Below are positions 1-64,000 of a stretch of DNA of 64,000 bases, piece by piece (position 1 is the stretch's first letter; every line of letters begins with the position of its first letter). This DNA is from Ophelia neglecta (Eukaryota): the NCBI GenBank assembly GCA_965285935.1, contig OZ260661.1, positions 128,588,001-128,652,000 on the forward strand, in the 5' to 3' direction. Below the pieces are notes generated by a model. It saw only the letters and a program-made list of their open reading frames with translations, made no database searches and had not been told where the DNA came from. Both the position numbers and the translations under genes were made by a program.

Positions 1-66
1 ACGTTCACATCACGGAAGATAAATATGATCAATCACGCACCAAGATTTTACTCCAAAATTGTTAAG

Positions 67-265
67 TGCACCTTATTTTCGGGTTTTTTTTCGAGTCTCC
101 CGATGACTAGGAGAGGCGAGAATAAAATGGCGCGAAAATTAAAAGCACCATTAGCACTGTATTGCCGCCGGTGAGTAACCGTGAACATAACAAGCCGTAA
201 AAACTAATTTAAATGTCAGCTGTTCCTGAAAATTTGATGGCGCGAACATTTCCCGTTTTACAGTA
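67..265. mobile_element. Possible degenerate non-autonomous DNA transposon (MITE) relic, right end TTTTACAG|TA
   Basis: Internal repeats ATGGCGCGAA at 127-136 and 237-246 and the terminus TTTCCCGTTTTACAGTA resemble TA-flanked CGCGAAA-repeat MITEs of marine invertebrates. A matching left TIR is not clearly present. Confidence 0.3.
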
Positions 266-867
266 ACTCCCCCTTATAATAAATGTGTATTATATACAAT
301 TAGAACAGTCATGGGTTCCTGTCCCGTCAGGACTCGGTATTTCCTTTTTTGAACATTTTAGGTATGCTATTGAATAAGTATTTTAGTATTGATCAATGTT
401 CTTTACACTAATCTCTTCATATAAGGATAAATTTGACATACCTGTATTGTAGGCCCATATGGTTGTGGCCAGTGGACGACCAACCCTGGGTGACTTTCAA
501 AACCTTGTATCGCGGTCAACCGACAACGCCTGGGATGAAAATGGTTTCCAAGAAAATATTGTTAGGCCTATGTCAGAAATTGTTTGAACTTAATTAAGAT
601 AAACGAAGTCCCTGGAACCCGCCAGTCAGATTCCTCCGACGGCCATTAATTTACATCGATCGCGTTGGCCGCCTGTATAACTCACCTATATTAATATCGA
701 GGACAGCCGGAGGGTCACAGAGCTGTTCAGGTCTCCGCTCATGTCACATTTGATGGCCATTCACGTGCCAGACAACTCCATCTAGTCGGCAGGGAGACCA
801 TGGCGATCACGAGGGTGAGATCAGTTTCAATCTCACTCACTGCCCCATCCGTACACCGCCCGCCTAG

Positions 868-1103
868 ATTGTTATAATCCGATTATATCAACCATAACAA
901 TGCACTGATATCAATCTAATTACCCGGGTAAATAAAAGTAAACATACCCGGAGGCCTGGCGGGGCGTGTAAGCAGATTATAGGTCTCAGCCGACAGACTG
1001 AGTAGGCCAGGGTGACAAGGACTCTACGCAGACGGGTTGGCAGACAGAGGGAAAATGTCGTCTGCCGACTTGATGGATTCTCTACAAAACCAGTCGGAGT
1101 CTG
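868..1103 (+). promoter_or_regulatory. Candidate proximal cis-regulatory module/promoter of the Nodal-like gene (repeated in every unit)
   Basis: Inverted Sox motifs ATTGTT (868-873) and AACAAT (896-901) flank TAATCCGATTA (875-885). Forkhead motifs GTAAATA (928-934) and GTAAACA (938-944), GC box GGCGGGGC (~958-965), and five CAGAC/GTCTG Smad boxes (994-1103) follow. The TSS was not determined. Confidence 0.55.
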
Positions 1104-1154
1104 GAGGAAGGCATCATTTCTCCTCTAGGAACCACCACCAGAACATCAGGCAAT

Positions 1155-2883
1155 ATGAAGAATCTCGTGTTTATCAGCGCCTGGACGGGACTCTTGTCTC
1201 TAACCCTGGTGGCCTTCTCGGCCGGGGCCAAGGGAACACGACCCAAACTGCCAGATCTACTCTTAAGAAACTTCAACAACCTAGGCGATGTGAGCGCTGT
1301 GTCAGCTGACGTCACTGCCCAGCAGAACCAGCCCGATAAAAGCCGAGTTAAGCCGAGCTCGGCCGATGTCAATATGAAGGAGATTGGCGAGATTCTCCAA
1401 AACAAGTACGGGCTGACTAACACGATGGCCAGCGAGGGCTCGACCAGCTTCATGTTGGAGGTGTACCGTAAGCTGGAGGAGGGAGAGAGCTTATCGAGGG
1501 CCTCCGGACATCGTGGGCTAGACGTGGCCATCTTACAGGCAGACACCGTCCGCAGCTTCCACAATAAAGGTAAGGCCTCGTATACCCACACCGCTTTATG
1601 AAAGGAATTCCACAAAAAATCATGTTAAAATGTGAATTTATTAAGCAAGAGATAAAATCGGTAATTAATATTACTTATCATGATAGTAAATAATAATATG
1701 TACATGAAGGTACACGGACTACACACACAATCAATCTGAATTTGGAGACATCAAGAGTATTAACTTAATCCTAATTAATAGCGTTAACATTCACAAAAGC
1801 TGATAAAACTAACAAACAATTATAACAAATTTAGTCGATTAACCGTCTTAATTGCATCCTTATATCAGCTTACTTTATTTTATTCATTGTAAAAATTATT
1901 TATTTTTCCTTGTAGAGCGTATAAGAGAGGAGGGAGACAAGATGGAGATGACCTTCAAACTAGCCGGTATACCTGAGGAGGAGGTAACAAAGAGAGCTGA
2001 ACTACGGGTCCACTCACAGAGAGCACGAGGACGCCGTGTCTTCAAGGTGAAGGTCACAGTAATTGAGGGTGGCGTCCAGATTCAGCGTTTATCCTATCGG
2101 GTCAGCTCCAAGCGTTCTGCCAATGACGGCTCGGCGGTGATTGACCTGACGGCCATCGTTCAGGACGTGTTAGAGGCCGGATACCGCGACGCTACTCTCC
2201 ATTTTACTCTCCGTCCTGCTCATAAACACAGACGGCAGAGAGGGACTGGCCAACAGGAAAAACAGCAGGGCAAAAGTGAGAAGAAGGACAAAACTCAATC
2301 GGGGGACCATAGCGGTAGTGGCGCTGTAGGTAGTGGGCACACCGGAAGACGCTCTAAACGTAATGTCCGTCAGCCGACAACTGGTGCCATGCTTGTAATC
2401 TTCACTCAAAACAAACAGTTTTTCTCTAAACTGACTGCTGACCTTCGCATAAAGGCCAATCAGCTGGACAGCAACTTACCAGACTCAAGAGAACAATCAG
2501 ATGTACGGTCAGGGAGAGTCAAGCGCAGGTCTTCTAAATCAAAAGAAAGATCTAACCCTTTCAAAGTTGGCGGAAAGTGTAGAAAACTGGACTTTACCAT
2601 AGACTTTGAGGTGATTGGCTGGGACAAATGGATTGTTTACCCTAAGAAGTTCAACGCCTATCGCTGTGGCGGAAAGTGTAAGAATATAATGGATCCTGAC
2701 GTGTGGCCCACCAACCACGCCATACTACAGAGTCTAATGAATAGGCGTGACCGGAAGTTAGCCCCGCGTCCATGCTGTGTGCCCACCAAACTACGACCAA
2801 TCAGCATGCTGTATTTCGAGGAGGATGAAATCGTCATACGTAATCACGTGAACATGGCCGTTGACCAATGCGGCTGTAGTTAA
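1155..2883 (+). CDS. nodal: Nodal-like TGF-beta family preproprotein, copy 1 (join 1155..1569,1916..2883; 460 aa)
   Basis: Hydrophobic signal peptide MKNLVFISAWTGLLSLTLVAFSAG and prodomain motifs FMLEVY and ADTVRSF. Donor AAG|GTAAGG at 1569/1570 and acceptor TTTTTCCTTGTAG| at 1915 are both phase 1 and join in frame (G+AG=Glu). Furin site RVKR at 2515-2526. The 7-Cys cystine knot has Nodal-type IGWDKWIVYPKKFNAYRC, PTNHA, CCVPTKLRPISMLY and a Nodal-length finger 2. Confidence 0.88.
1570..1915 (+). other. Phase-1 GT-AG spliceosomal intron (346 bp in copy 1, 342 bp in the others); present in all 13 units
   Basis: GTAAGG donor, AT-rich body, polypyrimidine tract plus TGTAG acceptor; splicing restores one continuous frame. 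Confidence 0.93.
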
Positions 2884-3039
2884 TTACGCCTCACTGGGAG
2901 TCAAAATCCATGACGTACGATGAACACAAATGAGTAACATAAAGCATGGTGTGAATACGTCATATCTTGTAATATATTCAACTTTACCCCCGATCTTGGT
3001 GCTTATTACCTGCTCAGAGAATGCAACAAGTTACCGCTA

Positions 3040-3178
3040 AATAAATAGGCCTATTGCCACTGTGAGCTGGGTAGGTGCTTATACTCACAGATGAAAAGTA
3101 TTTGTCTTGAAAAACACAGTTTATTATTGTTGAAGAATCTATTCATATGTGTTAATATTGTATGTTAATGGGAATAAA
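3040..3178 (+). terminator. Candidate polyadenylation signals of the Nodal-like mRNA (repeated in every unit)
   Basis: AATAAA at 3040-3045 and 3173-3178 in AU-rich sequence 160-290 nt after the stop codon; TGTA upstream of the second. Confidence 0.5.
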
Positions 3179-3414
3179 TGATTTAATGATACTATGAGAA
3201 TCGTTGAAAAATTATTTGCTTATATCAACTTATTATTCCACCGTTAGATCTTAGGGCGTACAAAGTTATTGACAAACTGGTAGACACCTCATAGATATGA
3301 TAGGGTCATAAAATAACGTAACACGTTTCAGATAGATCCTATGGTCTATCTAAGCTTCATGGCCGCTCGGAAAGATTAAATAACAGGTGTAACACGGTGA
3401 AGGTGTCGGTCAGT

Positions 3415-3446
3415 GGGGGAAATTGGGGAAGGGGGCTGGGGTGGGG
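3415..3446 (+). other. G-quadruplex-forming motif (repeated in every unit)
   Basis: GGGGG-AAATT-GGGG-AA-GGGGG-CT-GGGG-T-GGGG: five runs of >=4 G with loops of 1-5 nt. Confidence 0.7.
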
Positions 3447-4073
3447 ATACACGGCCGCGGGGTCAAGACTCCCCCAGTGTCCAGATTTTTTTCCATATCA
3501 ATACTATAAGCCTATAACCGCGATGTTTCCATATACAAAATCGAGGCAAATATATATATAACCAAAACTTACAGCCCCCCTTCCGCCCTCCGTCTCCCAA
3601 TGCCAACGATTATTCCATATAAATTCCAGAGGGCTAGGCAAACTTACACATTCCAGGTCGATCTTTATCACAGTCGCTCAGTGTGGGCCAAGCTAGGCGG
3701 ACATCATATCAGTCACAATTTAACTTGAAAGATATTTTGGAACGCGGCTACGAAACACAAGGTTGGCGTTACATATGCTTAATTTTCACATGACGGGACC
3801 AAACCAGCATGCCCTCTAGAGGCTCTTGAACAAAAGTGGCCATTTTTTATTTTTTGTCACACGTGAGAGCTAGACCGCACATATGACCCCATAGATATCC
3901 ATATGTGTCTTTCACAATCACACAATTTCAAAACAATACCATCCCGTGTCCAAAATCTTTTACTATTCATATCTATATTTTACTATTAACATATAATCCA
4001 GGTAATCCAGATGTGTTTGCTGCCTTTTTTGGTGAATCACAGTCGAGTTTGGCGAATTTATTATTGCCCTGTG

Positions 4074-4107
4074 AGCTCTGGAACACCTATCAGCTCTGGA
4101 ACACCTA
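4074..4107 (+). repeat. Two-copy direct repeat with an 18-bp period (AGCTCTGGAACACCTA)
   Basis: 16-mer at 4074-4089 and 4092-4107; only one copy in unit 7 (~34114-34130). Confidence 0.9.
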
Positions 4108-4206
4108 CGACACTGCATCGAATAATTGCTATTTAGTTCACTGCAACCAGTAATAACAGCCATGCGTTCTTGCCTAAGTATCACAGCATGCACCGCGGTA
4201 TTTCGT

Positions 4207-4225
4207 TTCCCGCCAGATGGCGATA
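4207..4225 (+). promoter_or_regulatory. CTCF-like motif overlapping an E2F-like motif in the intergenic spacer (one per complete unit)
   Basis: TTCCCGCCAGATGGCGATA fits the CTCF core CCRSYAGRKGGCR; TTTCCCGCC at 4206-4214 fits E2F TTTSSCGC. Confidence 0.4.
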
Positions 4226-6163
4226 CCTTCAAAAAAGGCTCGCGCATACGCGCAATTGTACACAAGAATGCCAATTTTGTCAATAAACATACTTCCGCAG
4301 AATTTCATCTCCGCTCCGAAACTATATTCCCGTTCTTAATCAAATGATGCAAGTAAATTTAGTATAAGCTGCGGGCCTGTTCCGACGGCAGGTCTCAGTT
4401 TGGCGGCCTCGTAGTCACAGGCACCCCCCCCCATCCCCCAGCGGTGTATTTCATATAATTTGGATGTGGTGGTCCTAGCAGGGTTTGAATCCTGGGAAAA
4501 TATGACAGAAATTCTACAAAAAGCATCAATGATTTAGGAAATCTTCACAAACCTATATTTTTGATCAAAACCAAATCCTCAATACACTATACCATTTTGA
4601 CGGTCGATCTTCCAAAAGCCTATCTTTAATAGGAAAAAGTCCTACTCTTTTGCGATGGGAAAGGTGCGTCCGGGGTTTCCCGCCTATTCAATGCAAACCA
4701 CAGCTTTTGTATGCCGGTAGCTAGGTTTTAGAAGACCTCACTGGTCAATATGCCTATAGAAGAATAAACTGGACCATTTTCATAGGCTTGCATAGGAGAT
4801 TACCCCTTTTCTAGTACCATAGCGGAGAGATAGGCATTGATAGGGAAAAAAAGCATTCTCTATACCACGGAGCCATATACTATGTTTTCATAGCAACTGA
4901 AATCACGGAAAATATGTGATTAATGACGAATCATAAGTTATCAATAAAATGAAACCAATGTCAGTGTAATCATCCCAAGTCCACCATGAATCGCGAACAA
5001 TAACTTTTCACGTTCACATCACGGAAGATAAATATGATCAATCACGCACCAAGATTTTACTCCAAAATTGTTAAGTGCACCTTATTTTCGGGTTTTTTTT
5101 CGAGTCTCCCGATGACTAGGAGAGGCGAGAATAAAATGGCGCGAAAATTAAAAGCACCATTAGCACTGTATTGCCGCCGGTGAGTAACCGTGAACATAAC
5201 AAGCCGTAAAAACTAATTTAAATGTCAGCTGTTCCTGAAAATTTGATGGCGCGAACATTTCCCGTTTTACAGTAACTCCCCCTTATAATAAATGTGTATT
5301 ATATACAATTAGAACAGTCATGGGTTCCTGTCCCGTCAGGACTCGGTATTTCCTTTTTTGAACATTTTAGGTATGCTATTGAATAAGTATTTTAGTATTG
5401 ATCAATGTTCTTTACACTAATCTCTTCATATAAGGATAAATTTGACATACCTGTATTGTAGGCCCATATGGTTGTGGCCAGTGGACGACCAACCCTGGGT
5501 GACTTTCAAAACCTTGTATCGCGGTCAACCGACAACGCCTGGGATGAAAATGGTTTCCAAGAAAATATTGTTAGGCCTATGTCAGAAATTGTTTGAACTT
5601 AATTAAGATAAACGAAGTCCCTGGAACCCGCCAGTCAGATTCCTCCGACGGCCATTAATTTACATCGATCGCGTTGGCCGCCTGTATAACTCACCTATAT
5701 TAATATCGAGGACAGCCGGAGGGTCACAGAGCTGTTCAGGTCTCCGCTCATGTCACATTTGATGGCCATTCACGTGCCAGACAACTCCATCTAGTCGGCA
5801 GGGAGACCATGGCGATCACGAGGGTGAGATCAGTTTCAATCTCACTCACTGCCCCATCCGTACACCGCCCGCCTAGATTGTTATAATCCGATTATATCAA
5901 CCATAACAATGCACTGATATCAATCTAATTACCCGGGTAAATAAAAGTAAACATACCCGGAGGCCTGGCGGGGCGTGTAAGCAGATTATAGGTCTCAGCC
6001 GACAGACTGAGTAGGCCAGGGTGACAAGGACTCTACGCAGACGGGTTGGCAGACAGAGGGAAAATGTCGTCTGCCGACTTGATGGATTCTCTACAAAACC
6101 AGTCGGAGTCTGGAGGAAGGCATCATTTCTCCTCTAGGAACCACCACCAGAACATCAGGCAAT

Positions 6164-7888
6164 ATGAAGAATCTCGTGTTTATCAGCGTCTGGACGGGAC
6201 TCTTGTCTCTAACCCTGGTGGCCTACTCGGCCGGGGCCAAGGGAACACGACCCAAACTGCCAGATCTACTCTTAAGGAACTTCAACAACCTAGGCGATGT
6301 GAGCGCTGTGTCAGCTGACGTCACTGCCCAGCAGAACCAGCCCGATAATAGCCGAGTTAAGCCGAGCTCGGCCGATGTCAATATGAAGGAGATTGGCGAG
6401 ATTCTCCAAAACAAGTACGGGCTGACTAACACGATGGCCAGCGAGGGCTCGACCAGCTTCATGTTGGAGGTGTACCGTAAGCTGGAGGAGGGAGAGAGCT
6501 TATCGAGGGCCTCCGGACATCGTGGGCTAGACGTGGCCATCTTACAGGCAGACACCGTCCGCAGCTTCCACAATAAAGGTAAGGCCTCGTATACCCACAC
6601 CGCTTTATGAAAGGAATTCCACAAAAAATCATGTTAAAATGTGAATTTATTAGGCAAGAGATAAAATCGGTAATTAATATTACTTATCATGATAGTAAAT
6701 AATAATATGTACATGAAGGTACACGGACTACACAGTCAATCTGAATTTGGAGACATCAAGAGTATTAACTTAATCCTAATTAATAGCGTTAACATTCACA
6801 AAAGCTGATAAAACTAACAAACAATTATAACAAATTTAGTCGATTAACCGTCTTAATTGCATCCTTATATCAGCTTACTTTATTTTATTCATTGTAAAAA
6901 TTATTTATTTTTCCTTGTAGAGCGTATAAGAGAGGAGGGAGACAAGATGGAGATGACCTTCAAACTAGCCGGTATACCTGAGGAGGAGGTAACAAAGAGA
7001 GCTGAACTACGGGTCCACTCACAGAGAGCACGAGGACGCCGTGTCTTCAAGGTGAAGGTCACAGTAATTGAGGGTGGCGTCCAGATTCAGCGTTTGTCCT
7101 ATCGGATCAGCTCCAAGCGTTCTGCCAATGACGGCTCGGCGGTGATTGACCTGACGGCCATCGTTCAGGACGTGTTAGAGGCCGGATACCGCGACGCTAC
7201 TCTCCATTTTACTCTCCGTCCTGCTCATAAACACAGACGGCAGAGAGGGACTGGCCAACAGGAAAAACAGCAGGGCAAAAGTGAGAAGAAGGACAAAACT
7301 CAATCGGGGGACCATAGCGGTAGTGGCGCTGTAGGTAGTGGGCACACCGGAAGACGCTCTAAACGTAATGTCCGTCAGCCGACAACTGGTGCCATGCTTG
7401 TAATCTTCACTCAAAACAAACAGTTTTTCTCTAAACTGACTGCTGACCTTCGCATAAAGGCCAATCAGCTGGACAGCAACTTACCAGACTCAAGAGAACA
7501 ATCAGATGTACGGTCAGGGAGAGTCAAGCGCAGGTCTTCTAAATCAAAAGAAAGATCTAACCCTTTCAAAGTTGGCGGAAAGTGTAGAAAACTGGACTTT
7601 ACCATAGACTTTGAGGTGATTGGCTGGGACAAATGGATTGTTTACCCTAAGAAGTTCAACGCCTATCGCTGCGGCGGAAAGTGTAAGAATATAATGGATC
7701 CTGACGTGTGGCCCACCAACCACGCCATACTACAGAGTCTAATGAATAGGCGTGACCGGAAGTTAGCCCCGCGTCCATGCTGTGTGCCCACCAAACTACG
7801 ACCAATCAGCATGCTGTATTTCGAGGAGGATGAAATCGTCATACGTAATCACGTGAACATGGCCGTTGACCAATGCGGCTGTAGTTAA
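6164..7888 (+). CDS. nodal: Nodal-like preproprotein, copy 2 (join 6164..6578,6921..7888)
   Basis: Same structure and splice sites as copy 1; intact ORF; N/I haplotype (DNS, YRISS). Confidence 0.88.
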
Positions 7889-10800
7889 TTACGCCTCACT
7901 GGGAGTCAAAATCCATGACGTACGATGAACACAAATGAGTAACATAAAGCATGGTGTGAATACGTCATATCTTGTAATATATTCAACTTTACCCCCGATC
8001 TTGGTGCTTATTACCTGCTCAGAGAATGCAACAAGTTACCGCTAAATAAATAGGCCTATTGCCACTGTGAGCTGGGTAGGTGCTTATACTCACAGATGAA
8101 AAGTATTTGTCTTGAAAAACACAGTTTATTATTGTTGAAGAATCTATTCATATGTGTTAATATTGTATGTTAATGGGAATAAATGATTTAATGATACTAT
8201 GAGAATCGTTGAAAAATTATTTGCTTATATCAACTTATTATTCCACCGTTAGATCTTAGGGCGTACAAAGTTATTGACAAACTGGTAGACGACTCATAGA
8301 TATGATAGGGTCATAAAATAACGTAACACGTTTCAGATAGATCCTATGGTCTATCTAAGCTTCATGGCCGCTCGGAAAGATTAAATAACAGGTGTAACAC
8401 GGTGAAGGTGTCGGTCACTGGGGGAAATTGGGGAAGGGGGCTGGGGTGGGGATACACGGCCGCGGGGTCAAGACTCCCCCAGTGTCCAGATTTTTTTCCA
8501 TATCAATACTATAAGCCTATAACCGCGATGTTTCCATATACAAAATCGAGGCAAATATATATATAACCAAAACTTACAGCCCCCCTTCCGCCCTCCGTCT
8601 CCCAATGCCAACGATTATTCCATATAAATACCAGAGGGCTAGGCAAACTTACACATTCCAGGTCGATCTTTATCACAGTCGCTCAGTGTGGGCCAAGCTA
8701 GGCGGACATCATATCAGTCACAATTTAACTTGAAAGATATTTTTGAACGCGGCTACGAAACACAAGGTTGGCGTTACATATGCTTAATTTTCACATGACG
8801 GGACCAAACCAGCATACCCTCTAGAGGCTCTTGAACAAAAGTGGCCATTTTTTATTTTTTGTCACACGTGAGAGCTAGACCGCACATATGACCCCATAGA
8901 TATCCATATGTGTCTTTCACAATCACACAATTTCAAAACAATACCATCCCGTGTCCAAAATCTTTTACTATTCATATCTATATTTTACTATTAACATATA
9001 ATCCAGGTAATCCAGATATGTTTGCTGCCTTTTTTGGTGAATCACAGTCGAGTTTGGCGAATTTATTATTGCCCTGTGAGCTCTGGAACACCTATCAGCT
9101 CTGGAACACCTACGACACTGCATCGAATAATTGCTATTTAGTTCACTGCAACCAGTAATAACAGCCAGGCGTTCTTGCCTAAGTATAACAGCATGCACCG
9201 CGGTATTTCGTTTCCCGCCAGATGGCGATACCTTCAAAAAAGGCTCGCGCATACGCGCAATTGTACACAAGAATGCCAATTTTGTCAATAAACATACTTC
9301 CGCAGAATTTCATCTCCGCTCCGAAACTATATTCCCGTTCTTAATCAAATGATGCAAGTAAATTGAGTATAAGCTGCGGGCCTGTTCCGACGGCAGGTCT
9401 CAGTTTGGCGGCCTCGTAGTCACAGGCACCCCCCCCCCCCCATCCCCCAGCGGTGTATTTCATATAATTTGGATGTGGTGGTCCTAGCAGGGTTTGAATC
9501 CTGGGAAAATATGACAGAAATTCTTCAAAAAGCATCAATGATTTAGGAAATCTTCACAAACCTATATTTTTGATCAAAACCAAATCCTCAATACACTATA
9601 CCATTTTGACGGTCGATCGTCCAAAAACCTATCTTTAATAGGAAAAAGTCCTACTCTTTTGCGATGGGAAAGGTGCGTCCGGGGTTTCCCGCCTATTCAA
9701 TGCAAACCACAGCTTTTGTATGCCGGTAGCTAGGTTTTAGAAGACCTCACTGGTCAATATGCCTATAGAAGAATAAACTGGACCATTTTCATAGGCTTGC
9801 ATAGGAGATTACCCCTTTTCTAGTACCATAGCGGAGAGATAGGCATTGATAGGGAAAAAAAGCATTCTCTATACCGCGGAGCCATATACTATGTTTTCAT
9901 AGCAACTGAAATCACGGAAAATATGTGATTAATGACGAATCATAAGTTATCAATAAAATGAAACCAATGTCAGTGTAATCATCCCAAGTCCACCATGAAT
10001 CGCGAACAATAACTTTTCACGTTCACATCACGGAAGATAAATATGATCAATCACGCACCAAGATTTTACTCCAAAATTGTTAAGTGCACCTTATTTTCGG
10101 GTTTTTTTTCGAGTCTCCCGATGACTAGGAGAGGCGAGAATAAAATGGCGCGAAAATTAAAAGCACCATTAGCACTGTATTGCCGCCGGTGAGTAACCGT
10201 GAACATAACAAGCCGTAAAAACTAATTTAAATGTCAGCTGTTCCTGAAAATTTGATGGCGCGAACATTTCCCGTTTTACAGTAACTCCCCCTTATAATAA
10301 ATGTGTATTATATACAATTAGAACAGTCATGGGTTCCTGTCCCGTCAGGACTCGGTATTTCCTTTTTTGAACATTTTAGGTATGCTATTGAATAAGTATT
10401 TTAGTATTGATCAATGTTCTTTACACTAATCTCTTCATATAAGGATAAATTTGACATACCTGTATTGTAGGCCCATATGGTTGTGGCCAGTGGACGACCA
10501 ACCCTGGGTGACTTTCAAAACCTTGTATCGCGGTCAACCGACAACGCCTGGGATGAAAATGGTTTCCAAGAAAATATTGTTAGGCCTATGTCAGAAATTG
10601 TTTGAACTTAATTAAGATAAACGAAGTCCCTGGAACCCGCCAGTCAGATTCCTCCGACGGCCATTAATTTACATCGATCGCGTTGGCCGCCTGTATAACT
10701 CACCTATATTAATATCGAGGACAGCCGGAGGGTCACAGAGCTGTTCAGGTCTCCGCTCATGTCACATTTGATGGCCATTCACGTGCCAGACAACTCCATC

Positions 10801-11172
10801 TAGTCGGCAGGGAGACCATGGCGATCACGAGGGTGAGATCAGTTTCAATCTCACTCACTGCCCCATCCGTACACCGCCCGCCTAGATTGTTATAATCCGA
10901 TTATATCAACCATAACAATGCACTGATATCAATCTAATTACCCGGGTAAATAAAAGTAAACATACCCGGAGGCCTGGCGGGGCGTGTAAGCAGATTATAG
11001 GTCTCAGCCGACAGACTGAGTAGGCCAGGGTGACAAGGACTCTAGGCAGACGGGTTGGCAGACAGAGGAAAAATGTCGTCTGCCGACTTGATGGATTCTC
11101 TACAAAACCAGTCGGAGTCTGGAGGAAGGCATCATTTCTCCTCTAGGAACCACCACCAGAACATCAGGCAAT

Positions 11173-12897
11173 ATGAAGAATCTCGTGTTTATCAGCGTCT
11201 GGACGGGACTCTTGTCTCTAACCCTGGTGGCCTACTCGGCCGGGGCCAAGGGAACACGACCCAAACTGCCAGATCTACTCTTAAGGAACTTCAACAACCT
11301 AGGCGATGTGAGCGCTGTGTCAGCTGACGTCACTGCCCAGCAGAACCAGCCCGATAAAAGCCGAGTTAAGCCGAGCTCGGCCGATGTCAATATGAAGGAG
11401 ATTGGCGAGATTCTCCAAAACAAGTACGGGCTGACTAACACGATGGCCAGCGAGGGCTCGACCAGCTTCATGTTGGAGGTGTACCGTAAGCTGGAGGAGG
11501 GAGAGAGCTTATCGAGGGCCTCCGGACATCGTGGGCTAGACGTGGCCATCTTACAGGCAGACACCGTCCGCAGCTTCCACAATAAAGGTAAGGCCTCGTA
11601 TACCCACACCGCTTTATGAAAGGAATTCCACAAAAAATCATGTTAAAATGTGAATTTATTAGGCAAGAGATAAAATCGGTAATTAATATTACTTATCATG
11701 ATAGTAAATAATAATATGTACATGAAGGTACACGGACTACACAATCAATCTGAATTTGGAGACATCAAGAGTATTAACTTAATCCTAATTAATAGCGTTA
11801 ACATTCACAAAAGCTGATAAAACTAACAAACAATTATAACAAATTTAGTCGATTAACCGTCTTAATTGCATCCTTATATCAGCTTACTTTATTTTATTCA
11901 TTGTAAAAATTATTTATTTTTCCTTGTAGAGCGTATAAGAGAGGAGGGAGACAAGATGGAGATGACCTTCAAACTAGCCGGTATACCTGAGGAGGAGGTA
12001 ACAAAGAGAGCTGAACTACGGGTCCACTCACAGAGAGCACGAGGACGCCGTGTCTTCAAGGTGAAGGTCACAGTAATTGAGGGTGGCGTCCAGATTCAGC
12101 GTTTGTCCTATCGGGTCAGCTCCAAGCGTTCTGCCAATGACGGCTCGGCGGTGATTGACCTGACGGCCATCGTTCAGGACGTGTTAGAGGCCGGATACCG
12201 CGACGCTACTCTCCATTTTACTCTCCGTCCTGCTCATAAACACAGACGGCAGAGAGGGACTGGCCAACAGGAAAAACAGCAGGGCAAAAGTGAGAAGAAG
12301 GACAAAACTCAATCGGGGGACCATAGCGGTAGTGGCGCTGTAGGTAGTGGGCACATCGGAAGACGCTCTAAACGTAATGTCCGTCAGCCGACAACTGGTG
12401 CCATGCTTGTAATCTTCACTCAAAACAAACAGTTTTTCTCTAAACTGACTGCTGACCTTCGCATAAAGGCCAATCAGCTGGACAGCAACTTACCAGACTC
12501 AAGAGAACAATCAGATGTACGGTCAGGGAGAGTCAAGCGCAGGTCTTCTAAATCAAAAGAAAGATCTAACCCTTTCAAAGTTGGCGGAAAGTGTAGAAAA
12601 CTGGACTTTACCATAGACTTTGAGGTGATTGGCTGGGACAAATGGATTGTTTACCCTAAGAAGTTCAACGCCTATCGCTGCGGCGGAAAGTGTAAGAATA
12701 TAATGGATCCTGACGTGTGGCCCACCAACCACGCCATACTACAGAGTCTAATGAATAGGCGTGACCGGAAGTTAGCCCCGCGTCCATGCTGTGTGCCCAC
12801 CAAACTACGACCAATCAGCATGCTGTATTTCGAGGAGGATGAAATCGTCATACGTAATCACGTGAACATGGCCGTTGACCAATGCGGCTGTAGTTAA
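11173..12897 (+). CDS. nodal: Nodal-like preproprotein, copy 3 (join 11173..11587,11930..12897)
   Basis: Intact; K/V haplotype; private T>I (GHIGRR). Confidence 0.88.
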
Positions 12898-15800
12898 TTA
12901 CGCCTCACTGGGAGTCAAAATCCATGACGTACGATGAACACAAATGAGTAACATAAAGCATGGTGTGAATACGTCATATCTTGTAATATATTCAACTTTA
13001 CCCCCGATCTTGGTGCTTATTACCTGCTCAGAGAATGCAACAAGTTACCGCTAAATAAATAGGCCTATTGCCACTGTGAGCTGGGTAGGTGCTTATACTC
13101 ACAGATGAAAAGTATTTGTCTTGAAAAACACAGTTTATTATTGTTGAAGAATCTATTCATATGTGTTAATATTGTATGTTAATGGGAATAAATGATTTAA
13201 TGATACTATGAGAATCGTTGAAAAATTATTTGCTTATATCAACTTATTATTCCACCGTTAGATCTTAGGGCGTACAAAGTTATTGACAAACTGGTAGACA
13301 CCTCATAGATATGATAGGGTCATAAAATAACGTAACACGTTTCAGATAGATCCTATGGTCTATCTAAGCTTCATGGCCGCTCGGAAAGATTAAATAACAG
13401 GTGTAACACGGTGAAGGTGTCGGTCACTGGGGGAAATTGGGGAAGGGGGCTGGGGTGGGGATACACGGCCGCGGGGTCAAGACTCCCCCAGTGTCCAGAT
13501 TTTTTTCCATATCAATACTATAAGCCTATAACCGCGATGTTTCCATATACAAAATCGAGGCAAATATATATATAACCAAAACTTACAGCCCCCCTTCCGC
13601 CCTCCGTCTCCCAATGCCAACGATTATTCCATATAAATTCCAGAGGGCTAGGCAAACTTACACATTCCAGGTCGATCTTTATCACAGTCGCTCAGTGTGG
13701 GCCAAGCTAGGCGGACATCATATCAGTCACAATTTAACTTGAAAGATATTTTGGAATGCGGCTACGAAACACAAGGTTGGCGTTACATATGCTTAATTTT
13801 CACATGACGGGACCAAACCAGCATGCCCTCTAGAGGCTCTTGAACAAAAGTGGCCATTTTTTATTTTTTGTCACACGTGAGAGCTAGACCGCACATATGA
13901 CCCCATAGATATCCATATGTGTCTTTCACAATCACACAATTTCAAAACAATACCATCCCGTGTCCAAAATCTTTTACTATTCATATCTATATTTTACTAT
14001 TAACATATAATCCAGGTTATCCAGATATGTTTGCTGCCTTTTTTGGTGAATCACAGTCGAGTTTGGCGAATTTATTATTGCCCTGTGAGCTCTGGAACAC
14101 CTATCAGCTCTGGAACACCTACGACACTGCATCGAATAATTGCTATTTAGTTCACTGCAACCAGTAATAACAGCCAGGCGTTCTTGCCTAAGTATCACAG
14201 CATGCACCGCGGTATTTCGTTTCCCGCCAGATGGCGATACCTTCAAAAAAGGCTCGCGCATACGCGCAATTGTACACAAGAATGCCAATTTTGTCAATAA
14301 ACATACTTCCGCAGAATTTCATCTCCGCTCCGAAACTATATTCCCGTTCTTAATCAAATGATGCAAGTAAATTTAGTATAAGCTGCGGGCCTGTTCCGAC
14401 GGCAGGTCTCAGTTTGGCGGCCTCGTAGTCACAGGCACCCCCCCCCCCATCCCCCAGCGGTGTATTTCATATAATTTGGATGTGGTGGTCCTAGCAGGGT
14501 TTGAATCCTGGGAAAATATGACAGAAATTCTTCAAAAAGCATCAATGATTTAGGAAATCTTCACAAACCTATATTTTTGATCAAAACCAAATCCTCAATA
14601 CACTATACCATTTTGACGGTCGATCTTCCAAAAGCCTATCTTTAATAGGAAAAAGTCCTACTCTTTTGCGATGGGAAAGGTGCGTCCGGGGTTTCCCGCC
14701 TATTCAATGCAAACCACAGCTTTTGTATGCCGGTAGCTAGGTTTTAGAAGACCTCACTGGTCAATATGCCTATAGAAGAATAAACTGGACCATTTTCATA
14801 GGCTTGCATAGGAGATTACCCCTTTTCTAGTACCATAGCGGAGAGATAGGCATTGATAGGGAAAAAAAGCATTCTCTATACCACGGAGCCATATACTATG
14901 TTTTCATAGCAACTGAAATCACGGAAAATATGTGATTAATGACGAATCATAAGTTATCAATAAAATGAAACCAATGTCAGTGTAATCATCCCAAGTCCAC
15001 CATGAATCGCGAACAATAACTTTTCACGTTCACATCACGGAAGATAAATATGATCAATCACGCACCAAGATTTTACTCCAAAATTGTTAAGTGCACCTTA
15101 TTTTCGGGTTTTTTTTCGAGTCTCCCGATGACTAGGAGAGGCGAGAATAAAATGGCGCGAAAATTAAAAGCACCATTAGCACTGTATTGCCGCCGGTGAG
15201 TAACCGTGAACATAACAAGCCGTAAAAACTAATTTAAATGTCAGCTGTTCCTGAAAATTTGATGGCGCGAACATTTCCCGTTTTAAAATAACTCCCCCTT
15301 ATAATAAATGTGTATTATATACAATTAGAACAGTCATGGGTTCCTGTCCCGTCAGGACTCGGTATTTCCTTTTTTGAACATTTTAGGTATGCTATTGAAT
15401 AAGTATTTTAGTATTGATCAATGTTCTTTACACTAATCTCTTCATATAAGGATAAATTTGACATACCTGTATTGTAGGCCCATATGGTTGTGGCCAGTGG
15501 ACGACCAACCCTGGGTGACTTTCAAAACCTTGTATCGCGGTCAACCGACAACGCCTGGGATGAAAATGGTTTCCAAGAAAATATTGTTAGGCCTATGTCA
15601 GAAATTGTTTGAACTTAATTAAGATAAACGAAGTCCCTGGAACCCGCCAGTCAGATTCCTCCGACGGCCATTAATTTACATCGATCGCGTTGGCCGCCTG
15701 TATAACTCACCTATATTAATATCGAGGACAGCCGGAGGGTCACAGAGCTGTTCAGGTCTCCGCTCATGTCACATTTGATGGCCATTCACGTGCCAGACAA

Positions 15801-16179
15801 CTCCATCTAGTCGGCAGGGAGACCATGGCGATCACGAGGGTGAGATCAGTTTCAATCTCACTCACTGCCCCATCCGTACACCGCCCGCCTAGATTGTTAT
15901 AATCCGATTATATCAACCATAACAATGCACTGATATCAATCTAATTACCCGGGTAAATAAAAGTAAACATACCCGGAGGCCTGGCGGGGCGTGTAAGCAG
16001 ATTATAGGTCTCAGCCGACAGACTGAGTAGGCCAGGGTGACAAGGACTCTACGCAGACGGGTTGGCAGACAGAGGGAAAATGTCGTCTGCCGACTTGATG
16101 GATTCTCTACAAAACCAGTCGGAGTCTGGAGGAAGGCATCATTTCTCCTCTAGGAACCACCACCAGAACATCAGGCAAT

Positions 16180-17904
16180 ATGAAGAATCTCGTGTTTATC
16201 AGCGTCTGGACGGGACTCTTGTCTCTAACCCTGGTGGCCTACTCGGCCGGGGCCAAGGGAACACGACCCAAACTGCCAGATCTACTCTTAAGGAACTTCA
16301 ACAACCTAGGCGATGTGAGCGCTGTGTCAGCTGACGTCACTGCCCAGCAGAACCAGCCCGATAATAGCCGAGTTAAGCCGAGCTCGGCCGATGTCAATAT
16401 GAAGGAGATTGGCGAGATTCTCCAAAACAAGTACGGGCTGACTAACACGATGGCCAGCGAGGGCTCGACCAGCTTCATGTTGGAGGTGTACCGTAAGCTG
16501 GAGGAGGGAGAGAGCTTATCGAGGGCCTCCGGACATCGTGGGCTAGACGTGGCCATCTTACAGGCAGACACCGTCCGCAGCTTCCACAATAAAGGTAAGG
16601 CCTCGTATACCCACACCGCTTTATGAAAGGAATTCCACAAAAAATCATGTTAAAATGTGAATTTATTAGGCAAGAGATAAAATCGGTAATTAATATTACT
16701 TATCATGATAGTAAATAATAATATGTACATGAAGGTACACGGACTACACAGTCAATCTGAATTTGGAGACATCAAGAGTATTAACTTAATCCTAATTAAT
16801 AGCGTTAACATTCACAAAAGCTGATAAAACTAACAAACAATTATAACAAATTTAGTCGATTAACCGTCTTAATTGCATCCTTATATCAGCTTACTTTATT
16901 TTATTCATTGTAAAAATTATTTATTTTTCCTTGTAGAGCGTATAAGAGAGGAGGGAGACAAGATGGAGATGACCTTCAAACTAGCCGGTATACCTGAGGA
17001 GGAGGTAACAAAGAGAGCTGAACTACGGGTCCACTCACAGAGAGCACGAGGACGCCGTGTCTTCAAGGTGAAGGTCACAGTAATTGAGGGTGGCGTCCAG
17101 ATTCAGCGTTTGTCCTATCGGATCAGCTCCAAGCGTTCTGCCAATGACGGCTCGGCGGTGATTGACCTGACGGCCATCGTTCAGGACGTGTTAGAGGCCG
17201 GATACCGCGACGCTACTCTCCATTTTACTCTCCGTCCTGCTCATAAACACAGACGGCAGAGAGGGACTGGCCAACAGGAAAAACAGCAGGGCAAAAGTGA
17301 GAAGAAGGACAAAACTCAATCGGGGGACCATAGCGGTAGTGGCGCTGTAGGTAGTGGGCACACCGGAAGACGCTCTAAACGTAATGTCCGTCAGCCGACA
17401 ACTGGTGCCATGCTTGTAATCTTCACTCAAAACAAACAGTTTTTCTCTAAACTGACTGCTGACCTTCGCATAAAGGCCAATCAGCTGGACAGCAACTTAC
17501 CAGACTCAAGAGAACAATCAGATGTACGGTCAGGGAGAGTCAAGCGCAGGTCTTCTAAATCAAAAGAAAGATCTAACCCTTTCAAAGTTGGCGGAAAGTG
17601 TAGAAAACTGGACTTTACCATAGACTTTGAGGTGATTGGCTGGGACAAATGGATTGTTTACCCTAAGAAGTTCAACGCCTATCGCTGCGGCGGAAAGTGT
17701 AAGAATATAATGGATCCTGACGTGTGGCCCACCAACCACGCCATACTACAGAGTCTAATGAATAGGCGTGACCGGAAGTTAGCCCCGCGTCCATGCTGTG
17801 TGCCCACCAAACTACGACCAATCAGCATGCTGTATTTCGAGGAGGATGAAATCGTCATACGTAATCACGTGAACATGGCCGTTGACCAATGCGGCTGTAG
17901 TTAA
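16180..17904 (+). CDS. nodal: Nodal-like preproprotein, copy 4 (join 16180..16594,16937..17904)
   Basis: Intact; N/I haplotype; protein identical to copy 2. Confidence 0.88.
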
Positions 17905-20900
17905 TTACGCCTCACTGGGAGTCAAAATCCATGACGTACGATGAACACAAATGAGTAACATAAAGCATGGTGTGAATACGTCATATCTTGTAATATATTC
18001 AACTTTACCCCCGATCTTGGTGCTTATTACCTGCTCAGAGAATGCAACAAGTTACCGCTAAATAAATAGGCCTATTGCCACTGTGAGCTGGGTAGGTGCT
18101 TATACTCACAGATGAAAAGTATTTGTCTTGAAAAACACAGTTTATTATTGTTGAAGAATCTATTCATATGTGTTAATATTGTATGTTAATGGGAATAAAT
18201 GATTTAATGATACTATGAGAATCGTTGAAAAATTATTTGCTTATATCAACTTATTATTCCACCGTTAGATCTTAGGGCGTACAAAGTTATTGACAAACTG
18301 GTAGACGACTCATAGATATGATAGGGTCATAAAATAACGTAACACGTTTCAGATAGATCCTATGGTCTATCTAAGCTTCATGGCCGCTCGGAAAGATTAA
18401 ATAACAGGTGTAACACGGTGAAGGTGTCGGTCACTGGGGGAAATTGGGGAAGGGGGCTGGGGTGGGGATACACGGCCGCGGGGTCAAGACTCCCCCAGTG
18501 TCCAGATTTTTTTCCATATCAATACTATAAGCCTATAACCGCGATGTTTCCATATACAAAATCGAGGCAAATATATATATAACCAAAACTTACAGCCCCC
18601 CTTCCGCCCTCCGTCTCCCAATGCCAACGATTATTCCATATAAATACCAGAGGGCTAGGCAAACTTACACATTCCAGGTCGATCTTTATCACAGTCGCTC
18701 AGTGTGGGCCAAGCTAGGCGGACATCATATCAGTCACAATTTAACTTGAAAGATATTTTTGAACGCGGCTACGAAACACAAGGTTGGCGTTACATATGCT
18801 TAATTTTCACATGACGGGACCAAACCAGCATACCCTCTAGAGGCTCTTGAACAAAAGTGGCCATTTTTTATTTTTTGTCACACGTGAGAGCTAGACCGCA
18901 CATATGACCCCATAGATATCCATATGTGTCTTTCACAATCACACAATTTCAAAACAATACCATCCCGTGTCCAAAATCTTTTACTATTCATATCTATATT
19001 TTACTATTAACATATAATCCAGGTAATCCAGATATGTTTGCTGCCTTTTTTGGTGAATCACAGTCGAGTTTGGCGAATTTATTATTGCCCTGTGAGCTCT
19101 GGAACACCTATCAGCTCTGGAACACCTACGACACTGCATCGAATAATTGCTATTTAGTTCACTGCAACCAGTAATAACAGCCAGGCGTTCTTGCCTAAGT
19201 ATAACAGCATGCACCGCGGTATTTCGTTTCCCGCCAGATGGCGATACCTTCAAAAAAGGCTCGCGCATACGCGCAATTGTACACAAGAATGCCAATTTTG
19301 TCAATAAACATACTTCCGCAGAATTTCATCTCCGCTCCGAAACTATATTCCCGTTCTTAATCAAATGATGCAAGTAAATTGAGTATAAGCTGCGGGCCTG
19401 TTCCGACGGCAGGTCTCAGTTTGGCGGCCTCGTAGTCACAGGCACCCCCCCCCCATCCCCCAGCGGTGTATTTCATATAATTTGGATGTGGTGGTCCTAG
19501 CAGGGTTTGAATCCTGGGAAAATATGACAGAAATTCTTCAAAAAGCATCAATGATTTAGGAAATCTTCACAAACCTATATTTTTGATCAAAACCAAATCC
19601 TCAATACACTATACCATTTTGACGGTCGATCGTCCAAAAACCTATCTTTAATAGGAAAAAGTCCTACTCTTTTGCGATGGGAAAGGTGCGTCCGGGGTTT
19701 CCCGCCTATTCAATGCAAACCACAGCTTTTGTATGCCGGTAGCTAGGTTTTAGAAGACCTCACTGGTCAATATGCCTATAGAAGAATAAACTGGACCATT
19801 TTCATAGGCTTGCATAGGAGATTACCCCTTTTCTAGTACCATAGCGGAGAGATAGGCATTGATAGGGAAAAAAAGCATTCTCTATACCGCGGAGCCATAT
19901 ACTATGTTTTCATAGCAACTGAAATCACGGAAAATATGTGATTAATGACGAATCATAAGTTATCAATAAAATGAAACCAATGTCAGTGTAATCATCCCAA
20001 GTCCACCATGAATCGCGAACAATAACTTTTCACGTTCACATCACGGAAGATAAATATGATCAATCACGCACCAAGATTTTACTCCAAAATTGTTAAGTGC
20101 ACCTTATTTTCGGGTTTTTTTTCGAGTCTCCCGATGACTAGGAGAGGCGAGAATAAAATGGCGCGAAAATTAAAAGCACCATTAGCACTGTATTGCCGCC
20201 GGTGAGTAACCGTGAACATAACAAGCCGTAAAAACTAATTTAAATGTCAGCTGTTCCTGAAAATTTGATGGCGCGAACATTTCCCGTTTTACAGTAACTC
20301 CCCCTTATAATAAATGTGTATTATATACAATTAGAACAGTCATGGGTTCCTGTCCCGTCAGGACTCGGTATTTCCTTTTTTGAACATTTTAGGTATGCTA
20401 TTGAATAAGTATTTTAGTATTGATCAATGTTCTTTACACTAATCTCTTCATATAAGGATAAATTTGACATACCTGTATTGTAGGCCCATATGGTTGTGGC
20501 CAGTGGACGACCAACCCTGGGTGACTTTCAAAACCTTGTATCGCGGTCAACCGACAACGCCTGGGATGAAAATGGTTTCCAAGAAAATATTGTTAGGCCT
20601 ATGTCAGAAATTGTTTGAACTTAATTAAGATAAACGAAGTCCCTGGAACCCGCCAGTCAGATTCCTCCGACGGCCATTAATTTACATCGATCGCGTTGGC
20701 CGCCTGTATAACTCACCTATATTAATATCGAGGACAGCCGGAGGGTCACAGAGCTGTTCAGGTCTCCGCTCATGTCACATTTGATGGCCATTCACGTGCC
20801 AGACAACTCCATCTAGTCGGCAGGGAGACCATGGCGATCACGAGGGTGAGATCAGTTTCAATCTCACTCACTGCCCCATCCGTACACCGCCCGCCTAGAT

Positions 20901-21185
20901 TGTTATAATCCGATTATATCAACCATAACAATGCACTGATATCAATCTAATTACCCGGGTAAATAAAAGTAAACATACCCGGAGGCCTGGCGGGGCGTGT
21001 AAGCAGATTATAGGTCTCAGCCGACAGACTGAGTAGGCCAGGGTGACAAGGACTCTAGGCAGACGGGTTGGCAGACAGAGGGAAAATGTCGTCTGCCGAC
21101 TTGATGGATTCTCTACAAAACCAGTCGGAGTCTGGAGGAAGGCATCATTTCTCCTCTAGGAACCACCACCAGAACATCAGGCAAT

Positions 21186-22910
21186 ATGAAGAATCTCGTG
21201 TTTATCAGCGTCTGGACGGGACTCTTGTCTCTAACCCTGGTGGCCTACTCGGCCGGGGCCAAGGGAACACGACCCAAACTGCCAGATCTACTCTTAAGGA
21301 ACTTCAACAACCTAGGCGATGTGAGCGCTGTGTCAGCTGACGTCACTGCCCAGCAGAACCAGCCCGATAATAGCCGAGTTAAGCCGAGCTCGGCCGATGT
21401 CAATATGAAGGAGATTGGCGAGATTCTCCAAAACAAGTACGGGCTGACTAACACGATGGCCAGCGAGGGCTCGACCAGCTTCATGTTGGAGGTGTACCGT
21501 AAGCTGGAGGAGGGAGAGAGCTTATCGAGGGCCTCCGGACATCGTGGGCTAGACGTGGCCATCTTACAGGCAGACACCGTCCGCAGCTTCCACAATAAAG
21601 GTAAGGCCTCGTATACCCACACCGCTTTATGAAAGGAATTCCACAAAAAATCATGTTAAAATGTGAATGTATTAGGCAAGAGATAAAATCGGTAATTAAT
21701 ATTACTTATCATGATAGTAAATAATAATATGTACATGAAGGTACACGGACTACACAGTCAATCTGAATTTGGAGACATCAAGAGTATTAACTTAATCCTA
21801 ATTAATAGCGTTAACATTCACAAAAGCTGATAAAACTAACAAACAATTATAACAAATTTAGTCGATTAACCGTCTTAATTGCATCCTTATATCAGCTTAC
21901 TTTATTTTATTCATTGTAAAAATTATTTATTTTTCCTTGTAGAGCGTATAAGAGAGGAGGGAGACAAGATGGAGATGACCTTCAAACTAGCCGGTATACC
22001 TGAGGAGGAGGTAACAAAGAGAGCTGAACTACGGGTCCACTCACAGAGAGCACGAGGACGCCGTGTCTTCAAGGTGAAGGTCACAGTAATTGAGGGTGGC
22101 GTCCAGATTCAGCGTTTGTCCTATCGGATCAGCTCCAAGCGTTCTGCCAATGACGGCTCGGCGGTGATTGACCTGACGGCCATCGTTCAGGACGTGTTAG
22201 AGGCCGGATACCGCGACGCTACTCTCCATTTTACTCTCCGTCCTGCTCATAAACACAGACGGCAGAGAGGGACTGGCCAACAGGAAAAACAGCAGGGCAA
22301 AAGTGAGAAGAAGGACAAAACTCAATCGGGGGACCATAGCGGTAGTGGCGCTGTAGGTAGTGGGCACACCGGAAGACGCTCTAAACGTAATGTCCGTCAG
22401 CCGACAACTGGTGCCATGCTTGTAATCTTCACTCAAAACAAACAGTTTTTCTCTAAACTGACTGCTGACCTTCGCATAAAGGCCAATCAGCTGGACAGCA
22501 ACTTACCAGACTCAAGAGAACAATCAGATGTACGGTCAGGGAGAGTCAAGCGCAGGTCTTCTAAATCAAAAGAAAGATCTAACCCTTTCAAAGTTGGCGG
22601 AAAGTGTAGAAAACTGGACTTTACCATAGACTTTGAGGTGATTGGCTGGGACAAATGGATTGTTTACCCTAAGAAGTTCAACGCCTATCGCTGCGGCGGA
22701 AAGTGTAAGAATATAATGGATCCTGACGTGTGGCCCACCAACCACGCCATACTACAGAGTCTAATGAATAGGCGTGACCGGAAGTTAGCCCCGCGTCCAT
22801 GCTGTGTGCCCACCAAACTACGACCAATCAGCATGCTGTATTTCGAGGAGGATGAAATCGTCATACGTAATCACGTGAACATGGCCGTTGACCAATGCGG
22901 CTGTAGTTAA
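21186..22910 (+). CDS. nodal: Nodal-like preproprotein, copy 5 (join 21186..21600,21943..22910)
   Basis: Intact; N/I haplotype. Confidence 0.88.
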
Positions 22911-25900
22911 TTACGCCTCACTGGGAGTCAAAATCCATGACGTACGATGAACACAAATGAGTAACATAAAGCATGGTGTGAATACGTCATATCTTGTAAT
23001 ATATTCAACTTTACCCCCGATCTTGGTGCTTATTACCTGCTCAGAGAATGCAACAAGTTACCGCTAAATAAATAGGCCTATTGCCACTGTGAGCTGGGTA
23101 GGTGCTTATACTCACAGATGAAAAGTATTTGTCTTGAAAAACACAGTTTATTATTGTTGAAGAATCTATTCATATGTGTTAATATTGTATGTTAATGGGA
23201 ATAAATGATTTAATGATACTATGAGAATCGTTGAAAAATTATTTGCTTATATCAACTTATTATTCCACCGTTAGATCTTAGGGCGTACAAAGTTATTGAC
23301 AAACTGGTAGACACCTCATAGATATGATAGGGTCATAAAATAACGTAACACGTTTCAGATAGATCCTATGGTCTATCTAAGCTTCATGGCCGCTCGGAAA
23401 GATTAAATAACAGGTGTAACACGGTGAAGGTGTCGGTCACTGGGGGAAATTGGGGAAGGGGGCTGGGGTGGGGATACACGGCCGCGGGGTCAAGACTCCC
23501 CCAGTGTCCAGATTTTTTTCCATATCAATACTATAAGCCTATAACCGCGATGTTTCCATATACAAAATCGAGGCAAATATATATATAACCAAAACTTACA
23601 GCCCCCCTTCCGCCCTCCGTCTCCCAATGCCAACGATTATTCCATATAAATTCCAGAGGGCTAGGCAAACTTACACATTCCAGGTCGATCTTTATCACAG
23701 TCGCTCAGTGTGGGCCAAGCTAGGCGGACATCATATCAGTCACAATTTAACTTGAAAGATATTTTGGAACGCGGCTACGAAACACAAGGTTGGCGTTACA
23801 TATGCTTAATTTTCACATGACGGGACCAAACCAGCATGCCCTCTAGAGGCTCTTGAACAAAAGTGGCCATTTTTTATTTTTTGTCACACGTGAGAGCTAG
23901 ACCGCACATATGACCCCATAGATATCCATATGTGTCTTTCACAATCACACAATTTCAAAACAATACCATCCCGTGTCCAAAATCTTTTACTATTCATATC
24001 TATATTTTACTATTAACATATAATCCAGGTTATCCAGATATGTTTGCTGCCTTTTTTGGTGAATCACAGTCGAGTTTGGCGAATTTATTATTGCCCTGTG
24101 AGCTCTGGAACACCTATCAGCTCTGGAACACCTACGACACTGCATCGAATAATTGCTATTTAGTTCACTGCAACCAGTAATAACAGCCAGGCGTTCTTGC
24201 CTAAGTATCACAGCATGCACCGCGGTATTTCGTTTCCCGCCAGATGGCGATACCTTCAAAAAAGGCTCGCGCATACGCGCAATTGTACACAAGAATGCCA
24301 ATTTTGTCAATAAACATACTTCCGCAGAATTTCATCTCCGCTCCGAAACTATATTCCCGTTCTTAATCAAATGATGCAAGTAAATTTAGTATAAGCTGCG
24401 GGCCTGTTCCGACGGCAGGTCTCAGTTTGGCGGCCTCGTAGTCACAGGCACCCCCCCCCCCATCCCCCAGCGGTGTATTTCATATAATTTGGATGTGGTG
24501 GTCCTAGCAGGGTTTGAATCCTGGGAAAATATGACAGAAATTCTTCAAAAAGCATCAATGATTTAGGAAATCTTCACAAACCTATACTTTTGATCAAAAC
24601 CAAATCCTCAATACACTATACCATTTTGACGGTCGATCTTCCAAAAGCCTATCTTTAATATGAAAAAGTCCTACTCTTTTGCGATGGGAAAGGTGCGTCC
24701 GGGGTTTCCCGCCTATTCAATGCAAACCACAGCTTTTGTATGCCGGTAGCTAGGTTTTAGAAGACCTCACTGGTCAATATGCCTATAGAAGAATAAACTG
24801 GACCATTTTCATAGGCTTGCATAGGAGATTACCCCTTTTCTAGTACCATAGCGGAGAGATAGGCATTGATAGGGAAAAAAAACATTCTCTATACCACGGA
24901 GCCATATACTATGTTTTCATAGCAACTGAAATCACGGAAAATATGTGATTAATGACGAATCATAAGTTATCAATAAAATGAAACCAATGTCAGTGTAATC
25001 ATCCCAAGTCCACCATGAATCGCGAACAATAACTTTTCACGTTCACATCACGGAAGATAAATATGATCAATCACGCACCAAGATTTTACTCCAAAATTGT
25101 TAAGTGCACCTTATTTTCGGGTTTTTTTTCGAGTCTCCCGATGACTAGGAGAGGCGAGAATAAAATGGCGCGAAAATTAAAAGCACCATTAGCACTGTAT
25201 TGCCGCCGGTGAGTAACCGTGAACATAACAAGCCGTAAAAACTAATTTAAATGTCAGCTGTTCCTGAAAATTTGATGGCGCGAACATTTCCCGTTTTACA
25301 GTAACTCCCCCTTATAATAAATGTGTATTATATACAATTAGAACAGTCATGGGTTCCTGTCCCGTCAGGACTCGGTATTTCCTTTTTTGAACATTTTAGG
25401 TATGCTATTGAATAAGTATTTTAGTATTGATCAATGTTCTTTACACTAATCTCTTCATATAAGGATAAATTTGACATACCTGTATTGTAGGCCCATATGG
25501 TTGTGGCCAGTGGACGACCAACCCTGGGTGACTTTCAAAACCTTGTATCGCGGTCAACCGACAACGCCTGGGATGAAAATGGTTTCCAAGAAAATATTGT
25601 TAGGCCTATGTCAGAAATTGTTTGAACTTAATTAAGATAAACGAAGTCCCTGGAACCCGCCAGTCAGATTCCTCCGACGGCCATTAATTTACATCGATCG
25701 CGTTGGCCGCCTGTATAACTCACCTATATTAATATCGAGGACAGCCGGAGGGTCACAGAGCTGTTCAGGTCTCCGCTCATGTCACATTTGATGGCCATTC
25801 ACGTGCCAGACAACTCCATCTAGTCGGCAGGGAGACCATGGCGATCACGAGGGTGAGATCAGTTTCAATCTCACTCACTGCCCCATCCGTACACCGCCCG

Positions 25901-26192
25901 CCTAGATTGTTATAATCCGATTATATCAACCATAACAATGCACTGATATCAATCTAATTACCCGGGTAAATAAAAGTAAACATACCCGGAGGCCTGGCGG
26001 GGCGTGTAAGCAGATTATAGGTCTCAGCCGACAGACTGAGTAGGCCAGGGTGACAAGGACTCTAGGCAGACGGGTTGGCAGACAGAGGGAAAATGTCGTC
26101 TGCCGACTTGATGGATTCTCTACAAAACCAGTCGGAGTCTGGAGGAAGGCATCATTTCTCCTCTAGGAACCACCACCAGAACATCAGGCAAT

Positions 26193-27917
26193 ATGAAGAA
26201 TCTCGTGTTTATCAGCGTCTGGACGGGACTCTTGTCTCTAACCCTGGTGGCCTACTCGGCCGGGGCCAAGGGAACACGACCCAAACTGCCAGATCTACTC
26301 TTAAGGAACTTCAACAACCTAGGCGATGTGAGCGCTGTGTCAGCTGACGTCACTGCCCAGCAGAACCAGCCCGATAATAGCCGAGTTAAGCCGAGCTCGG
26401 CCGATGTCAATATGAAGGAGATTGGCGAGATTCTCCAAAACAAGTACGGGCTGACTAACACGATGGCCAGCGAGGGCTCGACCAGCTTCATGTTGGAGGT
26501 GTACCGTAAGCTGGAGGAGGGAGAGAGCTTATCGAGGGCCTCCGGACATCGTGGGCTAGACGTGGCCATCTTACAGGCAGACACCGTCCGCAGCTTCCAC
26601 AATAAAGGTAAGGCCTCGTATACCCACACCGCTTTATGAAAGGAATTCCACAAAAAATCATGTTAAAATGTGAATGTATTAGGCAAGAGATAAAATCGGT
26701 AATTAATATTACTTATCATGATAGTAAATAATAATATGTACATGAAGGTACACGGACTACACAGTCAATCTGAATTTGGAGACATCAAGAGTATTAACTT
26801 AATCCTAATTAATAGCGTTAACATTCACAAAAGCTGATAAAACTAACAAACAATTATAACAAATTTAGTCGATTAACCGTCTTAATTGCATCCTTATATC
26901 AGCTTACTTTATTTTATTCATTGTAAAAATTATTTATTTTTCCTTGTAGAGCGTATAAGAGAGGAGGGAGACAAGATGGAGATGACCTTCAAACTAGCCG
27001 GTATACCTGAGGAGGAGGTAACAAAGAGAGCTGAACTACGGGTCCACTCACAGAGAGCACGAGGACGCCGTGTCTTCAAGGTGAAGGTCACAGTAATTGA
27101 GGGTGGCGTCCAGATTCAGCGTTTGTCCTATCGGATCAGCTCCAAGCGTTCTGCCAATGACGGCTCGGCGGTGATTGACCTGACGGCCATCGTTCAGGAC
27201 GTGTTAGAGGCCGGATACCGCGACGCTACTCTCCATTTTACTCTCCGTCCTGCTCATAAACACAGACGGCAGAGAGGGACTGGCCAACAGGAAAAACAGC
27301 AGGGCAAAAGTGAGAAGAAGGACAAAACTCAATCGGGGGACCATAGCGGTAGTGGCGCTGTAGGTAGTGGGCACACCGGAAGACGCTCTAAACGTAATGT
27401 CCGTCAGCCGACAACTGGTGCCATGCTTGTAATCTTCACTCAAAACAAACAGTTTTTCTCTAAACTGACTGCTGACCTTCGCATAAAGGCCAATCAGCTG
27501 GACAGCAACTTACCAGACTCAAGAGAACAATCAGATGTACGGTCAGGGAGAGTCAAGCGCAGGTCTTCTAAATCAAAAGAAAGATCTAACCCTTTCAAAG
27601 TTGGCGGAAAGTGTAGAAAACTGGACTTTACCATAGACTTTGAGGTGATTGGCTGGGACAAATGGATTGTTTACCCTAAGAAGTTCAACGCCTATCGCTG
27701 CGGCGGAAAGTGTAAGAATATAATGGATCCTGACGTGTGGCCCACCAACCACGCCATACTACAGAGTCTAATGAATAGGCGTGACCGGAAGTTAGCCCCG
27801 CGTCCATGCTGTGTGCCCACCAAACTACGACCAATCAGCATGCTGTATTTCGAGGAGGATGAAATCGTCATACGTAATCACGTGAACATGGCCGTTGACC
27901 AATGCGGCTGTAGTTAA
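26193..27917 (+). CDS. nodal: Nodal-like preproprotein, copy 6 (join 26193..26607,26950..27917)
   Basis: Intact; N/I haplotype. Confidence 0.88.
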
Positions 27918-30900
27918 TTACGCCTCACTGGGAGTCAAAATCCATGACGTACGATGAACACAAATGAGTAACATAAAGCATGGTGTGAATACGTCATATC
28001 TTGTAATATATTCAACTTTACCCCCGATCTTGGTGCTTATTACCTGCTCAGAGAATGCAACAAGTTACCGCTAAATAAATAGGCCTATTGCCACTGTGAG
28101 CTGGGTAGGTGCTTATACTCACAGATGAAAAGTATTTGTCTTGAAAAACACAGTTTATTATTGTTGAAGAATCTATTCATATGTGTTAATATTGTATGTT
28201 AATGGGAATAAATGATTTAATGATACTATGAGAATCGTTGAAAAATTATTTGCTTATATCAACTTATTATTCCACCGTTAGATCTTAGGGCGTACAAAGT
28301 TATTGACAAACTGGTAGACACCTCATAGATATGATAGGGTCATAAAATAACGTAACACGTTTCAGATAGATCCTATGGTCTATCTAAGCTTCATGGCCGC
28401 TCGGAAAGATTAAATAACAGGTGTAACACGGTGAAGGTGTCGGTCACTGGGGGAAATTGGGGAAGGGGGCTGGGGTGGGGATACACGGCCGCGGGGTCAA
28501 GACTCCCCCAGTGTCCAGATTTTTTTCCATATCAATACTATAAGCCTATAACCGCGATGTTTCCATATACAAAATCGAGGCAAATATATATATAACCAAA
28601 ACTTACAGCCCCCCTTCCGCCCTCCGTCTCCCAATGCCAACGATTATTCCATATAAATACCAGAGGGCTAGGCAAACTTACACATTCCAGGTCGATCTTT
28701 ATCACAGTCGCTCAGTGTGGGCCAAGCTAGGCGGACATCATATCAGTCACAATTTAACTTGAAAGATATTTTGGAACGCGGCTACGAAACACAAGGTTGG
28801 CGTTACATATGCTTAATTTTCACATGACGGGACCAAACCAGCATGCCCTCTAGAGGCTCTTGAACAAAAGTGGCCATTTTTTATTTTTTGTCACACGTGA
28901 GAGCTAGACCGCACATATGACCCCATAGATATCCATATGTGTCTTTCACAATCACACAATTTCAAAACAATACCATCCCGTGTCCAAAATCTTTTACTAT
29001 TCATATCTATATTTTACTATTAACATATAATCCAGGTAATCCAGATATGTTTGCTGCCTTTTTTGGTGAATCACAGTCGAGTTTGGCGAATTTATTATTG
29101 CCCTGTGAACTCTGGAACACCTATCAGCTCTGGAACACCTACGACACTGCATCGAATAATTGCTATTTAGTTCACTGCAACCAGTAATAACAGCCAGGCG
29201 TTCTTGCCTAAGTATAACAGCATGCACCGCGGTATTTCGTTTCCCGCCAGATGGCGATACCTTCAAAAAAGGCTCGCGCATACGCGCAATTGTACACAAG
29301 AATGCCAATTTTGTCAATAAACATACTTCCGCAGAATTTCATCTCCGCTCCGAAACTATATTCCCGTTCTTAATCAAATGATGCAAGTAAATTGAGTATA
29401 AGCTGCGGGCCTGTTCCGACGGCAGGTCTCAGTTTGGCGGCCTCGTAGTCACAGGCACCCCCCCCCCCCCATCCCCCAGCGGTGTATTTCATATAATTTG
29501 GATGTGGTGGTCCTAGCAGGGTTTGAATCCTGGGAAAATATGACAGAAATTCTTCAAAAAGCATCAATGATTTAGGAAATCTTCACAAACCTATATTTTT
29601 GATCAAAACCAAATCCTCAATACACTATACCATTTTGACGGTCGATCTTCCAAAAACCTATCTTTAATAGGAAAAAGTCCTACTCTTTTGCGATGGGAAA
29701 GGTGCGTCCGGGTTTTCCCGCCTATTCAATGCAAACCACAGCTTTTGTATGCCGGTAGCTAGGTTTTAGAAGACCTCACTGGTCAATATGCCTATAGAAG
29801 AATAAACTGGACCATTTTCATAGGCTTGCATAGGAGATTACCCCTTTTCTAGTACCATAGCGGAGAGATAGGCATTGATAGGGAAAAAAAACATTCTCTA
29901 TACCACGGAGCCATATACTATGTTTTCATAGCAACTGAAATCACGGAAAATATGTGATTAATGACGAATCATAAGTTATCAATAAAATGAAACCAATGTC
30001 AGTGTAATCATCCCAAGTCCACCATGAATCGCGAACAATAACTTTTCACGTTCACATCACGGAAGATAAATATGATCAATCACGCACCAAGATTTTACTC
30101 CAAAATTGTTAAGTGCACCTTATTTTCGGGTTTTTTTTCGAGTCTCCCGATGACTAGGAGAGGCGAGAATAAAATGGCGCGAAAATTAAAAGCACCATTA
30201 GCACTGTATTGCCGCCGGTGAGTAACCGTGAACATAACAAGCCGTAAAAACTAATTTAAATGTCAGCTGTTCCTGAAAATTTGATGGCGCGAACATTTCC
30301 CGTTTTACAGTAACTCCCCCTTATAATAAATGTGTATTATATACAATTAGAACAGTCATGGGTTCCTGTCCCGTCAGGACTCGGTATTTCCTTTTTTGAA
30401 CATTTTAGGTATGCTATTGAATAAGTATTTTAGTATTGATCAATGTTCTTTACACTAATCTCTTCATATAAGGATAAATTTGACATACCTGTATTGTAGG
30501 CCCATATGGTTGTGGCCAGTGGACGACCAACCCTGGGTGACTTTCAAAACCTTGTATCGCGGTCAACCGACAACGCCTGGGATGAAAATGGTTTCCAAGA
30601 AAATATTGTTAGGCCTATGTCAGAAATTGTTTGAACTTAATTAAGATAAACGAAGTCCCTGGAACCCGCCAGTCAGATTCCTCCGACGGCCATTAATTTA
30701 CATCGATCGCGTTGGCCGCCTGTATAACTCACCTATATTAATATCGAGGACAGCCGGAGGGTCACAGAGCTGTTCAGGTCTCCGCTCATGTCACATTTGA
30801 TGGCCATTCACGTGCCAGACAACTCCATCTAGTCGGCAGGGAGACCATGGCGATCACGAGGGTGAGATCAGTTTCAATCTCACTCACTGCCCCATCCGTA

Positions 30901-31201
30901 CACCGCCCGCCTAGATTGTTATAATCCGATTATATCAACCATAACAATGCACTGATATCAATCTAATTACCCGGGTAAATAAAAGTAAACATACCCGGAG
31001 GCCTGGCGGGGCGTGTAAGCAGATTATAGGTCTCAGCCGACAGACTGAGTAGGCCAGGGTGACAAGGACTCTAGGCAGACGGGTTGGCAGACAGAGGGAA
31101 AATGTCGTCTGCCGACTTGATGGATTCTCTACAAAACCAGTCGGAGTCTGGAGGAAGGCATCATTTCTCCTCTAGGAACCACCACCAGAACATCAGGCAA
31201 T

Positions 31202-32923
31202 ATGAAGAATCTCGTGTTTATCAGCGTCTGGACGGGACTCTTGTCTCTAACCCTGGTGGCCTACTCGGCCGGGGCCAAGGGAACACGACCCAAACTGCCA
31301 GATCTACTCTTAAGGAACTTCAACAACCTAGGCGATGTGAGCGCTGTGTCAGCTGACGTCACTGCCCAGCAGAACCAGCCCGATAATAGCCGAGTTAAGC
31401 CGAGCTCGGCCGATGTCAATATGAAGGAGATTGGCGAGATTCTCCAAAACAAGTACGGGCTGACTAACACGATGGCCAGCGAGGGCTCGACCAGCTTCAT
31501 GTTGGAGGTGTACCGTAAGCTGGAGGAGGGAGAGAGCTTATCGAGGGCCTCCGGACATCGTGGGGTAGACGTGGCCATCTTACAGGCAGACACCGTCCGC
31601 AGCTTCCACAATAAAGGTAAGGCCTCGTATACCCACACCGCTTTATGAAAGGAATTCCACAAAAAATCATGTTAAAATGTGAATGTATTAGGCAAGAGAT
31701 AAAATCGGTAATTAATATTACTTATCATGATAGTAAATAATAATATGTACATGAAGGTACACGGACTACACAGTCAATCTGAATTTGGAGACATCAAGAG
31801 TATTAACTTAATCCTAATTAATAGCGTTAACATTCACAAAAGCTGATAAAACTAACAAACAATTATAACAAATTTAGTCGATTAACCGTCTTAATTGCAT
31901 CCTTATATCAGCTTACTTTATTTTATTCATTGTAAAAATTATTTATTTTTCCTTGTAGAGCGTATAAGAGAGGAGGGAGACAAGATGGAGATGACCTTCA
32001 AACTAGCCGGTATACCTGAGGAGGAGGTAACAAAGAGAGCTGAACTACGGGTCCACTCACAGAGAGCACGAGGACGCCGTGTCTTCAAGGTGAAGGTCAC
32101 AGTAATTGAGGGTGGCGTCCAGATTCAGCGTTTGTCCTATCGGATCAGCTCCAAGCGTTCTGCCAATGACGGCTCGGCGGTGACTGACCTGACGGCCATC
32201 GTTCAGGACGTGTTAGAGGCCGGATACCGCGACGCTACTCTCCATTTTACTCTCCGTCCTGCTCATAAACACAGACGGCAGAGAGGGACTGGCCAACAGG
32301 AAAAACAGCAGGGCAAAAGTGAGAAGGACAAAACTCAATCGGGGGACCATAGCGGTAGTGGCGCTGTAGGTAGTGGGCACACCGGAAGACGCTCTAAACG
32401 TAATGTCCGTCAGCCGACAACTGGTGCCATGCTTGTAATCTTCACTCAAAACAAACAGTTTTTCTCTAAACTGACTGCTGACCTTCGCATAAAGGCCAAT
32501 CAGCTGGACAGCAACTTACCAGACTCAAGAGAACAATCAGATGTACGGTCAGGGAGAGTCAAGCGCAGGTCTTCTAAATCAAAAGAAAGATCTAACCCTT
32601 TCAAAGTTGGCGGAAAGTGTAGAAAACTGGACTTTACCATAGACTTTGAGGTGATTGGCTGGGACAAATGGATTGTTTACCCTAAGAAGTTCAACGCCTA
32701 TCGCTGCGGCGGAAAGTGTAAGAATATAATGGATCCTGACGTGTGGCCCACCAACCACGCCATACTACAGAGTCTAATGAATAGGCGTGACCGGAAGTTA
32801 GCCCCGCGTCCATGCTGTGTGCCCACCAAACTACGACCAATCAGCATGCTGTATTTCGAGGAGGATGAAATCGTCATACGTAATCACGTGAACATGGCCG
32901 TTGACCAATGCGGCTGTAGTTAA
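31202..32923 (+). CDS. nodal: Nodal-like preproprotein, copy 7 (join 31202..31616,31959..32923; 459 aa)
   Basis: Intact; in-frame 3-bp deletion (SEKKDK>SEKDK), L>V (RGVDV), I>T (AVTDL). Confidence 0.88.
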
Positions 32924-35900
32924 TTACGCCTCACTGGGAGTCAAAATCCATGACGTACGATGAACACAAATGAGTAACATAAAGCATGGTGTGAATACGT
33001 CATATCTTGTAATATATTCAACTTTACCCCCGATCTTGGTGCTTATTACCTGCTCAGAGAATGCAACAAGTTACCGCTAAATAAATAGGCCTATTGCCAC
33101 TGTGAGCTGGGTAGGTGCTTATACTCACAGATGAAAAGTATTTGTCTTGAAAAACACAGTTTATTATTGTTGAAGAATCTATTCATATGTGTTAATATTG
33201 TATGTTAATGGGAATAAATGATTTAATGATACTATGAGAATCGTTGAAAAATTATTTGCTTATATCAACTTATTATTCCACCGTTAGATCTTAGGGCGTA
33301 CAAAGTTATTGACAAACTGGTAGACACCTCATAGATATGATAGGGTCATAAAATAACGTAACACGTTTCAGATAGATCCTATGGTCTATCTAAGCTTCAT
33401 GGCCGCTCGGAAAGATTAAATAACAGGTGTAACACGGTGAAGGTGTCGGTCACTGGGGGAAATTGGGGAAGGGGGCTGGGGTGGGGATACACGGCCGCGG
33501 GGTCAAGACTCCCCCAGTGTCCAGATTTTTTTCCATATCAATACTATAAGCCTATAACCGCGATGTTTCCATATACAAAATCGAGGCAAATATATATATA
33601 ACCAAAACTTACAGCCCCCCTTCCGCCCTCCGTCTCCCAATGCCAACGATTATTCCATATAAATACCAGAGGGCTAGGCAAACTTACACATTCCAGGTCG
33701 ATCTTTATCACAGTCGCTCAGTGTGGGCCAAGCTAGGCGGACATCATATCAGTCACAATTTAACTTGAAAGATATTTTTGAACGCGGCTACGAAACACAA
33801 GGTTGGCGTTACATATGCTTAATTTTCACATGACGGGACCAAACCAGCATGCCCTCTAGAGGCTCTTGAACAAAAGTGGCCATTTTTTATTTTTTGTCAC
33901 ACGTGAGAGCTAGACCGCACATATGACCCCATAGATATCCATATGTGTCTTTCACAATCACACAATTTCAAAACAATACCATCCCGTGTCCAAAATCTTT
34001 TACTATTCATATCTATATTTTACTATTAACATATAATCCAGGTAATCCAGATATGTTTGCTGCCTTTTTTGGTGAATCACAGTCGAGTTTGGCGAATTTA
34101 TTATTGCCCTGTGAGCTCTGGAACACCTACGACACTGCATCGAATAATTGCTATTTAGTTCACTGCAACCAGTAATAACAGCCAGGCGTTCTTGCCTAAG
34201 TATAACAGCATGCACCGCGGTATTTCGTTTCCCGCCAGATGGCGATACCTTCAAAAAAGGCTCGCGCATACGCGCAATTGTACACAAGAATGCCAATTTT
34301 GTCAATAAACATACTTCCGCAGAATTTCATCTCCGCTCCGAAACTATATTCCCGTTCTTAATCAAATGATGCAAGTAAATTGAGTATAAGCTGCGGGCCT
34401 GTTCCGACGGCAGGTCTCAGTTTGGCGGCCTCGTAGTCACAGGCACCCCCCCCCCATCCCCCAGCGGTGTATTTCATATAATTTGGATGTGGTGGTCCTA
34501 GCAGGGTTTGAATCCTGGGAAAATATGACAGAAATTCTTCAAAAAGCATCAATGATTTAGGAAATCTTCACAAACCTATATTTTTGATCAAAACCAAATC
34601 CTCAATACACTATACCATTTTGACGGTCGATCTTCCAAAAACCTATCTTTAATAGGAAAAAGTCCTACTCTTTTGCGATGGGAAAGGTGCGTCCGGGGTT
34701 TCCCGCCTATTCAATGCAAACCACAGCTTTTGTATGCCGGTAGCTAGGTTTTAGAAGACCTCACTGGTCAATATGCCTATAGAAGAATAAACTGGACCAT
34801 TTTCATAGGCTTGCATAGGAGATTACCCCTTTTCTAGTACCATAGCGGAGAGATAGGCATTGATAGGGAAAAAAAACATTCTCTATACCGCGGAGCCATA
34901 TACTATGTTTTCATAGCAACTGAAATCACGGAAAATATGTGATTAATGACGAATCATAAGTTATCAATAAAATGAAACCAATGTCAGTGTAATCATCCCA
35001 AGTCCACCATGAATCGCGAACAATAACTTTTCACGTTCACATCACGGAAGATAAATATGATCAATCACGCACCAAGATTTTACTCCAAAATTGTTAAGTG
35101 CACCTTATTTTCGGGGTTTTTTTCGAGTCTCCCGATGACTAGGAGAGGCGAGAATAAAATGGCGCGAAAATTAAAAGCACCATTAGCACTGTATTGCCGC
35201 CGGTGAGTAACCGTGAACATAACAAGCCGTAAAAACTAATTTAAATGTCAGCTGTTCCTGAAAATTTGATGGCGCGAACATTTCCCGTTTTACAGTAACT
35301 CCCCCTTATAATAAATGTGTATTATATACAATTAGAACAGTCATGGGTTCCTGTCCCGTCAGGACTCGGTATTTCCTTTTTTGAACATTTTAGGTATGCT
35401 ATTGAATAAGTATTTTAGTATTGATCAATGTTCTTTACACTAATCTCTTCATATAAGGATAAATTTGACATACCTGTATTGTAGGCCCATATGGTTGTGG
35501 CCAGTGGAAGACCAACCCTGGGTGACTTTCAAAACCTTGTATCGCGGTCAACCGACAACGCCTGGGATGAAAATGGTTTCCAAGAAAATATTGTTAGGCC
35601 TATGTCAGAAATTGTTTGAACTTAATTAAGATAAACGAAGTCCCTGGAACCCGCCAGTCAGATTCCTCCGACGGCCATTAATTTACATCGATCGCGTTGG
35701 CCGCCTGTATAACTCACCTATATTAATATCGAGGACAGCCGGAGGGTCACAGAGCTGTTCAGGTCTCCGCTCATGTCACATTTGATGGCCATTCACGTGC
35801 CAGACAACTCCATCTAGTCGGCAGGGAGACCATGGCGATCACGAGGGTGAGATCAGTTTCAATCTCACTCACTGCCCCATCCGTACACCGCCCGCCTAGA

Positions 35901-36186
35901 TTGTTATAATCCGATTATATCAACCATAACAATGCACTGATATCAATCCAATTACCCGGGTAAATAAAAGTTAATATACCCGGAGGCCTGGCGGGGCGTG
36001 TAAGCAGATTATAGGTCTCAGCCGACAGACTGAGTAGGCCAGGGTGACAAGGACTCTAGGCAGACGGGTTGGCAGACAGAGGGAAAATGTCGTCTGCCGA
36101 CTTGATGGATTCTCTACAAAACCAGTCGGAGTCTGGAGGAAGGCATCATTTCTCCTCTAGGAACCACCACCAGAACATCAGGCAAT

Positions 36187-37911
36187 ATGAAGAATCTCGT
36201 GTTTATCAGCGTCTGGACGGGACTCTTGTCTCTAACCCTGGTGGCCTACTCGGCCGGGGCCAAGGGAACACGACCCAAACTGCCAGATCTACTCTTAAGG
36301 AACTTCAACAACCTAGGCGATGTGAGCGCTGTGTCAGCTGACGTCACTGCCCAGCAGAACCAGCCCGATAAAAGCCAAGTTAAGCCGAGCTCGGCCGATG
36401 TCAATATGAAGGAGATTGGCGAGATTCTCCAAAACAAGTACGGGCTGACTAACACGATGGCCAGCGAGGGCTCGACCAGCTTCATGTTGGAGGTGTACCG
36501 TAAGCTGGAGGAGGGAGAGAGCTTATCGAGGGCCTCCGGACATCGTGGGCTAGACGTGGCCATCTTACAGGCAGACACCGTCCGCAGCTTCCACAATAAA
36601 GGTAAGGCCTCGTATACCCACACCGCTTTATGAAAGGAATTCCACAAAAAATCATGTTAAAATGTGAATTTATTAGGCAAGAGATAAAATCGGTAATTAA
36701 TATTACTTATCATGATAGTAAATAATAATATGTACATGAAGGTACACGGACTACACAATCAATCTGAATTTGGAGACATCAAGAGTATTAACTTAATCCT
36801 AATTAATAGCGTTAACATTCACAAAAGCTGATAAAACTAACAAACAATTATAACAAATTTAGTCGATTAACCGCCTTAATTGCATCCTTATATCAGCTTA
36901 CTTTATTTTATTCATTGTAAAAATTATTTATTTTTCCTTGTAGAGCGTATAAGAGAGGAGGGAGACAAGATGGAGATGACCTTCAAACTAGCCGGTATAC
37001 CTGAGGAGGAGGTAACAAAGAGAGCTGAACTACGGGTCCACTCACAGAGAGCACGAGGACGCCGTGTCTTCAAGGTGAAGGTCACAGTAATTGAGGGTGG
37101 CGTCCAGATTCAGCGTTTGTCCTATCGGGTCAGCTCCAAACGTTCTGCCAATGACGGCTCGGCGGTGATTGACCTGACGGCCATCGTTCAGGACGTGTTA
37201 GAGGCCGGATACCGCGACGCTACTCTCCATTTTACTCTCCGTCCTGCTCATAAACACAGACGGCAGAGAGGGACTGGCCAACAGGAAAAACAGCAGGGCA
37301 AAAGTGAGAAGAAGGACAAAACTCAATCGGGGGACCATAGCGGTAGTGGCGCTGTAGGTAGTAGGCACACCGGAAGACGCTCTAAACGTAATGTCCGTCA
37401 GCCGACAACTGGTGCCATGCTTGTAATCTTCACTCAAAACAAACAGTTTTTCTCTAAACTGACTGCTGACCTTCGCATAAAGGCCAATCAGCTGGACAGC
37501 AACTTACCAGACTCAAGAGAACAATCAGATGTACGGTCAGGGAGAGTCAAGCGCAGGTCTTCTAAATCAAAAGAAAGATCTAACCCTTTCAAAGTTGGCG
37601 GAAAGTGTAGAAAACTGGACTTTACCATAGACTTTGAGGTGATTGGCTGGGACAAATGGATTGTTTACCCTAAGAAGTTCAACGCCTATCGCTGCGGCGG
37701 AAAGTGTAAGAATATAATGGATCCTGACGTGTGGCCCACCAACCACGCCATACTACAGAGTCTAATGAATAGGCGTGACCGGAAGTTAGCCCCGCGTCCA
37801 TGCTGTGTGCCCACCAAACTACGACCAATCAGCATGCTGTATTTCGAGGAGGATGAAATCGTCATACGTAATCACGTGAACATGGCCGTTGACCAATGCG
37901 GCTGTAGTTAA
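36187..37911 (+). CDS. nodal: Nodal-like preproprotein, copy 8 (join 36187..36601,36944..37911)
   Basis: Intact; private R>Q (KSQVK) and G>R (GSRHT). Confidence 0.88.
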
Positions 37912-40900
37912 TTACGCCTCACTGGGAGTCAAAATCCATGACGTACGATGAACACAAATGAGTAACATAAAGCATGGTGTGAATACGTCATATCTTGTAA
38001 TATATTCAACTTTACCCCCGATCTTGGTGCTTATTACCTGCTCAGAGAATGCAACAAGTTACCGCTAAATAAATAGGCCTATTGCCACTGTGAGCTGGGT
38101 AGGTGCTTATACTCACAGATGAAAAGTATTTGTCTTGAAAAACACAGTTTATTATTGTTGAAGAACCTATTCATATGTGTTAATATTGTATGTTAATGGG
38201 AATAAATGATTTAATGATACTATGAGAATCGTTGAAAAATTATTTGCTTATATCAACTTATTATTCCACCGTTAGATCTTAGGGCGTACAAAGTTATTGA
38301 CAAACTGGTAGACACCTCATAGATATGATAGGGTCATAAAATAACGTAACACGTTTCAGATAGATCCTATGGTCTATCTAAGCTTCATGGCCGCTCGGAA
38401 AGATTAAATAACAGGTGTAACACGGTGAAGGTGTCGGTCACTGGGGGAAATTGGGGAAGGGGGCTGGGGTGGGGATACACGGCCGCGGGGTCAAGACTCC
38501 CCCAGTGTCCAGATTTTTTTCCATATCAATACTATAAGCCTATAACCGCGATGTTTCCATATACAAAATCGAGGCAAATATATATATAACCAAAACTTAC
38601 AGCCCCCCTTCCGCCCTCCGTCTCCCAATGCCAACGATTATTCCATATAAATACCAGAGGGCTAGGCAAACTTACACATTCCAGGTCGATCTTTATCACA
38701 GTCGCTCAGTGTGGGCCAAGCTAGGCGGACATCATATCAGTCACAATTTAACTTGAAAGATATTTTTGAACGCGGCTACGAAACACAAGGTTGGCGTTAC
38801 ATATGCTTAATTTTCACATGACGGGACCAAACCAGCATGCCCTCTAGAGGCTCTTGAACAAAAGTGGCCATTTTTTATTTTTTGTCACACGTGAGAGCTA
38901 GACCGCACATATGACCCCATAGATATCCATATGTGTCTTTCACAATCACACAATTTCAAAACAATACCATCCCGTGTCCAAAATCTTTTACTATTCATAT
39001 CTATATTTTACTATTAACATATAATCCAGGTAATCCAGATATGTTTGCTGCCTTTTTTGGTGAATCACAGTCGAGTTTGGCGAATTTATTATTGCCCTGT
39101 GAGCTCTGGAACACCTATCAGCTCTGGAACACCTACGACACTGCATCGAATAATTGCTATTTAGTTCGCTGCAACCAGTAATAACAGCCAGGCGTTCTTG
39201 CCTAAGTATAACAGCATGCACCGCGGTATTTCGTTTCCCGCCAGATGGCGATACCTTCAAAAAAGGCTCGCGCATACGCGCAATTGTACACAAGAATGCC
39301 AATTTTGTCAATAAACATACTTCCGCAGAATTTCATCTCCGCTCCGAAACTATATTCCCGTTCTTAATCAAATGATGCAAGTAAATTGAGTATAAGCTGC
39401 GGGCCTGTTCCGATGGCAGGTCTCAGTTTGGCGGCCTCGTAGTCACAGGCACCCCCCCCCCAAATCCCCCAGCGGTGTATTTCATATAATTTGGATGTGG
39501 TGGTCCTAGCAGGGTTTGAATCCTGGGAAAATATGACAGAAATTCTTCAAAAAGCATCAATGATTTAGGAAATCTTCACAAACCTATATTTTTGATCAAA
39601 ACCAAATCCTCAATACACTATACCATTTTGACGGTCGATCTTCCAAAAGCCTATCTTTAATAGGAAAAAGTCCTACTCTTTTGCGATGGGAAAGGTGCGT
39701 CCGGGGTTTCCCGCCTATTCAATGCAAACCACAGCTTTTGTATGCCGGTAGCTAGGTTTTAGAAGACCTCACTGGTCAATATGCCTATAGAAGAATAAAC
39801 TGGACCATTTTCATAGGCTTGCATAGGAGATTACCCTTTTTCTAGTACCATAGCGGAGAGATAGGCATTGATAGGGAAAAAAAGCATTCTCTATACCGCG
39901 GAGCCATATACTATGTTTTCATAGCAACTGAAATCACGGAAAATATGTGATTAATGACGAATCATAAGTTATCAATAAAATGAAACCAATGTCAGTGTAA
40001 TCATCCCAAGTCCACCATGAATCGCGAACAATAACTTTTCACGTTCACATCACGGAAGATAAATATGATCAATCACGCACCAAGATTTTACTCCAAAATT
40101 GTTAAGTGCACCTTATTTTCGGGGTTTTTTTCGAGTCTCCCGATGACTAGGAGAGGCGAGAATAAAATGGCGCGAAAATTAAAAGCACCATTAGCACTGT
40201 ATTGCCGCCGGTGAGTAACCGTGAACATAACAAGCCGTAAAAACTAATTTAAATGTCAGCTGTTCCTGAAAATTTGATGGCGCGAACATTTCCCGTTTTA
40301 CAGTAACTCCCCCTTATAATAAATGTGTATTATATACAATTAGAACAGTCATGGGTTCCTGTCCCGTCAGGACTCGGTATTTCCTTTTTTGAACATTTTA
40401 GGTATGCTATTGAATAAGTATTTTAGTATTGATCAATGTTCTTTACACTAATCTCTTCATATAAGGATAAATTTGACATACCTGTATTGTAGGCCCATAT
40501 GGTTGTGGCCAGTGGACGACCAACCCTGGGTGACTTTCAAAACCTTGTATCGCGGTCAACCGACAACGCCTGGGATGAAAATGGTTTCCAAGAAAATATT
40601 GTTAGGCCTATGTCAGAAATTGTTTGAACTTAATTAAGATAAACGAAGTCCCTGGAACCCGCCAGTCAGATTCCTCCGACGGCCATTAATTTACATCGAT
40701 CGCGTTGGCCGCCTGTATAACTCACCTATATTAATATCGAGGACAGCCGGAGGGTCACAGAGCTGTTCAGGTCTCCGCTCATGTCACATTTGATGGCCAT
40801 TCACGTGCCAGACAACTCCATCTAGTCGGCAGGGAGACCATGGCGATCACGAGGGTGAGATCAGTTTCAATCTCACTCACTGCCCCATCCGTACACCGCC

Positions 40901-41194
40901 CGCCTAGATTGTTATAATCCGATTATATCAACCATAACAATGCACTGATATCAATCCAATTACCCGGGTAAATAAAAGTTAACATACCCGGAGGCCTGGC
41001 GGGGCGTGTAAGCAGATTATAGGTCTCAGCCGACAGACTGAGTAGGCCAGGGTGACAAGGACTCTAGGCAGACGGGTTGGCAGACAGAGGGAAAATGTCG
41101 TCTGCCGACTTGATGGATTCTCTACAAAACCAGTCGGAGTCTGGAGGAAGGCATCATTTCTCCTCTAGGAACCACCACCAGAACATCAGGCAAT

Positions 41195-42919
41195 ATGAAG
41201 AATCTCGTGTTTATCAGCGTCTGGACGGGACTCTTGTCTCTAACCCTGGTGGCCTACTCGGCCGGGGCCAAGGGAACACGACCCAAACTGCCAGATCTAC
41301 TCTTAAGGAACTTCAACAACCTAGGCGATGTGAGCGCTGTGTCAGCTGACGTCACTGCCCAGCAGAACCAGCCCGATAAAAGCCGAGTTAAGCCGAGCTC
41401 GGCCGATGTCAATATGAAGGAGATTGGCGAGATTCTCCAAAACAAGTACGGGCTGACTAACACGATGGCCAGCGAGGGCTCGACCAGCTTCATGTTGGAG
41501 GTGTACCGTAAGCTGGAGGAGGGAGAGAGCTTATCGAGGGCCTCCGGACATCGTGGGCTAGACGTGGCCATCTTACAGGCAGACACCGTCCGCAGCTTCC
41601 ACAATAAAGGTAAGGCCTCGTATACCCACACCGCTTTATGAAAGGAATTCCACAAAAAATCATGTTAAAATGTGAATTTATTAGGCAAGAGATAAAATCG
41701 GTAATTAATATTACTTATCATGATAGTAAATAATAATATGTACATGAAGGTACACGGACTACACAATCAATCTGAATTTGGAGACATCAAGAGTATTAAC
41801 TTAATCCTAATTAATAGCGTTAACATTCACAAAAGCTGATAAAACTAACAAACAATTATAACAAATTTAGTCGATTAACCGTCTTAATTGCATCCTTATA
41901 TCAGCTTACTTTATTTTATTCATTGTAAAAATTATTTATTTTTCCTTGTAGAGCGTATAAGAGAGGAGGGAGACAAGATGGAGATGACCTTCAAACTAGC
42001 CGGTATACCTGAGGAGGAGGTAACAAAGAGAGCTGAACTACGGGTCCACTCACAGAGAGCACGAGGACGCCGTGTCTTCAAGGTGAAGGTCACAGTAATT
42101 GAGGGTGGCGTCCAGATTCAGCGTTTGTCCTATCGGGTCAGCTCCAAGCGTTCTGCCAATGACGGCTCGGCGGTGATTGACCTGACGGCCATCGTTCAGG
42201 ACGTGTTAGAGGCCGGATACCGCGACGCTACTCTCCATTTTACTCTCCGTCCTGCTCATAAACACAGACGGCAGAGAGGGACTGGCCAACAGGAAAAACA
42301 GCAGGGCAAAAGTGAGAAGAAGGACAAAACTCAATCGGGGGACCATAGCGGTAGTGGCGCTGTAGGTAGTGGGCACACCGGAAGACGCTCTAAACGTAAT
42401 GTCCGTCAGCCGACAACTGGTGCCATGCTTGTAATCTTCACTCAAAACAAACAGTTTTTCTCTAAACTGACTGCTGACCTTCGCATAAAGGCCAATCAGC
42501 TGGACAGCAACTTACCAGACTCAAGAGAACAATCAGATGTACGGTCAGGGAGAGTCAAGCGCAGGTCTTCTAAATCAAAAGAAAGATCTAACCCTTTCAA
42601 AGTTGGCGGAAAGTGTAGAAAACTGGACTTTACCATAGACTTTGAGGTGATTGGCTGGGACAAATGGATTGTTTACCCTAAGAAGTTCAACGCCTATCGC
42701 TGCGGCGGAAAGTGTAAGAATATAATGGATCCTGACGTGTGGCCCACCAACCACGCCATACTACAGAGTCTAATGAATAGGCGTGACCGGAAGTTAGCCC
42801 CGCGTCCATGCTGTGTGCCCACCAAACTACGACCAATCAGCATGCTGTATTTCGAGGAGGATGAAATCGTCATACGTAATCACGTGAACATGGCCGTTGA
42901 CCAATGCGGCTGTAGTTAA
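41195..42919 (+). CDS. nodal: Nodal-like preproprotein, copy 9 (join 41195..41609,41952..42919)
   Basis: Intact; K/V consensus protein. Confidence 0.88.
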
Positions 42920-45900
42920 TTACGCCTCACTGGGAGTCAAAATCCATGACGTACGATGAACACAAATGAGTAACATAAAGCATGGTGTGAATACGTCATA
43001 TCTTGTAATATATTCAACTTTACCCCCGATCTTGGTGCTTATTACCTGCTCAGAGAATGCAACAAGTTACCGCTAAATAAATAGGCCTATTGCCACTGTG
43101 AGCTGGGTAGGTGCTTATACTCACAGATGAAAAGTATTTGTCTTGAAAAACACAGTTTATTATTGTTGAAGAATCTATTCATATGTGTTAATATTGTATG
43201 TTAATGGGAATAAATGATTTAATGATACTATGAGAATCGTTGAAAAATTATTTGCTTATATCAACTTATTATTCCACCGTTAGATCTTAGGGCGTACAAA
43301 GTTATTGACAAACTGGTAGACACCTCATAGATATGATAGGGTCATAAAATAACGTAACACGTTTCAGATAGATCCTATGGTCTATCTAAGCTTCATGGCC
43401 GCTCGGAAAGATTAAATAACAGGTGTAACACGGTGAAGGTGTCGGTCACTGGGGGAAATTGGGGAAGGGGGCTGGGGTGGGGATACACGGCCGCGGGGTC
43501 AAGACTCCCCCAGTGTCCAGATTTTTTTCCATATCAATACTATAAGCCTATAACCGCGATGTTTCCATATACAAAATCGAGGCAAATATATATATAACCA
43601 AAACTTACAGCCCCCCTTCCGCCCTCCGTCTCCCAATGCCAACGATTATTCCATATAAATTCCAGAGGGCTAGGCAAACTTACACATTCCAGGTCGATCT
43701 TTATCACAGTCGCTCAGTGTGGGCCAAGCTAGGCGGACATCATATCAGTCACAATTTAACTTGAAAGATATTTTGGAACGCGGCTACGAAACACAAGGTT
43801 GGCGTTACATATGCTTAATTTTCACATGACGGGACCAAACCAGCATGCCCTCTAGAGGCTCTTGAACAAAAGTGGCCATTTTTTATTTTTTGTCACACGT
43901 GAGAGCTAGACCGCACATATGACCCCATAGATATCCATATGTGTCTTTCACAATCACACAATTTCAAAACAATACCATCCCGTGTCCAAAATCTTTTACT
44001 ATTCATATCTATATTTTACTATTAACATATAATCCAGGTAATCCAGATGTGTTTGCTGCCTTTTTTGGTGAATCACAGTCGAGTTTGGCGAATTTATTAT
44101 TGCCCTGTGAGCTCTGCAACACCTATCAGCTCTGGAACACCTACGACACTGCATCGAATAATTGCTATTTAGTTCACTGCAACCAGTAATAACAGCCAGG
44201 CGTTCTTGCCTAAGTATCACAGCATGCACCGCGGTATTTCGTTTCCCGCCAGATGGCGATACCTTCAAAAAAGGCTCGCGCATACGCGCAATTGTACACA
44301 AGAATGCCAATTTTGTCAATAAACATACTTCCGCAGAATTTCATCTCCGCTCCGAAACTATATTCCCGTTCTTAATCAAATGATGCAAGTAAATTGAGTA
44401 TAAGCTGCGGGCCTGTTCCGACGGCAGGTCTCAGTTTGGCGGCCTCGTAGTCACAGGCACCCCCCCCCCATCCCCCAGCGGTGTATTTCATATAATTTGG
44501 ATGTGGTGGTCCTAGCAGGGTTTGAATCCTGGGAAAATATGACAGAAATTCTTCAAAAAGCATCAATGATTTAGGAAATCTTCACAAACCTATATTTTTG
44601 ATCAAAACCAAATCCTCAATACACTATACCATTTTGACGGTCGATCTTCCAAAAGCCTATCTTTAATAGGAAAAAGTCCTACTCTTTTGCGATGGGAAAG
44701 GTGCGTCCGGGGTTTCCCGCCTATTCAATGCAAACCACAGCTTTTGTATGCCGGTAGCTAGGTTTTAGAAGACCTCACTGGTCAATATGCCTATAGAAGA
44801 ATAAACTGGACCATTTTCATAGGCTTGCATAGGAGATTACCCCTTTTCTAGTACCATAGCGGAGAGATAGGCATTGATAGGAAAAAAAAACATTCTCTAT
44901 ACCACGGAGCCATATACTATGTTTTCATAGCAACTGAAATCACGGAAAATATGTGATTAATGACGAATCATAAGTTATCAATAAAATGAAACCAATGTCA
45001 GTGTAATCATCCCAGGTCCACCATGAATCGCGAACAATAACTTTTCACGTTCACATCACGGAAGATAAATATGATCAATCACGCACCAAGATTTTACTCC
45101 AAAATTATTAAGTGCACCTTATTTTTGGGTTTTTTTTCGAGTCTCCCGATGACTAGGAGAGGCGAGAATAAAATGGCGCGAAAATTAAAAGCACCATTAG
45201 CACTGTATTGCCGCCGGTGAGTAACCGTGAACATAACAAGCCGTAAAAACTAATTTAAATGTCAGCTGTTCCTGAAAATTTGATGGCGCGAACATTTCCC
45301 GTTTTACAGTAACTCCCCCTTATAATAAATGTGTATTATATACAATTAGAACAGTCATGGGTTCCTGTCCCGTCAGGACTCGGTATTTCCTTTTTTGAAC
45401 ATTTTAGGTATGCTATTGAATAAGTATTTTAGTATTGATCAATGTTCTTTACACTAATCTCTTCATATAAGGATAAATTTGACATACCTGTATTGTAGGC
45501 CCATATGGTTGTGGCCAGTGGACGACCAACCCTGGGTGACTTTCAAAACCTTGTATCGCGGTCAACCGACAACGCCTGGGATGAAAATGGTTTCCAAGAA
45601 AATATTGTTAGGCCTATGTCAGAAATTGTTTGAACTTAATTAAGATAAACGAAGTCCCTGGAACCCGCCAGTCAGATTCCTCCGACGGCCATTAATTTAC
45701 ATCGATCGCGTTGGCCGCCTGTATAACTCACCTATATTAATATCGAGGACAGCCGGAGGGTCACAGAGCTGTTCAGGTCTCCGCTCATGTCACATTTGAT
45801 GGCCATTCACGTGCCAGACAACTCCATCTAGTCGGCAGGGAGACCATGGCGATCACGAGGGTGAGATCAGTTTCAATCTCACTCACTGCCCCATCCGTAC

Positions 45901-46200
45901 ACCGCCCGCCTAGATTGTTATAATCCGATTATATCAACCATAACAATGCACTGATATCAATCCAATTACCCGGGTAAATAAAAGCAAACATACCCGGAGG
46001 CCTGGCGGGGCGTGTAAGCAGATTATAGGTCTCAGCCGACAGACTGAGTAGGCCAGGGTGACAAGGACTCTAGGCAGACGGGTTGGCAGACAGAGGGAAA
46101 ATGTCGTCTGCCGACTTGATGGATTCTCTACAAAACCAGTCGGAGTCTTGAGGAAGGCATCATTTCTCCTCTAGGAACCACCACCAGAACATCAGGCAAT

Positions 46201-47925
46201 ATGAAGAATCTCGTGTTTATCAGCGTCTGGACGGGACTCTTGTCTCTAACCCTGGTGGCCTACTCGGCCGGGGCCAAGGGAACACGACCCAAACTGCCAG
46301 ATCTACTCTTAAGGAACTTCAACAACCTAGGCGATGTGAGCGCTGTGTCAGCTGACGTCACTGCCCAGCAGAACCAGCCCGATAAAAGCCGAGTTAAGCC
46401 GAGCTCGGCCGATGTCAATATGAAGGAGATTGGCGAGATTCTCCAAAACAAGTACGGGCTGACTAACACGATGGCCAGCGAGGGCTCGACCAGCTTCATG
46501 TTGGAGGTGTACCGTAAGCTGGAGGAGGGAGAGAGCTTATCGAGGGCCTCCGGACATCGTGGGCTAGACGTGGCCATCTTACAGGCAGACACCGTCCGCA
46601 GCTTCCACAATAAAGGTAAGGCCTCGTATACCCACACCGCTTTATGAAAGGAATTCCACAAAAAATCATGTTAAAATGTGAATTTATTAGGCAAGAGATA
46701 AAATCGGTAATTAATATTACTTATCATGATAGTAAATAATAATATGTACATGAAGGTACACGGACTACACAATCAATCTGAATTTGGAGACATCAAGAGT
46801 ATTAACTTAATCCTAATTAATAGCGTTAACATTCACAAAAGCTGATAAAACTAACAAACAATTATAACAAATTTAGTCGATTAACCGTCTTAATTGCATC
46901 CTTATATCAGCTTACTTTATTTTATTCATTGTAAAAATTATTTATTTTTCCTTGTAGAGCGTATAAGAGAGGAGGGAGACAAGATGGAGATGACCTTCAA
47001 ACTAGCCGGTATACCTGAGGAGGAGGTAACAAAGAGAGCTGAACTACGGGTCCACTCACAGAGAGCACGAGGACGCCGTGTCTTCAAGGTGAAGGTCACA
47101 GTAATTGAGGGTGGCGTCCAGATTCAGCGTTTGTCCTATCGGGTCAGCTCCAAGCGTTCTGCCAATGACGGCTCGGCGGTGATTGACCTGACGGCCATCG
47201 TTCAGGACGTGTTAGAGGCCGGATACCGCGACGCTACTCTCCATTTTACTCTCCGTCCTGCTCATAAACACAGACGGCAGAGAGGGACTGGCCAACAGGA
47301 AAAACAGCAGGGCAAAAGTGAGAAGAAGGACAAAACTCAATCGGGGGACCATAGCGGTAGTGGCGCTGTAGGTAGTGGGCACACCGGAAGACGCTCTAAA
47401 CGTAATGTCCGTCAGCCGACAACTGGTGCCATGCTTGTAATCTTCACTCAAAACAAACAGTTTTTCTCTAAACTGACTGCTGACCTTCGCATAAAGGCCA
47501 ATCAGCTGGACAGCAACTTACCAGACTCAAGAGAACAATCAGATGTACGGTCAGGGAGAGTCAAGCGCAGGTCTTCTAAATCAAAAGAAAGATCTAACCC
47601 TTTCAAAGTTGGCGGAAAGTGTAGAAAACTGGACTTTACCATAGACTTTGAGGTGATTGGCTGGGACAAATGGATTGTTTACCCTAAGAAGTTCAACGCC
47701 TATCGCTGCGGCGGAAAGTGTAAGAATATAATGGATCCTGACGTGTGGCCCACCAACCACGCCATACTACAGAGTCTAATGAATAGGCGTGACCGGAAGT
47801 TAGCCCCGCGTCCATGCTGTGTGCCCACCAAACTACGACCAATCAGCATGCTGTATTTCGAGGAGGATGAAATCGTCATACGTAATCACGTGAACATGGC
47901 CGTTGACCAATGCGGCTGTAGTTAA
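46201..47925 (+). CDS. nodal: Nodal-like preproprotein, copy 10 (join 46201..46615,46958..47925)
   Basis: Intact; K/V consensus protein. Confidence 0.88.
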
Positions 47926-50900
47926 TTACGCTTCACTGGGAGTCAAAATCCATGACGTACGATGAACACAAATGAGTAACATAAAGCATGGTGTGAATAC
48001 GTCATATCTTGTAATATATTCAACTTTACCCCCGATCTTGGTGCTTATTACCTGCTCAGAGAATGCAACAAGTTACCGCTAAATAAATAGGCCTATTGCC
48101 ACTGTGAGCTGGGTAGGTGCTTATACTCACAGATGAAAAGTATTTGTCTTGAAAAACACAGTTTATTATTGTTGAAGAATCTATTCATATGTGTTAATAT
48201 TGTATGTTAATGGGAATAAATGATTTAATGATACTATGAGAATCGTTGAAAAATTATTTGCTTATATCAACTTATTATTCCACCGTTAGATCTTAGGGCG
48301 TACAAAGTTATTGACAAACTGGTAGACACCTCATAGATATGATAGGGTCATAAAATAACGTAACACGTTTCAGATAGATCCTATGGTCTATCTAAGCTTC
48401 ATGGCCGCTCGGAAAGATTAAATAACAGGTGTAACACGGTGAAGGTGTCGGTCACTGGGGGAAATTGGGGAAGGGGGCTGGGGTGGGGATACACGGCCGC
48501 GGGGTCAAGACTCCCCCAGTGTCAAGATTTTTTTCCATATCAATACTATAAGCCTATAACCGCGATGTTTCCATATACAAAATCGAGGCAAATATATATA
48601 TATAACCAAAACTTACAGCCCCCCTTCCGCCCTCCGTCTCCCAATGCCAACGATTATTCCATATAAATACCAGAGGGCTAGGCAAACTTACACATTCCAG
48701 GTCGATCTTTATCACAGTCGCTCAGTGTGGGCCAAGCTAGGCGGACATCATATCAGTCACAATTTAACTTGAAAGATATTTTTGAACGCGGCTACGAAAC
48801 ACAAGGTTGGCGTTACATATGCTTAATTTTCACATGACGGGACCAAACCAGCATGCCCTCTAGAGGCTCTTGAACAAAAGTGGCCATTTTTTATTTTTTG
48901 TCACACGTGAGAGCTAGACCGCACATATGACCCCATAGATATCCATATGTGTCTTTCACAATCACACAATTTCAAAACAATACCATCCCGTGTCCAAAAT
49001 CTTTTACTATTCATATCTATATTTTACTATTAACATATAATCCAGGTAATCCAGATATGTTTGCTGCCTTTTTTGGTGAATCACAGTCGAGTTTGGCGAA
49101 TTTATTATTGCCCTGTGAGCTCTGGAACACCTATCAGCTCTGGAACACCTACGACACTGCATCGAATAATTGCTATTTAGTTCACTGCAACCAGTAATAA
49201 CAGCCAGGCGTTCTTGCCTAAGTATAACAGCATGCACCGCGGTATTTCGTTTCCCGCCAGATGGCGATACCTTCAAAAAAGGCTCGCGCATACGCGCAAT
49301 TGTACACAAGAATGCCAATTTTGTCAATAAACATACTTCCGCAGAATTTCATCTCCGCTCCGAAACTATATTCCCGTTCTTAATCAAATGATGCAAGTAA
49401 ATTGAGTATAAGCTGCGGGCCTGTTCCGACGGCAGGTCTCAGTTTGGCGGCCTCGTAGTCACAGGCACCCCCCCCCCCCCATCCCCCAGCGGTGTATTTC
49501 ATATAATTTGGATGTGGTGGTCCTAGCAGGGTTTGAATCCTGGGAAAATATGACAGAAATTCTTCAAAAAGCATCAATGATTTAGGAAATCTTCACAAAC
49601 CTATATCTTTGATCAAAACCAAATCCTCAATACACTATACCATTTTGACGGTCGATCTTCCAAAAACCTATCTTTAATAGGAAAAAGTCCTACTCTTTTG
49701 CGATGGGAAAGGTGCGTCCGGGGTTTCCCGCCTATTCAATGCAAACCACAGCTTTTGTATGCCGGTAGCTAGGTTTTAGAAGACCTCACTGGTCAATATG
49801 CCTATAGAAGAATAAACTGGACCATTTTCATAGGCTTGCATAGGAGATTACCCCTTTTCTAGTACCATAGCGGAGAGATAGGCATTGATAGGGAAAAAAA
49901 GCATTCTCTATACCGCGGAGCCATATACTATGTTTTCATAGCAACTGAAATCACGGAAAATATGTGATTAATGACGAATCATAAGTTATCAATAAAATGA
50001 AACCAATGTCAGTGTAATCATCCCAAGTCCACCATGAATCGCGAACAATAACTTTTCACGTTCACATCACGGAAGATAAATATGATCAATCACGCACCAA
50101 GATTTTACTCCAAAATTGTTAAGTGCACCTTATTTTCGGGTTTTTTTTCGAGTCTCCCGATGACTAGGAGAGGCGAGAATAAAATGGCGCGAAAATTAAA
50201 AGCACCATTAGCACTGTATTGCCGCCGGTGAGTAACCGTGAACATAACAAGCCGTAAAAACTAATTTAAATGTCAGCTGTTCCTGAAAATTTGATGGCGC
50301 GAACATTTCCCGTTTTACAGTAACTCCCCCTTATAATAAATGTGTATTATATACAATTAGAACAGTCATGGGTTCCTGTCCCGTCAGGACTCGGTATTTC
50401 CTTTTTTGAACATTTTAGGTATGCTATTGAATAAGTATTTTAGTATTGATCAATGTTCTTTACACTAATCTCTTCATATAAGGATAAATTTGACATACCT
50501 GTATTGTAGGCCCATATGGTTGTGGCCAGTGGACGACCAACCCTGGGTGACTTTCAAAACCTTGTATCGCGGTCAACCGACAACGCCTGGGATGAAAATG
50601 GTTTCCAAGAAAATATTGTTAGGCCTATGTCAGAAATTGTTTGAACTTAATTAAGATAAACGAAGTCCCTGGAACCCGCCAGTCAGATTCCTCCGACGGC
50701 CATTAATTTACATCGATCGCGTTGGCCGCCTGTATAACTCACCTATATTAATATCGAGGACAGCCGGAGGGTCACAGAGCTGTTCAGGTCTCCGCTCATG
50801 TCACATTTGATGGCCATTCACGTGCCAGACAACTCCATCTAGTCGGCAGGGAGACCATGGCGATCACGAGGGTGAGATCAGTTTCAATCTCACTCACTGC

Positions 50901-51211
50901 CCCATCCGTACACCGCCCGCCTAGATTGTTATAATCCGATTATATCAACCATAACAATGCACTGATATCAATCCAATTACCCGGGTAAATAAAAGTAAAC
51001 ATACCCGGAGGCCTGGCGGGGCGTGTAAGCAGATTATAGGTCTCAGCCGACAGACTGAGTAGGCCAGGGTGACAAGGACTCTAGGCAGACGGGTTGGCAG
51101 ACAGAGGGAAAATGTCGTCTGCCGACTTGATGGATTCTCTACAAAACCAGTCGGAGTCTGGAGGAAGGCATCATTTCTCCTCTAGGAACCACCACCAGAA
51201 CATCAGGCAAT

Positions 51212-52936
51212 ATGAAGAATCTCGTGTTTATCAGCGTCTGGACGGGACTCTTGTCTCTAACCCTGGTGGCCTACTCGGCCGGGGCCAAGGGAACACGACC
51301 CAAACTGCCAGATCTACTCTTAAGGAACTTCAACAACCTAGGCGATGTGAGCGCTGTGTCAGCTGACGTCACTGCCCAGCAGAACCAGCCCGATAAAAGC
51401 CGAGTTAAGCCGAGCTCGGCCGATGTCAATATGAAGGAGATTGGCGAGATTCTCCAAAACAAGTACGGGCTGACTAACACGATGGCCAGCGAGGGCTCGA
51501 CCAGCTTCATGTTGGAGGTGTACCGTAAGCTGGAGGAGGGAGAGAGCTTATCGAGGGCCTCCGGACATCGTGGGCTAGACGTGGCCATCTTACAGGCAGA
51601 CACCGTCCGCAGCTTCCACAATAAAGGTAAGGCCTCGTATACCCACATCGCTTTATGAAAGGAATTCCACAAAAAATCATGTTAAAATGTGAATTTATTA
51701 AGCAAGAGATAAAATCGGTAATTAATATTACTTATCATGATAGTAAATAATAATATGTACATGAAGGTACACGGACTACACAATCAATCTGAATTTGGAG
51801 ACATCAAGAGTATTAACTTAATCCTAATTAATAGCGTTAACATTCACAAAAGCTGATAAAACTAACAAACAATTATAACAAATTTAGTCGATTAACCGTC
51901 TTAATTGCATCCTTATATCAGCTTACTTTATTTTATTCATTGTAAAAATTATTTATTTTTCCTTGTAGAGCGTATAAGAGAGGAGGGAGACAAGATGGAG
52001 ATGACCTTCAAACTAGCCGGTATACCTGAGGAGGAGGTAACAAAGAGAGCTGAACTACGGGTCCACTCACAGAGAGCACGAGGACGCCGTGTCTTCAAGG
52101 TGAAGGTCACAGTAATTGAGGGTGGCGTCCAGATTCAGCGTTTGTCCTATCGGGTCAGCTCCAAGCGTTCTGCCAATGACGGCTCGGCGGTGATTGACCT
52201 GACGGCCATCGTTCAGGACGTGTTAGAGGCCGGATACCGCGACGCTACTCTCCATTTTACTCTCCGTCCTGCTCATAAACACAGACGGCAGAGAGGGACT
52301 GGCCAACAGGAAAAACGGCAGGGCAAAAGTGAGAAGAAGGACAAAACTCAATCGGGGGACCATAGCGGTAGTGGCGCTGTAGGTAGTGGGCACACCGGAA
52401 GACGCTCTAAACGTAATGTCCGTCAGCCGACAACTGGTGCCATGCTTGTAATCTTCACTCAAAACAAACAATTTTTCTCTAAACTGACTGCTGACCTTCG
52501 CATAAAGGCCAATCAGCTGGACAGCAACTTACCAGACTCAAGAGAACAATCAGATGTACGGTCAGGGAGAGTCAAGCGCAGGTCTTCTAAATCAAAAGAA
52601 AGATCTAACCCTTTCAAAGTTGGCGGAAAGTGTAGAAAACTGGACTTTACCATAGACTTTGAGGTGATTGGCTGGGACAAATGGATTGTTTACCCTAAGA
52701 AGTTCAACGCCTATCGCTGCGGCGGAAAGTGTAAGAATATAATGGATCCTGACGTGTGGCCCACCAACCACGCCATACTACAGAGTCTAATGAATAGGCG
52801 TGACCGGAAGTTAGCCCCGCGTCCATGCTGTGTGCCCACCAAACTACGACCAATCAGCATGCTGTATTTCGAGGAGGATGAAATCGTCATACGTAATCAC
52901 GTGAACATGGCCGTTGACCAATGCGGCTGTAGTTAA
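51212..52936 (+). CDS. nodal: Nodal-like preproprotein, copy 11 (join 51212..51626,51969..52936)
   Basis: Intact; Q>R (EKRQG) shared with copy 12. Confidence 0.88.
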
Positions 52937-55900
52937 TTACGCCTCACTGGGAGTCAAAATCCATGACGTACGATGAACACAAATGAGTAACATAAAGCAT
53001 GGTGTGAATACGTCATATCTTGTAATATATTCAACTTTACCCCCGATCTTGGTGCTTATTACCTGCTCAGAGAATGCAACAAGTTACCGCTAAATAAATA
53101 GGCCTATTGCCACTGTGAGCTGGGTAGGTGCTTATACTCACAGATGAAAAGTATTTGTCTTGAAAAACACAGTTTATTATTGTTGAAGAATCTATTCATA
53201 TGTGTTAATATTGTATGTTAATGGGAATAAATGATTTAATGATACTATGAGAATCGTTGAAAAATTATTTGCTTATATCAACTTATTATTCCACCTTTAG
53301 ATCTTAGGGCGTACAAAGTTATTGACAAACTGGTAGACACCTCATAGATATGATAGGGTCATAAAATAACGTAACACGTTTCAGATAGATCCTATGGTCT
53401 ATCTAAGCTTCATGGCCGCTCGGAAAGATTAAATAACAGGTGTAACACGTTGAAGGTGTCGGTCACTGGGGGAAATTGGGGAAGGCGGCTGGGGTGGGGA
53501 TACACGGCCGCGGGGTCAAGACTCCCCCAGTGTACAGATTTTTTTCCATATCAATACTATAAGCCTATAACCGCGATGTTTCCATATACAAAATCGAGGC
53601 AAATATATATATAACCAAAACTTACAGCCCCCCTTCCGCCCTCCGTCTCCCAATGCCAACGATTATTCCATATAAATACCAGAGGGCTAGGCAAACTTAC
53701 ACATTCCAGGTCGATCTTTATCACAGTCGCTCAGTGTGGGCCAAGCTAGGCGGACATCATATCAGTCACAATTTAACTTGAAAGATATTTTTGAACGCGG
53801 CTACGAAACACAAGGTTGGCGTTACATATGCTTAATTTTCACATGACGGGACCAAACCAGCATGCCTTCTAGAGGCTCTTGAACAAAAGTGGCCATTTTT
53901 TATTTTTTGTCACACGTGAGAGCTAGACCGCACATATGACCCCATAGATATCCATATGTGTCTTTCACAATCACACAATTTCAAAACAATACCATCCCGT
54001 GTCCAAAATCTTTTACTATTCATATCTATATTTTACTATTAACATATAATCCAGGTAATCCAGATATGTTTGCTGCCTTTTTTGGTGAATCACAGTCGAG
54101 TTTGGCGAATTTATTATTGCCCTGTGAGCTCTGCAACACCTATCAGCTCTGGAACACCTACGACACTGCATCGAATAATTGCTATTTAGTTCACTGCAAC
54201 CAGTAATAACAGCCAGGCGTTCTTGCCTAAGTATAACAGCATGCACCGCGGTATTTCGTTTCCCGCCAGATGGCGATACCTTCAAAAAAGGCTCGCGCAT
54301 ACGCGCAATTGTACACAAGAATGCCAATTTTGTCAATAAACATACTTCCGCAGAATTTCATCTCCGCTCCGAAACTATATTCCCGTTCTTAATCAAATGA
54401 TGCAAGTAAATTGAGTATAAGCTGCGGGCCTGTTCCGACGGCAGGTCTCAGTTTGGCGGCCTCGTAGTCACAGGCACCCCCCCCCCCCATCCCCCAGCGG
54501 TGTATTTCATATAATTTGGATGTGGTGGTCCTAGCAGGGTTTGAATCCTGGGAAAATATGACAGAAATTCTTTAAAAAGCATCAATGATTTAGGAAATCT
54601 TCACAAACCTATATTTTTGATCAAAACCAAATCCTCAATACACTATACCATTTTGACGGTCGATCTTCCAAAAACCTATCTTTAATAGGAAAAAGTCCTA
54701 CTCTTTTGCGATGGGAAAGGTGCGTCCGGGGTTTCCCGCCTATTCAATGCAAACCACAGCTTTTGTATGCCGGTAGCTAGGTTTTAGAAGACCTCACTGG
54801 TCAATATGCCTATAGAAGAATAAACTGGACCATTTTCATAGGCTTGCATAGGAGATTACCCCTTTTCTAGTACCATAGCGGAGAGATAGGCATTGATAGG
54901 GAAAAAAAGCATTCTCTATACCACGGAGCCATATACTATGTTTTCATAGCAACTGAAATCACGGAAAATATGTGATTAATGACGAATCATAAGTTATCAA
55001 TAAAATGAAACCAATGTCAGTGTAATCATCCCAAGTCCACCATGAATCGCGAACAATAACTTTTCACGTTCACATCACGGAAGATAAATATGATCAATCA
55101 CGCACCAAGATTTTACTCCAAAATTGTTAAGTGCACCTTATTTTCGGTTTTTTTTCGAGTCTCCCGATGACTAGGAGAGGCGAGAATAAAATGGCGCGAA
55201 AATTAAAAGCACCATTAGCACTGTATTGCCGCCGGTGAGTAACCGTGAACATAACAAGCCGTAAAAACTAATTTAAATGTCAGCTGTTCCTGAAAATTTG
55301 ATGGCGCGAACATTTCCCGTTTTACAGTAACTCCCCCTTATAATAAATGTGTATTATATACAATTAGAACAGTCATGGGTTCCTGTCCCGTCAGGACTCG
55401 GTATTTCCTTTTTTGAACATTTTAGGTATGCTATTGAATAAGTATTTTAGTATTGATCAATGTTCTTTACACTAATCTCTTCATATAAGGATAAATTTGA
55501 CATACCTGTATTGTAGGCCCATATGGTTGTGGCCAGTGGACGACCAACCCTGGGTGACTTTCAAAACCTTGTATCGCGGTCAACCGACAACGCCTGGGAT
55601 GAAAATGGTTTCCAAGAAAATATTGTTAGGCCTATGTCAGAAATTGTTTGAACTTAATTAAGATAAACGAAGTCCCTGGAACCCGCCAGTCAGATTCCTC
55701 CGACGGCCATTAATTTACATCGATCGCGTTGGCCGCCTGTATAACTCACCTATATTAATATCGAGGACAGCCGGAGGGTCACAGAGCTGTTCAGGTCTCC
55801 GCTCATGTCACATTTGATGGCCATTCACGTGCCAGACAACTCCATCTAGTCGGCAGGGAGACCATGGCGATCACGAGGGTGAGATCAGTTTCAATCTCAC

Positions 55901-56218
55901 TCACTGCCCCATCCGTACACCGCCCGCCTAGATTGTTATAATCCGATTATATCAACCATAACAATGCACTGATATCAATCCAATTACCCGGGTAAATAAA
56001 AGTAAACATACCCGGAGGCCTGGCGGGGCGTGTAAGCAGATTATAGGTCTCAGCCGACAGACTGAGTAGGCCAGGGTGACAAGGACTCTAGGCAGACGGG
56101 TTGGCAGACAGAGGGAAAATGTCGTCTGCCGACTTGATGGATTCTCTACAAAACCAGTCGGAGTCTGGAGGAAGGCATCATTTCTCCTCTAGGAACCACC
56201 ACCAGAACATCAGGCAAT

Positions 56219-57943
56219 ATGAAGAATCTCGTGTTTATCAGCGTCTGGACGGGACTCTTGTCTCTAACCCTGGTGGCCTACTCGGCCGGGGCCAAGGGAA
56301 CACGACCCAAACTGCCAGATCTACTCTTAAGGAACTTCAACAACCTAGGCGATGTGAGCGCTGTGTCAGCTGACGTCACTGCCCAGCAGAACCAGCCCGA
56401 TAAAAGCCGAGTTAAGCCGAGCTCGGCCGATGTCAATATGAAGGAGATTGGCGAGATTCTCCAAAACAAGTACGGGCTGACTAACACGATGGCCAGCGAG
56501 GGCTCGACCAGCTTCATGTTGGAGGTGTACCGTAAGCTGGAGGAGGGAGAGAGCTTATCGAGGGCCTCCGGACATCGTGGGCTAGACGTGGCCATCTTAC
56601 AGGCAGACACCGTCCGCAGCTTCCACAATAAAGGTAAGGCCTCGTATACCCACATCGCTTTATGAAAGGAATTCCACAAAAAATCATGTTAAAATGTGAA
56701 TTTATTAAGCAAGAGATAAAATCGGTAATTAATATTACTTATCATGATAGTAAATAATAATATGTACATGAAGGTACACGGACTACACAATCAATCTGAA
56801 TTTGGAGACATCAAGAGTATTAACTTAATCCTAATTAATAGCGTTAACATTCACAAAAGCTGATAAAACTAACAAACAATTATAACAAATTTAGTCGATT
56901 AACCGTCTTAATTGCATCCTTATATCAGCTTACTTTATTTTATTCATTGTAAAAATTATTTATTTTTCCTTGTAGAGCGTATAAGAGAGGAGGGAGACAA
57001 GATGGAGATGACCTTCAAACTAGCCGGTATACCTGAGGAGGAGGTAACAAAGAGAGCTGAACTACGGGTCCACTCACAGAGAGCACGAGGACGCCGTGTC
57101 TTCAAGGTGAAGGTCACAGTAATTGAGGGTGGCGTCCAGATTCAGCGTTTGTCCTATCGGGTCAGCTCCAAGCGTTCTGCCAATGACGGCTCGGCGGTGA
57201 TTGACCTGACGGCCATCGTTCAGGACGTGTTAGAGGCCGGATACCGCGACGCTACTCTCCATTTTACTCTCCGTCCTGCTCATAAACACAGACGGCAGAG
57301 AGGGACTGGCCAACAGGAAAAACGGCAGGGCAAAAGTGAGAAGAAGGACAAAACTCAATCGGGGGACCATAGCGGTAGTGGCGCTGTAGGTAGTGGGTAC
57401 ACCGGAAGACGCTCTAAACGTAATGTCCGTCAGCCGACAACTGGTGCCATGCTTGTAATCTTCACTCAAAACAAACAATTTTTCTCTAAACTGACTGCTG
57501 ACCTTCGCATAAAGGCCAATCAGCTGGACAGCAACTTACCAGACTCAAGAGAACAATCAGATGTACGGTCAGGGAGAGTCAAGCGCAGGTCTTCTAAATC
57601 AAAAGAAAGATCTAACCCTTTCAAAGTTGGCGGAAAGTGTAGAAAACTGGACTTTACCATAGACTTTGAGGTGATTGGCTGGGACAAATGGATTGTTTAC
57701 CCTAAGAAGTTCAACGCCTATCGCTGCGGCGGAAAGTGTAAGAATATAATGGATCCTGACGTGTGGCCCACCAACCACGCCATACTACAGAGTCTAATGA
57801 ATAGGCGTGACCGGAAGTTAGCCCCGCGTCCATGCTGTGTGCCCACCAAACTACGACCAATCAGCATGCTGTATTTCGAGGAGGATGAAATCGTCATACG
57901 TAATCACGTGAACATGGCCGTTGACCAATGCGGCTGTAGTTAA
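56219..57943 (+). CDS. nodal: Nodal-like preproprotein, copy 12 (join 56219..56633,56976..57943)
   Basis: Intact; Q>R shared with copy 11; private H>Y (SGYTG). Confidence 0.88.
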
Positions 57944-60900
57944 TTACGCCTCACTGGGAGTCAAAATCCATGACGTACGATGAACACAAATGAGTAACAT
58001 AAAGCATGGTGTGAATACGTCATATCTTGTAATATATTCAACTTTACCCCCGATCTTGGTGCTTATTACCTGCTCAGAGAATGCAACAAGTTACCGCTAA
58101 ATAAATAGGCCTATTGCCACTGTGAGCTGGGTAGGTGCTTATACTCACAGATGAAAAGTATTTGTCTTGAAAAACACAGTTTATTATTGTTGAAGAATCT
58201 ATTCATATGTGTTAATATTGTATGTTAATGGGAATAAATGATTTAATGATACTATGAGAATCGTTGAAAAATTATTTGCTTATATCAACTTATTATTCCA
58301 CCGTTAGATCTTAGGGCGTACAAAGTTATTGACAAACTGGTAGACACCTCATAGATATGATAGGGTCATAAAATAACGTAACACGTTTCAGATAGATCCT
58401 ATGGTCTATCTAAGCTTCATGGCCGCTCGGAAAGATTAAATAACAGGTGTAACACGTTGAAGGTGTCGGTCACTGGGGGAAATTGGGGAAGGCGGCTGGG
58501 GTGGGGATACACGGCCGCGGGGTCAAGACTCCCCCAGTGTACAGATTTTTTTCCATATCAATACTATAAGCCTATAACCGCGATGTTTCCATATACAAAA
58601 TCGAGGCAAATATATATATAACCAAAACTTACAGCCCCCCTTCCGCCCTCCGTCTCCCAATGCCAACGATTATTCCATATAAATACCAGAGGGCTAGGCA
58701 AACTTACACATTCCAGGTCGATCTTTATCACAGTCGCTCAGTGTGGGCCAAGCTAGGCGGACATCATATCAGTCACAATTTAACTTGAAAGATATTTTTG
58801 AACGCGGCTACGAAACACAAGGTTGGCGTTACATATGCTTAATTTTCACATGACGGGACCAAACCAGCATGCCCTCTAGAGGCTCTTGAACAAAAGTGGC
58901 CATTTTTTATTTTTTGTCACACGTGAGAGCTAGACCGCACATATGACCCCATAGATATCCATATGTGTCTTTCACAATCACACAATTTCAAAACAATACC
59001 ATCCCGTGTCCAAAATCTTTTACTATTCATATCTATATTTTACTATTAACATATAATCCAGGTAATCCAGATATGTTTGCTGCCTTTTTTGGTGAATCAC
59101 AGTCGAGTTTGGCGAATTTATTATTGCCCTGTGAGCTCTGGAACACCTATCAGCTCTGGAACACCTACGACACTGCATCGAATAATTGCTATTTAGTTCA
59201 CTGCAACCAGTAATAACAGCCAGGCGTTCTTGCCTAAGTATCACAGCATGCACCGCGGTATTTCGTTTCCCGCCAGATGGCGATACCTTCAAAAAAGGCT
59301 CGCGCATACGCGCAATTGTACACAAGAATGCCAATTTTGTCAATAAACATACTTCCGCAGAATTTCATCTCCGCTCCGAAACTATATTCCCGTTCTTAAT
59401 CAAATGATGCAAGTAAATTTAGTATAAGCTGCGGGCCTGTTCCGATGGCAGGTCTCAGTTTGGCGGCCTCGTAGTCACAGGCACCCCCCCCCCATCCCCC
59501 AGCGGTGTATTTCATATAATTTGGATGTGGTGGTCCTAGCAGGGTTTGAATCCTGGGAAAATATGACAGAAATTCTTCAAAAAGCATCAATGATTTAGGA
59601 AATCTTCACAAACCTATATTTTTGATCACAACCAAATCCTCAATACACTATACCATTTTGACGGTCGATCTTCCAAAAGCCTATCTTTAATAGGAAAAAG
59701 TCCTACTCTTTTGCGATGGGAAAGGTGCGTCCGGGGTTTCCCGCCTATTCAATGCAAACCACAGCTTTTGTATGCCGGTAGCTAGGTTTTAGAAGACCTC
59801 ACTGGTCAATATGCCTATAGAAGAATAAACTGGACCATTTTCATAGGCTTGCATAGGAGATTACCCCTTTTCTAGTACCATAGCGGAGAGATAGGCATTG
59901 ATAGGGAAAAAGAGCATTCTCTATACCACGGAGCCATATACTATGTTTTCATAGCAACTGAAATCACGGAAAATATGTGATTAATGACGAATCATAAGTT
60001 ATCAATAAAATGAAACCAATGTCAGTGTAATCATCCCAAGTCCACCATGAATCGCGAACAATAACTTTTCACGTTCACATCACGGAAGATAAATATGATC
60101 AATCACGCACCAAGATTTTACTCCAAAATTGTTAAGTGCACCTTATTTTCGGGTTTTTTTTCGAGTCTCCCGATGACTAGGAGAGGCGAGAATAAAATGG
60201 CGCGAAAATTAAAAGCACCATTAGCACTGTATTGCCGCCGGTGAGTAACCGTGAACATAACAAGCCGTAAAAACTAATTTAAATGTCAGCTGTTCCTGAA
60301 AATTTGATGGCGCGAACATTTCCCGTTTTACAGTAACTCCCCCTTATAATAAATGTGTATTATATACAATTAGAACAGTCATGGGTTCCTGTCCCGTCAG
60401 GACTCGGTATTTCCTTTTTTGAACATTTTAGGTATGCTATTGAATAAGTATTTTAGTATTGATCAATGTTCTTTACACTAATCTCTTCATATAAGGATAA
60501 ATTTGACATACCTGTATTGTAGGCCCATATGGTTGTGGCCAGTGGACGACCAACCCTGGGTGACTTTCAAAACCTTGTATCGCGGTCAACCGACAACGCC
60601 TGGGATGAAAATGGTTTCCAAGAAAATATTGTTAGGCCTATGTCAGAAATTGTTTGAACTTAATTAAGATAAACGAAGTCCCTGGAACCCGCCAGTCAGA
60701 TTCCTCCGACGGCCATTAATTTACATCGATCGCGTTGGCCGCCTGTATAACTCACCTATATTAATATCGAGGACAGCCGGAGGGTCACAGAGCTGTTCAG
60801 GTCTCCGCTCATGTCACATTTGATGGCCATTCACGTGCCAGACAACTCCATCTAGTCGGCAGGGAGACCATGGCGATCACGAGGGTGAGATCAGTTTCAA

Positions 60901-61224
60901 TCTCACTCACTGCCCCATCCGTACACCGCCCGCCTAGATTGTTATAATCCGATTATATCAACCATAACAATGCACTAATATCAATCCAATTACCCGGGTA
61001 AATAAAAGTAAACATACCCGGAGGCCTGGCGGGGCGTGTAAGCAGATTATAGGTCTCAGCCGACAGACTGAGTAGGCCAGGGTGACAAGGACTCTAGGCA
61101 GACGGGTTGGCAGACAGAGGGAAAATGTCGTCTGCCGACTTGATGGATTCTCTACAAAACCAGTCGGAGTCTGGAGGAAGGCATCATTTCTCCTCTAGGA
61201 ACCACCACCAGAACATCAGGCAAT

Positions 61225-62949
61225 ATGAAGAATCTCGTGTTTATCAGCGTCTGGACGGGACTCTTGTCTCTAACCCTGGTGGCCTACTCGGCCGGGGCCA
61301 AGGGAACACGACCCAAACTGCCAGATCTACTCTTAAGGAACTTCAACAACCTAGGCGATGTGAGCGCTGTGTCAGCTGACGTCACTGCCCAGCAGAACCA
61401 GCCCGATAAAAGCCGAGTTAAGCCGAGCTCGGCCGATGTCAATATGAAGGAGATTGGCGAGATTCTCCAAAACAAGTACGGGCTGACTAACACGATGGCC
61501 AGCGAGGGCTCGACCAGCTTCATGTTGGAGGTGTACCGTAAGCTGGAGGAGGGAGAGAGCTTATCGAGGGCCTCCGGACATCGTGGGCTAGACGTGGCCA
61601 TCTTACAGGCAGACACCGTCCGCAGCTTCCACAATAAAGGTAAGGCCTCGTATACCCACACCGCTTTATGAAAGGAATTCCACAAAAAATCATGTTAAAA
61701 TGTGAATTTATTAGGCAAGAGATAAAATCGGTAATTAATATTACTTATCATGATAGTAAATAATAATATGTACATGAAGGTACACGGACTACACAATCAA
61801 TCTGAATTTGGAGACATCAAGAGTATTAACTTAATCCTAATTAATAGCGTTAACATTCACAAAAGCTGATAAAACTAACAAACAATTATAACAAATTTAG
61901 TCGATTAACCGTCTTAATTGCATCCTTATATCAGCTTACCTTATTTTATTCATTGTAAAAATTATTTATTTTTCCTTGTAGAGCGTATAAGAGAGGAGGG
62001 AGACAAGATGGAGATGACCTTCAAACTAGCCGGTATACCTGAGGACGAGGTAACAAAGAGAGCTGAACTACGGGTCCACTCACAGAGAGCACGAGGACGC
62101 CGTGTCTTCAAGGTGAAGGTCACAGTAATTGAGGGTGGCGTCCAGATTCAGCGTTTGTCCTATCGGGTCAGCTCCAAGCGTTCTGCCAATGACGGCTCGG
62201 CGGTGATTGACCTGACGGCCATCGTTCAGGACGTGTTAGAGGCCGGATACCGCGACGCTACTCTCCATTTTACTCTCCGTCCTGCTCATAAACACAGACG
62301 GCAGAGAGGGACTGGCCAACAGGAAAAACAGCAGGGCAAAAGTGAGAAGAAGGACAAAACTCAATCGGGGGACCATAGCGGTAGTGGCGCTGTAGGTAGT
62401 GGGCACACCGGAAGACGCTCTAAACGTAATGTCCGTCAGCCGACAACTGGTGCCATGCTTGTAATCTTCACTCAAAACAAACAGTTTTTCTCTAAACTGA
62501 CTGCTGACCTTCGCATAAAGGCCAATCAGCTGGACAGCAACTTACCAGACTCAAGAGAACAATCAGATGTACGGTCAGGGAGAGTCAAGCGCAGGTCTTC
62601 TAAATCAAAAGAAAGATCTAACCCTTTCAAAGTTGGCGGAAAGTGTAGAAAACTGGACTTTACCATAGACTTTGAGGTGATTGGCTGGGACAAATGGATT
62701 GTTTACCCTAAGAAGTTCAACGCCTATCGCTGCGGCGGAAAGTGTAAGAATATAATGGATCCTGACGTGTGGCCCACCAACCACGCCATACTACAGAGTC
62801 TAATGAATAGGCGTGACCGGAAGTTAGCCCCGCGTCCATGCTGTGTGCCCACCAAACTACGACCAATCAGCATGCTGTATTTCGAGGAGGATGAAATCGT
62901 CATACGTAATCACGTGAACATGGCCGTTGACCAATGCGGCTGTAGTTAA
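61225..62949 (+). CDS. nodal: Nodal-like preproprotein, copy 13 (join 61225..61639,61982..62949)
   Basis: Intact; private E>D (PEDEV). Confidence 0.88.
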
Positions 62950-64000
62950 TTACGCCTCACTGGGAGTCAAAATCCATGACGTACGATGAACACAAATGAG
63001 TAACATAAAGCATGGTGTGAATACGTCATATCTTGTAATATATTCAACTTTACCCCCGATCTTGGTGCTTATTACCTGCTCAGAGAATGCAACAAGTTAC
63101 CGCTAAATAAATAGGCCTATTGCCACTGTGAGCTGGGTAGGTGCTTATACTCACAGATGAAAAGTATTTGTCTTGAAAAACACAGTTTATTATTGTTGAA
63201 GAATCTATTCATATGTGTTAATATTGTATGTTAATGGGAATAAATGATTTAATGATACTATGAGAATCGTTGAAAAATTATTTGCTTATATCAACTTATT
63301 ATTCCACCGTTAGATCTTAGGGCGTACAAAGTTATTGACAAACTGGTAGACACCTCATAGATATGATAGGGTCATAAAATAACGTAACACGTTTCAGATA
63401 GATCCTATGGTCTATCTAAGCTTCATGGCCGCTCGGAAAGATTAAATAACAGGTGTAACACGGTGAAGGTGTCGGTCACTGGGGGAAATTGGGGAAGGGG
63501 GCTGGGGTGGGGATACACGGCCGCGGGGTCAAGACTCCCCCAGTGTCCAGATTTTTTTGCATATCAATACTATAAGCCTATAACCGCGATGTTTCCATAT
63601 ACAAAATCGAGGCAAATATATATATAACCAAAACTTACAGCCCCCCTTCCGCCCTCCGTCTCCCAATGCCAACGATTATTCCATATAAATTCCAGAGGGC
63701 TAGGCAAACTTACACATTCCAGGTCGATCTTTATCACAGTCGCTCAGTGTGGGCCAAGCTAGGCGGACATCATATCAGTCACAATTTAACTTGAAAGATA
63801 TTTTGGAACGCGGCTACGAAACACAAGGTTGGCGTTACATATGCTTAATTTTCACATGACGGGACCAAACCAGCATGCCCTCTAGAGGCTCTTGAACAAA
63901 AGTGGCCATTTTTTATTTTTTGTCACACGTGAGAGCTAGACCGCACATATGACCCCATAGATATCCATATGTGTCTTTCACAATCACACAATTTCAAAAC

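What the first reader, a model, noticed from the sequence alone, without database searches (positions are those of the whole stretch)
1..64000. A macrosatellite-like tandem array of at least 13 intact Nodal-like morphogen genes
Seen: 13 complete genes, all in the same orientation at ~5.0 kb period, each with intact ORF and splice sites plus its own upstream and downstream sequence. The array continues past both window ends. Known: Nodal is a dosage-sensitive TGF-beta ligand for mesendoderm induction and left-right asymmetry, and is usually present as one or a few copies. The best-known tandem amplification is Xenopus nodal5/nodal3, where nodal5 is among the earliest zygotic transcripts. Inference: the two-exon structure and spacer content point to an invertebrate, so this would be an independent rDNA/histone-like amplification of a morphogen. 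It could supply a rapid burst of ligand in cleavage-stage embryos or drive an unusual asymmetry programme.
Basis: partly seen in the sequence, partly recalled or inferred. Interest (0 to 1): 0.95.

Follow-up and report, generated by a model that had tools for sequence, protein, structure and literature searches.

The report
Tandem array of ~30 Nodal genes
An invertebrate (spiralian, probably annelid-type) genome holds about 30 nearly identical, intact copies of a Nodal-family embryonic signalling gene in one 157-kb array, besides an ordinary single-copy nodal; amplification of this dosage-sensitive signal on this scale was known only from frogs, and whether the copies are expressed could not be tested.

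Summary
The window is 12.8 head-to-tail units of about 5,006 bp, 99.4-99.96% identical. It contains 13 two-exon genes (459-460 codons), each with an intact start codon, GT/AG intron, reading frame and stop.

The whole array spans 157.5 kb on contig C1: 29 full-length genes, 27 intact. In three DNA runs of one sample, k-mer depth of array contigs is 23-30 times that of the adjoining flank. It is therefore not assembly inflation.

Two maximum-likelihood trees place the mature domain in the Nodal clade (100/98 and 99/97) with vertebrate, hemichordate, sea-urchin and spiralian Nodals. BMP2/4-, BMP3-, BMP5-8-, GDF6- and activin-like ligands fall outside it.

A second, single-copy nodal lies on contig C8, and the arrayed gene is its lineage-specific paralogue.

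The copies look constrained. One mature ligand is shared by 24 of 27 intact copies. Only 1 of 306 mature-domain sites varies, and edge copies give dN/dS of 0.20-0.25. Diverged edge copies beside a uniform core indicate concerted evolution.

A relative has the orthologue as a single copy, so the amplification is lineage-specific.

No RNA data exist. The "rapid burst of ligand" idea remains inference.

The parts
1155..2883 (+). Nodal-like gene copy 1: exon 1 1155-1569, intron 1570-1915, exon 2 1916-2883 (stop included)
   Evidence: ATG, GT/AG, open frames, TAA; 460 codons
6164..7888 (+). Copy 2 (reference copy): exon 1 6164-6578, intron 6579-6920 (phase 1, split codon G|AG), exon 2 6921-7888
   Evidence: Pfam TGF_beta on exon 2 (run on the equivalent exon of copy 1)
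11173..12897 (+). Copy 3: exon 1 11173-11587, exon 2 11930-12897
16180..17904 (+). Copy 4: exon 1 16180-16594, exon 2 16937-17904
21186..22910 (+). Copy 5: exon 1 21186-21600, exon 2 21943-22910
26193..27917 (+). Copy 6: exon 1 26193-26607, exon 2 26950-27917
31202..32923 (+). Copy 7: exon 1 31202-31616, exon 2 31959-32923. It has an in-frame 3-bp deletion (459 codons) and lies in the short 4,985-bp unit
   Evidence: the same 965-nt exon 2 occurs in three copies of the inverted block
36187..37911 (+). Copy 8: exon 1 36187-36601, exon 2 36944-37911
41195..42919 (+). Copy 9: exon 1 41195-41609, exon 2 41952-42919
46201..47925 (+). Copy 10: exon 1 46201-46615, exon 2 46958-47925
51212..52936 (+). 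Copy 11: exon 1 51212-51626, exon 2 51969-52936
56219..57943 (+). Copy 12: exon 1 56219-56633, exon 2 56976-57943
61225..62949 (+). Copy 13: exon 1 61225-61639, exon 2 61982-62949
7580..7885 (+). Mature cystine-knot ligand domain of the reference copy (seven Cys). An RVKR furin-type site lies just upstream, and the predicted mature ligand is about 111 aa
   Evidence: the mature ligand is identical in all 13 window copies
6164..6250 (+). Hydrophobic N-terminus (probable signal peptide) of the reference copy
   Evidence: read from the translation; no signal-peptide predictor was run
5006..10014 (+). One full repeat unit as used for the comparisons. The natural unit border (where the end copies stop) is about 50 bp after the stop codon, near window 7938
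8040..8185 (+). Two AATAAA poly(A)-signal candidates, about 160 and 290 bp after the stop codon
   Evidence: read from the sequence; not verified with RNA
7889..10014 (.). Intergenic spacer, continuing at 5006-6163 upstream of the next gene. It has no Rfam family, tRNA, internal repeat or Pfam-bearing ORF. Its distal part is the most variable stretch of the unit

Best explanation
Shown:
- This is a real tandem array evolving in concert, about 30 units of 5.0 kb over 157 kb.
- Each unit holds a complete short gene with two exons and a 342-bp intron. It encodes a secreted TGF-beta pro-protein whose mature domain belongs to the Nodal clade.
- The arrayed gene is a lineage-specific paralogue of a conventional single-copy nodal on another chromosome-scale contig (C8). 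Both share the same intron position.
- The coding sequence, and above all the mature ligand, is under purifying selection. The core units are kept uniform while the edge units have drifted to 2-4% divergence.

Inferred:
- Unequal crossing-over and gene conversion amplified and now homogenise the unit.
- The array is kept because many identical short transcription units yield far more ligand mRNA per unit time than one gene could. It would be a dosage or 'burst' locus, as in the amplified nodal5/nodal3 genes of Xenopus or in histone arrays.
- The most likely time of use is the short cell cycles of the early embryo, where annelid Nodal acts in organiser and axis signalling.
- The single-copy C8 gene would keep the finely regulated roles.
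For: Structure and intactness: searches show 13 of 13 window genes and 27 of 29 array genes intact.

Real copy number: k-mer depth of array contigs against flank contigs is 28x, 23x and about 30x in three runs, and a contig bridges the array end.

Nodal identity:
- The Nodal clade is supported at 100/98 and 99/97, the latter with Ptychodera and Diadema Nodal included.
- Against solved structures, the Nodal/BMP2 chimera scores 118 bits and the next hit 97.
- 35 of 36 clade-conserved columns are kept.

Paralogy: the C8 gene matches the chimera at 137 bits, has the same intron position, and is sister to the array-type clade (95/69).

Selection:
- 1 of 306 mature-domain sites varies, against 1.7-2.9% elsewhere in the gene and 5% in the distal spacer.
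- pN/pS in exon 2 is 0.27.
- Edge copies against the core give dS 0.04-0.09 and dN 0.009-0.020, a ratio of 0.20-0.25.
- 24 of 27 intact copies encode one identical mature ligand.

Concerted evolution: core units are 99.4-99.96% identical, edge units 96-98%.

Lineage-specific gain: in a relative the orthologue is single-copy on two haplotype contigs.

Precedents and background: frog nodal amplifications (PMC12344233; PMC6893194). Nodal is expressed in the organiser of annelid embryos and is needed for axis formation in some annelids (PMC13275895; PMC7522025 and PMC7418201 by title and abstract).
Against: - No RNA run holds the sequence, so no copy is shown to be transcribed, spliced or translated. 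Stage and tissue are unknown.
- Exon 1 (signal peptide and N-terminal prodomain) shows pN/pS of about 0.9.
- An out-of-frame upstream ATG at 6064 would start an overlapping uORF if the transcript begins further upstream.
- In a related species a fragment of the orthologous exon 2 has become a 777-bp satellite with many broken copies. This locus type can therefore amplify without any benefit.
- All read evidence comes from one sample, probably the assembled individual.
- The left third of the array has inversions and a gap that I could not verify.
- The trees lacked named ADMP, Univin/Vg1/GDF1, BMP9/10 and Lefty sequences.
Confidence: 0.55

Rival explanations
1. Neutral or selfish macrosatellite. 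The 5-kb unit amplified by unequal exchange for no benefit. The copies look intact only because they are young and continually homogenised. Nodal function rests on the single-copy C8 gene, and the array is silent or irrelevant.
For: A relative carries a satellite made of broken fragments of the orthologous exon. There is no expression evidence. Exon 1 pN/pS is about 0.9. Two of 29 copies are frameshifted, and partial units lie at the inversion joints.
Against: The edge copies have diverged for dS 0.04-0.09 and still show dN/dS of 0.20-0.25. The mature domain has about 7-10 times fewer variable sites than the rest of the unit. 27 of 29 copies keep frame, splice sites and all seven cysteines. 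35 of 36 clade-conserved residues are retained.
Confidence: 0.22
2. A functional but re-purposed ligand. The amplified paralogue is used outside early axis formation, for example in gametogenesis, regeneration, growth or immunity, or as a maternal transcript. High copy number would serve sustained high output rather than an embryonic burst.
For: The paralogue is old and diverged from the C8 nodal: 62-64% identity in the mature domain. It has a longer branch and one change in the otherwise conserved C-P-x-P stretch. In gastropods, two nodal paralogues differ in expression (PMC9907556).
Against: Nothing direct. The conserved Nodal residues and the short, single-intron gene fit either use.
Confidence: 0.17
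3. Assembly artefact: a single gene, or a few copies, inflated into an array by the assembler.
For: The region holds a 100-N gap, inverted blocks and an inverted copy of the left flank. Read support comes from one sample only.
Against: Array contigs have 23-30 times the k-mer depth of the adjoining flank in three runs, matching the roughly 31 unit-equivalents assembled. The units differ by copy-specific SNPs and indels. The inverted flank copy differs from the flank by 3-14%, far more than the roughly 0.6% difference seen between read contigs and assembly in the right flank.
Confidence: 0.03
4. It is not a Nodal but another TGF-beta ligand (BMP, ADMP, Univin/Vg1 or GDF) that merely resembles Nodal.
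For: The trees lacked named ADMP, Univin/Vg1/GDF1 and BMP9/10 sequences. The mature domain gives only 113 alignment columns.
Against: It groups with named vertebrate, hemichordate and sea-urchin Nodals at 99-100% support, apart from BMP2/4 and the BMP3-like, BMP5-8-like, GDF6 and activin/myostatin-like sequences. Nodal proteins dominate the similarity lists. The Nodal chimera is the best solved-structure match by 21 bits.
Confidence: 0.03

Closest known systems
Amplified Nodal2-type genes of frogs (Xenopus nodal5/Xnr5 and nodal3/Xnr3 clusters; 12-24 nodal copies in the spadefoot toad Spea multiplicata)
   Same: A Nodal-family ligand gene multiplied in tandem within one lineage while other lineages keep one or a few copies (PMC12344233, PMC6893194). 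A burst-of-transcription rationale has been proposed there too.
   Different: This is an independent event in a spiralian. The array-type genes form their own subclade among spiralian Nodals. The units here are far more uniform (over 99%) and regularly spaced at 5.0 kb, like a macrosatellite. Early expression is documented in frogs and untested here.
Two nodal paralogues of gastropods (Crepidula nodalA/B, Patella)
   Same: A spiralian lineage-specific duplication of nodal, with one conventional and one divergent paralogue (PMC9907556). Here the two are the C8 gene and the array-type gene.
   Different: Gastropods have two copies. Here one paralogue stands at about 30 copies.
Single Nodal of the annelids studied so far (Owenia, Capitella, Platynereis, Chaetopterus)
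   Same: The same ligand family. The closest named relatives of both genes here are annelid proteins (Paralvinella, Ridgeia) and a protein that JGI names nodal. In those species Nodal acts in the organiser, in dorsoventral patterning or on one body side (PMC13275895).
   Different: Owenia is reported with a single Nodal (PMC13275895). None of the papers I read reports an amplification in any of these species.
Concerted-evolving tandem gene arrays (replication-dependent histone clusters, rDNA) and gene-bearing macrosatellites (D4Z4/DUX4, RS447/USP17). These examples come from my own knowledge, not from a tool
   Same: Kilobase-sized units, each with a complete gene. Very high identity in the core and diverged edge units. 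Copy number in the tens.
   Different: The cargo is a secreted morphogen with an intron and probably a poly(A) signal. No histone-type 3' stem-loop lies in the unit. Copy-number polymorphism, the hallmark of macrosatellites, could not be tested.

Membership tests
TGF-beta superfamily ligand | C-terminal cystine-knot domain (Pfam PF00019) | tested here: met
   E 8.7e-32, 110 bits against a cut-off of 27, profile positions 1-104 of 104.
TGF-beta superfamily ligand | Seven conserved cysteines, including the interchain one (the CC pair) | tested here: met
   all are present in the alignment with Nodal proteins. They are kept in all 27 intact copies.
TGF-beta superfamily ligand | Pre-pro-protein layout: signal peptide, prodomain, and a dibasic furin site before the mature domain | tested here: met
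   a hydrophobic N-terminus in exon 1, a prodomain of about 320 aa, and RVKR before the mature domain. The signal peptide was judged by eye only. Pfam's propeptide model did not match.
Nodal subfamily | Groups with named Nodal proteins, apart from other TGF-beta classes, in a maximum-likelihood tree of the mature domain | tested here: met
   Searches (100/98; 99/97), with vertebrate, Ptychodera and Diadema Nodals. The outgroups were BMP2/4, GDF6, and this genome's own BMP3-like (labelled), BMP5-8-like (labelled by eye) and activin/myostatin-like (by eye) genes.
Nodal subfamily | Separation from ADMP, Univin/Vg1/GDF1, BMP9/10 and Lefty | not tested
   No named sequences of these classes could be obtained. 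The profile search returned only BMP2/4.
Nodal subfamily | Residues conserved across the Nodal clade | tested here: met
   35 of 36 columns that are at least 85% conserved are kept. The one change is Pro to Ile after the third cysteine.
Nodal subfamily | Signals through Activin-type receptors and Smad2/3; embryonic organiser or left-right expression | not testable with these tools
   No RNA runs and no assay.
Concerted-evolving tandem gene array / gene-bearing macrosatellite | Kilobase units head to tail, near-identical core, diverged edge units | tested here: met
Concerted-evolving tandem gene array / gene-bearing macrosatellite | High copy number present in the raw reads, not only in the assembly | tested here: met
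   contig k-mer depth is 23-30 times that of the flank in three runs of one sample. The tool cautions that contig depth is not a copy number.
Concerted-evolving tandem gene array / gene-bearing macrosatellite | Copy number varies between individuals | not testable with these tools
   Only one sample holds the sequence.
Frog nodal5/nodal3-type amplification | Orthology to the anuran Nodal2 expansion | tested here: not met
   the array gene sits in a spiralian subclade with three unnamed relatives, and the anuran genes sit among the vertebrate Nodals. It resembles the frog case in kind but is not a member.
Frog nodal5/nodal3-type amplification | Among the earliest zygotic transcripts | not testable with these tools
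   No RNA data.

The most novel reading that the evidence does not exclude
The array is a spiralian counterpart of the multicopy early-zygotic loci of vertebrates (Xenopus nodal5/6, zebrafish miR-430). About 30 identical short units would fire together in cleavage or blastula stages and flood the embryo with one Nodal ligand. Copy number itself would set the signalling dose for organiser or axis specification. This would be a convergent, dosage-by-amplification solution for a morphogen in a protostome.
Probability: 0.3. Interest if true: 0.85.

Novelty: new variant of a known kind. Interest (0 to 1): 0.62.

Why it matters
Nodal is a textbook dosage-sensitive morphogen. The spiralian and annelid papers I read describe one copy, or at most two. 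Large tandem amplifications are described only in frogs, where they are linked to very early zygotic induction.

A uniform array of about 30 copies under purifying selection in a spiralian would be an independent second case. It would allow a direct test of whether gene amplification is a general way to obtain a fast, strong morphogen pulse in rapidly cleaving embryos.

It would also be a natural system for studying how copy number, concerted evolution and signalling dose interact. A conventional single-copy paralogue in the same genome serves as an internal control. Relatives that hold the orthologue as a single gene, or as a decayed satellite, give the before and after states.

Tried and rejected
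- Tandem Repeats Finder reported nothing because its longest period is 500 bp. The period was instead measured from ORF spacing, offset identity and BLAST.
- A DNA search of the own genome with a whole unit scored only one candidate, so it was useless for mapping. I fetched 210 kb and mapped the units locally.
- A profile search with seven paralogues, meant to bring in all TGF-beta classes, returned only BMP2/4 proteins. Named ADMP, Univin/Vg1 and BMP9/10 references are therefore missing from the trees.
- Expression could not be tested.
- Rfam, the tRNA scan and the repeat scan of one unit all found nothing. Spacer ORFs have no Pfam domain. I saw no sign of a transposon or RNA gene as cargo, and the unit has no histone-type 3' stem-loop.
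- Synteny gave nothing. The Toll-like-receptor and fibrinogen genes next to the orthologue in a relative are absent from the 210 kb around the array and from the 10 kb around the C8 gene.
- I tried to name the organism from mitochondrial COX1. I gave this up because the gene is cut by eight TGA codons, the tools take no read-through, and the pieces are too short for the length window of the protein search.
- I did not search with the spliced (joined) protein. The exons were searched and analysed apart, by reference. Frame continuity across the intron was judged from exon lengths and the split codon only.
- The 100-N stretch at C1:128,564,487-128,564,586 was left as it is.
Full report
**1. Observation**

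The window shows a strict 10-kb beat in base composition. It holds 13 plus-strand ORFs of 342-343 codons, spaced 4,985-5,011 bp apart. Cutting the window at the ORF spacing gives 12 full units and one partial unit that are 99.38-99.96% identical pairwise. Tandem Repeats Finder found nothing only because its period limit is 500 bp.

Each long ORF carries a complete Pfam TGF_beta domain (E 8.7e-32).

In the reference unit an ORF of 148 codons begins with ATG at 6164, about 760 bp upstream of exon 2. It starts with a hydrophobic stretch. It ends at a consensus donor (AAAG|GTAAGG after 6578). A polypyrimidine tract and an AG at 6919-6920 open exon 2 at 6921, and the split codon G|AG keeps the frame.

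All 13 genes in the window have ATG, GT, AG, open frames in both exons and TAA. They have 460 codons, or 459 in the copy with an in-frame 3-bp deletion.

I checked frame continuity from the exon lengths and the split codon.

**2. Extent and architecture**

The window is C1:128,588,001-128,652,000 of a 762-Mb assembly. I fetched 210 kb around it and mapped the units with BLAST. Unit sequence runs from 128,523,533 to 128,681,062, a span of 157.5 kb.

- The right 94 kb is one gap-free head-to-tail block in plus orientation. It has 18 full units plus a truncated, 98.4%-identical end unit, 19 genes in all. The window is part of this block.
- The left 63 kb is a mosaic. It holds minus- and plus-oriented sub-blocks joined tail to tail and head to head inside the spacers, some fragments, a 100-N gap (128,564,487-586, left untouched), and a 10-kb inverted copy of the left flank that differs from it by 3-14%.
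- In all there are 29 full-length genes, 27 of them intact. The two broken ones each have a 1-bp frameshift.
- Three block ends stop at the same unit position, about 50 bp after the stop codon. These are the two outer ends of the array and the sub-block end that abuts the inverted flank copy. The copies there are the most diverged, at 96-98%.

**3. Is it real?**

Three DNA runs of one sample hold about 90% of the unit's sampled words. They are kept as contigs, so depth is one k-mer figure per contig, and the tool warns against reading it as copy number.

I laid them on 6,000 bases spanning the right end of the array.

| Run | Array contig depth | Flank contig depth | Ratio |
|---|---|---|---|
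| X1 | 275.7 | 9.9 | 28x |
| X2 | 680.7 | 30 | 23x |
| X3 | 754-784 | 26.3 | about 30x |

A 478-bp contig of flank-like depth bridges the junction. These ratios match the roughly 31 unit-equivalents assembled.

The read contigs differ from the assembly in the flank by about 0.6%. The inverted flank copy differs from its partner by 3-14%. That copy is therefore more likely an old segmental duplication than a misplaced haplotype.

I regard assembly inflation as very unlikely. The inversion joints, however, remain unverified, and all reads come from what is probably the assembled individual.

**4. What the gene is**

A protein search with exon 2 returned unnamed invertebrate proteins first (46-32% identity). 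Among the named hits were one that JGI calls nodal and proteins of the annelids Paralvinella and Ridgeia. After these came dozens of vertebrate Nodal proteins, with GDF and BMP only further down.

Against solved structures, the best match is the Nodal/BMP2 chimera at 118 bits. The next hit, BMP10, scores 97 bits.

I built two maximum-likelihood trees of the mature domain (LG+C20, 113 columns).

- The first (57 rows) unites the array gene with vertebrate Nodals and the spiralian proteins at 100/98.
- The second (62 rows) adds Ptychodera Nodal and a Diadema nodal homologue. It gives the Nodal clade 99/97.
- Outside the clade fall named BMP2/4 of eight phyla, GDF6, two crustacean BMP-like proteins, and this genome's own BMP2/4-like, BMP3-like (labelled), BMP5-8-like and activin/myostatin-like genes.
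- Named ADMP, Univin/Vg1/GDF1, BMP9/10 and Lefty sequences could not be obtained.

Of 36 alignment columns that are at least 85% conserved in the other Nodal-clade proteins, the array ligand keeps 35. The exception is a Pro-to-Ile change after the third cysteine.

**5. A second nodal, and the relatives**

The genome has one further close relative on contig C8. It is 64% identical in the mature domain and single-copy. Its best solved-structure match is again the Nodal chimera, at 137 bits. Its best named hits are JGI's nodal, Ptychodera Nodal and fish nodal-related 2. Its intron sits at the same place as in the array gene.

In the tree the array gene groups with three unnamed sequences from other assemblies (100/90). 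The C8 gene is sister to that group (95/69). The arrayed gene is therefore an old, lineage-specific paralogue of the conventional nodal.

- In one relative the orthologue has the same two-exon layout. It is single-copy on two haplotype-like contigs, next to a Toll-like-receptor gene and a fibrinogen gene.
- In another relative, part of the orthologous exon 2 has become a 777-bp satellite. Some of its copies are intact and many are frameshifted.
- A more distant relative has a single gene on an 824-kb contig.

The amplification of whole genes is thus specific to this lineage, while the locus type seems prone to tandem amplification.

**6. Constraint and concerted evolution**

Among 25 full units, the share of variable sites differs by region.

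| Region | Variable sites |
|---|---|
| Mature domain | 0.33% (1 of 306) |
| Prodomain part of exon 2 | 1.7% |
| Exon 1 | 2.65% |
| Intron | 2.9% |
| 1.16 kb upstream of the gene | 2.4% |
| Distal spacer | 5.0% |

At the rate seen in the rest of the unit, 7-10 variable sites would be expected in the mature domain.

Among the 27 intact copies, pN/pS is 0.27 in exon 2 and 0.91 in exon 1.

The three diverged edge copies differ from the core consensus in exon 2 by dS 0.037-0.092 and dN 0.009-0.020, a ratio of 0.20-0.25. Their introns differ by 1.5-4.7%.

The 13 window genes encode nine protein versions but a single mature ligand. 24 of the 27 intact copies share that ligand.

Identity barely falls with distance inside the main block, from 99.67% to 99.56%.

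Together these results show two things:

- The array has existed far longer than the diversity of its core suggests, so the core is being homogenised or was recently re-expanded.
- Selection has acted on the protein throughout, most strongly on the secreted ligand.

**7. The rest of the unit**

The 3.3-kb spacer has no Rfam family, tRNA, internal repeat or Pfam-bearing ORF.

Two AATAAA motifs lie about 160 and 290 bp after the stop codon. The primary transcript would then be about 2 kb long.

CpG observed/expected is 0.88 across the unit, so there is no sign of heavy germline methylation.

An out-of-frame ATG at 6064 could start an overlapping uORF if transcription begins upstream of it.

**8. 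How it most likely works**

Shown: this is a real, uniform, selected array of complete Nodal-clade genes, standing beside a conventional nodal.

Inferred: the array multiplies transcriptional output of one ligand. The units are short with a single small intron and are identical in the part that is secreted. That is the design of loci that must deliver much product quickly, such as histone arrays and the amplified nodal5/nodal3 of Xenopus (PMC12344233). The spadefoot-toad genome paper likewise proposed rapid bursts of transcription for its 12-24 nodal copies (PMC6893194).

In annelids, Nodal is expressed in the embryonic organiser at blastula stage in Owenia. Activin/Nodal signalling sets the dorsoventral axis in Capitella and Chaetopterus. 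[quoted passage not shown]

An early embryonic burst is therefore my preferred reading, at about 0.3 for that specific form and 0.55 for 'functional high-dosage Nodal locus' overall.

The rivals are a silent, selfish macrosatellite (0.22) and a re-purposed ligand with a non-embryonic role (0.17). An assembly artefact and a non-Nodal identity are each rated at 0.03.

**9. Novelty**

The literature searches and the papers read show the following:

- tandem nodal expansions in anurans;
- two paralogues at most in the gastropods Crepidula and Patella (PMC9907556);
- a single Nodal in Owenia, and no amplification reported in the other annelids studied (PMC13275895);
- no invertebrate nodal array.

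The search covers open-access papers and preprints only.

I class this as a new variant of a known kind: gene amplification of Nodal, here independent, in a protostome, and in macrosatellite form.

**10. Limits**

- There are no RNA data.
- Only one individual is represented.
- The inversions are unverified.
- The set of outgroup classes in the trees is incomplete.
The closest named proteins are annelid, but part of mitochondrial ND5 lies on the opposite strand to COX1 and ND2, which from my own knowledge is unusual for annelids.

Noticed in passing
L042:1-11905 (ENA ERZ25069271 contig_493): In a related species, the 3' two thirds of the orthologous Nodal-like exon 2 forms a head-to-tail satellite with periods of 777 bp and about 1,553 bp. 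Its 248-codon ORFs lie 30 bp apart, and many copies are frameshifted or truncated. Here a coding fragment of a morphogen gene has turned into satellite DNA.
   Followed up: partly
L024:4439-5023 (+) and L024:5051-5095, i.e. C1:128,684,439-128,685,095, 3.3 kb right of the array end: A lone linker-histone H1 gene (Pfam Linker_histone, E 2.5e-30) followed by a histone 3' stem-loop (Rfam RF00032, 36.7 bits). No core histone ORFs were seen in the 29-kb right flank.
   Followed up: partly
C1:128,523,533-128,587,996 (left of the window; loci L014-L020): The left third of the array consists of inverted sub-blocks joined inside the spacers. It also holds two frameshifted copies, unit fragments, a 100-N gap and a 10-kb inverted copy of the left flank that is 3-14% diverged. 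This is either a real palindromic rearrangement or partly a scaffolding problem.
   Followed up: partly
window 30044-35028 (unit 7): This unit is about 22 bp shorter than the others. Its gene has an in-frame 3-bp deletion, which is also found in three copies of the inverted minus-strand block 40-50 kb away. That suggests exchange between the blocks.
   Followed up: partly
L036:1380-2306 (+), L037:1383-2309 (+), L038:1998-2933 (-) (contigs C5 and C2): Three paralogous TGF-beta ligands have a single Cys where the CC pair should be, so they are six-Cys ligands without the interchain cysteine. They sit on a very long branch. Whether they are Lefty-like is open.
   Followed up: no
protein P0048 (Chamberlinius hualienensis, a millipede): This myriapod protein falls inside the Nodal clade on a long branch. 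From my own knowledge, Nodal is usually described as lost in Ecdysozoa.
   Followed up: no
window 6064-6318 (+), and the same place in the other units: An out-of-frame upstream ATG opens an 84-codon ORF (read from this ATG) that overlaps the main start codon. It would act as a uORF only if transcription starts upstream of it.
   Followed up: no
G000 contig C223 (17,755 bp; L046, L047): This is the mitochondrial contig. COX1 and the ND2 pieces lie on the plus strand, while an ND5 piece lies on the minus strand. COX1 has eight TGA (Trp) codons.
   Followed up: no
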